Assembly (NCBI GenBank): GCA_003167555.1
Contig: PMSN01000029.1
Coordinates: 122,488 to 186,487 of the forward strand
Reading direction: 5' to 3'
DNA from: Spartobacteria bacterium
GTDB lineage: Bacteria; Verrucomicrobiota; Verrucomicrobiia; Chthoniobacterales; UBA10450
Length of the DNA: 64,000 nt
In this document: positions 1-64,000 of the stretch, one piece after another
How positions within the stretch are numbered: position 1 is the stretch's first letter
How the letters are laid out: the number at the start of each line of letters is the position of its first letter
Program-made: the position numbers and the translations under genes
Notes under the pieces: generated by a model
The model's input: the letters and a program-made list of their open reading frames with translations, nothing else
What the model was told of the DNA's origin: nothing
Databases searched by the model: none

Positions 1-435
1 GACGAAGTGCGCCAGGCGGGATTGCAGCTCGGGTTGCCGAAGGAAATTGTGCACCGGCAACCTTTCCCCGGGCCTGGCCTGGCGGTGCGCATTCTCGGCG
101 AAGTCACGCCGGAGCGCCTGCGGATTTTGCGCGACGCGGACACGATCGTGACGAGCGAAATGGAAGCGGCGGATTGGTATTACCGCGTGTGGCAATCGTT
201 CGCGGTTTTGCTCCCGGTGCGTTCCGTCGGCGTCATGGGCGATCAGCGAACGTACGAATACACGATCGCTTTGCGCATCGTCGAAAGTCAGGACGGCATG
301 ACGGCGGATTGGGTGCGGCTGCCATATGAATTGCTCGCGCGGATTTCGAGCCGCGTCATCAATGAAGTCAAAGGGGTGAATCGCGTCTGCTACGACATCT
401 CGAGCAAGCCGCCGAGCACGATCGAGTGGGAGTAG
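1..435 (+). CDS. guaA: GMP synthase (glutamine-hydrolysing), C-terminal part; the 5' end lies outside the window
   Basis: Frame-1 translation reads [17 protein letters not shown]...[30 protein letters not shown]...[27 protein letters not shown]. This is the conserved GMP synthase C-terminal dimerisation domain with its canonical PP.TIEWE end. Confidence 0.93.
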
Positions 436-442
436 TTTTCTC

Positions 443-535
443 GTCATCCTGAGCGCAGCTCAGCGGAGTCGAAGGACCCCGCTGAGCGTCGAGCGACGGG
501 GTGGTTCGACTGCGCTGCGCTCCGCTCACCATGAC
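443..535. repeat. REP-like imperfect palindrome directly 3' of guaA; possible terminator
   Basis: Arm 443-475 is gtcatcctgagcgcagctcagcggagtcgaagg. The reverse complement of arm 503-535 is gtcatggtgagcggagcgcagcgcagtcgaacc. About 27 of 33 positions are complementary by eye. The same arm family recurs at 3351-3442. Confidence 0.6.
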
Positions 536-586
536 AGAAAAGAAAGAGCGCGACATGGCGTAATCCGCCACATTACATTCGCGCCG

Positions 587-3334
587 ATGAATGCCGAGCA
601 CGAGCGCCTCGCGGAAAATAAGGAAGACCATCGGTGGCATCTGTGGGGTCCGTATCTCGCGGAACGGGCTTGGGGGACGGTGCGGGAGGATTACAGCGCG
701 AATGGCGACGCGTGGAATTATTTTCCGCACGATCACGCGCGGTCGCGCGCGTTCCGCTGGGGCGAGGACGGAATCGGCGGGATCTCGGATTTCAAGCAGC
801 GGCTGTGTCTGGCCTTCGCCTTCTGGAATGGGCGCGATCCGATTCTGAAAGAACGCCTCTTCGGCGTGACCGGGCCGCAAGGTTCGCACGGCGAGGACGT
901 GAAGGAAGTTTATTTCTACACCGACTGCACGCCGACCCACAGCTACATGCGGATGCTCTATCGCTATCCGCAGGCGCGATTTCCCTACGAGGAACTTGTG
1001 GCGGTGAATCAGGGCCGGCCCAAACAGGCGCCGGAATTCGAACTCTGGGACACGGGCATCCTGCGCGAGCATCGCTACTTCGATATTGAGATCGAATACG
1101 CGAAGGTCGATCCCGACGATTTTTTTATTCGCGTGACGGCCACCAATCGCGGTCCCGAAGCGGCGGAACTTCACGTGCTGCCGACTCTTTGGTTCCGCAA
1201 CACCTGGGCGTGGGGCCGCGACGATCGCCGGCCCGCCCTGCGTGCCAGTTCCGATTTGGCCGGGCGTTGCCCGACCATCCAGGCAAGTCATCGCGCGCTC
1301 GGTGATTACAAGCTGCACTGCGAAGATGCGGGCGATCTTCTTTTCACCGAGAACGAAACCAACTCCGCGCGGTTGTTTTCGTCGCCGAATCGATACCCGT
1401 TCGTCAAAGACGGCATCAACGATTTTATCGTGAATGGGCGAACCGAGGCGGTGAATCCCGAGCGGGTGGGGACAAAGGCCGCAGCGCATTACGCATTCAC
1501 GATCGAGCCCGGCGCGAGTCGCGTGGTGCGCTTGTGGTTTGGCCGCGTGGGCGAAGCGGTCGAGGAGGATCTTTCGGGCGAGCCCGGGAAAACGCCGCGG
1601 CCGGTTTGCCTGCCGGTGCTGGACCAGGACGCGTTCGAGCACTTCGAAGGAATTTTCCGGGAACGAAGACGCGAGGCGGATGAATTTTACGCCGAGCTCG
1701 AACCGTCGTGCCTGAGCGAAGAACACAGGGCGATCAATCGCCAGGCGCTCGCGGGCATGCTCTGGACGAAGCAATTCTATTACTACGTGATCGAGGACTG
1801 GCTCGAAGGCGATCCGGGGCAACCGCCGCCGCCAGTCGAACGCAAAAGTGGGCGCAACTCCGAGTGGCGCCATCTTTACAACGAGCGCATCATGTCGATG
1901 CCGGACAAATGGGAATATCCCTGGTATGCCGCGTGGGACCTCGCGTTCCATTGCCTGCCGCTCGCGCTCGTCGATCCGCAGTTCGCGAAAGGCCAGCTCG
2001 ATATCATCTTGCGCGAATGGTACCAGCATCCCAACGGCCAGATCCCCGCCTATGAATGGAATTTCGGCGACGTCAATCCGCCGGTGATCGGCTGGGCCGC
2101 TTGGCGCATTTACAAAATCGAGGAGAAACAATCCGGCAAAGGTGATCGCGCTTTCCTCGAAACAGTTTTTCACAAACTGCTGATCTCATTCACCTGGTGG
2201 ATCAATCGAAAGGATTCCGAGGGGAAAAATATTTTCCAGGGCGGTTTCCTCGGTCTCGATAACATCGGCGTCTTCGATCGGAGCGCGCCGCTGCCGAATG
2301 GCGGCCATCTCGAACAAAGCGACGGCACCAGCTGGATGGGAATGTTTTGCCTCAACATGATGCGCACGGCGCTCGAGCTGGCGCGCGAGAATCCTGTTTA
2401 CGAAAACATCGCCACGAAGTTCTTCGAACATTTCCTCGGCATCGCCGGCGCGATGAACAATCTCGGCGGCCAGGGAATCGGGCTCTGGGACGAACCGGAC
2501 CAGTTTTACTACGACGTGCTTCACCTGCCCGACGGCCGATATCTGCCGCTCCGGGTGCGCTCGCTCGTCGGGTTGATGCCGCTCCTCGCGGTGGAAACGA
2601 TCGAGCCGGAGCTGCTCGATGCGATGCCGGGATTCAAGGAGCGCCTCGAATGGTATTTGGACAATCGGCCGGATCTCGCCAGCCTCATCTCCCGCTGGCA
2701 CGAACCGGGCGCCGGCGATCGCCGCTTGATTTCGCTCACGCGCGGGCATCGCATGAAATGTCTTTTGCGCCGGATGCTGGATCCCGATGAATTCCTGAGC
2801 GATTACGGCGTGCGCTCGGTCAGCAAATATCACGCGGGCCATCCTTACGTTCTCCGCCAGGAAGATGGCTCCGAGCGCGTGGTGAGCTACGATCCGGGCG
2901 AATCACAAACGAATATCTTCGGCGGAAATTCGAATTGGCGCGGGCCGGTCTGGCTGCCGATCAATTATCTGCTCATCGAGTCGCTCCAAAAATTCCATCA
3001 CTACTACGGCGACGATTTCACGGTCGAATGCCCCACGGGCTCGGGTCACCACATGACTCTTGACGGAATCGCGAACGAATTATCGAACCGTCTCATCCAG
3101 CTCTGGCTGCGGGACGCGAACGGCAATCGTCCGTTTGCGCGCGCGAGCGGCGACGCTCTCGAGGCCGAGCACGATCGCGATCTCTATTGGTTCCACGAAT
3201 ATTTCCATGGCGAGACCGGCGCAGGATTGGGCGCGAGTCATCAGACAGGCTGGACGGGCCTCATCGCGAAATTGATCCAGCAGCAGGGCACGACCGGCAC
3301 GATCGTGAAACGCGATCCGTTCACGGACTTGTAA
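587..3334 (+). CDS. GH63-like glycoside hydrolase (MGH1/glucosidase-like, ~900-aa bacterial type)
   Basis: 915-aa ORF. The N-terminus [47 protein letters not shown]...[26 protein letters not shown] matches my recollection of the long bacterial GH63-type glucosidases. Antisense and alternative-frame ORFs in this interval are shorter and low-complexity. Confidence 0.72.
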
Positions 3335-3350
3335 TCGGCGTAGCGCTGCT

Positions 3351-3442
3351 GTCATTCCGAGCACAGTCGAGGAACCCCGTTGACCCCGGATCGACGTTTA
3401 ATCCGAGACTCAACGGGGTCCCTCGACTTCGCTCGGGATGAC
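3351..3442. repeat. REP-like palindrome of the same family as 443-535, 3' of the GH63 gene
   Basis: Arm 3351-3383 is gtcattccgagcacagtcgaggaaccccgttga. The reverse complement of arm 3410-3442 is gtcatcccgagcgaagtcgagggaccccgttga. The two arms are near-perfect complements. Confidence 0.65.
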
Positions 3443-3449
3443 GCCTACA

Positions 3450-3776
3450 TCATCGCCGCATGATGTGGATGGCCAGGATGCGGCTTTGATGGCGCGCGAG
3501 GAGATAATCGATGAAGTCGCCGATGATGGAATTGGGTTTGTTTCCGGACTTCGTCACGACGCGACAGATCAGGACGCCGGTGCGGCTGTGCCATTCGAGA
3601 TTGATCACGCCGTGCGCTTCACGGGCGCTGTGGATTTTTGCCCAGCCATGCGGACGGCCGGGACGTTGATGCTCGGTTGGGACAAGCTTGAATTTTTTCT
3701 CAAGCTGCGGATCGCTCATGATCTTATTGCGCAACGATCCGCGTCCAGTCGTGATGACTTGAATCACCGTTTGCAT
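3450..3776 (-). CDS. hypothetical protein (108 aa)
   Basis: ATG-initiated ORF with non-repetitive, balanced composition. The overlapping plus-strand ORF 3438-4130 starts inside the REP element and is Arg/Ala-rich. I recognise no family. Confidence 0.35.
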   Translation of the reverse strand: MQTVIQVITTGRGSLRNKIMSDPQLEKKFKLVPTEHQRPGRPHGWAKIHSAREAHGVINLEWHSRTGVLICRVVTKSGNKPNSIIGDFIDYLLARHQSRILAIHIMRR

Positions 3777-3889
3777 CGTGAGTTAGGATCAACTCGATGC
3801 CTTCCTTTGCAATGTCGTTTCAAAGGAGGGTCTCACCCAGAGTTGATAGAGATTAGTCGCTCATCCGTTGTGCGCCTTCAGTTTTCTGA

Positions 3890-4423
3890 TCATGGCGCTT
3901 TTGATTCGTCGATGGCGAAATCTTTTCGCTGCGCAAACGAAAGGAAAAGGAGCGCGCCGAGGCCAGCCAGAATCGCGAAATCGAGCACAAGGTGCCACGC
4001 GAACGAGAGCTGGTCGCTCACGTGGCCGAAGCAGCCACAGGAAATATCAAGGCCGCGGGCCTTCGCTGAAATGGTGGCGCCGATAAAAACGAGCATAAGC
4101 ATGAGCACGAGCACGAGGGCACCGGAATAGAGACGGCGGAAGATCAAGGCGAGGCCACCGAGAATTTCCAGCCAAGGCAGATAGAACGCGAGTCGCACCC
4201 CCACCGACCAGGGAAGAATGTGATAGTTTTCGATGTCGCCGGCGAAGCGAACAGGCTCGAGCGCTTTCACCGCGCCCGCGTAGACGAACAAGGCGCCGAT
4301 GAGGATGGCAAGAAAGCGCCAGAGGAAACCGTGAAAGGATGAAGGATGAGGGATGAGGGATGAAACTTGGGGGGCAGCCTGCCCGCCGTAGCCTGGCGAA
4401 GGCGGGTTCGGCGTTTTCTTCAC
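3890..4423 (-). CDS. MauE/DoxX-family membrane protein
   Basis: Four hydrophobic helices and a C-terminal GLDISCGCFG motif, typical of MauE/DoxX proteins that sit next to rhodanese genes. The nearest usable start upstream of helix 1 is GTG at 4423-4421, overlapping the rhodanese TGA as GTGA. The start is uncertain; the ORF is open up to 4543. Confidence 0.7.
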   Translation of the reverse strand: MKKTPNPPSPGYGGQAAPQVSSLIPHPSSFHGFLWRFLAILIGALFVYAGAVKALEPVRFAGDIENYHILPWSVGVRLAFYLPWLEILGGLALIFRRLYSGALVLVLMLMLVFIGATISAKARGLDISCGCFGHVSDQLSFAWHLVLDFAILAGLGALLFLSFAQRKDFAIDESKAP

Positions 4424-4845
4424 TTCTTCTCCCCCAGCCACGCTTCCCATCCACCATCGAGCACGAAGACGTTCTGCAAGCGCGCTTCTTCCCGCAGGCG
4501 GCGCGCTACTTCGCGGCTCGCGCCGCAACTCTCGCTGCTGCAATAAACCACCACGCGTTTTTCCGGCGACCAGGTCGCGAGCATCCGCGGCAGCATTTCG
4601 TTCCAGCGATCTTCATTCAACAAAATGGCGCCGGGCACATGCTGCCTTTCGAATTCCTCTTCCGGGCGCGCGTCGACCCAGATCGCGTTGCCGCCCCAGG
4701 CGCGCGCTTGCGCGACCGTGACCATGTCGGACGCGGCCACCGGGCTTTGCCACGAAACTTTGTCGCGATAGTACAGCGCCTGGCCCACGGCCGGCAGGCA
4801 CGCGAGAGCGAGAAGGAGCAAGCTTTGCCGCAACAACGATTTCAT
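4420..4845 (-). CDS. secreted rhodanese-domain protein
   Basis: Signal peptide MKSLLRQSLLLLALACLPAVGQA. The rhodanese layout is WVDARPEEEFERQHVPGAI...VVVYCSSESCGASREVARRL, with the active-site Cys loop CSSESCG. Confidence 0.8.
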   Translation of the reverse strand: MKSLLRQSLLLLALACLPAVGQALYYRDKVSWQSPVAASDMVTVAQARAWGGNAIWVDARPEEEFERQHVPGAILLNEDRWNEMLPRMLATWSPEKRVVVYCSSESCGASREVARRLREEARLQNVFVLDGGWEAWLGEKK

Positions 4846-4951
4846 CCGCGAATGGTGGATCGCGCGCTCCGCCGCGCGATGGCATCAAATAGCGGCGAAC
4901 CCTCGACTCCAAACATCGAGCGACGGAGCACTCGATTCACCTTCGCTTGCA

Positions 4952-5632
4952 TCAATGCGCGACGGCGGCTGGGGGCGTGACTCGCGCGCTCGCGTAGAAA
5001 ATTTTGGCCGGGCCGGATGACATTTCCGGTTTGATGGTCAGAGTCGCGTTGAGTTGCTTCGCGGTGTCGCGCGGCTGCACGTTGATCTTGAATTCACCCG
5101 CGCCGGAACCCGGCTCCACCTTCGCCGTAAACTCGGGACTCGAGGAAGTGACCTCAAGATTCTTGATCGCCACGCCTTTGCCGGCCTTGGCCAGAATCGT
5201 TTTCGCTTTCGGGTCCTCGCCTGATTGCCAGAAAACAAAGGCCGGCTGCAGCTCGAGCATTTGCGTGATCGTCGCCTTGAGCGTCAGAACGGTCTGCGGC
5301 TTTTGCGGATCGTCCGTGTCCACGGTGATCGTCTTCTGTTGCAGGCCCGTGCGATCGCCAATGCTGAAGGTCGCGGTGATCTCGCCCTTCTCGCCGGGCG
5401 CGACGTCATTCTTCTGCAACGCCGCCACCGTGCAGCCGCAGGAAGTGCGCGGCGCGGATTTGAAGTGAATCGGCTGGTCGCCTTTGTTCTGATATTTGAA
5501 AACGCCCACCGCCGTGGGGTCGCCGATCGCCGGGTGTAGTTCGATCTCGGTTTTCTCCCAAACCAATTCCGCCCGGGCCGTGACGCCGCAAAGAATGATC
5601 GCGCTCAACAAAATGCCGCTTCGCAGTTTCAT
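4952..5632 (-). CDS. DUF1573-domain secreted protein
   Basis: Signal peptide followed by FKYQNKGDQPIHFKSAPRTSCGCTVA, the CGCT signature of DUF1573. The family commonly neighbours rhodanese and MauE/DoxX genes. Confidence 0.75.
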   Translation of the reverse strand: MKLRSGILLSAIILCGVTARAELVWEKTEIELHPAIGDPTAVGVFKYQNKGDQPIHFKSAPRTSCGCTVAALQKNDVAPGEKGEITATFSIGDRTGLQQKTITVDTDDPQKPQTVLTLKATITQMLELQPAFVFWQSGEDPKAKTILAKAGKGVAIKNLEVTSSSPEFTAKVEPGSGAGEFKINVQPRDTAKQLNATLTIKPEMSSGPAKIFYASARVTPPAAVAH

Positions 5633-5698
5633 TCCTCTAGGAAAGAGGGATTAGGTTCGGCTGTCAAACCGGAAGCATCAGCCCACCGACGAGTCGGC

Positions 5699-8500
5699 TT
5701 AATTACTCAGCGCGTACGCTTCCACCAGCGCGATGCCGGTGGTGCCCCCAAAACCGCGGACGATCGCCGTGTAGTTCCCGAGAGGCAGGGTCCGCACGAT
5801 GGCTGATTCCAGGTCGTGGTTAGGCGCGACTCCGCTATCGATGATGGCTTGCTTGTTCGGGCTATCGACCCAGTTATCGTTCGACTCGAGTAACGCACCG
5901 TTACCGTCATGCAGCTCCAGAGTCGGATCGGACATTCTTCCAGGGACCGGAACGGACGGACCTAGCGCGCGGATGATCACTTTCTGCGGCGCTTCGCCTA
6001 CTACGATCGTGCCGGCAATCAGGACGTTGTCCCCGGTCTGGACCAAACCGCGTGTGGAAATATTAGCGAGCTTCGAGTCAACCGAGTTATCCAAATCATA
6101 CACTTCTACTACTCCGGTTCCTGTCCCACCATTCGTGCCACGAACGACCGCGGTATATTGGGAGTTGTTCGCGGGCAAGGTAGTGATGATGGCCGATTCC
6201 AGGTCATTGGTTGGCGCGACGCCGCTATCGATGATGGCTTGCTTGTCGGTGCTATCGACCCAGTTGTCGTTCGAAGCGATCAGGCTATTGCCTTGAAAGA
6301 GTTGCAGTGTTGGATCGGCCAGCTTGTCCGGCAAATTCAACGATGGACCGATGGCGCGGATAATGACCTTCTTAGACTGCGTGCCAGTAACGATAAACCC
6401 ACCGATCAGGACGTTATCGCCCGTCTCGACTCGAAGGCGAGTGGAGATGTTTCCGAGCACGTGTGGAAGCCGATAGACGTAGGCTGCGCCCGCCGCCGCC
6501 GTGCCCACAGCCGTAGCGTGGCGGGCGCCGATGATCGCGCTGTCGCCGCTGACTCCGACTCCGATGCCGAAATTGTCGCCGCGGGCACCGTCGCCCGCGA
6601 GGATTTGACTCTGCTGCGTCCAAACGGTGCCGCTCCGCGAAAAGACATACGCAGCGCCCCTGTCATCGTCGGTTAGAATGAAAGGAGGCGTGCCTCCATC
6701 CCACGCATAAGCACCGACGAGAATAGTGTCGTCCTGGATGGCGACCGCGGAAACGCTGAAGAAGTTGTTGGCGTTCCCATCGCTGGCGGTGAGCTTCTGC
6801 TGCAGGTTCCAGTTCAGGGTATTTTGCACGCGCTCGAAGACATAGGCCGCGCCTGCGTCGGTGCCTTTCGTGTCGTCACCCCATGCGCCAATGACCGCGG
6901 TATTGGCTCCCGGATGGCCGCTGAGAGCGACGCTTTGTCCGAACTGGTCGCCGCTGTGCCCGGCCGGCGGTGTAACGGTGACGGTGTTAAAGGCGAGTCC
7001 ACCCGAATCGAACTCGACAATAAGGACGGCTCCAGTTCCGACCCCGGGCTTGCCAATGATCGCCGTGTATTGGTTTGGAAAGGTGCTATCCAGGGCCACG
7101 GCCGTGCCGAGCCGGTTGTTGGCTACATCTTCGCTCTCGAGGATTAGCGTCGAAGTGCTGCCATCCGCATTAATCTTGGCGATCCAGGCGGAGCCGGCGT
7201 TCTGCTCGGCGTTATAAGCTTCGCCCGGCGAGCCTACGAGGACGATGTCACCGTTGATGGCGACGCTGGTTCCGAAAAGATCGCCAGCAGTAAATCCGCC
7301 CGGGGCCACGGCCGCGCCAGTGTAGCTATTGGGCCCATTGCGCTGAAAATAAAAAGCTGTCCCTTTAGTTCCGTTGTCACCGGGGCAGCCATACGCGATG
7401 CGGTTGCCGTTGATAGCCACGCTCATGCCGCATTGTTGCCCCGCGCCGGAGGCCGAGCCAAAGCGCTTATCCAACGCCCAGGAAGAGTTCGGGAATACGC
7501 CCGTCCGAACAAACACATACACCGCACCTACATCCGCATTAGATCCCACATCTTCGCGCCAGGCGCCTACTACCGCCAGGTTACCATCAATGGCCACCGC
7601 GGTGCCGAAGCGAGCGTCCGCCTGCGGAATGTCGCTGCGTAATTTCTGCTCGAGCGACGCGATGAAAGGATCGAGCACAATCGGATAACGCGCCCCCGCA
7701 TCTTCCACTACCAAGGCAATCTCTCTCCCTTCCGCTCTTGCCTCCATTCGCGCCGCGAGCGGCTTCCCATCCGCATCCGTCGCGACGAGCGTGCTGTAAC
7801 TGATCGCGCCTTTTCCCTTGCCATCTACTAACTCAATCTTTCCTTCGTCTGAAGACCGCGCATGCAGATCGCCCGTCACCGCCAGCAACAGGCGCAAAGG
7901 CTCCTTAGGTGCAACGCCACCGCTTCGCTCAGGCCGCTCGTTCAAAGTAAAGCCTTGCTCGATCCCTCCCGCACGGTTCTCATACCACTCGACTAATTTC
8001 GGATCCGCCGTCTGACCTCCGGCCTCTGACTTCTGGCCTCTGCGCTCATACTCGATCCTGTTTCCTTTGACCTCTCGCGAGACGATGGGCAGAACATCGG
8101 CTGGCTGGTCGCCGTAACCGCAGGCCTTCAAGCGCAGGGCGGTGCTCCACGCCTGATCGCGTTTCGCCTCCGGCAAGGTAGGCCGCACTGTCACGCCATC
8201 CTGGTCGAACCACGCATTTAGGTTCTGCTCGTGACTCATAGCCAGGTATCCGCCGCCGGCCTCGCTGTCGCCCGGCGCGTGCTCTTGCCACTGCAAACCG
8301 AAGCGTGCCACTGTCAGTGCCTGCAGCAATGACTGGCCGCCGCCGGTTTGGACCAGATAATCCGATGCCGCCTTGCCGGCCAGCTGTATTTTGGGTGCTC
8401 CGTTGCCGTGGGTCGCCGGCCACGTGTGAAACGCCTCGACGAAAAGAACGAGGGCAATGACACAAAAAAGAACCGAACACCAACGCGACAGAATCTTCAT
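5699..8500 (-). CDS. secreted FG-GAP-repeat protein with C-terminal tandem NISTR module
   Basis: ATG at 8500 precedes the signal anchor MKILSRWCSVLFCVIALVLF. The N-terminal WYENRAGGIEQGFTL region is shared with the 32202-38789 protein. Repeated FG..VAI.G...VVGA......GA.YVF units are of the FG-GAP_2 type. The last ~250 aa are two module copies (about 5702-6457) ending VEAYALSN-stop. Confidence 0.85.
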   Translation of the reverse strand: MKILSRWCSVLFCVIALVLFVEAFHTWPATHGNGAPKIQLAGKAASDYLVQTGGGQSLLQALTVARFGLQWQEHAPGDSEAGGGYLAMSHEQNLNAWFDQDGVTVRPTLPEAKRDQAWSTALRLKACGYGDQPADVLPIVSREVKGNRIEYERRGQKSEAGGQTADPKLVEWYENRAGGIEQGFTLNERPERSGGVAPKEPLRLLLAVTGDLHARSSDEGKIELVDGKGKGAISYSTLVATDADGKPLAARMEARAEGREIALVVEDAGARYPIVLDPFIASLEQKLRSDIPQADARFGTAVAIDGNLAVVGAWREDVGSNADVGAVYVFVRTGVFPNSSWALDKRFGSASGAGQQCGMSVAINGNRIAYGCPGDNGTKGTAFYFQRNGPNSYTGAAVAPGGFTAGDLFGTSVAINGDIVLVGSPGEAYNAEQNAGSAWIAKINADGSTSTLILESEDVANNRLGTAVALDSTFPNQYTAIIGKPGVGTGAVLIVEFDSGGLAFNTVTVTPPAGHSGDQFGQSVALSGHPGANTAVIGAWGDDTKGTDAGAAYVFERVQNTLNWNLQQKLTASDGNANNFFSVSAVAIQDDTILVGAYAWDGGTPPFILTDDDRGAAYVFSRSGTVWTQQSQILAGDGARGDNFGIGVGVSGDSAIIGARHATAVGTAAAGAAYVYRLPHVLGNISTRLRVETGDNVLIGGFIVTGTQSKKVIIRAIGPSLNLPDKLADPTLQLFQGNSLIASNDNWVDSTDKQAIIDSGVAPTNDLESAIITTLPANNSQYTAVVRGTNGGTGTGVVEVYDLDNSVDSKLANISTRGLVQTGDNVLIAGTIVVGEAPQKVIIRALGPSVPVPGRMSDPTLELHDGNGALLESNDNWVDSPNKQAIIDSGVAPNHDLESAIVRTLPLGNYTAIVRGFGGTTGIALVEAYALSN

Positions 8501-8691
8501 CCCATACCTTTCATTCGCCCCCCGAACTGACACAGCTACCCTGCGCGAAGAATGAACAGGCGCTTGCGGAAAACGCCTAACGAACTTGACGCGTCCTTCG
8601 ATGCTCTCCGAAACGGGGAGCCGTGTAAAGGTATTTTTACGCGTGCTGCGAGCGAGCGGTCATCAAATAGCGCGAGGCCAAGCTGGCTTCA

Positions 8692-11151
8692 TTACTGGAG
8701 CGCGTACACTTCCACGACCGCGATGCCTGTCGTGTTATTAGCGCCGCGCACGATCGCCGTGTAGTTCGCGCCATTCGCGGGCAAGACATAAACGATCGCC
8801 GATTCGGCATCGTTCGTCGGAGGCACGGTCGTGGCGATAATTTCCGCCTGTTGATCGCTGCCCCAGTTATCATTGAAAGCAAGCTGCACGCCGTTCGCAT
8901 CGACTAGCTGCAGTGTCGGATCCAACAGCTTCCCGCCGATATTCAGCGATGGGCCGATCGCGCGAATGATTACCTTCTGCGACGTTGGCCCCAGCACGAT
9001 CGTTCCCGCGATCAACACATTGTCCCCCGTCTGAACGAGTCCCCGCGTGGAAATGTTCGCCAGCTTCGAATCCACGGTCCGATCGAGATCGTAGATTTCC
9101 ACAAGACCGAGGCCGGTGGTGTTATTCGCGCCCCGCACGATCGCGGTGTAAACGGCGCCGTTGGCCGGGAGCGTTGCGACGATGGCTGATTCCAGATCGT
9201 CGGTCGGTGGAATCCCGCTGTCGATTATCGCCTGCTTGTTGGAGGAGAGTTTCCAATCATCGTTCTGATCGAGCAGAACGCCTGAGGAACTCCGAAGCTC
9301 CAGGGTGGGGTCGGCCAGCTTGTCCGGCAACGCGAGGGAAGGGCCAATCGCGCGAATGATGATTTTCTTCGGCGTCGTTCCCGTAATGATGAACCCACCG
9401 ATCATCACATTGTCGCCGGTTTCGACTCGAACACGCGTTGAGATGTTGCCAAGAACGGTAGGGGTCGCCGTGGGTGTCGGGGTCGGGCTCGGTGTAGGTG
9501 TAGGTGTAGGTGTAGGTGTAGGTGTAGGTGTAGCCGTGGGTATAGCTGTAGGTGTCGGCGTTGCAGTAGGTGTCGCTGTAGGTGTGGGTGTAGGTGTTGA
9601 CGCGGCGTTAACGGCGGCCAGGGCATCGATCCGTCCGTAGCCGAAAGAATTGTTCGGAATCTGCGTCGAGGGCGTTCCGCCGCAGGTTTGTGGAGTGACA
9701 TTTACGGCCGGGTTAGCCGTGTTCTGCAAGAGCGTCTTGGTCGCCGAGATATCGCGCACCAACTGCGGCCGCGCCGACCAAAGCAACGCCACCACTCCGG
9801 CGACGTGCGGTGCCGCCATCGACGTCCCGCTCAGGACGGCATAGCTGCCGTCGCTCCCACCCGCGCTCGACCGGACGCTCACTCCGGGCGCCGATACGTT
9901 CGGCTTGAGCAGACTGGGATTGTAGTAGGTGCTGGGGCCGCGGCTGCTGAAGTTCGCCAGCGCGTTATTGATATCGATCGCCCCGATCGAAAAAGAGGCG
10001 CTATAGGTTGCGGGCGGGTCCGACACCGTCGAGCAGCCAGGTCCCGCATTGCCCGCCGAGGCCTCGACAAAAATACCCGCTGCTTCCGTGTTGTTAACGA
10101 TCGTTTCCAACTCGGCGCCAGTGTTACAACCTTCGCTGGCAGGACACGTCCACGAGTTATTCAGGATGTGCGGACGCAACGCCGGGTTCGGGTTGTTCCC
10201 ATTGAGATCGGTCGGCGCGATCATGAATTGAAAGCATTCGGTGTAGGTGGCTGGAGTGCCATTGCCTTCATCCATATTCCGGCAGGCGATCCATCTCGCG
10301 CCAGGAGCGACTCCGATTTGGTTGCCAGAGCCATCGTCGCCGACCGTGGTCCCCGCGGTGTGCGTTCCGTGGCCGCTGTCATCGCAGGGCGCGAGCGTAT
10401 CGGGACCGCAGGAGCCGCCGCCGGAGTGAATGGCATCGTGCCAATTGAAATTGTGATCGGCGCTCACACCGTTCCAGCCGCGATACTTCGCCTTCAACGC
10501 GTCATGCGTCCAGAGCGTGCCGGTATCGAGATCACCGATGACGATGCCCGTGCCATTGAAACCCATGGCCCAGACGGCGGGAGCGTTCACGTTAGCTACG
10601 CCCCACTCCACGGTGTTCGGAGCGGCGGGGCTGGTAGAAGCGAGTCCTTGCTTGGCAATCTCAGGATCTTCGATCCAGCGGGCCGGATTGTTTGAATCAA
10701 TCCGCGCCACATCAGGCCGGGCCGCGAGCGTCTCCACGACGGAGCGATCGGCCGTGGTGACGATCATGTTAGCCGCCCAGAATGATTGATAGCTAATGCC
10801 TCGACTTTCAAGGAGAGCGCGCAGGCCGGCCTGGCTGCGGGCAGCATGTTGAGTAAGAGTGTTGTAGACAAACCAGCCACGAGCATCCTGGTCCTTTATT
10901 CCATAGGCCGCGCTGACATCGGCCTGATCCGCGAGAAGAATCACCACGGAAGCATTCTCGCCGTCGGCTGTATCGGCCAACACTTGCGGCGCGATCTTAG
11001 TGCCAATCCCAAGAGGCGTCACTCCCGCCACGGATAACAGGGCAAACCCAACTATCGCCAGCAGCACGCCAAGCGAGCAAAGAACAAAACCTAATAGGAC
11101 ACGCGGGCTAACGAAGCCGGACAGAGCGGAGTGATTTTCTTTCTGGAACAA
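8692..11151 (-). CDS. secreted subtilisin-family (S8) serine protease with PT linker and C-terminal tandem NISTR module
   Basis: Catalytic triad motifs VIGDLDTG, HGTHTAGT and SGTSMAAPHVAG are present, followed by a (T/P)-rich linker and two module copies (about 8695-9456). TTG start at 11151 has GAGG 5 nt upstream and lies 12 nt after the stop of the upstream gene. Confidence 0.9.
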   Translation of the reverse strand: MFQKENHSALSGFVSPRVLLGFVLCSLGVLLAIVGFALLSVAGVTPLGIGTKIAPQVLADTADGENASVVILLADQADVSAAYGIKDQDARGWFVYNTLTQHAARSQAGLRALLESRGISYQSFWAANMIVTTADRSVVETLAARPDVARIDSNNPARWIEDPEIAKQGLASTSPAAPNTVEWGVANVNAPAVWAMGFNGTGIVIGDLDTGTLWTHDALKAKYRGWNGVSADHNFNWHDAIHSGGGSCGPDTLAPCDDSGHGTHTAGTTVGDDGSGNQIGVAPGARWIACRNMDEGNGTPATYTECFQFMIAPTDLNGNNPNPALRPHILNNSWTCPASEGCNTGAELETIVNNTEAAGIFVEASAGNAGPGCSTVSDPPATYSASFSIGAIDINNALANFSSRGPSTYYNPSLLKPNVSAPGVSVRSSAGGSDGSYAVLSGTSMAAPHVAGVVALLWSARPQLVRDISATKTLLQNTANPAVNVTPQTCGGTPSTQIPNNSFGYGRIDALAAVNAASTPTPTPTATPTATPTPTAIPTATPTPTPTPTPTPTPSPTPTPTATPTVLGNISTRVRVETGDNVMIGGFIITGTTPKKIIIRAIGPSLALPDKLADPTLELRSSSGVLLDQNDDWKLSSNKQAIIDSGIPPTDDLESAIVATLPANGAVYTAIVRGANNTTGLGLVEIYDLDRTVDSKLANISTRGLVQTGDNVLIAGTIVLGPTSQKVIIRAIGPSLNIGGKLLDPTLQLVDANGVQLAFNDNWGSDQQAEIIATTVPPTNDAESAIVYVLPANGANYTAIVRGANNTTGIAVVEVYALQ

Positions 11152-11163
11152 TTTCGCCTCGGA

Positions 11164-12906
11164 TCATTGGAGCGCGTACATCTCGATTACCGCAATGCCC
11201 GTCGTGTTATTCACGCCGCGGACGATCGCGGTGTAGTTCGCGGGAGTGAGCGTGCGCACGATTGCCGATTCCGCGTTATTCGGCGGCGGAATGGTGCTGT
11301 CGATGATCGCTTGTTTGTTCGGGCTATCGACCCAGTTATCATTCGCTTCCAGCAAGGCTCCGTTTTCGTCGTGCAGTTCCAGCGTGGGATCGGCCATCGC
11401 TCCGGGGACGCCGGTGGAAGGACCGAGTGCGCGGATAATTACTTTTTGCGAAGCCTGTCCTACTACGATCGTGCCCGCGAACAAGACATTATCTCCCGTC
11501 TGGACCAAACCGCGGGTGGAAATGTTAGCCAGCTTTGAGTTAGCGGAGGTATCCAGGTCGTACGCTTCTACTACTCCTATCCCAGTCCCGTTGTTCACTC
11601 CACGCTCAATCGCGGTATAGTTACCAGGCGGCACACTCCTCACGATGGCTGATTCCGCGTTATTCGGTGGCGGGATCGTGCTGTCGATGATCGCTTGTTT
11701 GTTCGGACTATCCACCCAGTTATCATTCGATTCCAGGAGCGCGCCGGACGCATCGTGCAGTTCAAGAGTCGGATCCGCCAGTTTATCCGCAACGGTTAAC
11801 GAGGGGCCGATAGCGCGAACGATGACTTTCTTCTGCGCCGTTCCGGTAACGATAAAGCCGGCAATCAAAACATTGTCACCGGTCCCCACTCGCAATCGAG
11901 TGGAAATGTTTGCCAGGACGGTGGGCGTCGTGGCTCCGGCCGTGTTGTAGTCGATCTTGGCGTTAAGAAGGCCTGCCACAGTTGCCGTAGCCTGCCTGGA
12001 GGCAACTCCACCGCCGCTGAACATTACGGGAAAAGAACCGTTGCCTGGCACAGGCACGGAATAACCACCGGACGAACTGCTCACCGCAAAGAAATTCGAG
12101 CCGGTAACATCCACCCGCACTCCGCCGACGCCTTCACCCGGATCGTAGAATCCATTGCCATTCGCGTCGTTGTAAACAACGCCGGTGATGAAAGGCGTCG
12201 AGTTAGTCTGCGTCCCGAAATTCTGGACGATGTAGAGCGAGTCCCAGGTGCCACCCGGTTGACCTGGGTTAGTCTCGTTATCGGTCCCGACCGAGATACC
12301 TATTCCGATTTCGCGGAAGAACGCGAGCATAGTGGTCTCGCGATGGCCGCGGCCCTGCGTAGTCTGGTCGGTGAAAAGTCCGTTGTGAGCATCCAGGACG
12401 CCCTGAATCAACTTCGCCCCGCTGAATGGCCCGCTACCCTGACTCTCGGCCTCCGCGACGTTCTCGGGACCGGGGAAAAATCCGGTGGCTGTCGTAGGCC
12501 CGGTATAATTGGCGGCTGAATAACCGGCCGCCGCAATGCGCTGCTGCGGCGTCATCCCGCCGTAGGTATGCGGCGAGACTCCCAGAAAAAATTGGTCCCC
12601 ATTATTGAGGTTTGTCGCCTGATTTTGCGCGCAATTAAAGAGGTTCACATTCCACGAGAGAGGCTGGACCGTATTGGCGATCGTCCACGCTTCGCCGTTA
12701 ACGGTCGGCGGCCCTTCCTGAAGCCCGCTCAATCCCAAACGCGTCGCTTCCGCGCCGCCATTGGCCCGGGCGCGGTTGATCAGCTCGACCATGTATTGCT
12801 GTTCATTGGTCGGACTGCCGATGGAATATTGGGTCTGCGCCCCGGCCCGCGAAAGAGCGCCCGAAGCTGCGACAAGAAAAATGATGAGACCGTTGGATAC
12901 GCGCAT
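11164..12906 (-). CDS. secreted CAP/SCP-domain protein with C-terminal tandem NISTR module
   Basis: ATG at 12906 gives the signal peptide MRVSNGLIIFLVAASGALSRAGAQ. The CAP-like region is MVELINRARANGG...HTYGGMTPQQRIAAAGY. It is followed by an SdrD-B/CarboxypepD_reg-like segment (YNDANGNGFYDPGEGVGGVRV) and two module copies (about 11167-11917). Confidence 0.7.
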   Translation of the reverse strand: MRVSNGLIIFLVAASGALSRAGAQTQYSIGSPTNEQQYMVELINRARANGGAEATRLGLSGLQEGPPTVNGEAWTIANTVQPLSWNVNLFNCAQNQATNLNNGDQFFLGVSPHTYGGMTPQQRIAAAGYSAANYTGPTTATGFFPGPENVAEAESQGSGPFSGAKLIQGVLDAHNGLFTDQTTQGRGHRETTMLAFFREIGIGISVGTDNETNPGQPGGTWDSLYIVQNFGTQTNSTPFITGVVYNDANGNGFYDPGEGVGGVRVDVTGSNFFAVSSSSGGYSVPVPGNGSFPVMFSGGGVASRQATATVAGLLNAKIDYNTAGATTPTVLANISTRLRVGTGDNVLIAGFIVTGTAQKKVIVRAIGPSLTVADKLADPTLELHDASGALLESNDNWVDSPNKQAIIDSTIPPPNNAESAIVRSVPPGNYTAIERGVNNGTGIGVVEAYDLDTSANSKLANISTRGLVQTGDNVLFAGTIVVGQASQKVIIRALGPSTGVPGAMADPTLELHDENGALLEANDNWVDSPNKQAIIDSTIPPPNNAESAIVRTLTPANYTAIVRGVNNTTGIAVIEMYALQ

Positions 12907-12952
12907 GGCCGGAAAATGCACTTCTTCTGCGCCAAGGGAAAGCCGAAAAACT

Positions 12953-13831
12953 TTACCTCACAGATTCCCGCACATACTCCGCCACCGCATCGCGCCACGA
13001 CCTGGGCGTGACACCCGTAAGACCGCGATACTTCTCGGTCCCGAGCACGGAACAAACCGGCCGTTTCGCGATGAAGCTCTTCATCTCTTCGAGCCTGGTC
13101 GCGCCGACGTCGCGCGCTTTCATTGGAATCCCTTCCGCGCGACAACAATCGAGAGCCCACTGCGCGTATTCCTGCCAGCTGCATTCGCCGCCATTCGCCA
13201 GATGCAACAGACCGGTCGCGTTCGCCTCGGCAAAGAGCGGCTTGAGTAGTTGGGCAAGGTCAAGCGTGTACGTCGGCGTGGCCACCTTGTCGCTGATCGC
13301 CTTCACTTCCTCGTGTTCACGCGCCTGCTTCATGGCCCAATCAATAAAGCTCGGCCGGTCCGGACCGAAGACCCACGAGACACGAACGATCAAGGCGCGA
13401 TCGTTCGCCGCCAGCGCGAGCCGCTCCCCTTCCCGCTTCGATGCGCCGTAAACGCTAATGGGCCGCGCCTCATCTTCTTCCGTATAAGGCTCGCGCTTTT
13501 CGCCATCGAACACGTAGTCGGTGCTGATATGAATGAACCGGGCTCCCTTTGCACGACAGATTTCAGCGAGCACGCGCGGAGCCTCGGCGTTGAGCGCGAA
13601 GGCTTCTTCACGCTCCGTCTCGCAACGATCCACGTTGGTTTGCGCCGCGGTATTGATCAGGACATCGAACTCGATCGCAGCCAGTCGCTGCCGCATTTGT
13701 TCCGGTTGCCCAAGATCGAGCTGCGCGTGATTGAATCCAACGACGTCATAATCGTCTGCGTACTCCCGCGCCAGGGCCGCGCCAAGACGACCACCGGCTC
13801 CGACAATGACTATACGCCGCTTCGTTTGCAT
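12953..13831 (-). CDS. rfbD: dTDP-4-dehydrorhamnose reductase
   Basis: IVIVGAGGRLG Rossmann start, then INTAAQTNVDRCE, HISTDYVFDG and VYGASKREGE. This is a full-length RmlD pattern. Confidence 0.9.
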   Translation of the reverse strand: MQTKRRIVIVGAGGRLGAALAREYADDYDVVGFNHAQLDLGQPEQMRQRLAAIEFDVLINTAAQTNVDRCETEREEAFALNAEAPRVLAEICRAKGARFIHISTDYVFDGEKREPYTEEDEARPISVYGASKREGERLALAANDRALIVRVSWVFGPDRPSFIDWAMKQAREHEEVKAISDKVATPTYTLDLAQLLKPLFAEANATGLLHLANGGECSWQEYAQWALDCCRAEGIPMKARDVGATRLEEMKSFIAKRPVCSVLGTEKYRGLTGVTPRSWRDAVAEYVRESVR

Positions 13832-13910
13832 CGAATAGGTTTCAAAAAGAATAGAGCACGGTCAAGCCGTGGTTCCCAGTCGAAGACGTCGAAATGCGTT
13901 TGCCTGCATT

Positions 13911-13990
13911 GGTAGGGCGACGCTCTGCGGAGCCGCTGACGGATCACACCTCTTGGCAGCTCGATCCGCCTCAAGCGGACTCGCCTTACC
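13911..13990. repeat. REP-like element (ggtagggcga...tcgccttacc) 3' of the 14008 gene
   Basis: ggtagggcgacgctctgcgg at 13911 and gcggactcgccttacc at 13975-13990 form an imperfect inverted pair. Related elements occur at 17220-17279 and 24902-24968, each ending within about 20 nt of (and 3' to) a module-gene stop codon. Confidence 0.5.
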
Positions 13991-14007
13991 AGCGAGGTAG
14001 GACTCCA

Positions 14008-17004
14008 TTATTGCAGCGCGTAAACTTCCACCACCGCGATGCCGGTGGTGTTATTCGCGCCGCGAACAATCGCGGTGTAGTTGGCTGGAGTTAATATCCG
14101 CACGATCGCCGATTCCGCGTTATTCGGCGGAGGGATCGTGCTGTCGATGATAGCTTGCTTGTTCGGGCTATCCATCCAGTTGTCGTTCGCTTCCAGCAAG
14201 GCGCCGTTTCCATCGCGCAGTTCCAGGGTGGGATCGGCCATCGCTCCGGGGACGCCGGTGGAAGGACCGAGCGCGCGGACAATGACCTTTTGCGAACCTT
14301 GCCCTACCACGATCGTGCCGGCGAACAGGACATTGTCTCCCGTCTGGACCAGGCCGCGGGTGGAAATGTTAGCCAGCTTTGAGTTAGCGGAGGTATCCAG
14401 GTCGTACGCTTCCACTACTCCGATCCCAGTCCCATTGTTCACGCCACGCTCAATCGCGGTGTAGTTGCCGGGGGCCACACTTCTCACGATGGCTGATTCC
14501 AGCGGGTCATTCGGTGGAATCGTGCTATCGATGATGGCTTGCTTGTTCGGGCTATCCATCCAGTTGTCGTTCGTTTCCAGGAGCGCGCCGGAGGAATCGT
14601 GCAGTTCAAGGATTGGATCGGCCAGTTTATCGGCAAAAGGCAACGAAGGCCCGATCGCGCGCACAATGATCTTCTTCGGCTGCGTGCCAGTGACAATGAA
14701 GCCGCCGATGAGGACATTGTCACCCGTCTCCACACGAAGGCGCGTCGAAATGTTGGCCAGCGTCGGTGGAACGAGACCGTTGAATTCGAACGCGCCGATG
14801 TCGCTCACTCCAGAACGGAAATAGCCACGCTGATCTGTCGGCGGCGCAAGCGCGTTATCCCCGTTGTCTCTCGCAGTACTTGCGCTCAGGATCGCATGCG
14901 TGTCAGTGGGACCGCCGTTATTCTTCAACGCGTCGAGTTGCGCATTCTTTAGCGAGCTGGAGGTTCCCACCTGATCCCCGTTCACGTTGTTGGCAAGGCC
15001 GCTGCTGAACCCGACGTTGCCGATGAAGTTGTGGCCATCGGAGCTAAAATTGCCGCGCAGATCCGGGTTCGTGGTAGCGGTATTGCCGGCGATGATTGTG
15101 TTTCCAAGGTTATACTGCCCGGAATTGCCTACCGCATAGAAGCCGCCCCCGCCGTCGCCGGTGGCCGTACCAGCGTCGCTCGCGGCACAGAGGGTGATCG
15201 TGCAATTGCGGAGGCTCACTTTGCTCGCGTTGTTGCTGAAAGCCGAATAGATGCCGCCGCCCTGGATGGCACTGTCGCCTGAAAATGTGCAATTAGTCGC
15301 CGCGAGGATTCCTTCGTTAGAAATACCGCCACCGACACGGCCTGCGCTGCTGCCACTCACCGTGCAGCGCGTCAGCATGAGCGAGGCGCCCAGTGCGTTG
15401 TAGACGCCGCCACCGTTGCCAGTGGTGGTAGTCGTGCCTGTCGCGCTACTGTTGGTAATTGTGCAATCAGTCAGCGTGAGGCTACCGGTGTTGGAAATGG
15501 CGCCACCTTGATCATTCGTGGCCTTGCCGTTCACGATCGACAACCCGGAAATGTTTACCTTTGCACCGAGAACCCGAAAAACGCGGGCGGATGTCCTACC
15601 GGTGATGGTAAGGACCCGGGCGCCTGGACCATTGATCGTTATAGCCTCGCTGATCGCCAGGCCGGTGGGAGTCAGGTTTGCTGTACCGATCGCGCCCCTA
15701 AGGCCAGGTATGAAATTGATCGTCATCGGGCCCGTTGAGGCATTCGCCACCAAGAAATTCTCTGCGTTGATTGCCTCCAGCAGCGTGCAATCGTCAACCG
15801 TGCAGTTGCCATCATCATGCTCGTCCGTGTTCGTGACGGTTAAGGTTGTGCCGGACTGCGGGAACTGCTGAAGGCCCACCTCCACCGCGCCGATGTCGCT
15901 GCCGTCGCCGGCATTGATAATTCCCGGTTGGTCGACGGGACGTGGCTGACCGCGCTGGTCGTTAGTGATACCGCCGCTGTTGCCTTGGTCGATGACGAGG
16001 CTGCCGGAAAGCGGCCTCCTTGTTTGCGTGGGTCCGCCGTTGTCCTGGATCGGGCCGAGACTTGGATTTGCCGGCATAGCGGTCGTGCCCACTTGATCGT
16101 GCGAACCACCGTTTCCGAAACCAGTCGCCTGGTTATTGAAGACGCCGATGAAGTTGAATCCGTCCGAGATAAAAGTCCCAAAGACGTCCACGCTGGTCGC
16201 GCCGCTGGTCGCGGTATTTCCGGCGATGACCGTATTACGAATGTGAGAGTTTGCGGAGGAGTTGATTCCGCCAGCCTGCAACGTAGCGATGTTCCCCGTG
16301 ATCGTGCTGTTCGTCACCGTAAGCGCGGCGCCATTTTGATAAATACCACCCCCGTCCCGACTATTGGAGCTATTGCCGACGAGAGTGCAGTTGTTCACCG
16401 TGACCGCCGCCCCAAAGTTACAAATTCCCCCGCCATAGCCCGCGGTATTCGCGCGGAGCGTGCAGTTGACCAGAACAGCGGAGCCGGCCGCATTGTAGAA
16501 GCCTCCGCCAAAGCTGGACCCGTCATTGTTCTGGAGCGTGCAATCGCGCACTGTCACCACGCCGGAATTTCTGATCCCACCGCCGGCCAGACCATCGGGC
16601 GCGGCGCCGTTCCCATTCGCAATCGTAATTCCGGCGATGGTCACGCCGCTGCTGGTGACGTGGAAGATGCGGAAGTTCGGCGTGCCGCCGGCCGCGCTCC
16701 GCTGCACCACGATCTTCTGCCCGCCACCATCGATCGTGAGGGCCTGCGCGATCAGCAACTGATCGCTCGTTAGGGTAATGGTGAAGACGCCGGTCGCCGC
16801 ATTATAACCAGAATCCGTCGTCGGAATCTGGAAGACGATCGTGTCCCCAGGGATCGCATCCTGAATCGCCTGGCGCAGGGAGCCAGCGAGGCTGTCCGTG
16901 GTTTTGGTGACAGGGACCGATGCAGCGTGAGCAGATGCGTTCATCAGCACGGCTGCTATGATCGTGGCAAAATAAAGATGCTGCTTGCGGAACGTCGTTT
17001 TCAT
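14008..17004 (-). CDS. secreted CSLREA-motif / right-handed beta-helix repeat protein with C-terminal tandem NISTR module
   Basis: ATG at 17004 gives MKTTFRKQHLYFATIIAAVLMNASAHA. There are two CSLREA-like units (GSLRQAIQDAIPGDTIVF; DDCTLLEAINAENF), each followed by GGGI.N...T..NCT beta-helix repeats and NNGGPT.T motifs. Two module copies sit at about 14011-14760. Confidence 0.85.
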   Translation of the reverse strand: MKTTFRKQHLYFATIIAAVLMNASAHAASVPVTKTTDSLAGSLRQAIQDAIPGDTIVFQIPTTDSGYNAATGVFTITLTSDQLLIAQALTIDGGGQKIVVQRSAAGGTPNFRIFHVTSSGVTIAGITIANGNGAAPDGLAGGGIRNSGVVTVRDCTLQNNDGSSFGGGFYNAAGSAVLVNCTLRANTAGYGGGICNFGAAVTVNNCTLVGNSSNSRDGGGIYQNGAALTVTNSTITGNIATLQAGGINSSANSHIRNTVIAGNTATSGATSVDVFGTFISDGFNFIGVFNNQATGFGNGGSHDQVGTTAMPANPSLGPIQDNGGPTQTRRPLSGSLVIDQGNSGGITNDQRGQPRPVDQPGIINAGDGSDIGAVEVGLQQFPQSGTTLTVTNTDEHDDGNCTVDDCTLLEAINAENFLVANASTGPMTINFIPGLRGAIGTANLTPTGLAISEAITINGPGARVLTITGRTSARVFRVLGAKVNISGLSIVNGKATNDQGGAISNTGSLTLTDCTITNSSATGTTTTTGNGGGVYNALGASLMLTRCTVSGSSAGRVGGGISNEGILAATNCTFSGDSAIQGGGIYSAFSNNASKVSLRNCTITLCAASDAGTATGDGGGGFYAVGNSGQYNLGNTIIAGNTATTNPDLRGNFSSDGHNFIGNVGFSSGLANNVNGDQVGTSSSLKNAQLDALKNNGGPTDTHAILSASTARDNGDNALAPPTDQRGYFRSGVSDIGAFEFNGLVPPTLANISTRLRVETGDNVLIGGFIVTGTQPKKIIVRAIGPSLPFADKLADPILELHDSSGALLETNDNWMDSPNKQAIIDSTIPPNDPLESAIVRSVAPGNYTAIERGVNNGTGIGVVEAYDLDTSANSKLANISTRGLVQTGDNVLFAGTIVVGQGSQKVIVRALGPSTGVPGAMADPTLELRDGNGALLEANDNWMDSPNKQAIIDSTIPPPNNAESAIVRILTPANYTAIVRGANNTTGIAVVEVYALQ

Positions 17005-17054
17005 AGGCGGAATCCCTGCACTTTTCCTGCACGAAGAATGAACAGGTGCTGTGC

Positions 17055-17157
17055 TGAAGACCAGCCTTCGCAAGGCTACGGCTCGACAAGCGCCCGACGG
17101 ACTTAGCGCAAGCGCAGCCTCGTCAGGGTCGGCGCCGATGTAAATGCTTTTCTTGCC
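17055..17157 (-). promoter_or_regulatory. conserved 103-nt 5' leader/promoter segment, copy 1 (upstream of the 14008-17004 gene)
   Basis: Differs at 2 of 103 positions from 20351-20453 by manual alignment. It lies 51 nt upstream of the ATG at 17004. Confidence 0.55.
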
Positions 17158-17219
17158 GTGGCGCTGTTCTATTGGAAAGCAACCGCCGAGCTTCTGGAAT
17201 CGATCCGCCTCACGCGATT

Positions 17220-17279
17220 GGTAGGGCGACGCTCTGCGGAGCCGTCGCCTTCGTTGGCTCGACAGAGTCTCGCCCTACC
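17220..17279. repeat. REP-like palindrome directly 3' of the 17281 gene stop; possible terminator
   Basis: ggtagggcga at 17220-17229 is the exact reverse complement of tcgccctacc at 17270-17279. The inner arms gctctgcggagcc / ggctcgacagagtc are partly complementary. Confidence 0.6.
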
Positions 17280-17280
17280 A

Positions 17281-20200
17281 CTAATTCAGCGCGTAAACTT
17301 CGACGACCGCGATGCCGGTAGAGTTATTCGCGCCGCGCACAATCGCGGTGTAGTTCGCGGGAGTTAATATCCGCACGATGGCTGATTCCGCGTTATTCGG
17401 TGGCGGGATGGTGCTATCGATGATCGCTTGTTTGTTCGGGCTATCCACCCAGTTATCATTCGCTTCCAGCAGCGCTCCGTTAACGTCGTGTAATTCCAGC
17501 GTGGGATCGGCCATCGCGCCGGGCACGCCGGTGGAAGGACCAAGCGCGCGGATAATTACCTTCTGTGACGCTTGACCCACTACAATCACGCCAGCAAACA
17601 AAACGTTGTCCCCGGTCTGCACCAGTCCGCGGGTGGCAACATTAGCCAGCTTCGAGTTAGCGGAGGTATCCAGGTCGTATGCTTCCACGACTCCTGTCCC
17701 CGTCCCATTGTTCACGCCACGCTCAATCGCGGTGTAGTTGCCGGGGGCCACACTTCTCACGATGGCTGATTCCAGCGGGTCATTCGGTGGGATCGTGCTA
17801 TCAATGATGGCTTGCTTGTTCGGGCTATCCATCCAGTTGTCGTTCGTTTCCAGGAGCGCGCCGGAGGAATCGTGCAGTTCAAGGATTGGATCGGCCAGTT
17901 TATCGGCAAAAGGCAACGAAGGTCCTATTGCGCGCACGATGATCTTCTTCGGCTGCGTTCCGGTAACAATAAAGCCGACGATCAGCACGTTGTCGCCAGT
18001 CTCGACGCGCAAGCGGGTGGAGATGTTAGCCAGACTGGACGGAATGAGGCCGCCGAATTCAAACGCGCCGATGTCGCTTCTACCATTGCGCAAGTAGCCG
18101 CGTTGATCGGTCGGTGGAGCCAGCGCGTCGTCACCCGCGTTGATCGCGGTGCTGGTGCTGGTCAACGCATGGGTGTCGGTCGGGCCGCCGTTATTCTTGA
18201 GGGTGGCGTCGAGTTTGGGATCGGCTGTGCCGGTGCCGCCTATCGCGCCCTGGTCACCGTTGGGGCTTCCAAGCATGAACCCGGCGCTGTCACCGACGTT
18301 GCCGATAAAGTTGTGGCCATCGGAAGTAATGTTGCCGCGCACATCCCGATCATTCGTAGAGGTGTTGAAGGCGATGATGGTATTGCCGACATGATGCTGC
18401 TGGGCGCCACCTTCCGCGTAGAAACCGCCCCCGCCAGAGCCGGCGGTGGAAAGGCCGTCGGTCGCGGAGCATTTTGTGATCGTGCAATTGCGCAGCAACG
18501 AGCTGCTGGCGCCATTGGCGAACCTGGAAATGATACCTCCGCCTCGCAAGGCCGTGTTGTTCGAGAAGGTGCAGTTGGTCGCCGTGAAAGTGCCGTCGTT
18601 GTAAAGCCCGCCGCCGAATTCCTGGGCACTGTTATCGTTCAGCGTGCAGCGGGTCAGGGTGAGCGATGCGCCCGCGGCGTTGTAAATGCCGCCCCCATTG
18701 CCAGTGGTCGTGGTGGTGCCTGTCACGGCACTGTTGGTAATGGTGCACTCAGTCAGAGTCAGGCCACCGGTGTTGGAAATGGCGCCTCCTTGATCGTTCG
18801 TGGCTTTGCCGTTAACGATCGATAACCCGGAAATGTTTACGTTTGCGCTAAGAACCCGGAAGACACGGGCAGATGTCCTTCCGGTGACGGTAAGGACCCG
18901 CGAGCCGGGACCATTGATCGTGACGGGGTTGCTGATCGTTAGGCCGATGGGAGTTAGATTTGCTGTGCCGATTGCGCCCGTGAGGCCAGGCGTGAAATTG
19001 ATTATGTTCGCGTCCGGGTTTGCGTTAGTCGCGTTCAGCGCCTCGATCAGCGTGCAATCATCCGTGGAGCAGGTGCCGTCATCATGTTCTGCCGTGTTAG
19101 TGACCGTGAAGGTCGGGCCAGTCTGGACGAGGCCCGCCTCCACCGCACCGATATCGGTGCTATCGCCGCCGTCGTTGAGACCGGGCAGATCTACCCGGCG
19201 CGGAAAGCCGCGTTGATCGGTCGTTAGGTTGAGCGGGGGACCTAGCACGGCATCGTCACCAGCGTCTCTGGCCGGGCTATTAGCGAGAAGGTTGTGAGTG
19301 AAAGTCGGCCCTCCATTATTTTGGAGCGGGCCAAGCCTCGGGTCGGTATTGCGCTGGTCGCCGGTGGCGTTGAGCGTTCCGCCTGGGCCGGTGGAGGCGT
19401 CGCCGCCGGCCGCATCGTCGCTCAGATTGTGACCACGCGATGTGATTGTCCCGACGATGTTCGCGCCGCTGGCGCCGCGTTTGAGGATGGTGTTGCCCAT
19501 CTCTGTCGTTCCCCCGACGTAAAGGGTGCCGGGGGTGTTGCCGCTAAAGGTGCAGTTAAAGATACTTAAGCTCGCTGTGCCGCCATTACTTATGCCGTTG
19601 CCGATGCCGCCGGCGAGCGCGGCGCCGGTATTGCCGCTCACCGTGCAGTTGACGAGACTCATGGTGGCATTACCGCCATTCGCCGCCAGGTTAATGATGC
19701 CGCCGGCAGAAGCTTTGCCGGTATTGTTGCTCACCGTGCAGTTGAAGAGTTGCACGGTCGAGCTTTGACCATCGGCCCGGTTGTTGACGCCGGCGCCGCC
19801 AAAACCCACTACATTGTCGGCGATCGTGCAATCGCGCGCAGTCACGTTGGCGCCTTCGTTATAGATGCCTCCGCCAATGTCATTCGTGGTGAGGTTCCCC
19901 GCTCTGATGGTCAGACCGGAGAAGGTGGCGTTGAACTTGCCCACGACATGGAAGATGCGCAAATCCGGTATGCCGGCCGTGGCGCTGCGCTGCACGGTCA
20001 ACAAATTCGCGCCGGGGCCGGTGATCGTGAGGCCCTTGATAATCAATAACTCGGCGCTCGTCAGGGAGATTACACTGTTTGCGGGCAGGGAGAAATTGAT
20101 CGTATCGCCCCCTCCGGCTGTGGCGATCGCTTGACGAAGCGTGCAATTCGCTCCCGGACAACTCCCGCCCGCATCGGCCGTGCTGGTTACGGTCTGGTTC

Positions 20201-20283
20201 GCGGCCTTGACTGACACCGCCAGGAACAGAGTTGAGATGAAGCCTGTGAGCCAAATCCCAACGCGATAGCGTGACTTTTTCAT
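17281..20283 (-). CDS. secreted CSLREA-motif / beta-helix repeat protein with C-terminal tandem NISTR module (paralogue of 14008-17004)
   Basis: ATG at 20283 gives MKKSRYRVGIWLTGFISTLFLAVSVKA. Motifs CTLRQAIATAGGGDTINF and DDCTLIEALNATNANPDANIINF are present. The central region TPGLTGAIGTANLTP.GL.IS...TINGPG.RVLT.TGRTSARVFRVL.A.VNISGLSIVNGKATNDQGGAISNTG is almost identical to the neighbouring gene. Modules lie at about 17284-18033. Confidence 0.85.
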   Translation of the reverse strand: MKKSRYRVGIWLTGFISTLFLAVSVKAANQTVTSTADAGGSCPGANCTLRQAIATAGGGDTINFSLPANSVISLTSAELLIIKGLTITGPGANLLTVQRSATAGIPDLRIFHVVGKFNATFSGLTIRAGNLTTNDIGGGIYNEGANVTARDCTIADNVVGFGGAGVNNRADGQSSTVQLFNCTVSNNTGKASAGGIINLAANGGNATMSLVNCTVSGNTGAALAGGIGNGISNGGTASLSIFNCTFSGNTPGTLYVGGTTEMGNTILKRGASGANIVGTITSRGHNLSDDAAGGDASTGPGGTLNATGDQRNTDPRLGPLQNNGGPTFTHNLLANSPARDAGDDAVLGPPLNLTTDQRGFPRRVDLPGLNDGGDSTDIGAVEAGLVQTGPTFTVTNTAEHDDGTCSTDDCTLIEALNATNANPDANIINFTPGLTGAIGTANLTPIGLTISNPVTINGPGSRVLTVTGRTSARVFRVLSANVNISGLSIVNGKATNDQGGAISNTGGLTLTECTITNSAVTGTTTTTGNGGGIYNAAGASLTLTRCTLNDNSAQEFGGGLYNDGTFTATNCTFSNNTALRGGGIISRFANGASSSLLRNCTITKCSATDGLSTAGSGGGGFYAEGGAQQHHVGNTIIAFNTSTNDRDVRGNITSDGHNFIGNVGDSAGFMLGSPNGDQGAIGGTGTADPKLDATLKNNGGPTDTHALTSTSTAINAGDDALAPPTDQRGYLRNGRSDIGAFEFGGLIPSSLANISTRLRVETGDNVLIVGFIVTGTQPKKIIVRAIGPSLPFADKLADPILELHDSSGALLETNDNWMDSPNKQAIIDSTIPPNDPLESAIVRSVAPGNYTAIERGVNNGTGTGVVEAYDLDTSANSKLANVATRGLVQTGDNVLFAGVIVVGQASQKVIIRALGPSTGVPGAMADPTLELHDVNGALLEANDNWVDSPNKQAIIDSTIPPPNNAESAIVRILTPANYTAIVRGANNSTGIAVVEVYALN

Positions 20284-20350
20284 AAGCAAGCACCTAACTA
20301 TGTCTAAACGAACTTTGGTAACCCTGCGAAAAGAGGGTGAGGTGCTTGGG

Positions 20351-20453
20351 TGAAGACCAGCCTTCGCAAGGCTACGGCTCGACAAGCGCCCGACGGACTT
20401 AGCGCAAGCGCAGCCTAGTCAGGGTCGGCGCCGATGTAAATGCTTTTGTTGCC
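20351..20453 (-). promoter_or_regulatory. conserved 103-nt 5' leader/promoter segment, copy 2 (upstream of the 17281-20283 gene)
   Basis: See 17055-17157. It lies 68 nt upstream of the ATG at 20283. Confidence 0.55.
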
Positions 20454-20521
20454 ATTATTGTGGAAGGAGGTTTTTTACCTGCACGCGGCGGAAGCGGATA
20501 GAAAGGCCAGGAGCGGCTCCA

Positions 20522-22372
20522 TCAGTTGAGCGCGTAAACTTCCACCACCGCGATGCCGGTTGTGTTATTCGCGCCGCGGACGATGGCGGTGTAGTTCGCG
20601 GGAGTGAGCGTGCGCACGATGGCTGACTCCACGTTATTCGGTGGCGGGATCGTGCTGTCGATGATCGCTTGTTTGTTCGGGCTATCCACCCAGTTATCAT
20701 TCGCTTCCAGCAGGTTCCCATTCGCGTCGCGCAATTCCAGGGTGGGATCGGCCATCGCTCCGGGGACACCGGTGGAAGGACCGAGCGCGCGGATAATTAC
20801 CTTCTCCGATGTCTGGCCTACTACGATAGTTCCAGCGATCAGGACGTTATCCCCGGTCTCGACCAATCCGCGGCTCGAAATGTTGGCCAGTTTCGAGTTG
20901 GCGGAGGTATCCAGGTCATACACTTCTACCACGCCGGTTCCGGTCCCATTGTTTACTCCGCGCACGATCGCCGTGTAGTTGCCGGGGGCGACGCTGCGCA
21001 CAATAGCTGACTCCAGCGGGTTGCTCGGTGGGACCGTGCTATCGATGATGGCTTGCTTGTTCGGGCTATCCATCCAGTTGTCGTTTGTCTCCAGCAAGGC
21101 GCCGGACGCATCGTGCAGCTCAAGGATCGGATCGGCCAGTTTACCGGCGAAGGGCAAGGAAGGCCCTATTGCGCGGATGATGATCTTTTTCGGTTGCGTG
21201 CCGGTAACAATGAAACCGCCAAAGAGGACGTTGTCTCCCGTCTCCACTCTTAGGCGCGTGGAGATGTTTGCTAATCGGTTGCACTGGCGCACCAACTTGA
21301 AAACGTCGGTGACGCCGTCGCCGTTGAAATCGGCAAAGCGGAGTTGATCCGGCGGCGTGGTGTCATAGGCCAGTTGGTTGTTGCCTCTGGCGAACGGGGT
21401 CGTCTGCTGATAGAAATACCACCATTGGTAGAAGCCATCCGTGCGCAGCGTGGTAAAGAACCAGTCGCTGCGATGGTCGCCATTAAAGTCACTGGCCAGT
21501 TGGACATCGTGCACGCTGAGGTCGGTTTGGACGATGCTTTGATATGCCCCCGAGCCGGCTGACGAATAGTACCAGAAATACTGTCCAGGGTTGCTACTGT
21601 CGGGGACCGAGGTGAACACGTCGGTATGCCCGTCGCCGTCGACGTCTCCAAATTGCATTTCGCTCAGCGGAGTTGTGCTGCTGTTGGTCTGTTGGAAATT
21701 CGTATTCGTAGTACCGGTGTAGGAAATATTCCAGCCCATAACACCGCCGCCGAGATCTTTCAGCACGAAGATATCTGTCCGGCCGTCGCCATTGAAGTCT
21801 CCGAAGCGGAGTTGATCCAGGGGAGTGCTGTCATGCGCGAGATTGATCCACGACGATGTTCCACCAGCTGAGTATCGCCATTGATACTGAGCGCCCGCGA
21901 TAGGAGTCACACTGAAGACATCCGTATAACCATCGCCGTTGAAATCACCGAAGCGGAGTTGATCCGGTGGAGTGGTGTCAAAAGCGAGATTGATCCACGG
22001 CGAGGTCCCGCCGGATGAGTATCGCCACTGGTAGTCGCCATTTCCGATTGGCACTGCGCTGAATATGTCGGATTTGCCGTCCCGGTTGAAATCCAGGTAG
22101 CCGTGTGACAAATCAGTTGGATCGTTGTAGCTGCGACTGAAACGCAGATCACTGAGCAATAAGCCATCCGGGTCTGTATTGATTAGAGTGAAATTGTCAG
22201 TGCCGCTGTAAGACACATACCAGTATGAAACGCAATCCGATCCACTCGTGGCCGTAAGGATAGGTTTCGCGTTTGCGCTTGCCCGAGCGCCTGGCACTCC
22301 CCATAACGCAACCGCCATAAGCAGCGTGGCGCCGACTACGACCAACAGCACAGCCGCGCTCAAGCGAAGCAT
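20522..22372 (-). CDS. secreted VCBS/FG-GAP-type repeat protein with C-terminal tandem NISTR module
   Basis: ATG at 22372 gives MLRLSAAVLLVVVGATLLMAVALWG. It contains about six repeats of the form QLRFGDFNGDG.TDVF......YQWRYS.GGTS.W. Two module copies lie at about 20525-21274. Confidence 0.85.
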   Translation of the reverse strand: MLRLSAAVLLVVVGATLLMAVALWGVPGARASANAKPILTATSGSDCVSYWYVSYSGTDNFTLINTDPDGLLLSDLRFSRSYNDPTDLSHGYLDFNRDGKSDIFSAVPIGNGDYQWRYSSGGTSPWINLAFDTTPPDQLRFGDFNGDGYTDVFSVTPIAGAQYQWRYSAGGTSSWINLAHDSTPLDQLRFGDFNGDGRTDIFVLKDLGGGVMGWNISYTGTTNTNFQQTNSSTTPLSEMQFGDVDGDGHTDVFTSVPDSSNPGQYFWYYSSAGSGAYQSIVQTDLSVHDVQLASDFNGDHRSDWFFTTLRTDGFYQWWYFYQQTTPFARGNNQLAYDTTPPDQLRFADFNGDGVTDVFKLVRQCNRLANISTRLRVETGDNVLFGGFIVTGTQPKKIIIRAIGPSLPFAGKLADPILELHDASGALLETNDNWMDSPNKQAIIDSTVPPSNPLESAIVRSVAPGNYTAIVRGVNNGTGTGVVEVYDLDTSANSKLANISSRGLVETGDNVLIAGTIVVGQTSEKVIIRALGPSTGVPGAMADPTLELRDANGNLLEANDNWVDSPNKQAIIDSTIPPPNNVESAIVRTLTPANYTAIVRGANNTTGIAVVEVYALN

Positions 22373-22743
22373 CGACCCAGGTAACACCCAATTTGGACGC
22401 CCGGTCACAGGCACGATCCTGTTCCTTCGTAGCCGGCATCGCGCACGAAGATACTAAACATAATTGTATCCCCTGCTGCCGGACTCAAATCGGCCCTCGA
22501 AGAGCGGGTTGCGCAGACCGCCACTCACGCTGCGAAGTAAAAGAAGAATGGACGCGCTTTTCACCTTGAAGTCCCAGACAGACATCTAGACGATTTTGCC
22601 GGCGGCTGCAAGAAAAAAACCCGCTCCTCGCCATTACCTTGAGAGGGTCAGACTACCGTCCAACCGCGAAATTCCACGGCTCCACAGAGCGTCGCCCTAC
22701 CGAGAAAGAAAACGGCGGTCTTTGAACTGTCACGCGTTGGTTT

Positions 22744-22800
22744 CTAATTCAACGCGTAAACTTCCACGACGGCGATGCCGGTCGTGTTATTCACGCCGCC
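22744..22800 (-). pseudogene. relic of the last ~18 codons of a NISTR-module gene
   Basis: The minus-strand translation is ..GVNNTTGIAVVEVYALN-stop. The DNA closely matches the 3' ends at 40741-40800 and 17281-17340. Similarity stops abruptly at about 22800, and no upstream module sequence follows. Confidence 0.7.
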
Positions 22801-22852
22801 GTTGATAGAGTTAGGATCGTCAAAAGGTCGAAAAGTCATCTGTCAAAAAGAT

Positions 22853-24808
22853 TCACCTGTGGGAAGGCTGCGCGTTTTGACGGGCATATTGCAGATTGTT
22901 CCGCGCTAGCTCGAAGTCCGGCTTGAGTCGCAACGCCTGCTCACACGCGACGGCGGCTTCGTCGTATCGGCCGAGTTTGTTGTTAGCGGCGCAGATGTTG
23001 TTCCACGCTTCCGCGTAACCGGGCCGAAGGTCGAGCGCTCGCCGGCTGGCGACGATCGATTCGACGTAGCGTTCTTCGCCGTAAAACTGAAGGCTAAGGT
23101 CGAGGTAATACTCCGGAGTCTGCGGCGCGGGTTGATTTGGTGCCTCAGCATCCGCCCGCGCGAGAAGATCGCGCGCTGTGAGGTCGGCCGGGCTCAGCTC
23201 CAGCGCGCTTTGCAGGAATGCGCGCGCTTCCTCGACGCGCGAGTGCGAGAGCAAGTAACGCGCATAGTAGGTGTAGCTGTCGGGGGACGACGGAGCGAGG
23301 CGCAGCGCTTCCTTGAAATGTTGCTCGGCTTGCACGCTCTGCTTCGTCGCATCTTCCGCGATCGCCAGATTGATCATCAGCACGGAATACTGCGGCGTGA
23401 GCGGTTCGGCGCGATGGAAATAGTCAAGCGCGCCGGCATAATCGCCCTTCGCCATGAGCGTGTTGCCATAGTTCATCAAACCGCGTCCGTTACCCGGGCT
23501 CTTGATCGCGACGTCGTGCCAGAGCGTTTCCTCGGTTTTCCAAACGCTGTTCCTTTGGAACGTGGCGTAGCCGCTTGCGCACAGGAACAGTACGACCGCG
23601 GACGTGGCCTTAGTCCAACTCTGTTGCCGATCGAGGAGGCCGACGAGCAACGCCGCCGCGCCTGCGATCGCAATCACAAGTCCGATATACGGAAGGAATG
23701 TCCGGTGATCGTTCATTACTTCGGCGAGGGGAAAGAGCGACGTCGGCAGCAGCGCGATCAAAAACCAAAGCAAACCGAATCCGATCATGCGCGTTCTCTT
23801 GCAATTGGCGGCAGCGATTGCGGCAGGGATGACAAGAGCGACGAACACGATACCCACCCAGAAGCGCGCATCGTTTGTTGTTGTGAACGGATTGAGGTCG
23901 TAGTCCGCGGAGAGTCCGGTCGGCCAGAAAAACGTCTTGAAATAGAGCAGCGTCACGTACGGCTGCGTGATCAAGTAACTGCGCGCGTTCGCCGCGCCAG
24001 CGACCCAAGTGCGTGGCGTCATGTGTTGCACGAACAACAACATCGCTCCGCAGATCACGAATGGTACGATGATTTGCCCGATATGCTGTAGCCGCGTCTC
24101 TGCCTGCCATGCCGTAGGTCGCCGCGGCGACCGAAGGCTGGTGAGACGCGTCTTGTGCTGTTCGAACAACAGCCAATAAATCGCGAACAGCACCGCGAAG
24201 ATCGCCGCGGGCGGTTTTGCCAGAATGGTAATCGCGGCCGGGAGAACGTAGAGATAGTAACCGCGGAGCCGCGGGAAGGCGAAGTAAACGGCGAAAGATG
24301 CGATCACGCCGAGCGCCGCGATCACGTCGGCCGAAGCGATGATGTAGTTGATGGTGTCCGCGTTAGCCGGGTGAAGCCCGTAGCAAGCCGCGGCGGCCAG
24401 CGCGATCCAGCGATTGCACGATAAAGGCATACCGTTCTCGAGGAGATGATGAACAAAAAATGCCAGCAGCAGCACGAGCGCGACAAACAGCGCGAAGATC
24501 GATAGGTGAAACCAGAACGGATGCAGACCGTGCGCCAGCCGGTAGTCGATCGCGAGCAACGTCGAGACCAGCGGTCGATATGATTGATTGCTCGGGAGCG
24601 CGCTAAACGTCGTCGCGTCTCTAAAGAAGGCCGGGATGTTTCGCAGCTCGCGGATGGCCGCGTTATTTACGATCGTGTGTGCATCGTCGAAGTGGAAGCT
24701 GTTGTGAAAATGGTTTGCGTAGACCGCGAGGAGGGCGGCCAGCAATAGTGCGCCGCCCAGAACTGCGCGGGCCTTTTCGCGCGACACGTTTGCCTTGGCT
24801 TCAGACAT
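22853..24808 (-). CDS. polytopic membrane protein with C-terminal TPR repeats (TMTC/PMT-like GT-C glycosyltransferase candidate)
   Basis: The N-terminus has HFHNSFHFDDAHTIVNNAAIRELRNIPAFF followed by about 10 hydrophobic helices. The C-terminal ~220 aa are TPR-like (YGNTLMAKGDYAGALDYFHRAEPLTPQ...). Confidence 0.65.
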   Translation of the reverse strand: MSEAKANVSREKARAVLGGALLLAALLAVYANHFHNSFHFDDAHTIVNNAAIRELRNIPAFFRDATTFSALPSNQSYRPLVSTLLAIDYRLAHGLHPFWFHLSIFALFVALVLLLAFFVHHLLENGMPLSCNRWIALAAAACYGLHPANADTINYIIASADVIAALGVIASFAVYFAFPRLRGYYLYVLPAAITILAKPPAAIFAVLFAIYWLLFEQHKTRLTSLRSPRRPTAWQAETRLQHIGQIIVPFVICGAMLLFVQHMTPRTWVAGAANARSYLITQPYVTLLYFKTFFWPTGLSADYDLNPFTTTNDARFWVGIVFVALVIPAAIAAANCKRTRMIGFGLLWFLIALLPTSLFPLAEVMNDHRTFLPYIGLVIAIAGAAALLVGLLDRQQSWTKATSAVVLFLCASGYATFQRNSVWKTEETLWHDVAIKSPGNGRGLMNYGNTLMAKGDYAGALDYFHRAEPLTPQYSVLMINLAIAEDATKQSVQAEQHFKEALRLAPSSPDSYTYYARYLLSHSRVEEARAFLQSALELSPADLTARDLLARADAEAPNQPAPQTPEYYLDLSLQFYGEERYVESIVASRRALDLRPGYAEAWNNICAANNKLGRYDEAAVACEQALRLKPDFELARNNLQYARQNAQPSHR

Positions 24809-24901
24809 CGAACCAGTTTGTCGTTAAAGACCTCTCGAACGCAATCACGCTGCTGCACCGCGTGACATCAAAACCAAAATCCGCCACACGGCGAGCGTGA
24901 A

Positions 24902-24968
24902 TTGTAGGGCGTCTGTGTCAGACGCTAACTTCTCAAACGATCGGCGTTTCGCAGAAAACGCCCTACAA
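24902..24968. repeat. REP-like palindrome directly 3' of the 24971 gene stop
   Basis: ttgtagggcgt at 24902-24912 is complementary to acgccctacaa at 24958-24968. Confidence 0.55.
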
Positions 24969-24970
24969 CG

Positions 24971-27900
24971 CTACTGATTGTTGCCGGCCATTTGCGGCGC
25001 AGGCTGCTTCAGTTCGATTCGGTCGCTCACTTTCTGGATTTGTGCAGCTTGTTCCTTCAAGCTCGCGGTGAGAACATCCATGCCCTTCTGCTGCTGCACG
25101 ACGGTAGCCTTTAGTTGAGTGATGGTTGTTTCCTGTTCTTCGACCTTGCGGTGCTGTTTGAGGAACTCGTTAAGCAACATCGCGTTCACGGCTTCGTAGC
25201 GGACGCTGTACACTTTCCCTTCCGCGTCGCGCACAACCAGATCGGGATTCACCTTTTCCACTTCCTCAGCCACGAGGCCGAACTGTGGAATCCCCTTCGG
25301 ATCAATGTTGTGTTTGTAGCGGAAGGTCACTGGTTTCAGCGAGAGGATTGCTTCGCTCGCCTTGTCCATCGGCTTAATCTCGTTCTTGAATCGCTGTGAA
25401 GATGCGATCGTTCCAAGTTGACCATTCGCATTAACAATAACTGTGTCGCCGACAACAGGGGTGCCGCTAATGCCGGCGATAAACGTAGCCGTCTGCGTCC
25501 CCACCCCGCCGATGCGGATGGTGTTGGACTCGGCAGCAAAACCTGCGTTGCCGATGTCGATGTTGCTACCGCCCGTTGTCAACGCGCCGCCGGCGCTCAC
25601 ACCGATTGCAATATTGTCTTCGCCGGTATTGTTAAAGAGCGCCGCATAACCATCAGCCGTGTTGTTGGAGCCGATTGTGTTGTAATAGAGCGCTTGTAAA
25701 CCATTGGCCGTGTTGTTGGAGCCCTCTGTGTTGCTAATGAGCGCCTCGACACCGCTGGCCGTGTTGTAGGTGCCGGTTGTGTTGTTTTGGAGCGCTTGGT
25801 AACCATTGGCCGTATTGAAGTCGGCGGTTGTGTTGTATTGGAGCGCTTCAAAACCGTTGGCCGTGTTGTTGTTGCCGGTTGTGTTGCTAAAGAGCGCAAA
25901 GTCACCGTTGGCCGTATTTTGATTGCCGGTTGTGTTGTCATTGAGCGCCAAATAACCATTGGCCGTGTTGTTGGCACCGGTTGTGTTGAAGTAGAGCGCA
26001 AACTCACCGTTGGCCGTATTTTGGTTGCCGGTGGTGTTGTTATTGAGCGCTTGGTAACCATTGGCCGTGTTGTCGGCACCGGTGGTGTTGTAATAGAGCG
26101 CGTTGGCGCCATTGGCCGTATTTTGGTTGCCGGTTGTGTTGTTTTGGAGCGCCAAATAACCATTGGCCGTGTTGTTGGTGCCGGTTGTGTTGAGAAGGAG
26201 CGCCAAATAACCATTGGCCGTGTTGTTGTCGGCGGTTGTGTTGCTATAGAGCGCTTCGAAACCATTGGCCGTGTTGTTGCTGCCGGTTGTGTTGTTAGTG
26301 AGCGCACTAACACCATTGGCCGTGTTGGCACCGCCAGTGGTGTTGCTAAAGAGCGCGGCGGAACCAGTGGCCGTGTTGCTGTCGCCATTGTTGTTTTGGA
26401 GCGCTGTTGAACCAAGAGCTGTGTTATTGGCACCGGTTGTATTGCTCGAAAGGGCGTTGAGGCCTTCAGCCGTGTTGCCGCTGCCCAAGTCTCCGTCGAC
26501 TACTGGCGCAGCGGGACCAGTCGGGCCGATCGGGCCGTCCGCACCAGTAGCGCCAGTCGCACCATCGGTTCCATTTGTACCGTTTGTTCCGTTTGTGCCG
26601 TTTGTTCCGTCAGTGCCATTGGCACCTGTCGGACCAGTCGCACCGGTCGGGCCTTGGAAGCTGCTCGCACTGCCAGTGCCGAGTTGGCCGGTGGTCGCGT
26701 CGATGAACACGGGATTACCGCTGCTCTCATCGACTCCGTTTATGCCGGCGATGAACGTAGCGGTCTGCACTGCTGGGTGGCCGATGCGGATCGTATTGGA
26801 CTCGCCCGCAAGATCGCTGGAAGTACCATCGTTGTCGCTGTAGTTGCCGATGTCAATATTAGCAACGCCCGTGGTGAGGTTGACACCAGCAGTAAAACCC
26901 AAGGCGACGTTGAAGGAGCCGGTTGTGTTGTTAATGAGCGCGTGAAAACCGTTGGCCGTATTTTTGTCGCCATTGCTGCTTTCGAGCGCGGCAACGCCAT
27001 TGGCCGTGTTGAAGGAGCCGGTTGTGTTGCTACTGAGCGCGCTGGCACCATTGGCCGCGTTGCTGTTGCCGGTTGCGTTGCTAGTGAGCGCTCCATAACC
27101 GTTGGCCGTGTTGCTGCTGCCGGCTGTGTTGCTATTGAGCGCATAGGCACCATTGGCCGCGTTGCTGCTGCCGGCTGTGTTGCTATAGAGCGCTAGATAA
27201 CCATTGGCCGTGTTGTAGTTGCCATTGTTGTTATAGAGCACAAAATTACCGTTGGCCGTGTTGCCGGTGCCGGTTGTGTTGAAACTGAGCGCGTTAAAAC
27301 CATTGGCCGTGTTGAAGTCGGCATTGTTGCTTCCGAGCGCGTTAACGCCATTGGCCGTATTTTGCTGGCCGGTTGTGTTGCTATAGAGCGCCTGAAAACC
27401 GTTGGCCGTGTTGTAGTCGCCATTGTTGAAGTAGAGCGCATGTACCCCGTTGGCCGTGTTGTAGCCGCCGGTTGTGTTGCTAAAGAGCGCTTCAAAACCG
27501 TTGGCCGTGTTGTTGAAACCGATGGTGTTGCTAAAGAGCGCGTTATTACCCATGGCCGTGTTGTTGATCCCACCACTTGGGCCATCAACACTCGAAAGTG
27601 CGCCTGTTCCTTCAGCGGTGTTACCATTGCCCAAGTCTCCATCCACGACTGGCGCAGCGGGACCAGTCGGGCCGATCGGGCCGTCCGCACCAGTAGCGCC
27701 AGTCGCACCATCGGTTCCATTCGTTCCGTTTGTGCCTGCAGTGCCACTGGATCCGGTTGGTCCTGTGGCGCCGTTTGTGCCGTTTGTTCCATTCGTTCCT
27801 GCAGTGCCAGTAGCGCCAGTCGCACCGTTTGTTCCATTGGTTCCCGCCGTGCCAGTCGGGCCAGTCGCACCATTGGTTCCATTCGTTCCGTTTGTGCCTG

Positions 27901-28774
27901 CAGTGCCACTGGGTCCGGTTGGTCCTGTGGCGCCGTTTGTTCCATTCGTTCCTGCAGTGCCAGTGGCGCCAGTCGCACCGTTCGTTCCATTGGTTCCCGC
28001 CGTGCCAGTCGGGCCAGTCGCGCCATTGGTTCCATTCGTTCCGTTTGTGCCTGCAGTGCCACTGGGTCCGGTTGGTCCTGTGGCGCCGTTTGTGCCGTTA
28101 GTTCCGTTGGTTCCTGCAGTGCCAGTGGCGCCAGTCGCACCGTTCGTTCCATTGGTTCCCGCTAACCCAGTAGCGCCGGTTGGACCGGTCGGGCCGGTAG
28201 GTCCCGTGGCGCCCGTGTTGCTGCTGGGCGGATCCAGATCGTACACTTCCACTAACCCGATGCCCGCGGTGTTGTTTTTCCCGGCAATAATGGCGGTATA
28301 ATCGGCATTGGATGCCAGGGTGATGAGAATGGCGGATTCCCGTGGATCGCTCGGCGCCAGGCCAGTGGCCCGGATGTCATCGGCGTTGGCTGCATCCATC
28401 CAGTTGTCATTGGAGGTGATGAGCGCGCCGTTGCTGTCATGCAGCTCGAGGGTGGGATCCATCAACCGCCCGGACACCGGTGTGCTGTTGGCTTGAAGCG
28501 AAGGACCAAGCCCGCGGATGATGACGCGTTTGGTCGCCCCAGCCCCTGCTCCCGAATCGCTTCGGATGATGAATCCACCTATCCCGACATTGTCTCCCGT
28601 TCCCACAGCACTGCGGGCCGAAAGATTGGCCAGGGTTGTTGCTGTCGCTGCGGTCTCGCTGGTCGTGAGATCGGTTACCGTCTTATCGGCTGCCGGTGTC
28701 TTTGCGAAAGCGAAATGCGAAAAGGACGACAGAGCGCTAATGAGTAGAATAGTTTTGAAATGATGAACTTTCAT
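24971..28774 (-). CDS. secreted fibre-like protein: N-terminal single NISTR-type module, two collagen-like GXT tracts, two NTANG-repeat blocks, C-terminal S74 (tail-fibre intramolecular chaperone) domain
   Basis: Signal peptide [24 protein letters not shown]. The module [23 protein letters not shown]...NDNWMDA...[11 protein letters not shown] lies at about 28228-28640. The protein has G-X-T triplets ([25 protein letters not shown]...) and NTANG..AL.SNTTG repeats. The C-terminus [30 protein letters not shown]...[16 protein letters not shown]...[14 protein letters not shown] matches the Peptidase_S74 chaperone domain and is followed by a coiled coil. Confidence 0.85.
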
Positions 28775-29186
28775 AGATCTTCAGAGGCCCAACTTTTAGA
28801 TGAGCTTTCTTCCGCCCCGGTGGTTACCCCTGCGACTGCAGGTCTGAAAGAGGGTAAGAAGCTACCGGAAAAAGCGTCTTATGCCGGGTCCAGATCTATG
28901 TGATGGCGGCGAGTTTTGAACAAAGCTCCGCCATTCGTCAATCTAATAATCATAGATCTCTCGACAGCGAGCGGCGCTACATTAAAACAAACTGGAGATG
29001 AAGGGCGCGAGGGCTGAGCCTTCGGTCAGGACGAGGATCAAGCCAAGCGTCAGGAGCAGGATAACGACGGGCGCGGGCCATTCAGGTTCTGCGTCCAAAC
29101 GATCGAGGCCAGGCCGAGGCACGTTCGATCAAGGATTTTCGTTTCCCTAAGGAGAGGGCGTTTCCCGCGAGAGCCGTTTCCTTCCG

Positions 29187-29226
29187 GGGTAAAATGAGAA
29201 GCGCCCCGTTGTGCACGGGCGCTCTC
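29187..29226 (-). terminator. candidate rho-independent terminator downstream of the 29423 gene
   Basis: On the minus strand, gagagcgccc-gtgcacaac-ggggcgcttctc forms a ~10-bp stem with one bulge, followed by ATTTTA. Confidence 0.4.
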
Positions 29227-29422
29227 GATGTTGTCGTCGCGGGCGTTTGGCCGACGGTGTATTTCAGTTCTTCCGATAGCCGTTGAGCACTAATTCACCG
29301 TACTTTTTCATGCTCGCCGAGTTTGATTCAATGACACGCTACGCTGCTTCTACGCAGTCAGGCTGCGCTCGTCCCTCGCTTCGCCTCGCCCTGCTCCGGG
29401 CAGCTCCGCTCTCCCGTTCGGC

Positions 29423-31366
29423 TCACGGCTGACCTGGGGACAGGACAACCCGGAAACCGTAGTCGTCGGAGGCGACGCCTGGGTCGTCGTTGTAGCGCTG
29501 CGCCGACCGGCAGTAGTCCGCGCCGTAGAAGTACCAACTGCCGCCGCGGAGGACGCGGCGCGAGAACAGCCCTGGACCTTGCGGGTCAGTCACACTCCCG
29601 CCGGGATAAGTGCCATAAAAGTCCTGACACCACTCCCACACATTCCCGTGCATATCCATCAGCCCCCACGGATTCGCCAGCTTCTGCTCGACCGGATGCG
29701 TCGTGCCGCCACTGTTGGCAGAATACCATGCGTAGTTGGCCAGGGCTGCGAAGCTCAAATCATCGCCGTAACCAAACCGTGTCGTCCTTGCCCCAGCCCG
29801 GGCGCAATACTCCCATTCCGCCTCCGTCGGCAGCCGATATCCCCACCCAGCCGGTATCCGCCCTGCCGTTCGCTCGCTCGCCGTCAGCGTCGTGCAATAG
29901 GCCACCGCAGAAGTCCAACTGACTTCCTCCACCGGCCGGTTCGTGTCGCCCGTGAAATTGCTCGGATTGGAGCCAGTCACCGCCAGGTATTCGGCTTGCG
30001 TCACCTCGTGTGCCCCCATCCAGAAGCCATTGGTGAGGGTGACCACCGTCTGCGGACGCTCGTCGCCACTACTACTCGGGTCGCTCACGGGGCTACCCAT
30101 GATGAAGGTGCCTCGCTTGATCCAGACCATCCCCAGAACCGGCGTGACGTTGGTCGGCGACTCGGCGGCCACATCACCCGCGAGTCCAGTCGCGCCCGTC
30201 GCTCCATTGGTTCCGTTTGTACCCGCAGTCCCAGTCGGTCCTGTTGCACCTGTCGATCCATTTGTTCCGTTTGTTCCTGCAGTGCCAGTGGCGCCGGTCG
30301 CGCCAGTATTACCCGGCACACCAGTCTGTCCAGTGGGCCCAGTCGGACCAGTTGCGCCAGTCGCTCCATTGGTCCCGTTGGTTCCCGCAGTGCCAGTGGC
30401 TCCTGTTGCACCAGTCACGCCGACATTGCCCTGAGACCCGGTTGCACCAGTCGCTCCGGCAATGCCCTGAGACCCGGTCGCTCCGGTTTCACCCGCAGTG
30501 CCAGTGGGACCAGTCGCTCCATTGGTTCCGTTGGTTCCCGCAGTGCCAGTGATGCCGGTTGCGCCCGTGTTTCCTGGCACACCTTGAGATCCGGTCGGGC
30601 CAGTCGCACCATTGGTTCCATTCGTACCGTTTATGCCCGCAGTACCACTGGGTCCGGTTGGTCCTGTGGCGCCGTTTGTTCCATTCGTTCCATTCGTTCC
30701 TGCAGTGCCAGTGGGACCCGTCGGGCCAGTCGAGCCATTGACGCCGTTAGTTCCATTGGTTCCAGCTAACCCCGTAGCTCCGGTTGGGCCGGTCGGGCCG
30801 GTAGGTCCCGTGGCGCCCGTGGTGCTGCTGGGCGGGTCCAGATCATACATCTCCACTAATCCGATACCCGTGCTGTTGTTTTTCCCGGCAATAATGGCGG
30901 TGTAATTGGCGTCCGATGCCAGAGTGATAAGAATGGCCGCTTCCCGTGGATCGCTCGGCGCCAGCCCAGTCGCCCGGATATCACTGGCATTGGACGCGTC
31001 CATCCAGTTGTCATTGGATGTGATGAGCGTGCCGTTGATATCATGCAGCTCCAGGGTGGGATCCATCAAACGCCCGGAGATTGGTGTGCCGTTGACTTGA
31101 AGCGAAGGACCACGCCCAAGGATGATGACGCGTTTGGTCGCCCCAGCTCCTGCTCCCGAATCGCCTCGGATAATGAATCCAGCTATTCCTATACTGTCTC
31201 CCGTCCCTACAGCGACCCTAGCCGATATGTTGGCCAAGGTTGCGTTGCCCGTTCCCGCGAGGGACGTGCTCTCCAGATCGCTGGCTTTCAATGGCGTCGG
31301 AAAGTTTGCCAGCGACAGAGCAAGTGCAGCGACTATCAGGATAATTCTCGGGTGGGTTGAGTTCAT
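29423..31366 (-). CDS. secreted protein: N-terminal single NISTR-type module, collagen-like GXT tract, C-terminal FGE-sulfatase (SUMF1-like) domain
   Basis: ATG at 31366 gives [28 protein letters not shown]. The module lies at about 30836-31245, followed by ~200 aa of G-X-Y triplets. The C-terminus [12 protein letters not shown]...[23 protein letters not shown]...PVEEVSW..AVAYC...[16 protein letters not shown]...[18 protein letters not shown]...RVLRGGSW is the FGE-sulfatase fold signature. Confidence 0.85.
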
Positions 31367-31914
31367 GTTTGTTTCGGCGAGCTGGAGTTTGATTTTCTGC
31401 AATCCATTCCCGCGCGGAAACCGGAAGCATCCTGATAAGGCTGCAGAAACATTCACCTCACTTCGGCTGACTCGGGGCTCCAGTTGGATCTGGAGATCGC
31501 GTAAAGCGGCTTCCCAGCGGAGGTCCAGCTTCCGAACTTAATCAGCCCGGCCGAAGATTCGTTGAAACGTCGGGTGACGTAATCAGGTGGAAGTGTTTCG
31601 TCTGGTTACAGCGTGGACTCACCTTCTTTTGGCTTTTCCTGTGCATACATTGTCCGGGAGCCCGCGCCTCAGCGGCCGAAGCTGAGCGTTTTTCAGCGCC
31701 GAGAGCGAGTCGGCATTCAATGACCCTTCGCGCTTGATAAATCCCGCTCCACCCCGATATTTTTCGCTCGCAGTTGAGCGTTTTGAGATCGGCGAAAGCG
31801 GATTCTCAGTTCGTTTAATTACGACTTTTCTGGACAGGAGTGGACTGACGGAAAATCACCGGGGGGCAAAACGGGTGGACCCTCGTTCATCAGGCAGAAG
31901 CAAATTCTCCGACT

Positions 31915-32118
31915 ATGATCTCCGCCTCCGGACAATTAGGCGCACAGCCGAGGACAAGACTAGCCTATTCAAGAGGCGAACTGGCTTCCTTACTCGGCGT
32001 CTCCGTCCGTAGTCTGCAGCGGCTTGAGGATCGTGGATTGATTAGGAGTTCGAAAGCACTGCGCAAGAAAATCTATTCACATCACGAGGTGATGAGGTTT
32101 CTCGGCCACACGCGCTAA
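31915..32118 (+). CDS. small helix-turn-helix DNA-binding protein (MerR/excisionase-like)
   Basis: 67 aa. LAYSRGELASLLGVSVRSLQRLEDRGLI is a typical HTH_17/MerR-type helix-turn-helix. It is the only plus-strand gene in its neighbourhood and is flanked by a ~25-nt direct repeat. Confidence 0.5.
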   Translation: MISASGQLGAQPRTRLAYSRGELASLLGVSVRSLQRLEDRGLIRSSKALRKKIYSHHEVMRFLGHTR

Positions 32119-32201
32119 CCGGACTGAATTTTCTGCACCAGGGTGGCAAAACGGGTGGACCTCCATCGGGCCGTTGGCAGGCTCAGCGCTGGAAGCTACC
32201 G

Positions 32202-35200
32202 TCAGTTGAGTGCGTAAACTTCTACCACCGCGATGCCGGTAGTTCCGCCCGCGCCGCGGACGATGGCGGTGTAGTTCGCGGGAGTGAGCGTGCGCACGAT
32301 GGCTGACTCCACGTTATTCGGTGGCGGGATCGTGCTGTCGATGATCGCCTGTTTGTTCGGGCTATCTACCCAGTTATCATTCGCTTCCAGCAGGTTCCCA
32401 TTCGCGTCGCGCAATTCCAGGGTGGGATCGGCCATCGCTCCGGGGACACCCGTGGAAGGACCGAGCGCGCGAATGATTACTTTCTGCGAAGCTTGACCTA
32501 CTACGATCGTGCCAGCAATTAAAACGTTGTCCCCGGTCTGGACAAGACCGCGCGTGGAGATGTTCGCCAACTTGGAGCCAGCCGTACTGTCGAGATCATA
32601 CGCTTCCACCACGCCGATCCCAGTCGTGTCATTCACGCCGCGCATGATCGCGGTGTAGGCGCCGGGATTCAGATTGGTTAGAATGGCGGACTCGAAGTCG
32701 TTGGTCGGCGGAATGGTGCTGTCGATAATCTCCTGGCGGTTGGGCGCGTCGTTCCAGTTATCGTTTGTAGCGATGGGTTGCCCGTTGGCGTATAACTCCA
32801 GAACCGGATCATTCAGGTGGCCGTCAATGGGCAGGGAAGGTCCGATCGCGCGCAGGAGCACTTTCTTTTGTCCTGTTCCGGTGATGATGAAGCCGCCGAT
32901 GAGCGCGTTATCTCCTGATTCCACGCGAAGGCGCGTCGAAATGTTTGCCAGAACGGTAGGCGCTGCGCCGATGATTCTCGCCAGCGCGAGGCGAGCCGCG
33001 CCGTTGACGATGTTGAATTCACCGCCAATAACGACGTTACCGCCGGGCTGCAGAGCGATGGCATTGACATTGGTAGACATCCCTTCGACACCTGTGCCGG
33101 TTTGAGGCAAGGAGCTATCCAGGCTGCCGTCCGCGTTCAGGCGAAAGATGCGGTTCGGTGGCGGAACACCCGTGTCACCACTATCGTAGCGTCCGGCGAC
33201 GATCTTGCCGTCCAATTGCAGGGCAAGCGCGCGGATTTCGCGCTGCTCTATGTCAGCCGGATTGGCGGGCGCAAAGGAAGTGTCGAGACTGCCGTCGGGG
33301 TTTACTCGAGCGATGTGGTTTCTGGGTGTGCCATTGTAGTTATTAAACTTACCACTGATAAGGATCTTCCCATCGGGCTGGAGAAGGAGCGCCCAGACCG
33401 TGTTATCGGGGCCGTCGCCGGAATTGAAGGTCGTATCAAAGCTTCCATCCGCGTTCAATCTCCCGAGGCGTTCCAACTTCCCGCCGGGGACCCGGAAGAG
33501 CCCGCCGATGACAATACGTCCATCCGGTTGAAGCGCGATTTCAGTGGCGCCGCCATTTGGTAACGGAGCGGAGAAAGTAGTGTCGCGGCTGCCATCGGGG
33601 TTAAGACGGACCACGCCTGGGAAGCCACTTGGATCATAACCAGAAGTCAGGATCTTCCCGTCCGGTTGGATCGCGATCGGCCCTGAGAAGAGCTGCAAGC
33701 TTGGGTTCGTTGAAAGATTGAAGGTCGAATCGATCGTGCCGTCGGGATTAAGCCGCGTGCACTGAAACTCCGCGTTACTGGTCGGTCCGATGAGTCTGAA
33801 GGTGCCGGAAAGAACAATCTTACCGTCGGCTTGCAGCGCGATGCTTTGGACGACGGATCCGTTGTCGAACGCCGTCGTGAACGTCCCATCAGTAGTGCCG
33901 TCCGGGTTAAGGCGACCGAGGCCGCCGATGCGCAAGTTATTCAGCTTCGTGCGCGGAGGGTCACCTACCAGGCTGCCTGCTCCGTTGGTAAAGAAGCCGA
34001 CAAGGAGTTTGCCGTCCGGCTGGCGAAGAAGCGCTGAGACCTGGTTGTTGAAACCGGGACCGTTCGCGGCGAACGCTGAGTCCAGACTTCCATCCGCGTT
34101 CAGTTGGAGAATGCTTTCGGCGAAAGCGTCGTTGAAGTGATCGAACGAGCCTCCGATTACCACCTTGCCGTTTCCGAACAGAGCGACGGCATCCACCGTT
34201 CCGCCGCCGAGAGACCGGTTTGGATTAAGAGTTCCGCTACCGACGTTAAAGGAGCTATCGACTGTTCCATCTGTGTTCAGGCGCACGACGTCGGCACTGG
34301 TGGCAGGGCTACCTATTTCAAAATCACCCACCGCAATAATCTTGCCGTCCGCCTGTAACGCAAGCCCTTTCCCGTTGCCCGAAATACCAGAAGCGTTAGC
34401 ATAAGTGTCGTGGCTGCCGTCGGAATTAAGACGCGCAAACGGCGGAATGGTCTTGGTCGGATCCGCGGATTTTAACCCACCGCCGACCACGATCTTTCCG
34501 TCGGCCTGCAAAGCCAGTCCGTTCACGCTGGTAGTGAAACCGAACCCGCTTGATGGCACGCCGGCTGTCACGACGTTGAAGGTTGAATCAAGACTGCCGT
34601 CGGAGTTAAACCGTGTGATGCCGAATTGGACTGGAATACCGCTCTGTGTTTGATAGTCAATCTTCTGGAATCCGCCACCGACTACGACCTTGCCATCTGA
34701 TTGCAGCGCCAGCGCATTAACGTCGCCGTTAGGTCCGCCGTTCGCCGCCACGAACGATGCATCTACGCTCCCATCCGCATTCAATCGTGCCAGGCTCGCC
34801 CTCGTTCCGGCATTGCTATAAAGAAACTCTCCGCCGATCAGGATCTTTCCATCCGGCTGAAGGGCGATCGCGAAGACGCCGGGGAAAGTTCCCGCATTGG
34901 AGTCCAGCGCGCTTGTATCAAAAGTAGGATCAGGCGTGCCGTCTGAATTAAGGCGAAAAATGATCCTGGCATTCGATACGAAGCCCTGATACTGCACGCC
35001 AACGAGAATTTTACCGTCGGGCTGTAAGGCCAGCGATTTCACCATGCCGCCGACCAGCGCGCCGCCAACGGCTCGCGTCAGGGCCAGGCCCGGATCAAAA
35101 GTAGCGTCACAACTGCCATCCGGATTGATTCGCGCGATGCCACGCCTGGCGCTACCTCCGAAACTGGTGAAAAGGCCGCCGACCAGAGTCTTGCCATCCG

Positions 35201-38200
35201 GTTGAGTAACAACAGCGCTAACAGACGCACCATAACTTAGTGTCGCAGTTGCCGTGAAAGTGGGATCCACCTGTCCCGGACCCGGCGGTGGAGTAGGTGT
35301 GGGGCCAGGTGTAGGTGTAGGAGTGGGTATAGGCGGCAGATGGACCGTGACGAGATAGGAAAGCAGGACCACGTTTATCTTACCGTTGCTATCTGTCACC
35401 GTCAGCGTAGCGAAATAATCGCCGGGGCTGCTGTAGGTGTGTTGCGTAACAGCGCCTGTCCCGGTGGTGCCATCGCCGAAATCCCAGACCCAGCTTACGA
35501 TGGTCCCGTTTACCGCAGTGGAAGCGCTTCCATCAAACGTGACTGTGAGGGAATTCGGACCTTCCTGGGTGGTAATCGTGGCTTCGTCGTCCGGCGCGCC
35601 CGCTTCTGCGTTGAGAATGCGCGGAGGAACGATCGCTTGCACCTCCGTGAGCGGCGCCTCATCCATGCGCGTGGCCGCGCGGTCTCCCAGGTCCGCGCCT
35701 GCGGAATTCCCAATCCTGCCTCCGCCATCAAAACGCAAAGCCGACCAATCTTCGAATCCAGTTACTAGTGTCTCGTTGCCATCAGTTGTAATATCGACGC
35801 TCACCGGCGCGACGTTCTGCACGCCGTCGAGATTCCAATCGAGCGCGCCATTCTGGAACAAGCGATAGTAAAAATCGCCCGGGTTGAGCTCGGGCTTCAC
35901 CCAGAAGGTATAGAAGGCCGGCTCGCCGATGCCCACGTTTTCATCCAACGAGCTCTCGTTCAAAATCGGGAGCGTCCTGCGCGAATAATCCATGATATGT
36001 TGCTCGTCCTTCGACCTAACGAGACCTTCGAGCTGGAAGGTGTAGTTCATGATACTCAGGTAATTCGGCTTAAAGTTGGTCTCCTCATCGCCTCCGTGTA
36101 GCAGGCCGAGATTGTGACCGAGCTCGTGCATGAAGGTGCCGCCCACTTGCATCACGGTAGCGCCGCTCAGCTGTCCCATGGCGACAAGGATATCGCCCGA
36201 GGGAACCTCCCGCGAAAGTCCTCCGCTCCTCTTCGCTCCATCGTAGTTATTACAGAACAAAGCGTAGTGAAAGACGGCACGTCTCCTCGAAGGCGTGAAG
36301 TAGTCCGCCTTAATTCCATCGAACGCGGACCAGTTGTAAATCTGGACCGGCGGATTTCCGCCGTCGGAGGTAAACGAACCAAGTGTGGCCACATAGGGTT
36401 CTTCGCCGGCGCGCGAAAGGCTTCCCCAGTTTTGGCCCGGCCTCATCTCCCGATCAGCTCCGAGATCGACGTGAAGGTTAATCCCGATCCGGCCATCGGG
36501 ATTTGAAACAGGCGCTCTTGCGAACGCCGCTGTCACCACCTTCATGGTCTTAACGCTCGGTTTGAAGGTTGAGGACCCCGATGCCGCATGCATCCAGTCC
36601 GCGTGGACAAAGATGTCCTTATGCATGGGATCCGCGCCCATGGCCTTCAAATCGATGAACGTTCCCTGGCCCACGAGATTGCCGATCCCGACGACGTTCC
36701 CGTCGGCGCCGACGGTGATGCCGTTAGTCTCCCACGCATCGGGAATCCCGTCGCCGTCCGAATCGAGCGTTTCATAGATGTAAGCCGCGCCTTTCGATGA
36801 ATTGTCACCCGGGGCGCCGATCAAAAGCGTTTCGCCACTGACAGCTACGGCCTGGCCGAATGTCTGATTGGTAGTCCCGTCGCTTGCCACCAGCTCCGGC
36901 CCGGGCACCCATCCCGCGCTGCTTTGTTGGAAGACATAGGCTTTTCCCTGATCCTGCCTTCCTCCCACGTACTTCAAGTGGGCGCCGATGACCGCCGTCC
37001 CGCCACTGATGGCGACGCTCGTGCCAAACGCGTCGAAGGCCACCCCATCTCTCGCGAGCAACTGCTGTGGGTCTGACCAAATATTATTCGTGCGAGTGGA
37101 GACATAGGCCGCACCTTGATCGCGTTGCTGAGCAACGTCGGTGTTCGGAGCACCGATGATGATGGTATTGCCGCTAATTCCGACGGATAAGCCGAACCCA
37201 TCAGCGCCTTGCGATATCGGGACTAACTTTCTTTTCTCCGTCCAAGAGACGCCGCTGCGGCCATAGATGTAGGCAGCCCCGATCCCGCTCCCGCTCGGGC
37301 CATTGAATGCTCCAACCACGGCCGTGTCGCCTGAGACCGAGACAGAAAAGCCAAAATGGTCCAATTTCCCGCCGTCGCTCGCGAGGAGTTTGGCCTGTTT
37401 GTACCACTGCTCCCCATCGCGACCGAAGATGAAAGCCGCCCCTTGTTCCGCCCTGCTCCCATCACCCGAAGGATCGCTGTAGCTCGATCCTATGATGATC
37501 GTATCGCCAGTGATCGCGACCGAATCCCCGAAGGTATCGAGTCCCCCGTCAGCAGCTACCAGTTTCTGCCGCGCCGACCAATTTTTGCCGCTGCGGTCGA
37601 AGATGTGAGCTTCCCCGTGCAGAGATAGAAAGTGGGCTGCATCAGTGCCTACGTTGCTCCCCACGACGATGGTATTGCCGCTGATTCCTACAGAATTGCC
37701 AAAGTAATAGGTGGTGTAGCCATCGTTCGTCACATCGAAGGCCGTTAGCTTTTGTTGCAGCGACCATCCGGCTCCATCCCGAACAAAGACATAGGCCATG
37801 CCGAAATGGGACTGAACACCTACATCTTGATTGGGGGAACCAATCACCGCGGTCGATCCACTGATCGCGACCGAATAACCAAGTTGGTTACTGGTGATTG
37901 AAGCAGGCGCAATCAGTTTGATCTCTGGTTGAAGCGTCGGGTCAATCGTGATCGGATAGTTCGCGCCCGCGTCGTCCACCTCGAGCGAGACTTCACTTTC
38001 GTTCACTTCCATCCGTGCAGGCAACTCACGCCCAGTCGCGTCCCAAGCCTTTAAGTGGTCGTAGGTCGCAAGCGCAGTGCCGGCGCGGTCCTTCAATTTG
38101 AGCGACTGCCTCTCTCCGCTTACTTCCGGTCTAAGATCGCCGGTTACGGACAAAACGATGCGCAGAGGGCCATGCGCATTATCCTGCGATCGGGGAGGCG

Positions 38201-38789
38201 CCAGGATCGTAAAGCCTTGTTCCAGCCCCGCCGGCTTATTCTCATACCATTCTGTCACCGCCACCGCCGCGCCGCCGATCGCACTATGCTTGTCTAACTC
38301 AACCCGACTTTCTCGAGCGCGGGTTCCGCCGCCGGCGAGGTGCACAAGGTCCCGACCGTAGCCATAGCCAAGCAGTTTGAAATTTACGTCCCAGGCGCGA
38401 GCGCCAGATGAATGCACGCGCACGTCCTCTGCCGTGAAGATCGCCTGAAGTGATAGCGCCGGATTAGACGCGGCAAAGGAGGCGCTGCCGTTTTCCGCTC
38501 GCGTGCCGGGGGCTGATTCGATCGCGTATTGCGCGGCCATGAAGGCCTCTGACAACGATGCGCAGGCGTTGTTGTTCTGGAGTTGTCCTATGGACTGTTC
38601 ACCACGAAACGGGCGAAAGCTCTCTGCTGCCGGACGCAAGTCGGATGAGTTCGCGTCGAGCTGAACCGAATGAGCTACGGCGGTTGTTACTGCGAGCAAG
38701 CACTGCAGCGTCAGAAGAAGTAAGAGGCGGTGACCGAAACCGGCTCCATGGGGATTGTGCCGCGCGTCTTTCATCTCGTTCATTCTCAT
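32202..38789 (-). CDS. giant (2195 aa) secreted multidomain protein: FG-GAP repeats, metzincin-type metalloprotease, PKD, delta-60 repeat array, C-terminal tandem NISTR module
   Basis: Signal region HRLLLLLTLQCLLAVTTAVAHS, then WYENKPAGLEQGFTI and FG-GAP_2-type repeats. These are followed by DSDGDGIPDAWE, the zinc site HELGHNLGLLHGG plus SIMNY, and a PKD domain (WDFGDGTTGTGAVTQHTYSSPGDYFATLTVTDSNG). After a PT linker come about 14 repeats of DGS.D..F...ALQ.DGKI..GG (delta-60 type). Modules lie at about 32205-32952. Confidence 0.88.
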   Translation of the reverse strand: MRMNEMKDARHNPHGAGFGHRLLLLLTLQCLLAVTTAVAHSVQLDANSSDLRPAAESFRPFRGEQSIGQLQNNNACASLSEAFMAAQYAIESAPGTRAENGSASFAASNPALSLQAIFTAEDVRVHSSGARAWDVNFKLLGYGYGRDLVHLAGGGTRARESRVELDKHSAIGGAAVAVTEWYENKPAGLEQGFTILAPPRSQDNAHGPLRIVLSVTGDLRPEVSGERQSLKLKDRAGTALATYDHLKAWDATGRELPARMEVNESEVSLEVDDAGANYPITIDPTLQPEIKLIAPASITSNQLGYSVAISGSTAVIGSPNQDVGVQSHFGMAYVFVRDGAGWSLQQKLTAFDVTNDGYTTYYFGNSVGISGNTIVVGSNVGTDAAHFLSLHGEAHIFDRSGKNWSARQKLVAADGGLDTFGDSVAITGDTIIIGSSYSDPSGDGSRAEQGAAFIFGRDGEQWYKQAKLLASDGGKLDHFGFSVSVSGDTAVVGAFNGPSGSGIGAAYIYGRSGVSWTEKRKLVPISQGADGFGLSVGISGNTIIIGAPNTDVAQQRDQGAAYVSTRTNNIWSDPQQLLARDGVAFDAFGTSVAISGGTAVIGAHLKYVGGRQDQGKAYVFQQSSAGWVPGPELVASDGTTNQTFGQAVAVSGETLLIGAPGDNSSKGAAYIYETLDSDGDGIPDAWETNGITVGADGNVVGIGNLVGQGTFIDLKAMGADPMHKDIFVHADWMHAASGSSTFKPSVKTMKVVTAAFARAPVSNPDGRIGINLHVDLGADREMRPGQNWGSLSRAGEEPYVATLGSFTSDGGNPPVQIYNWSAFDGIKADYFTPSRRRAVFHYALFCNNYDGAKRSGGLSREVPSGDILVAMGQLSGATVMQVGGTFMHELGHNLGLLHGGDEETNFKPNYLSIMNYTFQLEGLVRSKDEQHIMDYSRRTLPILNESSLDENVGIGEPAFYTFWVKPELNPGDFYYRLFQNGALDWNLDGVQNVAPVSVDITTDGNETLVTGFEDWSALRFDGGGRIGNSAGADLGDRAATRMDEAPLTEVQAIVPPRILNAEAGAPDDEATITTQEGPNSLTVTFDGSASTAVNGTIVSWVWDFGDGTTGTGAVTQHTYSSPGDYFATLTVTDSNGKINVVLLSYLVTVHLPPIPTPTPTPGPTPTPPPGPGQVDPTFTATATLSYGASVSAVVTQPDGKTLVGGLFTSFGGSARRGIARINPDGSCDATFDPGLALTRAVGGALVGGMVKSLALQPDGKILVGVQYQGFVSNARIIFRLNSDGTPDPTFDTSALDSNAGTFPGVFAIALQPDGKILIGGEFLYSNAGTRASLARLNADGSVDASFVAANGGPNGDVNALALQSDGKVVVGGGFQKIDYQTQSGIPVQFGITRFNSDGSLDSTFNVVTAGVPSSGFGFTTSVNGLALQADGKIVVGGGLKSADPTKTIPPFARLNSDGSHDTYANASGISGNGKGLALQADGKIIAVGDFEIGSPATSADVVRLNTDGTVDSSFNVGSGTLNPNRSLGGGTVDAVALFGNGKVVIGGSFDHFNDAFAESILQLNADGSLDSAFAANGPGFNNQVSALLRQPDGKLLVGFFTNGAGSLVGDPPRTKLNNLRIGGLGRLNPDGTTDGTFTTAFDNGSVVQSIALQADGKIVLSGTFRLIGPTSNAEFQCTRLNPDGTIDSTFNLSTNPSLQLFSGPIAIQPDGKILTSGYDPSGFPGVVRLNPDGSRDTTFSAPLPNGGATEIALQPDGRIVIGGLFRVPGGKLERLGRLNADGSFDTTFNSGDGPDNTVWALLLQPDGKILISGKFNNYNGTPRNHIARVNPDGSLDTSFAPANPADIEQREIRALALQLDGKIVAGRYDSGDTGVPPPNRIFRLNADGSLDSSLPQTGTGVEGMSTNVNAIALQPGGNVVIGGEFNIVNGAARLALARIIGAAPTVLANISTRLRVESGDNALIGGFIITGTGQKKVLLRAIGPSLPIDGHLNDPVLELYANGQPIATNDNWNDAPNRQEIIDSTIPPTNDFESAILTNLNPGAYTAIMRGVNDTTGIGVVEAYDLDSTAGSKLANISTRGLVQTGDNVLIAGTIVVGQASQKVIIRALGPSTGVPGAMADPTLELRDANGNLLEANDNWVDSPNKQAIIDSTIPPPNNVESAIVRTLTPANYTAIVRGAGGTTGIAVVEVYALN

Positions 38790-38933
38790 CTCTTGCCTTT
38801 CGGCTCCGGCGTTTTTGGCTTATTGTTCTTGTTGCCAGCCAACTCCGTCATAGTTTGGAACGACCATTATTCCGAATCACTCGGAAAATCTATAGGATTT
38901 TTCTGAATTCTTGTGAAATGTTCTGAAAACCAC

Positions 38934-40697
38934 ATGACGACTTTGCGCCCCGACGTTTACGAATTTGGTGACTTCCGCCTCGATGCGGCGAAACGTCTTC
39001 TCTCGCGACGGACCGGTGGTATGGTGCCCCTCACCGCGAGGGTTTTCGACACGCTGCTCTACCTGGTTCAGAACAGCGGCACCGTCCTCGACAAGAGATC
39101 CCTGATGGAAGCCATCTGGCCGGACTCAATCGTCGAAGAAAACAATCTGAATCAAAGCATCTCTTCCTTGCGCCGTAGCTTGGGTGAAAGTCCGGCGTCG
39201 CATCGTTACATCGTCACGGTGCCAGGTCGCGGCTACCGTTTCGTCGCCGAGGTGAAGGCGCCCCCAGCGCTTCCTTCCAGCTCTTCCTCCGCGAGGATCA
39301 GAAGCGTCGCGGTGCTGCCCTTCAAACCCCTGGTCCTGGAGAATCGCGATGCTTTTTTGGAAATGGGCATGGCCGATACGATGATCGCCAAACTCAGCGG
39401 CATCCGCGACGTTGTTGTGCGTCCACTTAGCTCGGTGCGCAAATATGTCGACCTGGAACAGGAACCATTGGCTGCTGGTCGCGAGTTAGGAGTGGAGTCG
39501 GTTTTGGATGGAAGCATCCAGAAGTCCGGCGACGCTATCAGAGTGACGGCGCGCCTCATGAACGTCACGAACGGAGAATCGATCTGGTCGGGTACCTTCA
39601 ATGAGAAGTTCACCGGTATTTTTGCCGTGCAGGACGCCATTTCCGAGCGCATCGTAAGTGCGCTGGCCCTCCGACTCAGCGGCGAAGAGAAGGCCCGCCT
39701 AACGAAACGCGATACCAAGAACACCGAAGCCTACCGGCTCTACCTGAAGGGCCGTTACTACTGGTGGAAGACGACGCCCGACTCCTTTGCAAAGAGTTGC
39801 GATTACTTCCAGCGAGCCGTGGAGGCCGATCCCTTCTTTGCCCTGGGTTATTGCGGGCTGAACAGTTATTACGGGTTCGGTTCAGCCTGGGGGATGTTAC
39901 CCCCTGACGAGAACTGGCCCAAAGCAGAGGCCGCTATTACGAAGGCACTCCACCTCGACGACACTCTTGCCCAGGCTCACACCGGGTTGGCTGCGCACAG
40001 GTTAGTTTGCCGGCGAGACTGGAATGGGGCCGAACAGGCGGTCAAGCAAGCGATCGAGTTGGACCCATCCTTCGACGAAGCGCATTATCTTTACTCCTTT
40101 TATCTATTGGTGATGCAGCGGGTCGATGAGGCGATCGCGGAGGGCGAACACGCGCTCGAGCTTGACCCGTTTTCGCTTCGCATCTACCAGCACCTGGGCA
40201 ATATCCATTACCATGCCCGCCGATATGACGAGGCGATTGTTCACTACCGGCAGGCGCTGGAATTGGAGCCGAGTAATGCTCAGGTGCATGAATCCCTCGG
40301 CGATGCCCTGGAACGCAATGGCTTGCCGGACGACGCCGTCGCGCAGTGGGAAAAAGGACTGACGCTCGCCGGAGATAACGAGCTTGCCGCGGTGCTCGGC
40401 AGGTCCCACAACGACGGTGGGTTCACGCGGGCGGTCCGCGCCGTGGCGAAGACCAGGTTAGAACGCCTGAAGGCAAGGACTGAGAGGGGTAACCATGTCT
40501 TGGCGATAGACTATGCGCGGGCCTATGTGAGACTTGGCGACAAAAAGCACGCACTCCATTGGCTATTAAAGGCGTGCGATGAATGTAATGTATTTGCGTT
40601 ACTGATTGCCATCGATCCCTTTTACGACCGCCTTCGAAAGGACGTGCGCTTTACGGCGATTCGAAAAAAGGTCGGGCTTCCCAAATCACTTAACTGA
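38934..40697 (+). CDS. transcriptional regulator: OmpR/PhoB-type winged-helix (CadC-like) N-terminus with C-terminal TPR repeats
   Basis: ATG at 38934. YEFGDFRLDAAKRLLSRRTGGMVPLTARVFDTLLYLVQNSGTVLDKRSLMEAIWPD..VEENNLNQSISSLRRSLGE....YIVTVPGRGYRF is the Trans_reg_C domain. The C-terminal half contains TPR units (AHYLYSFYLL..., YQHLGNIHYHARRYDEAIVHYRQALELEPSN). Confidence 0.85.
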   Translation: MTTLRPDVYEFGDFRLDAAKRLLSRRTGGMVPLTARVFDTLLYLVQNSGTVLDKRSLMEAIWPDSIVEENNLNQSISSLRRSLGESPASHRYIVTVPGRGYRFVAEVKAPPALPSSSSSARIRSVAVLPFKPLVLENRDAFLEMGMADTMIAKLSGIRDVVVRPLSSVRKYVDLEQEPLAAGRELGVESVLDGSIQKSGDAIRVTARLMNVTNGESIWSGTFNEKFTGIFAVQDAISERIVSALALRLSGEEKARLTKRDTKNTEAYRLYLKGRYYWWKTTPDSFAKSCDYFQRAVEADPFFALGYCGLNSYYGFGSAWGMLPPDENWPKAEAAITKALHLDDTLAQAHTGLAAHRLVCRRDWNGAEQAVKQAIELDPSFDEAHYLYSFYLLVMQRVDEAIAEGEHALELDPFSLRIYQHLGNIHYHARRYDEAIVHYRQALELEPSNAQVHESLGDALERNGLPDDAVAQWEKGLTLAGDNELAAVLGRSHNDGGFTRAVRAVAKTRLERLKARTERGNHVLAIDYARAYVRLGDKKHALHWLLKACDECNVFALLIAIDPFYDRLRKDVRFTAIRKKVGLPKSLN

Positions 40698-40740
40698 AAA
40701 ACTGGCCGGATTGATCCCGGCGCCACTAATTGATGGGCTC

Positions 40741-42672
40741 CTACTGCAACGCGTAAACTTCCACGACGGCGATGCCGGTCGTGTTATTCACGCCGCGGAC
40801 GATGGCGGTATAGTTGGCAGGAGGGAGCGTGCGCACGATGGCTGACTCCAGATTATTCGGTGGCGGGATGGTGCTGTCGATGATCGCTTGTTTGTTCGGG
40901 CTATCCACCCAGTTGTCATTCGCTTCCAGCAGCGCTCCATTTCCGTCGTGTAGTTCCAGCGTGGGATCGGCCATCGCTCCAGGGACGCCGGTGGAAGGAC
41001 CGAGCGCGCGGATAATTACTTTTTGCGAAGCCTGTCCTACTACGATCGTGCCCGCGAACAAGACATTGTCTCCTGTCTGGACCAAGCCGCGCGTTGAGAT
41101 GTTCGCCAGCTTTGAGTTGGCGGAGGTATCCAGGTCGTACGCTTCTACTACTCCTATCCCGGTCCCGTTGTTCACTCCACGCTCAATCGCAGTGTAGTTG
41201 CCGGGCGGCACGCTTCTCACGATGGCTGATTCCAGCGGGTCTTTCGGTGGGATGGTGCTATCGATGATGGCTTGCTTGTTCGGGCTGTCCATCCAGTTGT
41301 CGTTTGTCTCCAGGAGCGCACCGGACGCATCGTGCAGTTCAAGAATCGGATCGGCCAGTTTACCGGCAAGTGTCAACGAGGGCCCAATCGCGCGCACGAT
41401 GACTTTCTTGTTCTGGTTGCCTGTGACGATAAAGCCAGCGATCAAGACATTGTCGCCGGTTCCCACCGGCAATCGAGTGGAAATATTGGCGAGGGCGGTA
41501 GGAGCAGTACCCGGGGGATCCACTCGAACATTCCAGGTTTTTTGAGTAACCAGAACCTGATTAGGATCGCTCCTAACAAACGGAGTTGGGTCATTGATCG
41601 ACACCACAACAGTATGGTTGCCAATCGTGAGAGGGCCAGAATTCAGAACAAACGTCGAGCCAGTGGCCTGCTGTTGTCCATCCACCGACCATTTCACCGT
41701 CAAAGTATGGGTAAACGGCGTGGGGGTTGACACACTAAAGGCCTGAGTTTGTCCCTGAGCCAAAGCAAGGTCGCTCGCGGCGGGCGTGCTCGAGTCCAAA
41801 GGCGAAGTGAAATTATAAATCCGCCTGAGCAGCTGTTCGATATTGATCTGCTCATAAGGATTACCAAGGAGGCGCATCTTGGAAGCGTTAGTGGGACGAT
41901 ACAAGCCAGTGTCGCAGTAGCCGGATCCTTCATAGAGGCCGGGCACGCCGGGAGTGGTAGTAGTGGTGGGAATTGGCGTGGCTGGATCGATCCAGGCATT
42001 CCACTTGATGAGCGCTCGTTGGGTCTCTTTCGTAACATTGGCTTGAGGAGGCTCAACCGAGTTGTCGCAAGCTGGAGGTGGCGGGCCGCCGTATTCGTCG
42101 CCCAGTAATCCAAAGCTATGCCCTTCTTCGTGGAGAATGAGCTCAACCACTGACGCTTCAGTAGAAGCCACTGCTATCGCGCCGCCTGATCCGCCATATT
42201 CAGGATCGTTCACGATCACCAGCGTGACATCATGCTGTGAGGCTCCCAGCGTGTTGGTAACGATGGTATTGACCTTCGTGACATCGACGCAAATCAGACG
42301 CTGGATACCATTACAGTTGTAGGTGGCATCGAGGGCGGTGTCCACGAAGACCCCTTTTTCCGGATGGTCCGCGCCCGATTGGTTGCTGGTAACATCGATT
42401 CTATAGACGTTGAAATAACTTTGGTACTCCTTGAAAGGTTCCTGAGCGAAGATTCCGTCGAGAAAAGTCTGGACGTCGGTTTTGTACTTCGGCAATTCAG
42501 CCGCGGTGTAACCATCGCCCAGAATGGCAATGTCGACACGATTCTGCGGATTGCCGTTATTTCTGATGGTCTCGAATGGTTCCGCCTGAATCTCAATCGA
42601 ACCGAGCACCAGCAACAGCACCGTCGCGAGCACCTTGCTCGAGGTTTTCTTCACTGAAGTCCTTCGGATCAT
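40741..42672 (-). CDS. secreted M64-like (IgA-peptidase family) metallopeptidase with C-terminal tandem NISTR module
   Basis: Signal peptide, then NRVDIAILGDGYTAAELPKYKTDVQTF..GIF...PFKEYQSYFNVYRIDV, GGSGGAIAV and the zinc motif HEEGHSFGLLGDEY. An Ig/PKD-like spacer follows. Modules lie at about 40744-41493. Confidence 0.8.
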   Translation of the reverse strand: MIRRTSVKKTSSKVLATVLLLVLGSIEIQAEPFETIRNNGNPQNRVDIAILGDGYTAAELPKYKTDVQTFLDGIFAQEPFKEYQSYFNVYRIDVTSNQSGADHPEKGVFVDTALDATYNCNGIQRLICVDVTKVNTIVTNTLGASQHDVTLVIVNDPEYGGSGGAIAVASTEASVVELILHEEGHSFGLLGDEYGGPPPPACDNSVEPPQANVTKETQRALIKWNAWIDPATPIPTTTTTPGVPGLYEGSGYCDTGLYRPTNASKMRLLGNPYEQINIEQLLRRIYNFTSPLDSSTPAASDLALAQGQTQAFSVSTPTPFTHTLTVKWSVDGQQQATGSTFVLNSGPLTIGNHTVVVSINDPTPFVRSDPNQVLVTQKTWNVRVDPPGTAPTALANISTRLPVGTGDNVLIAGFIVTGNQNKKVIVRAIGPSLTLAGKLADPILELHDASGALLETNDNWMDSPNKQAIIDSTIPPKDPLESAIVRSVPPGNYTAIERGVNNGTGIGVVEAYDLDTSANSKLANISTRGLVQTGDNVLFAGTIVVGQASQKVIIRALGPSTGVPGAMADPTLELHDGNGALLEANDNWVDSPNKQAIIDSTIPPPNNLESAIVRTLPPANYTAIVRGVNNTTGIAVVEVYALQ

Positions 42673-43334
42673 CTCGTTGGCTCTTCGACCGGCAGATTGC
42701 TAATCAACTCCAACTGAAATTCCTTGCCGGTCCACGAAGGGTGATAGAAGCGTAATTCCTTAATCCCGGGATCGCCTGGATACGCCACGGTGAAATCTAC
42801 CGTGGGAAGATAATAATCCACGCCGCGAAGGTCCCCCTTGGGCCCGGCGCTCTCCGCCCGAATCAAACGAGGATCGAGCAACAGTCTCCACCAACGCAAC
42901 CCACCGCTCGCATCGAGAGCTGCTACCAGAATCTGGTTGGTGGAGAGTTCAACCGATCGTTCGCGCGGCAGGATTCCATCCCGCTTGGTCAAACCTAAAA
43001 GGGTGATCGCCCCTGGACCTGCCCAGGATTCAAGGCTCGCCCCTGCCTTTCTGGGAACTCCTGAGCTTTGCCAGCGAATTTGTATCTCTTTATGAGTTTG
43101 AGCATCCGAAACCGGCACTGTGTTTTCGACGCGCACCCCCACCCCAGCGAGCAAATCTCCCAGGGTTTTTCTTATCGCGGTCTCCTTGTCTGGCTCCAGG
43201 ATTCGCGCCTGGCTCGTCGGATTGTTGCCGGCGTCCTGCTCCTTGGGCTTTTGGGCAAAGTAAGTATCAGCACTCACCAGTAGTAAAATCGTCGTCACCA
43301 CTGGAACAAGAAACCGGCTAGCTCTTATATTCAT
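42669..43334 (-). CDS. hypothetical secreted protein, translationally coupled to the M64 gene
   Basis: Signal-like N-terminus MNIRASRFLVPVVTTILLLVSADTYFA. Its stop overlaps the M64 ATG as ATGA at 42669-42672. I recognise no family. Confidence 0.55.
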   Translation of the reverse strand: MNIRASRFLVPVVTTILLLVSADTYFAQKPKEQDAGNNPTSQARILEPDKETAIRKTLGDLLAGVGVRVENTVPVSDAQTHKEIQIRWQSSGVPRKAGASLESWAGPGAITLLGLTKRDGILPRERSVELSTNQILVAALDASGGLRWWRLLLDPRLIRAESAGPKGDLRGVDYYLPTVDFTVAYPGDPGIKELRFYHPSWTGKEFQLELISNLPVEEPTR

Positions 43335-43744
43335 TCGTTGCGCTCTCCGGTAAATATTAATACTGGCTTCGTGTTCCAGAAAGAAGCGGAAATTTTTCCG
43401 TGGCTGAAGTTTTCATGGATGCTGCCTGTGAATGTCTCACTAAGTAATGCGACGAACACCGCAAGATCCTGTCAGTAAATTTTCTGATTATTCTTTCTCC
43501 GGGATGATTCAAGCTGGGCGCTCGCCGAATCGGATCGGTCGAGAGCGCGATTGACGATAAGAGCAACTAAGCCGGTGGGATGTCAAGAAATCTGATAGGG
43601 CAAGTTCGCATGCTTCTTTCGACCTCTGGTCAATCGCCAGCGCGTCACCGTCCCTAACGTCCGATTAATTCTCGCCAAACTCGACGAGTGCGAGGCCCGC
43701 TCGCTCCGGCAGCGGTCCCACCAAGCGAGGGCACGCCGACTTTA

Positions 43745-44554
43745 TTATTGCAGCGCGTAAACTTCCACGACCGCGATGCCGGTGGCGTTGTTCACGCCGC
43801 GCAAGATCGCCGTGTAATTGCCGGGAGGGAGGACGCGCACAATCGCTGATTCGAGGGGATCGCTCGGCGGGATCGTGCTGTCGATGATCGCCTGTTTGTT
43901 CGGCGAATCTTGCCAGTTGTCGTTCCCTTCCAGCAACACGCCATTGCCGTCATGCAATTCCAGAGTGGGATCGACCATCTTTCCCGGCACAGACAGCGAC
44001 GGACCAATCCCACGCACAATCACTTTCTGCGATGCCTGACCTGTTACAATGGTTCCAGCAATCAAGACATTGTCTCCCGTCTGCACAAACCCGCGGGTGG
44101 AAATGTTAGCCAGCTTTGAGTTAGCGTAGGTATCCAGGTCGTATACTTCCACTACCCCTATCCCCGTCCCGTTGTTCACGCCGCGCTCAATCGCGGTGTA
44201 GTTGCCGGGCGCCATACTTCTCACGATGGCTGATTCCTCCGCGTAGGGCGGCGGGATGGTGCTCTCGATGATGGCTTGCTTGTTCGGGCTACTGATCCAA
44301 TTGTCGTTCGTTTCCAGGAGCGCGCCGGAACCATCACGCAGCTCAAGAATTGGGTCGGCCAGTTTGTCGGGAAACGACAAGGAAGGTCCTATCGCACGCA
44401 CAATGATCTTCTTCTGCTGCGTGCCGGTCACGATCAGGCCACCTATCAACGCGTTATCACCTATCTCGACCCGTAAACGCGTGGAGATATTGCCCAAAGA
44501 GCCAGGTGTAGGTGCGGCACTGATCGTCAGATCAATGTTGCCCCATGCCATCAT
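43745..44554 (-). CDS. orphan module-only ORF: two NISTR modules with no signal peptide or passenger domain (possible 5'-truncated pseudogene)
   Basis: From the ATG at 44554 the product is MMAWGNIDLTISAAPTPGSLGNISTRL... and consists only of the tandem module, ending VEVYALQ. The longer ORF to 44611 starts with a GTG inside the duplicated rfbB fragment. Confidence 0.5.
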   Translation of the reverse strand: MMAWGNIDLTISAAPTPGSLGNISTRLRVEIGDNALIGGLIVTGTQQKKIIVRAIGPSLSFPDKLADPILELRDGSGALLETNDNWISSPNKQAIIESTIPPPYAEESAIVRSMAPGNYTAIERGVNNGTGIGVVEVYDLDTYANSKLANISTRGFVQTGDNVLIAGTIVTGQASQKVIVRGIGPSLSVPGKMVDPTLELHDGNGVLLEGNDNWQDSPNKQAIIDSTIPPSDPLESAIVRVLPPGNYTAILRGVNNATGIAVVEVYALQ

Positions 44555-44575
44555 ATGTGAACGTGCCGGAAGTCC

Positions 44576-44735
44576 TAATGCCGTCCGGTCCGCTGGAGTA
44601 ACGGTTCCCACCAGCCGCGATTGTTCTCATACCAATCGATCGTCGTTTCGAGACCTTCTTTGAAGTTGTGGAGCGGTTTCCATTTCAACTCGCGTTGCGC
44701 GAAGGAAGAATCGATCGCATAGTGCCGGTCGTGCC
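44576..44735 (-). pseudogene. duplicated 3'-terminal fragment of rfbB
   Basis: Manual alignment with 45434-45593 gives the first 89 nt identical and about 11 mismatches over the next ~70 nt. The fragment encodes ..YAIDSSFAQRELKWKPLHNFKEGLETTIDWYENNRGWWEPLLQRTGRH, identical to the rfbB C-terminus. Confidence 0.85.
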
Positions 44736-44798
44736 CCCAGGACGAGATGAAAGACAACTCGAACTTGATTAGAAGGTAGGAATTCCTACACTGTAAGT

Positions 44799-45035
44799 AT
44801 GAATGCCGTTCTTTCTGAAAAAGGGCAGATCACCATTCCCAAACCGCTGCGCGATAAGCTCGGTCTTCTCCCAGGCGCGGTCCTCGAATTCGGCGCGGTC
44901 AATGGGAAACTGGTGGCTCGCAAACAAGTCGCACAGGACGTTTTTAAGAAATGGCGGGGACATGGCCGCTTGCCAAAGAAGATAACAGTCGACGCCTACC
45001 TGAAGAAAGCGCGCGATGCTCACGGCCGTCGATAG
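44799..45035 (+). CDS. vapB: AbrB/MazE(SpoVT)-type antitoxin
   Basis: MNAVLSEKGQITIPKPLRDKLGLLPGAVLEF is the swapped-hairpin AbrB-type motif. It overlaps the downstream PIN gene by 20 nt. Confidence 0.8.
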   Translation: MNAVLSEKGQITIPKPLRDKLGLLPGAVLEFGAVNGKLVARKQVAQDVFKKWRGHGRLPKKITVDAYLKKARDAHGRR

Positions 45036-45420
45036 CTCCGTGCTGCTCGATGTCGTGGTCGATTCACCGGCCCATGCAGACGCGTCAGAAAAGGCCCTCC
45101 GTAAGGCCGCGTCGGAAGGCGGCCTGATCATTTGTGAATGCGTGCTGGCGGAAATCCGGCCGGCCTTCTCCGATCGCGCGGCGATTGAACAATTCATGGC
45201 CGATTGGCAACTGCGATTCGTGCCTTCCGCTCCCGAGAGCGCCTTGCGGGCCGGTGAACTCTTCGGTCTCTATCTGAAACGCGGCGGCAGAGGCGGACGC
45301 GTGATTGCCGATTTCCTCATTGGCGCCCACGCGAGTTTGCACGCGGACCGCCTGCTCGCCCGCGATCGGGGATATTTGCGCGATTACTTTTCGCGACTCA
45401 AACTGCTCAGCTCTGAGTAA
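45016..45420 (+). CDS. vapC: PIN-domain ribonuclease toxin
   Basis: The N-terminal AVDSSVLLDVV carries the first acidic residue. It also has E in CVLAEI, ADFLIGAHA and a C-terminal LARDRG. Confidence 0.82.
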   Translation: MLTAVDSSVLLDVVVDSPAHADASEKALRKAASEGGLIICECVLAEIRPAFSDRAAIEQFMADWQLRFVPSAPESALRAGELFGLYLKRGGRGGRVIADFLIGAHASLHADRLLARDRGYLRDYFSRLKLLSSE

Positions 45421-45432
45421 GTCCTTTGCTTG

Positions 45433-46422
45433 TTAATGCCGTCCGGTCCGCTGGAGTAACGGTTCCCACCAGCCGCGATTGTTCTCATACCAATCGATCG
45501 TCGTTTCGAGACCTTCTTTGAAATTGTGGAGCGGTTTCCACTTCAGTTCGCGTTGCGCGAAACTGGAATCGATCGCATAACGGCGGTCGTGACCGAGCCG
45601 GTCGGTCACGAAGGAAATCAAGCTCTCGGGTTTCCCGAGCTTTTGCAGGATCAGCTTCACGGTCTCGATGTTCGGCATCTCGCTGTCGCCGCCGAAATTA
45701 TAAACGCTGCCGGGTTTCCCCTCGAAGAGCGCGGCCACGATCCCGGCGCAATGGTCCTCGACATGAATCCAATCGCGCACGTTCTTGCCATCGCCGTAAA
45801 CCGGGAGCGAGTCGTCCCGCATCGCGTTGATGATCATGAGCGGGATCAATTTCTCGGGGAATTGATACGGGCCGTAGTTGTTCGAGCAGCGGGTCACGAT
45901 CACTTCCTGGCCAAAGGTCTTGTGGCAGGCCAGCGCCACCAGATCGGCGCCGGCTTTGCTCGCGGAATAAGGCGAGCTCGGCTCGAGCGGCGATTGCTCG
46001 GTGAACTTCCCGGTTTCGCCTAAGGACCCATAAACTTCGTCGGTCGAGATCTGGAGGAAACGCTGGACGCCGTGGCGCCGGGCGCAATCGAGGAGCACGC
46101 TCGTGCCGACGATGTTGGTGTGAATGAAATTTTGCGGATCGTTGATACTGCGGTCGACATGCGATTCGGCGGCGAAGTTGATCACGGCGTAGAACGAATG
46201 CTCGGTCATGAGCGCGTCCATCTGGTCGGCATTCGCGATATCGGCTTTGAAAAATTCGTAGCGCTCGCCATGTTCCTCCGCGACGCCGTCCAGGTTCGCG
46301 AGGTTCCCGGCATACGTGAGCACATCGACATTGCTCACCGAAGCCGGCTTGTAATGTTGCAAAATATACCGAATAAAGTTGCTCCCGATGAAACCACAGC
46401 CACCGGTCACGAGAATGCGCAT
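45433..46422 (-). CDS. rfbB: dTDP-glucose 4,6-dehydratase
   Basis: ATG at 46422 gives MRILVTGGCGFIGSNFIRY. Further motifs are HFAAESHVDRS-like (INFAAESHVDRSI), YSASKAGADL and SNNYGPYQFPEKLIPL. The upstream in-frame extension to 46611 is Arg/Pro-rich and overlaps the divergent gene. Confidence 0.93.
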   Translation of the reverse strand: MRILVTGGCGFIGSNFIRYILQHYKPASVSNVDVLTYAGNLANLDGVAEEHGERYEFFKADIANADQMDALMTEHSFYAVINFAAESHVDRSINDPQNFIHTNIVGTSVLLDCARRHGVQRFLQISTDEVYGSLGETGKFTEQSPLEPSSPYSASKAGADLVALACHKTFGQEVIVTRCSNNYGPYQFPEKLIPLMIINAMRDDSLPVYGDGKNVRDWIHVEDHCAGIVAALFEGKPGSVYNFGGDSEMPNIETVKLILQKLGKPESLISFVTDRLGHDRRYAIDSSFAQRELKWKPLHNFKEGLETTIDWYENNRGWWEPLLQRTGRH

Positions 46423-46516
46423 CGCCCCGCCTACTAGCAGCGGAGCGCAAGCCGCGCCAGCTGTTTTTCCCGCGGGCGGTGCGGGTTTCGATGGCCTGCT
46501 CCAGCGGGCCCGGGAA

Positions 46517-48004
46517 GTGGATTGGACGCCGTGGGCCATCGTCGCTCTCGGCGCGTTGCTCCGTCTGCTCCTGCTCGGAATAAAACCGCCGCACTTCGAC
46601 GAAGGGATCAACGGCTGGTTCGTCGATCAGATGGTCAAGAGCGGCTTCTACCGCTACGACCCGACGAACTATCACGGGCCGCTTCATTTCTACATCCTCT
46701 TTCTTTTCCAGACGCTTCTCGGACGAAACGTCTGGGCCATTCGTTTGCCGGTGGTGCTCGCGAGCATTTTCTCGATTCATCTCACGCTGAAATTCGAGCC
46801 GTTCGTCGGCCGCAACATCAGCCGGCTGGCCGCGCTCGCCATGGCGGTCTCGCCCGGTTTTGTTTTTTACGGACGCTATGCCATCCACGAAGTCTGGCTG
46901 CTGCTCTTCTCGCTCCTGTTCATCCTCGGGCTGCTTGGGCTTTGGCAGCGCGGCACGGTCAAGTATCTCTGGTTCGCCGGGATGGGGTTGGCCGGCATGA
47001 TCCTGACCAAGGAGACCTATATCATCCATCTCGGCTGCGCGGTGATCGCCGCGCTCGTGACCTGGATTTCGCACAGGATGAATCCTCTCACGGACGCAAA
47101 GCCCGCCCGGCAAACCTGGACCTTTGTCGATTTTGCCATGGTCGCGCTGGCCGCGGCCGCGGCGATTGTTTTCTTTTACTCAGGGACCTTCCTCAATTGG
47201 GACGGGGTGAAAGGTCTCTACGAGACCTTCGATGCCTGGTTCAAGACGGGCAGCAACGGCAATGGTCACGAGAAAGATTGGTATTACTGGCTCATGCTCA
47301 TCGCCACCTATGAACATCCAATAGCGCTGGGCCTGATCGTCTGTCTCTTCGCTCTCTTCATCAAGAACCTCGGCTTGCGTTACCTCGCCATCTACGGCGT
47401 CGGAGTGCTGATCGCTTATAGCATCGTGAGGTATAAGACGCCGTGGTGCATTATCAGCATTATCTGGCCGTTTCTCTTCCTTTTCGGCGCCGTCCTGCTG
47501 GTCGTTCCTCTTGGCTACCGCCGAATTGCTTATGCCTGCGCCGGGATTTTCCTCTGCGCTTCTCTCGGCTTCAGCATCCGGCTAAACTATTTCCGGTGCA
47601 CCACGGATACCGAGCCCTACGTTTACGTCCAGACTTACAATGACGTCTGGAAGTTAACAAAGCCACTGTTGCGCCTGGCCAAGCGCAATCCTACCTACTA
47701 CCAAATGGTCGGGCACTTGATCCGCACCAGCACCTACCCCCTGCCCTGGATGCTCGGTGACTTTACCCGGATAGGTTACTACGAACATGACAACATGCCC
47801 GACAAGCTCGACGCCGATTTCCTCCTCGTGCAACAGGACAAGATCGAGGAGGTCGAAGGCAAGCTGCACGATTCCTACTACACGGAGCCGATGACCATTC
47901 GGCCTTACCAGGACCCGTCCAAGCTTTACCTGAGCGCCAAGATTTTCTCGAACTTCTTCCCCGGCCGCGTGCCCGACTTTACCGGCAAGGCGGCCAAACC
48001 ATGA
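46517..48004 (+). CDS. polytopic GT-C-like membrane glycosyltransferase candidate (TIGR03663-like)
   Basis: LRLLLLGIKPPHFDEGINGWFVDQMVKSGFYRYDPTNYHGPLHFYILFLF matches my recollection of the TIGR03663/ArnT-PMT-like family, and there are more than 10 hydrophobic helices. The start is uncertain: GTG at 46517 was chosen because earlier in-frame starts overlap rfbB. Confidence 0.6.
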   Translation: MDWTPWAIVALGALLRLLLLGIKPPHFDEGINGWFVDQMVKSGFYRYDPTNYHGPLHFYILFLFQTLLGRNVWAIRLPVVLASIFSIHLTLKFEPFVGRNISRLAALAMAVSPGFVFYGRYAIHEVWLLLFSLLFILGLLGLWQRGTVKYLWFAGMGLAGMILTKETYIIHLGCAVIAALVTWISHRMNPLTDAKPARQTWTFVDFAMVALAAAAAIVFFYSGTFLNWDGVKGLYETFDAWFKTGSNGNGHEKDWYYWLMLIATYEHPIALGLIVCLFALFIKNLGLRYLAIYGVGVLIAYSIVRYKTPWCIISIIWPFLFLFGAVLLVVPLGYRRIAYACAGIFLCASLGFSIRLNYFRCTTDTEPYVYVQTYNDVWKLTKPLLRLAKRNPTYYQMVGHLIRTSTYPLPWMLGDFTRIGYYEHDNMPDKLDADFLLVQQDKIEEVEGKLHDSYYTEPMTIRPYQDPSKLYLSAKIFSNFFPGRVPDFTGKAAKP

Positions 48005-50019
48005 AGTGGCTCTCGGCCGGCCTGGCTTTCGTTAACGCAGCGACCGTCTCCGGGCTCCTTCTCGGAATCATTGGCCACGGCTTGAATAAGACGACCGCGG
48101 CGTGTGCGGTTTTGGCGGGTTTTGTTATGGCGATCTTTGCGTATCGGCAAACCCAGGCGACAACAGGGCCGGTGAAAACCGTGACGGATGAAGGTAATGC
48201 CATAACCAAGTCCTTTCGCCGCTACCGATCCATCTGGCTCTGGCTCATGGTCGCGGTCTTCGCCATCTTTGCCGTGCGCTCCTTCTGTTGGCTGGTTTTT
48301 CTCGACGGCAATGAGATCAAGGTTCAGTCACCTAACAATCTGGGTGACCTGTCGCTGCACCTGACCTACATCAAGAACTTCGCCAGCGGTGTGCCCCTCT
48401 GGCCGGATAACCCCATCTATATCTTTAGCCACACGAGGTATCCGGCCGGGACGGATTTGTTCAATGGCCTCCTGACATTGCTAGGTCTCGATGTTACTCG
48501 CGGGCTTGTCTGGACCGGGTTGTTGGCTTCAGCGGCGACATGCTATGCCCTTTATCGCTGGGCTGGAAGTTTCGGTATTGCCGCTTTCCTTTTCAACGGC
48601 GGTGTCGCGGGCATTCAGGTGCTGAAGAAGTTCCCTTTTCAGGATTTTTTCGAAGCCTTCGAGGAGATGCTGCGGGCGCTGCAGAAGTTCGCCTTTCAGG
48701 ATTTTTTCGAAGCCTTCGAGCACATGCTGCGGGTGCTGCAGACGTTGAGCTTTCAGGATTACCAGGGAGTCAATACCATCGCCTGGAAAAGCATTCCGCT
48801 CGCCTTGTTCGTTACCCAGCGCGGCTGGCTCTACGCCTTGCCCGTGGGGTTACTCCTTCTTTATCACTGGCGCGAGAAGTATCTTCGTTCCGATCAAGCA
48901 GCGGCGGTTTCCAAACCGGCGAGCGCGGTTGAGACAAAAGCCGGCGATTTGGAAATCGCCGCTCCTTCGAAGCACGCTCCCCTCCCGTTTTGGCTGGAGC
49001 TGGCTTTCTACGCTTCGATGCCACTTTTTCACCTTCATACTTTCATCGCGCTTAGCATCGTGCTGGCGTGCCTGTTCTTTTTCGGAAACTGGAATGCCGG
49101 CAAGAAATTACTTCTTCTGGTTAGCGCCGCGGTTCTTCCCGCGACTTTTCTGGTCTGGCTGATCACGGACCACTTCCATGCCAGCTCAGTCATGCACTGG
49201 AACCCTGGCTGGGTGAACCGGCCGGGCAGCGACATGGCCATGCAGTTTCCCTACTTCTGGCTCATGAATTTTGGAGGGTGGGTCCCGTTGATTATTTTCT
49301 TCCTTGGCATAACCGCTTGGAAAATAGGAAACGCCTGGGGCGCGTCGGATTTCAAGATGCCACCGGGGATTGCCTTCGTCGCCGGAGCCATCGCCATCTT
49401 CCTACTCGGATATCTGGTCAAGATGGCGCCATGGGAATGGGACAACATCAAGATCATCGTCTGGGCTTACTTCATCATCCTTCCTTTCCTCTGGAAGGAT
49501 CTGATTGCGCATTGGCCGATGGCTTTGCGGGCCGTAGTGTGCGTGGTTCTTTTCGCATCGGGATTCATCACACTCTTCGGTGGTCTTACTGCTAACAAGG
49601 TTGGGTTCGGTCTGGCCGACCGCGCGGAACTGGATGTGGTGGGAATGGCCGTGCGCAAGCTGCCACCCGAGGCACGGTTTGCCGCTTTCCCGACTTACAA
49701 TCATCCGCTGCTCCTCCAAGGGCGCAAGGTAGTTCTGGGTTATCCGGGCCATCTTTGGACACAGGGTTTCGATTACGGCCCAGCGTTCGATAAGCTTCGG
49801 ACCTTGATGGAGGGCGCGCCGGATTGGAAGCAAACCGCGCATTATTTCCAGGCGCGCTATTTGTTTTGGGGCCGGGAAGAAAAGATGAATTACCCGCTCA
49901 GCAAACGGCCATGGGAGCACGCTTCAAAATTGATCGCGTCCGGTAGTTGGGGCGCCATCTACGATCTCGAGTCGCCCAGCGAAGAGACCTCGCGGCCGCG
50001 TTCCGACCAAAGCCCATAG
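48001..50019 (+). CDS. polytopic membrane protein of unknown function, translationally coupled to the previous gene
   Basis: ATGA overlap at 48001-48004. The 672-aa product has many hydrophobic helices. It contains an in-frame 57-nt tandem repeat (KFPFQDFFEAFEEMLRALQ / KFAFQDFFEAFEHMLRVLQ). Confidence 0.6.
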   Translation: MKWLSAGLAFVNAATVSGLLLGIIGHGLNKTTAACAVLAGFVMAIFAYRQTQATTGPVKTVTDEGNAITKSFRRYRSIWLWLMVAVFAIFAVRSFCWLVFLDGNEIKVQSPNNLGDLSLHLTYIKNFASGVPLWPDNPIYIFSHTRYPAGTDLFNGLLTLLGLDVTRGLVWTGLLASAATCYALYRWAGSFGIAAFLFNGGVAGIQVLKKFPFQDFFEAFEEMLRALQKFAFQDFFEAFEHMLRVLQTLSFQDYQGVNTIAWKSIPLALFVTQRGWLYALPVGLLLLYHWREKYLRSDQAAAVSKPASAVETKAGDLEIAAPSKHAPLPFWLELAFYASMPLFHLHTFIALSIVLACLFFFGNWNAGKKLLLLVSAAVLPATFLVWLITDHFHASSVMHWNPGWVNRPGSDMAMQFPYFWLMNFGGWVPLIIFFLGITAWKIGNAWGASDFKMPPGIAFVAGAIAIFLLGYLVKMAPWEWDNIKIIVWAYFIILPFLWKDLIAHWPMALRAVVCVVLFASGFITLFGGLTANKVGFGLADRAELDVVGMAVRKLPPEARFAAFPTYNHPLLLQGRKVVLGYPGHLWTQGFDYGPAFDKLRTLMEGAPDWKQTAHYFQARYLFWGREEKMNYPLSKRPWEHASKLIASGSWGAIYDLESPSEETSRPRSDQSP

Positions 50020-50020
50020 T

Positions 50021-50833
50021 TCACTCCGCAGCCACGATTCCGCGCTGCGGCTGCGCGACCAATTCCTTTTCCGCAGGGGCAAGATCGAAAGCCGCCGCTC
50101 GGTGAAAACGCATCCGCGCCCGGACACCGGCGGCCAGAATCCGGCAGCCTATCGTGAAAGTTCGCCGCCAGGTCACGCCCGAAACTTTCTGCCGCCCGGC
50201 CAGCCGCGGACGTTCGCTCGCGGGCACTTCGCAAATCGCGGCGCCCAATCTTACCGCCGCGATCTGGGGCTCGATCGTCCAGCCAAACTTTTTTTCCTTC
50301 GGCGCGATCGCTTCGAATAATCCGCGCTCGATCAAACGGAGCGGCGCGAGATCCGTGAACCCGCGGCCGGTCAGAAGACCGCACCAAAGCGCGAGCGCGA
50401 AATTGGCAACGACATGCGAGAACCTCATCGCGCGCCAATTGCTCAGTTGCCCGGTGCGCGCGCCCAGAACAAACGCATAACCCTGCTCGTAGGCATCCAC
50501 GAGCTTGCGCACATCGTGCGGATCGCTCGCGCCGTCGCCCGCAAAGAAAATGTAGGCCCGCACACTCGGCAGCGTGGCCGTGACGAAATCGATCGCGCGC
50601 TGACAGCCGTAGCCGTAGCCGCGCTCCGGAGTTTCGGCCACGAGAGCCGAGTGGAGACGCGCCACTTGCGCCGTCTTATCCGACGATCCGTTCACGCCGA
50701 CGACGATCACGAATTTCTGTGGATCGAGCGTCGCGGAAAGCTCGTCGAGCACGCGTCCGATGCACGCTTCTTCGTCACAAGCCGGAATGATAACGGCGAA
50801 CGCAGGCCGGAATGTCGGAGACGTTATTTCCAC
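50021..50833 (-). CDS. family 2 glycosyltransferase
   Basis: FAVIIPACDEEACIGRVLDEL...VVGVNGSSDKTAQVA...IFFAGDGASDP shows the GT2 N-terminal nucleotide-binding fold with a DxD-like motif. Confidence 0.72.
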   Translation of the reverse strand: MEITSPTFRPAFAVIIPACDEEACIGRVLDELSATLDPQKFVIVVGVNGSSDKTAQVARLHSALVAETPERGYGYGCQRAIDFVTATLPSVRAYIFFAGDGASDPHDVRKLVDAYEQGYAFVLGARTGQLSNWRAMRFSHVVANFALALWCGLLTGRGFTDLAPLRLIERGLFEAIAPKEKKFGWTIEPQIAAVRLGAAICEVPASERPRLAGRQKVSGVTWRRTFTIGCRILAAGVRARMRFHRAAAFDLAPAEKELVAQPQRGIVAAE

Positions 50834-50845
50834 GATTTTGAAAGG

Positions 50846-51325
50846 TTATTTTTCTCCTTCACCCGCCGACGTCGTTGCCACGCTCAAGACGAGCTGCCCT
50901 TCCGCGACCCGCACGCCCTTCACGCTGGCTTCGACCTTAAATTGCACCAAGTCACCGACCTGCGCTAATTTTTCAGCCCGAAGATCGATCTGTTCTTCCG
51001 GCCGGACCGCGCGAAGAAACTTCATGGTCCGGATTGCGGAAAGAAGAAAGAGCGGCTTCGCGTCTTTCGGGTAACCGGAGGCCGCGGCGATGCCAGCCGC
51101 TTGAGCAAGCGCTTCCGTGAGAATCACGCCGGGCACCAGAGGATTATCCGGAAAATGTCCGGCGAACATGGGATCGTTCGCAGCAAAAGATGTCGCTGCC
51201 TCCGCGGAAATTCCCGGCTCGCATTTGATCAGCTCGCGCACGAAGACAAACGGCGGGCGATGCGGCAAACCGAGGAAGGGCAGCGAAGATTGAGAATCGA
51301 GAATGGAGGACGGCGGCACTTTCAA
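50846..51325 (-). CDS. FabA/FabZ-like hotdog-fold dehydratase
   Basis: LPHRPPFVFVREL...FAANDPMFAGHFPDNPLVPGVILTEALAQAAG is the FabZ active-site region (H in GHFP, E in TEALAQ). Confidence 0.7.
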   Translation of the reverse strand: MKVPPSSILDSQSSLPFLGLPHRPPFVFVRELIKCEPGISAEAATSFAANDPMFAGHFPDNPLVPGVILTEALAQAAGIAAASGYPKDAKPLFLLSAIRTMKFLRAVRPEEQIDLRAEKLAQVGDLVQFKVEASVKGVRVAEGQLVLSVATTSAGEGEK

Positions 51326-51362
51326 AAAATCTATCCTCTATCCTCCATCCTCGCCCCGCTCC

Positions 51363-51824
51363 TCATCCATTGACGAAGTAGACGAACTTCCAACTCCCAC
51401 TCACGCGCCGGATGCCCACGCGATACCCCGTGTAGTTGAGCGATTCATCGGCGAACTGCGGCGGCGCGACCCAGTACTCGCCCTTCTTCGCAAAACGCTC
51501 CGTCAGGATCGCATCCAGCTCCGTCCAGAGCCCATTTTCATCCCAGTATTTGAATACTCCGTCGCCTGATTTGTCCGGATTGAGGCTGTATCCGAAATTT
51601 TCCGTCATCATGGAAGCGAGCGTGCTGGCATCGTGCGCGGCCACCGCTTTTTTCAGCCGGCCCAAGAACGCCTGAAAATCGACGTCCGAGTTTTCGTCCC
51701 GCAGTTTCGCGTCGGCGCGCTTGTTGACGGCGGGCTTTTTGTCCTTCGAATTTTTGGACTGGAACATGCCGCAACCGCCGAGAGCGAGCGCGGACACAAG
51801 AAAGAAGAAGAAGATTTTTTTCAT
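51363..51824 (-). CDS. hypothetical lipoprotein
   Basis: MKKIFFFFLVSALALGGCG contains the lipobox L-G-G-C. I recognise no family for the remainder. Confidence 0.6.
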   Translation of the reverse strand: MKKIFFFFLVSALALGGCGMFQSKNSKDKKPAVNKRADAKLRDENSDVDFQAFLGRLKKAVAAHDASTLASMMTENFGYSLNPDKSGDGVFKYWDENGLWTELDAILTERFAKKGEYWVAPPQFADESLNYTGYRVGIRRVSGSWKFVYFVNG

Positions 51825-51895
51825 GTCAGATCATCTTCTGTCACGTTTGCTCTTCAGACTCAAGAAGCGAAGCGAGGATGGTGATCTCGCCTTTT

Positions 51896-52627
51896 CTATC
51901 TTCGATCCTCCATCCTCCATCCTCGCTTCCTCATTCGCCACGGGTGTATCACGAAGACAAAATAAATCGTGCTCACCAGATCGATGAAACTGCACGGCGG
52001 GCTCGTCAACCGGAGCGGTCCCTCCCGGAGCGCGGCCACGACATTCGCGATTGTCAGCTCGGCCGGGCGCGGGATACTGGTGTAATGGGAGCCGAAAGCG
52101 TGGAGCTGGTGCGCATCGGAGGTCGCGATGAGCGGCTTCTTGAATTCAGCCGCGATGGCCGCCGCGCGCCGATTCGGATTAATGAGGCGGCTCCAGAAAT
52201 GGCAGAGCTCGATCGCGTCGAAACAATGGATTTTTTCCACGAGCTTGCCGCCCATCGAACCGCCGAGCAGATAGAATGGGTGCGGCGCGATCGTGAACAA
52301 AGACTGGCCGCGGCGTGCGCGCAGCCTTTCGAGATCGTCAAAATTCCGCAGCGCTGCGATGTCTTCCGCCGCGACGTTGAGCAGAATGACATCCGCGCCT
52401 TCGAGGCGCATCTCCGCGGCGGGGATGAGAAGAATTCCCATCCTGGCCGCATCCGCGAAAACTTCCGCGCGATCGAAGAGCGCGTCGTGCAATGTAATCG
52501 CGAGCACACGAAAGCCGAGTGAGCGCGCCCGTTCGAGCAGTTGGTGCGCCGAGTAATCGAGGGCGTCCTTGGGATCGTCGAGGGTGTGGATATGGAGATC
52601 GAGCTTGATCCAATCGTCATCGCCCAT
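51896..52627 (-). CDS. PHP-domain metal-dependent phosphoesterase
   Basis: IKLDLHIHTLDDPKD...LAITLHD...TSDAHQLHAFG shows the PHP His/Asp motifs. The last ~12 codons are encoded by an intergenic-type repeat (ggatggagg units). Confidence 0.7.
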   Translation of the reverse strand: MGDDDWIKLDLHIHTLDDPKDALDYSAHQLLERARSLGFRVLAITLHDALFDRAEVFADAARMGILLIPAAEMRLEGADVILLNVAAEDIAALRNFDDLERLRARRGQSLFTIAPHPFYLLGGSMGGKLVEKIHCFDAIELCHFWSRLINPNRRAAAIAAEFKKPLIATSDAHQLHAFGSHYTSIPRPAELTIANVVAALREGPLRLTSPPCSFIDLVSTIYFVFVIHPWRMRKRGWRMEDRR

Positions 52628-52721
52628 GTTGAGGAGAGCCTACATCCGCCATTCTCAATCCTCTATCTTCGACTTCTGCCTTCTTGCTTTCCTGCGTTCC
52701 TGATTAAATTGGCAGACGCGC

Positions 52722-52802
52722 GCTCGGGTGGTGAAATGGCAGACACGTACGTTTGAGGGGCGTATGCCGCAAGGCATGGGGGTTCAAGTCCCCCCCCGAG
52801 CA
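52722..52802 (+). tRNA. tRNA-Leu (anticodon GAG)
   Basis: Hand-folded. The acceptor stem GCTCGGG/CCCGAGC has 7 of 7 pairs. The D arm is GTG-AAATGGCAGA-CAC. The anticodon stem TACGT/GCGTA carries the loop TTGAGGG, giving anticodon GAG with G37. There is a long variable arm TGCCGCAAGGCAT, a T arm GGGGG-TTCAAGT-CCCCC, and discriminator A. CCA is not encoded. Confidence 0.9.
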
Positions 52803-52841
52803 TTCCCCCCCAATCCTCCTCTTCCTCTTCCGCTGCTCATC

Positions 52842-52860
52842 CTCAAGTCCCCCCCGAGCA
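52842..52860 (+). repeat. direct repeat of the tRNA-Leu 3' end (att-like scar)
   Basis: ctcaagtcccccccgagca at 52842-52860 compares with ttcaagtccccccccgagca at 52783-52802. There is one substitution and one C fewer. Confidence 0.6.
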
Positions 52861-53132
52861 CTCCGCCGCTGCGCGGCGGAACGTCCAACCCGCCTTCGCC
52901 TGGGACGGGCTACGCCGTGGCGAGCGCCCAACGTCCAACCCGCTGTAGCCGCCCCGCTGTGTCGGGGCGTCGTGGCGCGAGAGATCACGGCGACTGAGCG
53001 CCGTGGCTACAGCTGCCGAAGGTGGATCGAGCGCTCCGCGCTCGATGCCAATAACTGGGCGGCGAAGCCGTAACTGTTTTAAGATCGTGCGGCGGAGCGC
53101 CCGATCCACCCCAAAACAACGAGGCCCGGAAT

Positions 53133-53309
53133 TCAATCGCCGCGCTCCAGCGCCGGCCTCGACTGGCTGAAAGAGGCGGCGGCGGTGCGGTTTTCCACGC
53201 CCAGTTTCACGAACATGCGCTCCAGACATTTCTTCACCGTGCACAATTTCATCTGCTCGAGCGCGGCGATTTCTTCGTTCGTCTTGCCGTAGCGCACCCA
53301 ATGCAGCAC
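53133..53309 (-). pseudogene. LuxR/GerE-type HTH fragment (truncated regulator or very small standalone HTH)
   Basis: The minus-strand frame reads ..AVLHWVRYGKTNEEIAALEQMKLCTVKKCLERMFVKLGVENRTAAASF..stop (stop at 53133-53135). The frame is open only back to a TAG at 53367-53369. It has no ATG; the only plausible start is GTG at 53309. No receiver or ligand domain is present. Confidence 0.4.
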
Positions 53310-53700
53310 GGCCGGGTCCTGCGTCGCATCCAGAATGACCCTTTTGACCTCTCCTCGCGCAGTCTTCTACTTTCTACTTTCTACTTTCTTCCGGATCGGC
53401 ACCGGCGGCGAAGTCGGCGATTGGAGCGACCCCGCGCAATTCCTCGTGCACTGAGGTCGCTGTAGTGGCAGAGCCTGCCCTGAGCGAAGTCGAGCGGGTG
53501 CCGGTTGCAAAACGCAGTTACAACGGGCGGGAAGAAATTCCAGCCTAGTGGTTTTCCTTCGGGTACTCGTCACATGTTCGCCGAAGGACGAATCCGCCGT
53601 GGCGGGTTACTCGTCACTTTTTCGTGCTGAGATTCTAAGACTAACCCTTTTCCGCCTTGTAGCCGCGAAACTCCGTCAGTGAGGATACGCCATTCAGTCT

Positions 53701-54495
53701 CTACATATTCAAGTCTTTTTCACCATCAGCAGCATTGAAGTCTATGTTTGCCTTCAAGTCGGCCTGGCCGACGTGATCGCCGATCGCATTGAAGACTTCC
53801 AAGTGGCCACCGTACTGATGGAAATTGTCGACGCACATATAAAATGTCGTGCGGCGATCCAAGTAAACAACGCGTCCTTGGTTTCGATAGTTTGTACGAA
53901 AGAAACGCCCGCGATCCGCTAGAACGGTCTCGGTATCGCGGGGCGGACGCCCCCAAGCTGGGTCATATCGTGCTAAGCCAAGCTCTGGAAATTGCTGATA
54001 GCATTCATCGAGGTCCCCCTCCGTATTGACGCTCTTTACAATCACGGAAGTCTCCGGTTCTTTCAGCACGGCGGTTTGCCTATCTGGTCCAAACGCCGAC
54101 GGATGGAAGTTTACCAAGATTGCAAAACGCTCTCGCAGTGTGCGCTCGGCAACCTCAGCAACACTAGTGCCGGTCACATTTTGGTCGTGACAGACATAAG
54201 AACATTCAGAGTGAAGGCGTTCAAGGCGCCACTCCTTGCCTGCCAGCCGCTCACGCAGTAGGATTTTGAATTGAAGCCGCACCGACTTGTCGGTGATATG
54301 TTCCAGACACGAACTGAAGACTCTATTTGGTAGGCCAAGCGAGTAATAAAGTTGTCTGTCAAAGAATAATTCTTTTTCTACGGGAGCTTCTAACAATCGT
54401 AAAAGGATCCGATTCAAACGCGCCAGCGCGAGCGCAAAATCCGCAAGGTCAATGAACTGTGAATGCACCGAACGCTCATTGACGAAGGCTTCCAT
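53701..54495 (-). CDS. hypothetical protein (264 aa), third gene of the DUF262/AAA cluster
   Basis: ATG at 54495 directly abuts the stop of the AAA gene (TGAATG junction at 54493-54498). The region is AT-richer than the flanks. I recognise no family. Confidence 0.65.
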   Translation of the reverse strand: MEAFVNERSVHSQFIDLADFALALARLNRILLRLLEAPVEKELFFDRQLYYSLGLPNRVFSSCLEHITDKSVRLQFKILLRERLAGKEWRLERLHSECSYVCHDQNVTGTSVAEVAERTLRERFAILVNFHPSAFGPDRQTAVLKEPETSVIVKSVNTEGDLDECYQQFPELGLARYDPAWGRPPRDTETVLADRGRFFRTNYRNQGRVVYLDRRTTFYMCVDNFHQYGGHLEVFNAIGDHVGQADLKANIDFNAADGEKDLNM

Positions 54496-55683
54496 TCACT
54501 CCCGGAAAATATAGTCTAAGTCGGCTTCCATCTGATCGAAAAACCCGTGGGGCCAACCGGCAAGTTGACCCTTCGCGTCAATTGCGACCGGATCGATGGC
54601 ACTCCGCATCGCATTCGCTTCACCAGCTTCAGATCGAAAGAAGTAGATCTGAATCTCTTCGAAAGGCATTTTACCATCGCGAACCGCACGGCGAACGCCA
54701 TTCAGAACATGATCGCTGTGAGTCTCGACAACCAACTGAAGACCCGCAGCGGCAGCGACCGCAAGAAAGTGGCCAATCTGTGATTGGCCCGCTGGATGTA
54801 AGTGAGTTTCCGGATTCTCAATCAACAGTAGTCTGCCGGGCAATGCTGAGACACAAGCCGTAACGATCGGTAAGACGTGGGTTAGACCGAACCCAACATT
54901 CGACGGCCTAAAGAAATCGCCGCCTGGGGAGGTTCTTATACCCATTGATACGAGATTTGCCGCATCAACGCGGCGAATCTCCATTTGGAAGCCCGGAAAC
55001 ATCTGGGCCATCCACGCCTGCACTGTCAGACGTACAAATTCTGGAACACCAGGCAATGCCAGACTCGGATTTATGGAGGAGTCGGCAAATTGCTCTAAGC
55101 ACCAAGGAGTCTTCTCCCCTTGTGTACCTACTTCTGGATACACGAGTGGCGTTTGGGCTGCATAAACATCCCGTGGCCCAAGTCGCTCCGCGCCGATGTG
55201 AGCTATCGATCCCACTTTGAACTGGATTGCTTGAAAAAGATCGGGGTCGACTCTAGAAAGGACGTCCGGCATTAACCGTTGCAGCGCACTGCGCTTGGGA
55301 TCTTCAACGCTCCAATCAATTGTATGCCTACCACTGCGGAACTCGATTCGGGATATAGGAGCGACCAAATCTGTCGTCCGCTCTTTCGATCTTGTCTCCC
55401 ATAAAATGCGCCACTCCTTCGTAGCCAGATCTATGGCAAAGCCTTGTCCTCCCACACCCCGATCGATGACGTCAAACATCGTCCCAAGTGTCACGGAGGT
55501 CCCATTTAGCAAAAGCGATTGACTCCATTCACTCTCTTGTGCCGTCTGTCGCAAAACCGCCAAGCTCTGCACAACACTCGATTTACCTGCTGCGTTATGC
55601 CCCGTGAGTAGCGTCAGGCCACCCAGCTTGCGTCTGAAAGTGCCTAAGCACTTAAAGCTTTCGATGCCGAGCTCTGTGAACAT
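54496..55683 (-). CDS. AAA-type ATPase with C-terminal DUF3696-like region (ABC/OLD-like ATPase)
   Basis: Walker A is LLTGHNAAGKSS. Walker B plus the following His are LLLIENPETHLHP, then VVETHSDHVL. The C-terminal GWPHGFFDQ motif is as I recall for DUF3696. Confidence 0.8.
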   Translation of the reverse strand: MFTELGIESFKCLGTFRRKLGGLTLLTGHNAAGKSSVVQSLAVLRQTAQESEWSQSLLLNGTSVTLGTMFDVIDRGVGGQGFAIDLATKEWRILWETRSKERTTDLVAPISRIEFRSGRHTIDWSVEDPKRSALQRLMPDVLSRVDPDLFQAIQFKVGSIAHIGAERLGPRDVYAAQTPLVYPEVGTQGEKTPWCLEQFADSSINPSLALPGVPEFVRLTVQAWMAQMFPGFQMEIRRVDAANLVSMGIRTSPGGDFFRPSNVGFGLTHVLPIVTACVSALPGRLLLIENPETHLHPAGQSQIGHFLAVAAAAGLQLVVETHSDHVLNGVRRAVRDGKMPFEEIQIYFFRSEAGEANAMRSAIDPVAIDAKGQLAGWPHGFFDQMEADLDYIFRE

Positions 55684-57112
55684 CCGGAAGGAGCGATCCT
55701 AGGACTGATTCTGCGATGTCGAAACGCGCCCGAACCTTTTTTGTGGAATTAGTGCCATACGAAATTGCATCCATAAATACAGAGTCGTCCATCAGAGTGA
55801 AAAACGCAGTTTGGATTTCCGACGCTTTCGCCCGGACGACATCTTCTGGTGCGCAAGAGAGCAAAACCGAAAACACATCGAAAAGCGCAACGTTAATAAC
55901 GCTTCGCCGACCGCTGGGGCTTCGATGCTTTCGGAAAGCGTGAACTCCGAATACCGTGTAGTTATTTCTCATACTGATACGAAATCCCAGATCCAGTTCG
56001 GGTAACACATCAGCAGAACGGCGATTCATAATCTTCAGCACTTGCGCTAGGAAAGCGTCCATGTCGCCGCGAGAGTAAGAATCGGAACCCAATAAACGGA
56101 ATGCGCAGTAGCGGTTAACACATTCGCGGTCTCGCATGGTACGCCAGTCTAAGCTGCCTGCGGTAGCCGTAACGAATTCCTCTGACTCGACAGCTTGACG
56201 CAGCCAACGCGTTGCCTCGCCGCAATAAATAGAATTGCGCATTTGCTGTCGCGTCAATGGCACCCCGCCGTTAACGCGGTCAAAGATGTCCAGTTTAGCC
56301 TGCTCGGGGACCTTAGCATCGATCAGATAGAGGATCAGTTGCGTATCTTCAAGACGGTTCTGGAGCTTCGGCGGCAGTTGTGAGTAGCTCTTGCCATTCA
56401 GCTCAGCTGCGAGTTCTAAGTCTCGGAGCACGAATTCATCTTCTAGAAATCTCAGGAATGTCGTCAGACGCTGTAAACCATCCACAACGATGGTCTTCCC
56501 GTCCTCTCGTTCTGCGAGGTAGAAGACCGGCAATGGTATTCGCATCACCATTGACTCTATCAGCTTACTTTGCTTATCGAGATTCCAAATGAAATCTCGC
56601 TGGAAATCTGGGTCCATTATGAAGCGTTCATCCTTGATGCGACGTACAATCTCAAAGACTGTCCGTGTTTCCTGACGAATCAGTACACTGTCGAGAGGGT
56701 ACTCGCCGAACTGCTCAGGGGCGCTCTTATCAAGTCCTTCTATTCCGGATGCTGAATCAAACAGGTCGTCAAAAGCTTCGATGTTCGCGGCGCGAAGATC
56801 CGCTACGGATGTATATTCGGCTGCTTTCTCGGTTAGTTCCCAAACAGCTCGATCAACCGGACGGACGAGACCGAGACTCTTCAAATATGTGCGCGCCCAA
56901 GCAAGTCGATAGCTAAGTTTCGTTCGTGTGCCTTCGTGAATTTCAGACAGATCGGCCTCACTCAGATTCAATACTTGAGCGACCTCGCGTTCCTGCTCTT
57001 CGATAGATGCCGGTCGTCCAATGCGCTGCAAACCTCTGAGAAGCGCATCTATGAGGAGAGTTTCAGATGGAAGCGGCATATCGTAGCGAAGGTAATCTAT
57101 TGCGCTCCACAA
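55652..57112 (-). CDS. DUF262 (ParB-like/GmrSD N-terminal type) protein with Mrr_N-like winged-helix N-terminus
   Basis: The N-terminus (LLRGLQRIGRPASIEEQEREVAQVL...TKLSYRLAWARTYLKSLGLV) resembles the Mrr N-terminal wHTH. The DUF262 core is DPDFQRDFIW...LIESMVMRIPLPVFYL...IVVDGLQRLTTF (DGQQR-type motif). I saw no DUF1524/HNH motif at the C-terminus. It overlaps the AAA gene by 32 nt. Confidence 0.75.
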   Translation of the reverse strand: MWSAIDYLRYDMPLPSETLLIDALLRGLQRIGRPASIEEQEREVAQVLNLSEADLSEIHEGTRTKLSYRLAWARTYLKSLGLVRPVDRAVWELTEKAAEYTSVADLRAANIEAFDDLFDSASGIEGLDKSAPEQFGEYPLDSVLIRQETRTVFEIVRRIKDERFIMDPDFQRDFIWNLDKQSKLIESMVMRIPLPVFYLAEREDGKTIVVDGLQRLTTFLRFLEDEFVLRDLELAAELNGKSYSQLPPKLQNRLEDTQLILYLIDAKVPEQAKLDIFDRVNGGVPLTRQQMRNSIYCGEATRWLRQAVESEEFVTATAGSLDWRTMRDRECVNRYCAFRLLGSDSYSRGDMDAFLAQVLKIMNRRSADVLPELDLGFRISMRNNYTVFGVHAFRKHRSPSGRRSVINVALFDVFSVLLSCAPEDVVRAKASEIQTAFFTLMDDSVFMDAISYGTNSTKKVRARFDIAESVLGSLLPDVHRARHRKL

Positions 57113-57354
57113 TGAATATTTCCGGAACTAAAGCAAGACCCCAACTTTGATCGCTCGCAACGACGAATCCGTCTTTTGGGGAGCGCAGTGTGCAGGCAGG
57201 GTCAGTCTGTGATTCCCGGCAAGGCGGCAGGAATGTAGAAATTAGAAAGGAGGAAGCGTCGAAGTAAATGCGGAATGCGAAATACGCCGCGACGGGATCG
57301 GAGGTCGGCGGTCGAGGGGCAAACGCGCGCTGAGCTTATTTTCGCCGGCGGATT

Positions 57355-57576
57355 TCAGGCATCGCGTCGGGCGCCGTAGAAACCGCGGACAATTGTCTCG
57401 CGAACGCGAGAGGCTTCGGCGGGATCGGCGGCCTCCACTAGTCGCGAGGCCAGCGTGGACAACTCAGGACCGCTAAGCTTTCGTTCGGCATCAAGCTGAT
57501 AGATGAAACGCATGACGCCCGCCTGCTCTTCCGGGGTGAGGCTTTTGATCTCGTCGATGATCTGGGACGCGGTCAC
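57355..57576 (-). CDS. small hypothetical protein, possibly an addiction-module-component-like antitoxin
   Basis: 73 aa. The N-terminus IIDEIKSLTPEEQAGVMRFIYQL resembles the short putative addiction module component family. No partner toxin is evident. Confidence 0.3.
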   Translation of the reverse strand: MTASQIIDEIKSLTPEEQAGVMRFIYQLDAERKLSGPELSTLASRLVEAADPAEASRVRETIVRGFYGARRDA

Positions 57577-57713
57577 AACATGAAATTAATTCGCATCATC
57601 GAATTGAGCAAGCCTCGAGCACAATCGGAGGACCACCCTTCGCCAAGCCGCCTTTGCAAAAGCTACGGCGAGCCAGGGGCTACGGCGTGGCAGGCGGAGG
57701 CACACGGGGGCTG

Positions 57714-60452
57714 CTACGGCAGGAAGTAGACCTGGACTACGCCGGTCCCGGTAGTCTCCGGTTTGCCTCGCACTTGGGCGGTGTATTGCCCGGGCGGGAG
57801 CGTCGCGACAACGGCCGCTTCCAGGTCATTGGTCGGTTGCAGGCCGGTAGCCTCAATCTCGGCTTGCTGGCTGCCCCCATCGGAGGACCGGATTTTCCAA
57901 TCATCGTTCTCTACCACGAGGGCGCCGTTCCCGTCCCTTAACTGAAGCGTGGTGTCCGGCAGGGCGTTGGTGATTCCAAACGCAGCCAGGGAAGGTCCTA
58001 TCGCCCGGACCACGGCTCGGACCGATCCATTCTGGGTAATAAAGCCGGCGATCATGAGTTTATCGCCGGGTTGAATCAAACCTCTGGTCGCGACGTTGAC
58101 GAGCTTGGCGGAAGATGCCGCGCTGAGATCGTAGGCATCGACGACCCCGGTGCCAACGCTGTTCCCCGCCCCGCGCACAACCGCAGTGTAACTGCCCGGA
58201 GGAAGGTTCGCGATGATCGCGGACTCGAGGTCGTTGCCAGGTGCGACTCCGCTCGCGGCGATCTCCGCGGATTGATCGGCGGTGATGATGCCTCCTAGCT
58301 GCGTGGTTTTCCAATTGTCGTTGGTCGCCACGATGGCATTCCCGTTAGTCGCATCATGGATCTCCAGCGTCGGGTTGGGGAGCGCGTCAGTTATGCCAGA
58401 GGCGGCGAGCGATGGGCCAATCGCGCGCACGATGATTTTCTTGGTGGAGCCAGCCGGCCCTTGCACGATGAAGCCTTCGATGAGCACGTTATCACCCGTG
58501 CCGACTGGGAGGCGGGTAGCGACGTTGGCGACCAGGCCGGGCACCACTTGCACTTCAAAGGCTCCTATGTCGCTGCCGTCGCCGCCGGCAGCATTCGCAA
58601 CATTTGGATTGTCGTAGATGCGTGGGAAACCTGCGTCGCGTTGATCGGTAGCGGGCGTTCCGTTGGGAGTAACGCTGTTGCCGTGATCAATCGCCGGGCT
58701 GCCGGGGAGAAGCGCGATCGTCTGGGTGGGTCCGCCATTATTCTGCAACCCGTTTGGATCGAGTTTGGGGTCAAGCGGGGCATTGTTGTTCCCGACCAGG
58801 TCCATCGGGGCACTAAAGCCGGTGCTGCCATTGGTCTTACTAATTAAGTTGAAGCCCTGCGAAGCGTAAGTGCCATCGACATCCGGAGATTGGGCGGAAT
58901 TGTTCGCGATAAGGGTACTCTTGACGTTAACAGTGCTGCCATTAGTCGCGAAGACGCCACCGCCCAACCCGGCGGCGGTGGGACTGCCGCTTCCTCCCGT
59001 CGCAGAATTTAGCGCGATGGTCGTGCTAGTAACGGTATAGGTGCCGTTGCCGGCGAAGAAGATGCCGCCGCCGGAAGCCGCGCCGCCCACGTTTCCACTT
59101 AAGCCCCGCCCGCCTTGCACCGAATTCCCCGCAATGGTGCAGTTCACGGCAGTTAAAGAACCAGAGCTATACACCCCGCCGCCGAAAGCTCCGCCGGCGG
59201 TTCCATTCATGGCCTCACCGCCCCCGGCGGAATTACCGGATACCGTACTGCCGCTGATCGTTAACGGGGCCGTGTGGAAAATGCCGCCTCCAGAGCCGGA
59301 GCCAGCGCCAGATCCACCGAAAAGTCCCGAGACCATGTTACCGGTGATCGTGCAATTGGTGACCGTCATCGTCCCCGCTCCGTGATAGATTCCACCTCCT
59401 TTGCCATCGGATGTGCCGGTGCCCTGAACGAATGCTGTGTTGGCCGAGAAGATACAACCAGTGGCAGTGAAGGTTCCTGAAAAGTTGGCCGCGCCGCCTC
59501 CACTGCTGGCCGAGTTCGCGGTCAGTGTGCAGCCGGTAAGAGTAACTGTTCCACCGCCATGGTTCGTGATTCCGCCGCCGTCGGCCGCATTGGACACGAT
59601 GCCATTCGGAACCCCGCCCGCGACATTGTGGTCGAGCGTGCAGTTCGTCACGTTCACGGTGCCGGCGGCAAAATTGGCTACTCCGCCGCCTCCCTTGGTC
59701 CCAAGCGCGCCATTACTGCTGATGGTGCAGCCCGTAATAGTCACCACGCCGCTCGCTTGATTTAGAATGGCGCCTCCTGGCTCATCCCCAAAGTTATTGC
59801 CGGCCGAGTTACCGGCGATATTTTGAGAAAAGACGCAATTGCTGATGAAGACGTTCGCGCTTTGCACGTTGGCAATGGCCCCACCGCCGTTAATGGCCTG
59901 ATTGGAGGAGAAGGTGCAATTGGTAATGTTAATCGTAGCGGTATTGGCGTTTTGAATTCCAGCGCCAAAGCCGTTCTGGAGGAGCACTCCGCCACTTATG
60001 GTGATGTCGCTAAAGCTCACTGTGCCGGCCGTGGTCACGTTGAAGACACGAAAGGCGTTCGAATTGTTGGCATTCGCGTGGACAGTTAGCTTTCCGGCGC
60101 CGGGGCCCTGAACGCTGAGGTTGGTGCTCAGGTCGGGCAGCGCATTGTTAAGCGTGATCGTAAAGACGCCCGTGCTACTGTTGTAGCCGGGATCGGTCGT
60201 GGGGATATTGAAGAAGATCCCGTCATCGCCTGCGTGGCCATTCGCCGCCTCGATCGCCGCTCGCAGCGTGCAATGGCCCGTGCCGTCGTTGCATTGTGTG
60301 ACGGGACCCACGTTATGGCCGTCGCCCGTGCTATCGACCGTATAGGCAAGTCCACACGTGGGCGGACATGTCGCGAAGCTGCGCTCCGTAAGGCACTCGC
60401 CTAATAGAAATGAGACCAGCGCCACCCGAAGAAACAAGGCCCGGCTTCTCAT
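57714..60452 (-). CDS. secreted CSLREA-motif / beta-helix repeat protein with a divergent (subfamily 2) C-terminal tandem module
   Basis: Signal peptide MRSRALFLRVALVSFLLGECL. CTLRAAIEAANGHAGDDGIFF is followed by a long run of GGG/NCT beta-helix repeats. The modules VANVATRLPVGTGDNVLIEGFIVQG...NDNWKTT...GVVDAYDL and LVNVATRGLIQPGDKLMIAGFI...NDDWKIR...GVVQVYFLP-stop lie at about 57717-58533. Confidence 0.85.
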   Translation of the reverse strand: MRSRALFLRVALVSFLLGECLTERSFATCPPTCGLAYTVDSTGDGHNVGPVTQCNDGTGHCTLRAAIEAANGHAGDDGIFFNIPTTDPGYNSSTGVFTITLNNALPDLSTNLSVQGPGAGKLTVHANANNSNAFRVFNVTTAGTVSFSDITISGGVLLQNGFGAGIQNANTATINITNCTFSSNQAINGGGAIANVQSANVFISNCVFSQNIAGNSAGNNFGDEPGGAILNQASGVVTITGCTISSNGALGTKGGGGVANFAAGTVNVTNCTLDHNVAGGVPNGIVSNAADGGGITNHGGGTVTLTGCTLTANSASSGGGAANFSGTFTATGCIFSANTAFVQGTGTSDGKGGGIYHGAGTMTVTNCTITGNMVSGLFGGSGAGSGSGGGIFHTAPLTISGSTVSGNSAGGGEAMNGTAGGAFGGGVYSSGSLTAVNCTIAGNSVQGGRGLSGNVGGAASGGGIFFAGNGTYTVTSTTIALNSATGGSGSPTAAGLGGGVFATNGSTVNVKSTLIANNSAQSPDVDGTYASQGFNLISKTNGSTGFSAPMDLVGNNNAPLDPKLDPNGLQNNGGPTQTIALLPGSPAIDHGNSVTPNGTPATDQRDAGFPRIYDNPNVANAAGGDGSDIGAFEVQVVPGLVANVATRLPVGTGDNVLIEGFIVQGPAGSTKKIIVRAIGPSLAASGITDALPNPTLEIHDATNGNAIVATNDNWKTTQLGGIITADQSAEIAASGVAPGNDLESAIIANLPPGSYTAVVRGAGNSVGTGVVDAYDLSAASSAKLVNVATRGLIQPGDKLMIAGFITQNGSVRAVVRAIGPSLAAFGITNALPDTTLQLRDGNGALVVENDDWKIRSSDGGSQQAEIEATGLQPTNDLEAAVVATLPPGQYTAQVRGKPETTGTGVVQVYFLP

Positions 60453-60791
60453 CCCGCACCCACCCTGCCGGAAGACGCGAATGAAGTAAATCGCTTTCTC
60501 AAGTCAGAGGAGAAGTCGAGAAAGTAGAATAGCTGGCGCGAGCGCGGGAGCGCGAGTGATCAAAGGGGAATGGGGAATGGAGCCGGCGGGAGCCGAGCGA
60601 CATGGACGAAGCCCGCAGGGTGAGCGAGCGGTAGCGGTGCAGAGCCGGGGACGGCGAAGCGTCAATGCGAAATGCGGAGGCGGGAACTGAGAGAATCAAA
60701 AAAGCGGAATTCGAGGTCAGAGGACCCGCCTGCGCCAACCTCCTTCACTGAGTTACGGCGCGACAGGCGACTACGGCGTGGCAGGCAACGA

Positions 60792-61322
60792 CTACGGCGG
60801 CAGAAGCTCTGTTCGATACTTAGGCGCTAGTTCCTGGGCGTTCTTCATTAACTTCCCCTGCTCTTCCTGATCGAGCTCGGGCGGAGTGGAGCGTCGGGTG
60901 GGCACGGGGACGCCGACTTGCGCGAAGAATTCTTCCTGCCCGGCCGGCGCACAGATGCAGAGCAGACGGGCCGCGGCTCCGGAGGCGTTGGTGAAGGAAT
61001 GCGGCGCGTTCGCCGGGATGCTTACAGTCTGGCCGGCGTGCACGGTCGATTTTTCTCCGCGGAAGGTGGCTTCAATCTCGCCTTCCAGGACGGTGAAGGA
61101 TTCCTCGAAGTCGTGCCGATGCGGCGGTGGGCCGCCCCCGGGCGGAATGTGCATGTCGATCAGGCAATAACGGCCGCCGGTGTCGGCGGCCGATAGGAGG
61201 ATGGTGTAGGTGTCTCCGACGAGTCCGAGGTGCGGGAGGCTCTCGTCCGTATCGGGCCGCGCGATCTTGAGGCTGCGGGAAAGGTCATCGGCGGGAAGCG
61301 GCTTGATGGGATGTTCGTTCAT
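60792..61322 (-). CDS. cupin-domain protein
   Basis: GGGPPPHRHDFEESFTVLEGEIEATF.GEK..VHAGQTVSIPANAPHSF shows the two cupin_2 motifs. The ATG at 61322 is preferred over the GTG at 61340. Confidence 0.75.
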   Translation of the reverse strand: MNEHPIKPLPADDLSRSLKIARPDTDESLPHLGLVGDTYTILLSAADTGGRYCLIDMHIPPGGGPPPHRHDFEESFTVLEGEIEATFRGEKSTVHAGQTVSIPANAPHSFTNASGAAARLLCICAPAGQEEFFAQVGVPVPTRRSTPPELDQEEQGKLMKNAQELAPKYRTELLPP

Positions 61323-61617
61323 AATAGGAAAGTAGAACACGTGCGAGCGGGAGCCGCACGGGTAGACGGTAACGCAGCTCGGGTAGCTGGCGCGAGCACG
61401 GGAGCGAGCGAGTCAAAGTCTAAAGGGGAAAGAGCAGATCGGGCAGAGTCCTCGCTGCGCTCGCGAGAGTTAGAGATCCTTCCCATTCGGTTGCACTCAG
61501 GGCAGGCTCTTCGCTCAGGATGACAGGCTGGAGGACCCACCTACGCCAAGCCGCCTTTGCAAAAGCTACGGCGAGCCAGGGGCTACGGCGTGGCAGGCGG
61601 AGGCACACGGGGGGCTG

Positions 61618-64000
61618 CTACGGCAGGAAGTAGACCTGGACTACGCCGGTCCCGGTAGTCTCCGGTTTGCCTCGCACTTGGGCGGTGTATTGCCCGGGCG
61701 GGAGCGTCGCGACAACGGCCGCTTCCAGGTCATTGGTCGGTTGCAGGCCGGTAGCCTCAATCTCGGCTTGCTGGCTGCCCCCATCGGAGGACCGGATTTT
61801 CCAATCATCGTTCTCGACCACGAGGGCGCCGTTCCCGTCTCTTAGCTGAAGAGTGGTGTCCGCCAGGGCGTTGGTGATTCCGAATGCGGCCAGGGAAGGT
61901 CCTATCGCACGGACCACAGCGCGGACCGACCCGTTCTGGGTAATGAAGCCGGCGATCATGAGTTGATCGCCGGGTTGAATCAAACCTCTGGTCGCGACGT
62001 TGACGAGCTTGGCGGGAGATGCCGCGCTGAGATCGTAGGCATCGACGACCCCAGTGCCAACGCTGTTCCCCACGCCGCGCACGACCGCAGTGTAACTGCC
62101 CGGAGGAAGGTTCGCGATGATCGCGGACTCGAGGTCGTTGCCCGGTGCGACTCCGCTCGCGGCGATCTCGGCGGATTGATCGGCGGTGATGAAGCCTCCC
62201 AGCTGCGTGGTTTTCCAATCGTCGTTGGTCGCCACGATGGCATTCCCGTTATTCGCATCATGAATCTCCAGCGTCGGGTTTGGGAGCGCATCAGAGATCC
62301 CAAAGGCGGCGAGCGATGGGCCAATCGCGCGCACGATGATTTTCTTGGTGGAGCCAGCCGGCCCTTGAACGATGAAGCCTTCGATGAGCACGTTATCACC
62401 CGTGCCGACCGGGAGGCGCGTAGAGACATTGGCGACCAGGCCGGACGCGGCTATCCCGCCGAATTCGAACGCGCCGATGTCGCTGACACCGGAGCGGTAA
62501 TAGCCGCGCTGATCTGCCGGTGGAGCACGGTTGTCATCGCCCGCATTGATCGCGGGACTGGTCGACGAGAGCGCGAAGGTACTGGTGGGGCCGCCGTTAT
62601 TGACGAGACCGGCGGGATCAAGCAGAGGATCGGTATTGCGCTTGTCGCCGACGGCATTCAGGAATCCACCCGGCCCGGTCGTGGCATCACCGCCGGCGGC
62701 GTCGCTGCTGAGATTGTGCCCCTGCGAGGTGATGGTGCCGCTGCTGTTGACCAGATTAGGGCCTGAGGAAGGAGCCAGGAGAGTATTGGCCAGGAGCAAC
62801 GTGGCGCTCTCGTTGGAAATGGCGTTGTTGTTAAAGGTACAATTGGTGAGCGTTGTCCGCGCGGTGCCGCCGCTGCCGAAGTTTTCGATGGCGGCGGTGC
62901 CAGGAACATTCGACGCCATGTTGTCGCTGACGGTGCAGTTGGTCAGACTCAGGAGAGCGGTCCCGGAATTGACGCCTTCGTTATAAATCCCACCCCCTTT
63001 TCCCGATGCTCCCGAGGCAGCGTTCGCGGTGAGGGTGGAGTTATTGAGGGTGAGGCTGGCTGCGCCACTGGTGGAGCCCCGGTTGAAAATACCTCCGCCG
63101 AAGTTGGCGGTGTTACCGGTTACCACGCAGTTCGTTAGAGTCACCGTCCCGTGGTCGTTGAAAAGACCGCCGCCGTTCGTCGATGAATTACCGTTGGCAA
63201 TGGTCAAGCCGTTGAAGTTCACGACAGCTCCAGGACTGACGGCGAAGACGCGTGAAGCATTGTTGCCGCTGATCGTCAGGACGCTTGCGCCCGGTCCGTT
63301 GATCGTCACCGGGCTGGTGATGCTAAGACCGCCGAGCTTCTGCGTGTTCAGGATTACGCCGCTGACACCAGGCGCGAAATTGATCGTGCTCACGTCCGGA
63401 TTGGCATTCGCCGCGTTGATCGCTTCCACGAGCGTGCAATCGTCGGTCGTACAGCTGCCATCATCATGCTCGGCCGTATTCGTGACGGTGAGGGTCTGGC
63501 CCGCCTGCACTGGCCCCGTCTCCAGCGCACCGATATCAACGTGCGCACCGACTTTCCTGGGGAATCCGCGTTGATCTGTCGCCAGATTGAAAGGCGGACC
63601 TAACACGGAGTCATCGCCTGCATCAATCGCGGCGCTGCCCGGCGGCAGTTCGAATGTCGGCGTCGGTCCGCCGTTGTCTGATAGCGTGCTCAACACAGGC
63701 TTGGCGAACGGGCCGATCTTATTGTGCGTCGTCGTGGCGATGACATTGCAGCCCCCCGGAGAGGGAACCTGGTCGATGAGGTTGTAGTCCTGCGAGATGA
63801 TGGTGCCCGCGCAGTCGCGGAGAACCGCGCCGCTCGTAGTGCGGTCTTCCTCACCGGTCAGCACTGAATTACCCAGGTACTGCGTCGCGCCGCCCGCGAC
63901 AAAAATGCCGCCGCCATCGCCATCGTTGGTTGCGTCGTAGTCCGCGACGTTCGCGTAGAAGGTCGCGCTGTTTACGGTGGCGGTCTTGCTGTTGTATAGT
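61618..64000 (-). CDS. secreted CSLREA-motif / beta-helix repeat protein with subfamily-2 tandem module; the 5' end lies outside the window
   Basis: My manual translation shows the frame stays open from 63864 to the window edge. It contains DDCTLVEAINAANANPDVSTINF, beta-helix repeats and NNGGPT motifs. The modules at about 61621-62437 are nearly identical in DNA to 57717-58533. Confidence 0.85.
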   Translation of the reverse strand, partial: LYNSKTATVNSATFYANVADYDATNDGDGGGIFVAGGATQYLGNSVLTGEEDRTTSGAVLRDCAGTIISQDYNLIDQVPSPGGCNVIATTTHNKIGPFAKPVLSTLSDNGGPTPTFELPPGSAAIDAGDDSVLGPPFNLATDQRGFPRKVGAHVDIGALETGPVQAGQTLTVTNTAEHDDGSCTTDDCTLVEAINAANANPDVSTINFAPGVSGVILNTQKLGGLSITSPVTINGPGASVLTISGNNASRVFAVSPGAVVNFNGLTIANGNSSTNGGGLFNDHGTVTLTNCVVTGNTANFGGGIFNRGSTSGAASLTLNNSTLTANAASGASGKGGGIYNEGVNSGTALLSLTNCTVSDNMASNVPGTAAIENFGSGGTARTTLTNCTFNNNAISNESATLLLANTLLAPSSGPNLVNSSGTITSQGHNLSSDAAGGDATTGPGGFLNAVGDKRNTDPLLDPAGLVNNGGPTSTFALSSTSPAINAGDDNRAPPADQRGYYRSGVSDIGAFEFGGIAASGLVANVSTRLPVGTGDNVLIEGFIVQGPAGSTKKIIVRAIGPSLAAFGISDALPNPTLEIHDANNGNAIVATNDDWKTTQLGGFITADQSAEIAASGVAPGNDLESAIIANLPPGSYTAVVRGVGNSVGTGVVDAYDLSAASPAKLVNVATRGLIQPGDQLMIAGFITQNGSVRAVVRAIGPSLAAFGITNALADTTLQLRDGNGALVVENDDWKIRSSDGGSQQAEIEATGLQPTNDLEAAVVATLPPGQYTAQVRGKPETTGTGVVQVYFLP

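Follow-up and report, generated by a model that had tools for sequence, protein, structure and literature searches.

Genes carrying the module in the window

The window, the whole 64-kb stretch of DNA that was analysed, comes from an uncultured soil member of the Verrucomicrobiota (order Chthoniobacterales) and contains 24 full-length copies of a module of ~122 aa, all on the minus strand and each scoring 99-246 bits with an HMM seeded on one gene. Eleven ORFs (stops at 5699, 8692, 11164, 14008, 17281, 20522, 32202, 40741, 43745, 57714 and 61618) carry the module as a tandem pair, here called A and B, whose final copy terminates 0-2 residues ahead of the stop codon, and two collagen-like genes carry a single copy shortly downstream of the signal peptide. 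The HMM coordinates, a nhmmer search (relic, E 5.5e-11) and the alignment of copies bear out what the first-pass annotation had described, namely 24 copies plus one relic on a single strand, eleven pairs reaching the C-terminus, two single copies behind signal peptides and a NISTR-type consensus. The features are as follows.

5699-8533, minus: FG-GAP_2 gene; signal peptide, FG-GAP_2 repeats, A at 6089-6457, B at 5708-6070
8692-11151, minus: Peptidase_S8 gene; Peptidase_S8, A at 9082-9453, B at 8695-9063
11164-12921, minus: CAP gene; CAP domain, A at 11551-11916, B at 11167-11532
14008-17073, minus: choice-of-anchor Q gene; A at 14395-14760, B at 14011-14376
17281-20385, minus: CSLREA gene; CSLREA N-terminus, choice-of-anchor Q, A at 17668-18033, B at 17287-17649
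20522-22414, minus: VCBS-like gene; FG-GAP_3/FG-GAP, A at 20909-21274, B at 20528-20890
22749-22806, minus: intergenic relic of 58 nt; last 19 codons of a B copy, GGVNNTTGIAVVEVYALN, and its stop
24971-28774, minus: collagen/S74 gene; signal peptide, single A-type copy at 28232-28633, collagen repeats, C-terminal Peptidase_S74 chaperone domain
29423-31456, minus: collagen/FGE gene, with its likely start codon the ATG at 31369; signal peptide, single copy at 30836-31237, collagen repeats, FGE-sulfatase
32202-38789, minus: 2195-aa gene; FG-GAP_2, PKD, delta-60/DUF5122 propeller, A at 32589-32951, B at 32208-32570
40741-42672, minus: Peptidase_M64 gene; Peptidase_M64, A at 41128-41493, B at 40744-41109
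43745-44611, minus: headless A-B pair; A at 44132-44497, B at 43748-44113
57714-60452, minus: Beta_helix gene; CSLREA (sub-threshold), Beta_helix, choice-of-anchor Q, divergent A at 58125-58532, B at 57723-58103
61618-64000, minus: gene cut by the window edge; choice-of-anchor Q, A at 62029-62436, B at 61627-62007

The module genes of the window span 585-2195 aa, and all intact ones have Sec signal peptides. Their C-termini finish in the last beta-strand of the module (...VEVYAL(Q/N)), and the combination of a PEP-CTERM- or LPXTG-type signature, a hydrophobic helix and a basic tail is absent from these ends; a regex search likewise found no PEP-CTERM-like tails in the window or in 80 related loci (460 kb), in agreement with the earlier reading of the C-termini. 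Both collagen-like proteins carry the module at the end opposite their globular head, and in gene 24971 the C-terminus is already occupied by the Peptidase_S74 chaperone domain.

A constant shared module on variable exported passengers, as first proposed, is a real unit. The passengers had been called unrelated, but 14008/17281 (82% over the 1104 nt compared) and 57714/61618 (95% over 915 nt, the latter gene continuing beyond the window edge) are whole-gene paralogues. Most of the individual passenger calls were also confirmed, except that neither Pfam nor NCBIfam detected the metzincin domain assigned to gene 32202. CSLREA passes its threshold in gene 17281 and Beta_helix does so in gene 57714; CSLREA stays sub-threshold in the latter. 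Peptidases make up 2 of the 13 passengers (S8 and M64). One sub-threshold Pfam match to Dockerin_1 lies in the passenger of gene 20522.

A fixed A-B unit and its range

Identity to the first aligned copy ranges from 48 to 96% among the copies, which fall into two types with a fixed order. Among two-copy proteins, the first copy is of type A in 119/119 and the second of type B in 115/119, and four-copy proteins mostly read A-B...A-B. The seven-residue acidic linker from A to B is conserved in length and sequence (YDLDxxxDSK), and Pro/Thr-rich linkers, as in modular enzymes, precede many A copies. The pair is a fixed A-then-B heterotandem unit.

DNA identity is 67-87% between most gene pairs, with homology between most genes running from the pair's first base to the stop codon, and the module copies show dN/dS of 0.13-0.14 at dS of 1.1-1.6. 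They are old, constrained paralogues under purifying selection. An assembly artefact or collapsed repeat, which the first-pass annotation had named as a possible source of the shared region, is excluded by the 67-87% identity of most pairs, by dS values of 0.14-1.6 and by homology borders that coincide precisely with the edges of the module. The length of the contig, 245 kb, was also counted against an artefact. Recent gene conversion was rejected as the source of the similarity, since the copies have diverged strongly at synonymous sites yet remain highly identical as proteins, and N-glycosylation sequons (NIS, NYT and NNT) were rejected as the reason for the conservation, since NVA variants occur and position -2 is not acidic.

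Beyond the window, the family comprises 18,010 clusters at 50% identity, and the best 80 genome matches are all Chthoniobacterales/Verrucomicrobiota MAGs except for one short contig. Of 150 representatives, 143 have the module at the C-terminus, and in related genomes 104/122 ORFs finish with the pair; in ~85-95% of cases, 0-2 residues separate its end from the stop codon. Twenty-five of the 150 representatives are four-copy proteins, and in most of these another pair lies close to the N-terminus; where a pair is internal, a DUF642/CBM_4_9 module or a purple acid phosphatase comes after it. The passengers of 58 family proteins cover 52 Pfam families, choice-of-anchor families account for 16/58 hits (NCBIfam), and further hits are to relatives of proteins that depend on rhombosortase, myxosortase or PEP-CTERM. 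Because of these choice-of-anchor and sortase-type relatives, the pair appears to occupy the place where other lineages put a surface anchor. Literature searches covering DVUA0089, Chthoniobacterales, Udaeobacter, PPC in Verrucomicrobia, choice-of-anchor proteins and C-terminal sorting turned up no description of the module.

Predicted fold and family placement

No Pfam family reaches its threshold on the module, whether full proteins or single copies are scanned. Pfam PF04151 PPC gives weak, recurrent matches, to 5/24 single copies (best E 0.042), with 13.7 bits for the first member against a gathering threshold of 25.9 bits, and has no match in the full-length window proteins. By sequence, the sole curated model near the module is NCBIfam NF038127 (DVUA0089 family), which gives 27.7 bits on the B copy of the orphan pair (cut-off 29), matches 9/24 single copies at E >= 4.3e-4, and matches 6/58 family members at E <= 1e-5 (best 4.7e-12). 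The earlier statement that the module belongs to no named family therefore holds for Pfam, but with NF038127 near its threshold the module is not wholly unplaced. Neither a curated domain of known role nor ubiquity in characterised reference genomes emerged from these checks.

The AlphaFold2 model of a single module (pLDDT 84.9, pTM 0.80) is an eight-strand beta-sandwich with one inserted helix. Its best Foldseek match is the PPC domain of the Bacillus anthracis collagenase (5sv5; TM 0.60/0.69, rmsd 3.3), and the best set (5sv5, 1nqj, 2o8o, 1nqd, 4hpk and 3jqw) has TM 0.54-0.69 at prob 1.00. Among the matches are the collagen-binding domains of ColG (s3b) and ColH and the C-terminal jelly-roll domains of the subtilases Tk-SP and KP-43, together with further binding domains (the claudin-binding domain of the Clostridium perfringens enterotoxin, LipL32 and GOLD). 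The modelled pair, taken from the Peptidase_M64 gene 40741 (pLDDT 83), best matches the ColG tandem s3a-s3b (5iku, E 3e-9). The structure search thus supports the initial guess, made from the spacing of conserved residues, of a PPC or pre-peptidase-type beta-sandwich (5sv5, 1nqj, 2o8o and 3jqw; 5iku for the pair).

Profile comparisons were not significant: hhalign of the module against ColG s3a/s3b gave a probability of <2% (0.1% for A1 against s3a+s3b), a weak test given that both profiles are thin, comparison with DVUA0089 was likewise not significant, and a PDB sequence search with the module profile returned one chance match (E 1.3). A Pfam scan of DVUA0089, which might have linked the module through this protein to PPC, gave only PEP-CTERM. 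The PPC link consequently rests on the fold and the sub-threshold HMM matches; on these grounds the module is predicted to be a lineage-specific, divergent member of the PPC/collagenase collagen-binding-domain fold.

The nearest known counterparts are accordingly ColG s3a-s3b of Hathewaya (Clostridium) histolytica (5iku; single domains 1nqd/1nqj/2o8o) and 5sv5, which have the beta-sandwich fold predicted for the module (TM 0.6-0.69). Like the module, the collagenase and PPC domains are non-catalytic, stand in tandem at the C-terminus of a secreted protein and have the motif D-x-x-L-x-L ... G ... (N)D ... E ... G-x-Y ... V-x-G. In clostridial collagenases, the tandem s3a-s3b domains hold the enzyme on its ligand. 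By contrast, the module has no significant sequence or profile match to these domains, includes an inserted helix and an N-terminal L-x-N-x-S-T-R strand of its own, has no counterpart of the acidic calcium-binding linker at the N-terminus of the clostridial domains, and is found as fixed A/B subtypes on >50 passenger families rather than on peptidases alone.

DVUA0089 (plasmid pDV, Nitratidesulfovibrio vulgaris Hildenborough), the namesake of NF038127, has in common with the module the motifs (F)DPxLxL ... G ... DD and PG(S/N)Y. However, it is a protein of ~205 aa in which one domain is the entire passenger, followed by a PEP-CTERM tail, with neither a tandem A-B unit nor a variable passenger; the window copies fall under the model's cut-off, and none of the window genes has the DVUA0089 type architecture (signal peptide, one domain, PEP-CTERM tail, ~200 aa). 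Because DVUA0089 has its own PEP-CTERM, the related domain there is cargo and not signal.

Possible roles of the pair: binding, sorting and others

The first-pass annotation had listed targeting, anchoring, oligomerisation and ligand binding without ranking them. Binding or anchoring fits the evidence best, and we infer, with a probability of roughly 0.45, that the A-B pair is a non-catalytic binding or retention/anchoring module serving as a common address for unrelated Sec-exported proteins. After export, the pair would hold its passenger on a shared ligand, as clostridial s3a-s3b does, this ligand most probably being either a polymer belonging to the envelope or matrix of the cell itself or else a shared insoluble substrate. 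Binding as such, the ligand, any role for calcium and retention of the pair on the mature protein are inferred. SLH domains, dockerins and CBMs offer a parallel in architecture, being constant non-catalytic modules that occur on variable passengers, at either end, in repeats and with Pro/Thr linkers, as the module does, but they have no sequence or fold relation to it. Against binding, the extreme C-terminal preference (~85-95%) is a trait seen more in sorting signals than in binding modules, and no conserved partner or receptor was found near the module genes in the 80 related loci.

In an alternative, the pair would be a C-terminal secretion or sorting signal, perhaps cleaved, for a dedicated Chthoniobacterales outer-membrane export or attachment machinery; it would parallel the C-terminal domain of T9SS and replace PEP-CTERM/exosortase. 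Its extreme C-terminal placement (143/150 representatives; 104/122 ORFs in related genomes) speaks for this reading, as do the extreme diversity of passengers, many of them choice-of-anchor and sortase-type-substrate relatives, the lack of PEP-CTERM-like tails both in the window and across 460 kb of related loci, the strong constraint across the whole module and the Sec signal peptides on all intact genes. The T9SS C-terminal domain (Por_Secre_tail, Bacteroidota) is likewise a beta-sandwich at the extreme C-terminus of a large, varied set of secreted and surface proteins, including the same choice-of-anchor families. By contrast, the module has no HMM match to it, belongs by its structural matches to another fold class (PPC-like, not Ig-like) and to another phylum, and forms a differentiated pair; no T9SS C-terminal domain is among the best 50 of 1,530 structural matches. 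The module also occurs directly after the signal peptide or internally, sometimes followed by a binding module or catalytic domain, and we know of no C-terminal sorting signal that tolerates such placement. These N-terminal and internal copies, together with the distant relative DVUA0089 needing its own PEP-CTERM signal, are the reasons for preferring binding or retention, and they weaken the targeting option. A tblastn comparison of 17 neighbouring window genes with the 80 related loci found no conserved partner, receptor or machinery gene near the module, neighbour synteny being patchy (DUF1573 in 5, orf4360 in 4 and RmlD in 2). We regard a sorting signal as unlikely, and slightly more so its most specific form, in which the pair would be the address tag of an undescribed Chthoniobacterales-specific surface-attachment or outer-membrane export pathway that replaces PEP-CTERM/exosortase and has a dedicated receptor or processing protein.

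PPC domains (PF04151) are described as usually cleaved after secretion, and anchoring would fail if this classical cleavage applied here. The pair might then be a pre-peptidase-type C-terminal extension that helps the protein to fold, stay soluble or cross the periplasm and the type II system before its proteolytic removal, in keeping with the fold matches to PPC and to the jelly-roll domains of secreted subtilases, the S8 and M64 passengers and the flexible, easily cut Pro/Thr linkers before the pair. Most passengers are not peptidases, however, and the fixed A-B types, the conserved linker and a dN/dS of ~0.13 over the whole surface suggest a specific partner and not a disposable chaperone; proteins with pairs at both ends, or with a pair followed by a CBM, are also hard to explain in this way, which makes a removable extension improbable, somewhat below a sorting signal. 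Least probable of all is a docking or oligomerisation device, similar to dockerin-cohesin, that plugs enzymes and adhesins into a common scaffold or cross-links them on the surface. A constant terminal module on a variable arsenal of enzymes and adhesins does follow cellulosome logic, four-copy proteins with A-B at each end could cross-link, and very high constraint fits a protein-protein interface, but the window and related loci contain no candidate scaffold with repeated receptor modules, and the module has no likeness to dockerins in sequence or fold.

The Chthoniobacterales, an order that includes "Candidatus Udaeobacter", rank with the most abundant bacteria of soil (PMC7343977). The module marks a large share of their exported proteome yet has no Pfam family, an annotation gap; with a curated model, thousands of hypothetical proteins would gain an annotation, and sequence alone would suffice to define the exported "arsenal" of these bacteria. 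To our knowledge, almost nothing is known of the Chthoniobacterales cell surface, and a recombinant A-B pair would provide an experimental handle on what retains proteins there or on soil polymers. If the pair were instead a sorting signal, it would reveal a new protein-sorting system.

The A-B cassette may spread through recombination precisely at the edge of the pair. ORF 43745-44611, which adjoins a duplicated rmlB 3' end and has neither signal peptide nor passenger, is probably what remains of a gene truncated at its 5' end.

Module copies in the window and their probable turnover

ORF listing and translation of the window revealed a series of minus-strand genes whose products carry two similar C-terminal segments of about 122 amino acids (the module; A and B denote the first and second copies of the tandem pair). 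An HMM seeded on one gene recovered exactly 24 full-length copies in the window (99-246 bits each) and nothing further above noise, and a DNA-level HMM located one relic, matching the tally of the first-pass annotation. The gene layout it described was likewise recovered: 11 ORFs end in a tandem pair, the second copy stopping 0-2 residues short of the stop codon, and two genes hold a single copy directly behind the signal peptide. A Sec-type signal peptide, read from the translations, opens every intact gene.

Module-bearing features of the window
Stops at 5699, 8692, 11164, 14008, 17281, 20522, 32202, 40741, 43745, 57714 and 61618, minus: tandem-pair ORFs (HMM), named below by stop position
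24971-28774, minus: gene with a single copy directly behind the signal peptide (HMM)
29423-31456, minus: gene of the same layout (HMM)
22749-22806, minus: relic of 58 nt, the last 19 codons plus stop of a terminal copy (DNA-level HMM)

The relic, which indicates that a module gene has been lost, is isolated and lies just downstream of a gene for a TPR-containing membrane protein (22853-24808). Invariant positions in the alignment of the 24 copies are N3, R7, G13, D14, G20, I22, G37-P38-S39 and L51 in the N-terminal half, and N64-D65, W67, I76, P83, E88, A90, Y100-T101-A102, G106, G112 and Y119 in the remainder. Pfam and NCBIfam bore out most of the passengers (gene parts outside the module) assigned earlier, with the exception of a metzincin domain in gene 32202, which neither database returned. 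They comprise FG-GAP_2, Peptidase_S8, CAP, FG-GAP_3 and Peptidase_M64 domains, one combination of FG-GAP_2, PKD and delta-60/DUF5122, and two collagen-like proteins (Collagen with Peptidase_S74 and Collagen with FGE-sulfatase). Four genes have a choice-of-anchor Q domain, accompanied in 57714 by Beta_helix; CSLREA was matched in 17281 and was sub-threshold in 57714.

The DNA of the pair is 67-87% identical between most genes, and homology spans the first codon of the pair to the stop codon. Together with the 245-kb JGI metagenome contig on which the window sits, this identity and the coincidence of homology edges with pair edges rule out an assembly artefact, a possibility that the first-pass annotation had raised; the repeat is real. 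Recent copying is ruled out for most genes by a median dS of 1.1-1.6 (Nei-Gojobori), which comes with a dN/dS of 0.13-0.14: the paralogues are old, and purifying selection on them is strong. Two sets are whole-gene paralogues, 14008/17281, which align across all 1104 nt compared, and 57714/61618, which show 95% identity across 915 nt, homology entering the passenger and extending about 87 nt beyond the stop. The duplication behind the latter beta-helix/choice-of-anchor Q genes (57714-60452 and 61618-64000, minus) is far younger than the other module genes. An apparently rearranged region adjoins a pair devoid of passenger.

Features around the headless pair
43745-44611, minus: headless pair ORF, adjoining a copied rmlB 3' end (161 nt) that flanks a VapBC-like cassette
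44576-44736 and 45434-45594: direct repeat of 161 nt, 93% identical, copying the rmlB 3' end
44799-45420, plus: MazE/AbrB-type antitoxin and PIN toxin pair between the repeats
45433-46611: rmlB, dTDP-glucose 4,6-dehydratase

The repeat region has the appearance of an insertion or rearrangement, which would also have left the headless pair behind. Exact homology edges at the pair, the 58-nt relic, the headless pair and the recent duplicates suggest that the A-B cassette spreads by recombination and that gene turnover is still under way within the tandem arsenal.

A differentiated pair on diverse passengers

When HMMER was run in full against 1.84 billion representatives, 18,010 clusters matched at E <= 1e-3, of which 8,329 reached E <= 1e-30. 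The best 80 genome loci (hereafter related loci) all belong to Chthoniobacterales, "Spartobacteria" or Verrucomicrobiota MAGs, save a 3.5-kb contig binned as Hyphomicrobiaceae, and of the best 120 matching proteins in a word-indexed search, all but one evident mislabel lack a name or are called "hypothetical protein". Among the top 150 clusters, the module sits at the C-terminal end in 143; two copies occur in 119 and four in 25, the second pair lying near the N-terminus in most of the latter, and in a few clusters the pair is internal, with either a DUF642/CBM_4_9 module or Big_7 and a purple acid phosphatase after it. The related loci contain 122 module ORFs (C-terminal module in 104). In 30 of the 80 loci, at least two such genes lie within about 6 kb, so that window-like clustering is a common arrangement.

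Within the pair, A and B are differentiated and come in that order. With HMMs built from the window's first and second copies, the first copy of two-copy proteins was A-type in 119/119 and the second B-type in 115/119, most four-copy proteins read A-B...A-B, and one N-terminal single copy from the window scored as A-type. The linker between copies is acidic and constant in length (YDLD-x-x-x-DSK-LANISTR), a Pro/Thr-rich linker often precedes A, and the signature across 356 copies is L-x-N-x-S-T-R ... G-P-S ... P-x-L-x-L ... N-D-x-W ... E-x-A ... Y-T-A ... G ... E.

Across 58 representatives, the passengers fell into 52 different Pfam families, among them propellers, Kelch, Calx-beta, He_PIG, PATR, DUF4394, laminin G and cupredoxins. 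In NCBI naming, "choice-of-anchor" denotes domains with differing C-terminal anchors across lineages. NCBIfam assigned the same representatives choice-of-anchor Q (12), X (2) and C (1) domains, one GloVer choice-of-anchor repeat, and similarity to M36 peptidases that depend on rhombosortase or myxosortase, to MtsC (a MYXO-CTERM protein) and to ScyF (a PEP-CTERM protein). Judged by these choice-of-anchor passengers and sortase- or CTERM-type relatives, the A-B pair takes the slot filled elsewhere by sorting or anchor signals.

Fold and candidate function

The first-pass annotation had not assigned the module to a named family and guessed at a PPC-type (pre-peptidase C-terminal) beta-sandwich. 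No Pfam family reached threshold (PPC, PF04151, gave E 0.04-0.1 in 5 of 24 copies). The only related NCBIfam model, NF038127 'DVUA0089 family protein', matched 9 of 24 single copies at E values of at least 4e-4 and scored a B copy at 27.7 bits, just under its cut-off of 29. A PDB sequence search returned nothing, and profile-profile comparisons of the module with ColG domains and with DVUA0089, in which the profiles were thin, were not significant. At the level of fold the guess was right. AlphaFold2 models (pair, from a 93-sequence alignment, pLDDT 83, pTM 0.69; one module, pLDDT 84.9, pTM 0.80) predict eight strands in a beta-sandwich and one short helix per module. In Foldseek searches of the PDB, the single module was closest to the Bacillus anthracis collagenase PPC domain 5sv5 (TM 0.60/0.69, rmsd 3.3 A), then to the collagen-binding domains of ColG (1nqj, 2o8o, 1nqd, 4hpk) and ColH (3jqw), and then to the jelly-roll domains at the C-termini of two subtilases, Tk-SP and KP-43; for the pair, the top match was 5iku, the s3a-s3b tandem of ColG (E 3e-9). 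We treat the module as a separate family of PPC-like fold, outside PF04151. Neither the fold nor, in general terms, the attachment of a PPC-type tail to secreted proteins is new. What is new is that A and B form a fixed heterotandem, that it serves dozens of unrelated passengers, that it is confined to Chthoniobacterales and massively expanded there, and that the domain has no Pfam model. The literature searched yielded no published description of the module.

By analogy with ColG s3a-s3b, we favour, with a probability of about 0.45, a non-catalytic binding or retention module acting in tandem; conserved acidic/amide residues and the acidic linker suggest that calcium may be involved. Peptidase_S74 is a self-cleaving intramolecular chaperone. 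In the collagen-like gene that encodes it, S74 is C-terminal and the module lies at the opposite end, a position in which the module would remain on the mature fibre, like a base anchor. A dedicated sorting tag would account for the anchor slot and for the strong preference of the module for the extreme C-terminus, but is unlikely: N-terminal and internal copies exist, the fold is held in common with binding domains and not with T9SS C-terminal domains, and no conserved machinery gene neighbouring module genes was found in the 80 related loci. Also against sorting, the distant relative DVUA0089, type member of NF038127 (L082, the plasmid pDV locus, NC_005863, 26290-26907, minus), consists of a signal peptide, an FDP-motif domain and PEP-CTERM, which would make the domain there cargo. 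In a published regulon study, DVUA0089 is listed among the targets of DVUA0057, a sigma-54-dependent regulator; the study assigns this regulon to exopolysaccharide and biofilm synthesis (PMC4641369). That the module is a cleaved PPC-type pro-domain seems more doubtful still, and a docking or oligomerisation device is the least probable of these readings.

Other genes among the module genes

Genes for RmlD, RmlB, a PMT_2 glycosyltransferase and GT2 are interspersed with the module genes, as are several others.

Non-module features
12953-13831, 22853-24808, 45433-46611, 46379-48004 (plus) and 50021-50833: surface-glycan/glycosylation genes
55652-57112, minus: GmrSD_N + Mrr_N protein
54496-55683, minus: ATPase (AAA_21/AAA_15/DUF3696)
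53701-54495, minus: unassigned 264-aa protein
42669-43334, minus: 221-aa protein with signal peptide and without family match, sharing 4 nt with the beginning of the M64 peptidase gene
38913-40697, plus: Trans_reg_C winged-helix + TPR regulator, the largest plus-strand gene within the arsenal

The membrane protein with C-terminal TPRs, for which Pfam matched the TPRs only, looks, judging by its N-terminus, like a TMTC-type O-mannosyltransferase. The interspersed glycan genes and the Pro/Thr linkers before many modules prompt the idea that module proteins could be O-glycosylated or bind a rhamnose-containing glycan. The three minus-strand genes at 53701-57112 form a defence-like trio within the arsenal. 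Given its 4-nt overlap, the 221-aa protein is likely co-translated with the M64 peptidase; no homologue of it was found in the 80 related loci. A homologue of the regulator adjoins a module gene in one related locus (L003).

Follow-up and report, generated by a model that had tools for sequence, protein, structure and literature searches.

The window that we analysed is the whole of a 64,000-nucleotide stretch of DNA from an uncultured soil member of the Chthoniobacterales (Verrucomicrobiota). A tRNA-Leu(GAG) gene (52722..52802, + strand; ARAGORN) marks the edge of the conserved backbone. An att-like scar lies 41 nt downstream, comprising an 18-nt copy of the tRNA 3′ end (TCAAGTCCCCCCCGAGCA; 52843..52860, + strand) that is the sole such match in the window. 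It differs from the 3′ end of the tRNA-Leu by one C in a run of C nucleotides; the copy is identical to the tRNA 3′ end of L068, and has a weak match to the 3′ end plus flank in L059. Beyond it is a 58-aa ORF (53133..53309, − strand) that contains only a GerE/LuxR-type HTH (Pfam GerE, 7.4e-07; NCBIfam EpsA positions 199-243 of 247, 3.2e-11). There is an in-frame stop 19 codons upstream and the N-terminal domain is missing, so that this is a truncated LuxR/EpsA-type remnant; it is not part of the operon that follows. Repeat elements are also found in these surroundings.

Three genes follow on the − strand, nsnC (53701..54495), nsnB (54496..55683) and nsnA (55652..57079), encoding proteins of 264, 395 and 475 aa respectively. 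The nsnA and nsnB genes overlap by 32 nt, and the ATG of nsnC comes directly after the TGA of nsnB; this tight coupling fits with co-translation of the three subunits. The proteins match the PADLOC models for the components of the Menshen system, with NsnB (8.7e-95) and NsnC (PDLC03889, 9.2e-54) covered over their full length and NsnA (7.8e-118) over its core, i.e. positions 22-380 of the 385 in the model. Menshen (NsnABC) is the system of Millman et al. 2022 (citation taken from PMC12065111), to whom anti-phage activity of the S. silvestris copy against T2, T4, T6 and Fado is credited. Li et al. 2025 (PMC12065111) set out Type II Menshen and list Mrr_N explicitly as an NsnA-N sensor domain; the present operon is assigned to this type because its NsnA bears an N-terminal Mrr_N winged-helix sensor domain. 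The A-B-C gene order is found at three other independent loci (L004, L005/L006 and L007/L008), one of which also has Mrr_N, and nsnC homologs always lie downstream of the NsnA and NsnB genes.

Every sequence feature listed in a preliminary description of this DNA, including the tRNA copy, the truncated HTH and the TGAATG junction, was present where it had been placed, and its proposal of a three-component anti-phage system is supported. It had left the trio unmatched to any named system, and held that a match to one would refute its reading. The trio maps cleanly to Menshen, and the architecture with Mrr_N on NsnA is already described as Type II Menshen, so that the novelty implied earlier does not hold.

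NsnA, the sensor, comprises an Mrr_N winged helix, a ParB-DUF262 domain and a C-terminal ParBDB region. A TTG at 57112 is an alternative start that would give a protein of 486 aa (55652-57112); the ATG is favoured by two gene callers. In the 486-aa numbering, Mrr_N (Pfam PF14338, 7.1e-15; 56816..57052, − strand) corresponds to residues 21-99, outside the PADLOC core model, while the GmrSD_N NTPase/sensor core (PF03235, 8.8e-22; 56225..56653, − strand) spans residues 154-296. Both domains had been recognised in the preliminary description. Comparison with the DUF262 motif patterns QRxxxW, DGxQR and FxxxN shows that all three are present, as QRDFIW at 160, DGLQR at 200 and FDRVN at 266.

NsnB is an ABC/OLD-type ATPase and the proposed transducer, and has the AAA_21 (6.2e-22) and DUF3696 (2.6e-11) domains anticipated for it. 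It contains a Walker A sequence GHNAAGKS at 28, GFG at 264, a variant Walker B LLLIEN at 285 and HSD at 322, in agreement with the EN Walker B and GxG variants that PMC12065111 gives as specific to NsnB. The DUF3696 C-terminal helix (PF12476, residues 342-390; 54514..54660, − strand) is predicted by AlphaFold 3 models in the same paper to be the dock for the N-terminal domain of NsnC.

No family had been recognised for the third gene. This is true of Pfam and NCBIfam, where none was found, but not of PADLOC, and all 55 aligned NsnC homologs match NsnC models only. AlphaFold 2 predicts two domains (pLDDT 93.2, pTM 0.83), and the C-terminal domain modelled alone gave a pLDDT of 93. We could not reproduce a PIN-like N-terminal domain by Foldseek, which returned only weak Rossmann-like matches (prob <0.2). 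The C-terminal domain (residues 176-264; 53704..53970, − strand) is beta-rich. When the model of this domain alone was compared with the PDB by Foldseek, colicin E3 RNase took the first four places (prob 0.97-0.99, TMq 0.48-0.61), ahead of 4ntq_A, the 16S rRNase CdiA-CT(ECL), in fifth. By E-value the likeness to colicin E3 is marginal (Foldseek 0.05-0.2; hhalign probability 41%), and Pfam Cytotoxic (PF09000) misses the domain, with a match in just one of the 55 family members (E=0.1). The hhalign comparison of NsnC against an E3-family profile (P=2.9e-4) aligns the catalytic motifs, pairing D510, H513, E517 and H526 of E3 with D223, H226, E233 and H241 of NsnC. Across the family each of these four is either invariant or conserved to at least 90%, and together with R208, also conserved, they are candidate catalytic residues that agree with the Tox-ColE3 signature R, Dxx[HK], E, H (PMC3482391). 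Colicin E3 and CdiA-CT(ECL) both cut 16S rRNA between A1493 and G1494.

NsnC is the likely effector of the trio, with a C-terminal RNase-like domain, and it appears to carry a colicin-E3-like ribosome-cutting RNase. Structure prediction, which had been suggested as a way of finding an effector fold in the 264-aa protein, gave one that resembles RNases. The rRNase assignment is an incremental but testable detail of a known system. According to Li et al. the commonest NsnC effector has a YafQ-like BECR fold, and 15 NsnC-C families are named (PMC12065111). It is possible, if rather doubtful, that the operon is Menshen with a RelE/YafQ-like BECR mRNA interferase or tRNase as its C-terminal domain, so that translation would be blocked through a different RNA. 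Yet no structure of RelE, YafQ, colicin D or colicin E5 is present among the Foldseek matches, which are led by the four of E3 and that of CdiA-CT(ECL), and the conserved R, DxxH, E and H are those of the E3 signature rather than the H-R-H or H-D-H triad of PB-BECR1/YafQ.

A type IV restriction-like function, where NsnA would recognise modified phage DNA and either NsnC or an unseen partner would be a DNase, has some attractions. DUF262 proteins such as GmrSD, BrxU and SspE detect modified DNA and set a nuclease in action, Mrr_N derives from the type IV enzyme Mrr, there is a match to the PADLOC mREase_IV model (1.1e-05), and validated Menshen protects against T-even phages, the DNA of which is modified. 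We nevertheless consider this unlikely. No DUF1524, HNH, PD-(D/E)xK or Toprim domain was detected in any of the three proteins by Pfam and PADLOC, and the sole enzyme-like effector domain resembles RNases. The absence of a DUF1524/HNH nuclease had been noted before, with the suggestion that the third protein may replace it; NsnC is indeed the likely effector, but most likely as an RNase rather than as a DNase that takes the place of HNH.

The trio is richer in AT than its surroundings, with a GC content of 51.3% compared with 58.3% for the window. Equal-sized windows elsewhere have a mean GC of 0.583 (sd 0.016, minimum 0.542) against 0.513 for the trio, and the lowest-GC window of this size in the 64 kb (start 53601) covers it. 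GC3 is 0.51-0.53 in the trio and 0.64-0.81 in neighbouring genes. The AT-richer segment extends only from about 53.4 to 57.2 kb, essentially the operon alone, because the LuxR fragment (0.81) and a 73-aa ORF upstream of nsnA (57355..57576, − strand; 0.69) have host-like GC3; the larger islet proposed earlier is reduced to this extent. The 73-aa ORF has no match in Pfam, PADLOC or NCBIfam. It goes with this operon, being present also on the independent 4.6-kb contig L003, but is absent from L004, L006, L007 and the 80 related loci, and is not conserved with other copies of Menshen.

None of the 80 orthologous PHP–tRNA-Leu loci in related Chthoniobacterales genomes contains the operon. In most of these the tRNA-Leu adjoins the PHP gene, while in six it is 2-10 kb away or reversed; synteny stops at tRNA-Leu(GAG), and nothing beyond is shared. 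Together with the composition, this supports the view that the operon is accessory and compositionally foreign, i.e. the acquired module that had been suggested. The case for a connection with the tRNA is weaker than was proposed. The 3′-end copy does not bracket the operon, being just 41 nt from the tRNA, and integration at the tRNA site is without support since neither an integrase nor a distal att repeat was found at the locus.

The truncated LuxR gene, the att-like scar and the repeat elements are signs of decay nearby, and no sigma-70-like promoter was found upstream of the operon. These might indicate decaying or selfish cargo that at present plays no part in defending the host, such as an inactive remnant or a toxin module of the addiction type. 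We regard this as very improbable, as the three ORFs are full length against the HMMs with all catalytic and signature motifs intact, the coupling overlaps are preserved, and the same arrangement is present on independently assembled contigs. We are highly confident that the trio is an intact, horizontally acquired Type II Menshen (NsnA-NsnB-NsnC) operon, in the variable region starting at tRNA-Leu(GAG).

The likely mechanism would be DNA sensing by NsnA, switching of the NsnB ATPase, and translational shutdown by the NsnC RNase. By analogy, invading DNA would be bound by the Mrr_N winged helix and the ParB-DUF262/ParBDB core of NsnA, and DUF262 would serve as a switch that depends on NTP, to judge from GmrSD/SspE and Li et al. 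2025. NsnB may hold NsnC by its DUF3696 tail and, when ATP is bound or hydrolysed, release or activate it, as would be expected from AlphaFold 3 models in the literature and from a comparison with Gabija, Septu and PARIS. From the fold similarity and the conservation of the signature residues we infer RNase activity in NsnC, which would most likely cut the 16S rRNA decoding centre, or another RNA of translation. Protein synthesis would then stop and the infection be aborted.

The closest structural relatives of the NsnC C-terminal domain are Tox-ColE3 (colicin E3, cloacin DF13 and pyocin S6; PF09000) and CdiA-CT of E. cloacae (4NTQ), with which it shares the R, DxxH, E, H signature and catalytic segments that align profile to profile. 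It differs in lacking an HMM-level match to PF09000, and in 9-residue and 4-residue insertions in the catalytic segment. Whereas those toxins are secreted, and are neutralised by Im3- or CdiI-type proteins, NsnC is predicted to be an intracellular effector that is fused to an alpha/beta N-terminal domain and controlled by an ATPase, and the operon has no immunity gene.

The DUF262-DUF1524 type IV restriction-like enzymes GmrSD, BrxU and SspE resemble NsnA in their DUF262 NTPase/sensor, which bears the three motifs given above and precedes a helical DNA-binding domain. By contrast the present operon has no DUF1524/HNH, fused or adjacent, and an ABC ATPase links the sensor to an RNase-like effector that is a protein in its own right. 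PD-T4-2 and Dazbog are further DUF262 systems that lack DUF1524, and in both the DUF262 protein has no HNH domain fused to it; PD-T4-2_A matches NsnA at 7.4e-33, far weaker than the NsnA model at 7.8e-118, and the partner genes of these two systems are not present at this locus. Similarity also extends to defence systems that pair an ABC ATPase with an effector, namely Gabija (GajA), Septu (PtuAB), PARIS (AriAB) and OLD nucleases: NsnB partially matches the models for GajA, PtuA, AriA and Old, and the published NsnB4-NsnC2 model resembles an ATPase dimer that clamps a single effector. However, NsnB has no Toprim and its full-length match is to the NsnB model only, and Menshen adds a dedicated sensor subunit, NsnA.

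In gene content and gene order the operon agrees with Type II Menshen, and its three genes are tightly coupled. The shared architecture extends to NsnA with Mrr_N ahead of ParB-DUF262 and ParBDB, NsnB as an ABC ATPase with the EN Walker B, GxG motif and DUF3696 tail, and a two-domain NsnC of ~260 aa with a predicted C-terminal RNase-like effector. It differs from known Menshen in the lineage of its host, an uncultured soil Chthoniobacterales, and it has diverged from the nearest full operon found (L004), with identities of 73% for NsnA, 65% for NsnB and 48% for NsnC.

The three genes lie on the minus strand. An ORF scan places nsnA at 55652-57112 (486 aa from a TTG start codon, or 475 aa if it begins with the ATG at 57079, as two gene callers have it), nsnB at 54496-55683 (395 aa) and nsnC at 53701-54495 (264 aa). 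The nsnA and nsnB reading frames overlap by 32 nt, and the TGA stop codon of nsnB is followed immediately by the ATG of nsnC, with no gap. NsnA matches its profile in PADLOC-DB at 7.8e-118, while NsnB (8.7e-95) and NsnC (PDLC03889, 9.2e-54) match over their full length. On the basis of these sequence matches the trio is identified as the three components of the Menshen anti-phage system (i.e. NsnA-NsnB-NsnC). The preliminary description had treated the trio as a module without a name, and this view has to be given up since the PADLOC run matches it to a described system.

NsnA contains Mrr_N (Pfam, 7.1e-15) and GmrSD_N/DUF262 (8.8e-22) domains. The DUF262 motifs QRxxxW, DGxQR and FxxxN are retained as QRDFIW at residue 160, DGLQR at 200 and FDRVN at 266. 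The PADLOC match to the NsnA core covers residues 122-472 (model positions 22-380 of 385), and by this alignment a putative C-terminal ParBDB helical domain follows DUF262. The Mrr_N domain occupies residues 21-99, and thus lies ahead of DUF262 and outside the core match. In Type II Menshen, NsnA carries an additional N-terminal sensor. This is a wHTH in most cases, and Mrr_N is one of those listed by name (Li et al. 2025, PMC12065111). Judged by the position of Mrr_N outside the NsnA core, the architecture of the operon is exactly that of Type II. NsnB comprises AAA_21 (6.2e-22) and DUF3696 (2.6e-11) domains, the latter forming a C-terminal tail. Its motifs include a Walker A sequence GHNAAGKS, a Walker B sequence LLLIEN, GFG and an H-loop HSD. 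Two of these are the Menshen-specific variants, with EN replacing DE in Walker B and GFG replacing SGG. The product of the gene immediately downstream of nsnB is an NsnC by its PADLOC match, and AlphaFold2 gives it two domains, the C-terminal one being the putative effector. NsnC matches no Pfam family. Searches for solved structures found no close relative of NsnA, and for NsnB gave only a marginal P-loop match to an OLD nuclease.

A profile search returned 62 NsnC homologs, of which 55 were full length and were aligned. All 55 match NsnC models exclusively in PADLOC. At three independent loci the gene for the NsnC homolog comes straight after those for a GmrSD_N protein and an AAA_21/DUF3696 protein, so that the order A-B-C on one strand is found in the window, in contig L004 and in the contig pairs L005/L006 and L007/L008. 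The trio is therefore co-conserved. The L004 operon (2145-5525) also has an Mrr_N-containing NsnA; its identity to the window operon (53701-57079) falls from 73% for NsnA to 65% for NsnB and 48% for NsnC, showing that the effector diverges fastest. This would be consistent with diversification in an arms race. In the operons of L005/L006 and L007/L008 (L006 4412-7786; L007 4406-7789) NsnC is of the same family, and NsnA lacks Mrr_N; its N-terminal domain is a different one, ~148 aa long. Such variation between loci is the sensor/effector polymorphism reported by Li et al. The surroundings in L006 and L007 are defence islands, with Dcm/Vsr, a DUF2357-PDDEXK_7 (McrBC-like) gene, a phage-integrase fragment and Thoeris ThsA/ThsB.

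The structure of NsnC was modelled by AlphaFold2 using the 55-sequence alignment, giving two domains with a pLDDT of 93.2 and a pTM of 0.83. The N-domain (residues ~1-170; window 53986-54495) has an alpha/beta fold, for which Foldseek returned only weak Rossmann- or SLOG-like matches. In the published assignment it is an inactive-PIN-like fold (Li et al., PMC12065111). The polar residues N6, E7, S9, W89, S111, E114, E117 and S133 are nearly invariant in the 55 homologs, suggesting that this set may form a functional surface or site.

In the model the C-domain (residues 176-264) begins with short helical turns, after which come five beta-strands. Colicin E3 provides the top three PDB matches when the full NsnC model is searched with Foldseek. 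With a model of the C-domain alone (pLDDT 93.6) the top four matches are the colicin E3 RNase, with probabilities of 0.97-0.99, E-values of 0.1-0.2, TMq of 0.48-0.61 and TMt of 0.45. The fifth is the CdiA-CT toxin domain of Enterobacter cloacae (4ntq_A; probability 0.75, TMt 0.57). The structure prediction proposed for the 264-aa protein points to an RNase-like fold for the C-domain, in keeping with the earlier suggestion that gene 3 encodes the effector.

The sequence was compared with that of colicin E3 by profile alignment. The E3 RNase-domain sequence was confirmed against ColE3-type plasmids and PDB 1E44/1JCH, and an E3-family profile was built. Alignment of the NsnC C-domain profile with this one by hhalign gave P = 2.9e-4 and a probability of 41%, with 39% identity over 36 columns. 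It pairs GRxVY of NsnC with GRxIYE of E3, D223-N-F-H226 with D510-S-Q-H513, HLE233VF with ELE517GY, and GDH241VG with GQH526LG. H231, L232, E233, V234 and F235 are invariant in the NsnC family, and conservation is 90% or more at D223, H226, H241, R197 and R208. Zhang et al. 2012 (PMC3482391) have given the Tox-ColE3 signature as "R, Dxx[HK], E, H", and they emphasise that its second histidine is conserved universally; NsnC has the same R, DxxH, E, H pattern at R208, D223, H226, E233 and H241.

We note that the E-values for the similarity to E3 are marginal. Pfam PF09000 does not match the window NsnC at E up to 10, and matches one of the 55 homologs with E = 0.1. As this HMM fails to recognise the sequence, we call the C-domain E3-like without assigning it to Tox-ColE3. 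Neither the PDB, searched by profile and with the C-domain alone, nor Pfam at E≤10 nor NCBIfam revealed a sequence-level relative of NsnC, and the BFVD library of viral structures gave no meaningful match. An exhaustive profile search found the C-domain in 662 clusters at 50% identity, nearly always at the C-terminus of proteins of ~255-290 aa, so it is a common type of NsnC effector.

Both E3 and CdiA-CT(ECL) cleave 16S rRNA between A1493 and G1494 (PMC9086364). We tentatively take 16S rRNA to be the most likely target of the NsnC effector. It is also conceivable, if somewhat doubtful, that the widespread C-domain is a divergent 16S rRNase of the colicin E3 type. Li et al. have described the Menshen effectors as BECR RNases, and an alternative is that NsnC is a BECR interferase directed against mRNA or tRNA, which we consider somewhat less likely. 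Some authors place the E3 and ECL toxins within BECR, and Li et al. (PMC12065111) cite Ntox21 as one BECR relative of the Menshen effectors; Ntox21 is the E. cloacae CdiA toxin domain according to Zhang et al. 2012 (PMC3482391). To read the C-domain as E3-like thus agrees with the BECR designation and does not overturn it. The trio includes no DNase domain, and so we regard action of the operon on DNA, in the manner of restriction, as improbable.

By sequence, homology and structure prediction, NsnA is intact, with its wHTH and the NTPase core of DUF262; NsnB is likewise an intact ABC ATPase that ends in DUF3696; NsnC bears an RNase signature like that of E3; and the three genes are tightly coupled. 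The literature suggests how these might work together. NsnA would sense phage DNA, and a tetramer of NsnB would clamp the N-domain of NsnC between the DUF3696 tails. Binding or hydrolysis of ATP by NsnB might then gate NsnC, by analogy with Gabija, Septu and PARIS. Once freed or activated, NsnC would cut an RNA required for translation, and the infection would abort. If the C-domain were an E3-type 16S rRNase, a large fraction of Menshen systems would defend by cutting the decoding centre of the host ribosome under the control of an ABC ATPase, and the fold of a bacteriocin or CDI toxin would have been re-used as an intracellular abortive-infection effector with no immunity protein. The polar cluster of the N-domain might then be a built-in inhibitor, or a surface for recognition of the ribosome or RNA.

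The base composition of the operon is atypical, as had been proposed. The GC content of the trio is 0.513, compared with a mean of 0.583 (sd 0.016, minimum 0.542) for segments of equal size elsewhere, i.e. ~4 sd lower. At third codon positions it is 0.51-0.53, compared with 0.64-0.81 for neighbouring genes. On one side lies a LuxR/GerE HTH sequence of 58 aa (53133-53309, minus strand) that matches NCBIfam EpsA (3.2e-11) at model positions 199-243 of 247. It has no N-terminal domain and there is an in-frame stop 19 codons upstream, so it is a gene remnant. On the other, directly upstream of nsnA, is orf73 (57355-57576, 73 aa), for which Pfam, PADLOC and NCBIfam all give no match. It accompanies the operon on the independent 4.6-kb contig L003, and is missing from other Menshen loci and from 80 related genomes. 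The GC3 values of the remnant (0.81) and of orf73 (0.69) are host-like, so the foreign-looking segment is essentially the operon alone. No sigma-70-like promoter was found in a promoter scan of the operon region, and a terminator scan gave terminator-like sites at no more than chance level.

The window comes from a ~245-kb scaffold (ENA record WOOD18-1; JGI metagenome record). Its sole tRNA, identified by ARAGORN, is tRNA-Leu(GAG) (52722-52802, plus strand). A copy of the tRNA 3′ end, TCAAGTCCCCCCCGAGCA (18 nt, 52843-52860), is one C shorter than the original and is the only match in 64 kb. The tRNA, the copy of its 3′ end, the LuxR fragment and the three minus-strand ORFs were all as first described. 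Integration of the trio at the tRNA is not supported. No distal att copy was found by a pattern search allowing up to three mismatches, nor by a repeat scan of 52.5-57.8 kb, which gave the proximal 18-nt copy only, and there is no integrase among the flanking genes. With a lone repeat 41 nt from the tRNA, no distal repeat and no integrase, the idea of a classic att-bracketed tRNA island is rejected. The copy encloses just these 41 nt and weakly resembles the native 3′ end and flank of the relative L059 (E = 0.006), and so seems to have been left behind by an earlier event.

Related loci were collected through the flanking PHP-family gene, giving 80 orthologous loci with an amino-acid identity of 62-82%. 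With few exceptions their MAGs carry the label Chthoniobacterales, Spartobacteria or other Verrucomicrobia. The PHP gene and tRNA-Leu are present in every locus, and orf153, the next backbone gene, in about 77. No NsnA, NsnB or NsnC gene lies within 10 kb in any of them, nor does the LuxR remnant or orf73. Synteny with the window breaks at the tRNA in all 80, and the intergenic DNA beyond cannot be aligned. Since it is absent from these loci and synteny stops at the tRNA, the operon is accessory and lies in a lineage-variable region. The match to Menshen, the atypical composition and this absence together agree with the general idea of a horizontally acquired three-gene defence module.

The tRNA-Leu neighbourhood is a recurrent site of rearrangement or insertion in this lineage. 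The variable segments of the related loci L021 and L009 contain no integrase or defence gene, just beta-helix, kinase/TPR and amylase-like proteins. The evidence for an integration hotspot consists of the variable content and one partial tRNA copy. In related genomes, as in L021, L009, L011 and L017, tRNA-Leu is sometimes 2-10 kb away from the PHP gene. L021 has a full tRNA (127-207) and a 48-nt partial copy (7582-7629), 7.4 kb apart and with no integrase between them.

Several other features were observed around the operon. The segment 52860-53115 is ~68% GC and is made of small palindromic and direct repeats (I1, 52942-53013; I2, 53021-53110; D2, 52880/52930). These repeats recur at unrelated sites in other Chthoniobacterales genomes (e.g. 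L061 13470-13564, in both orientations, and L024, L028, L032 and L047), and look like a lineage-specific family of REP/MITE-like elements. The heptamer CTACTTT occurs three times at ~53365-53392, just upstream of the LuxR remnant and near the onset of the drop in GC. A 912-aa beta-helix protein (57714-60452) adjoins the operon and a 1291-aa protein lies further out (61619 to the end of the window; L001 190-4065); they have a common C-terminal module of ~270 aa, paralogous copies of which (36-50% identity) recur near tRNA-Leu in many related genomes. At ~44799-45420 (L002 20264-20885), ~8 kb from the operon, a PIN-domain toxin and MazE/AbrB-type antitoxin pair was called on the source scaffold, embedded among otherwise housekeeping glycosyltransferase and epimerase genes.

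The operon is a clean case of defence genes in a variable region that starts at a tRNA and from which mobility genes have gone. A literature search found no mechanistic experiment on Menshen. Given this, and that neither NsnA nor NsnB has a close solved relative, predictions at the level of residues and substrate are of some practical value. The candidate catalytic residues of NsnC are D223, H226, E233 and H241, together with R208, and the candidate substrate is 16S rRNA at the decoding centre.

In the type IV restriction enzymes GmrSD and BrxU, DUF262 is fused to a DUF1524 HNH domain. By contrast, neither NsnA nor its neighbours here contain DUF1524 or HNH, as the preliminary description had remarked. 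Li et al. 2025 (PMC12065111) catalogued 1,997 Menshen loci, spread over at least 27 phyla. In the account of Li et al. (PMC12065111) that cites Millman et al., the Menshen system of Solibacillus silvestris gives protection from phages T2, T4 and T6 and the Bacillus phage Fado. This is the only validated system reported; the window operon is predicted to protect against phage. The Type II architecture with Mrr_N was already catalogued, and the operon adds to it one Menshen example of metagenomic origin, from soil Verrucomicrobia.
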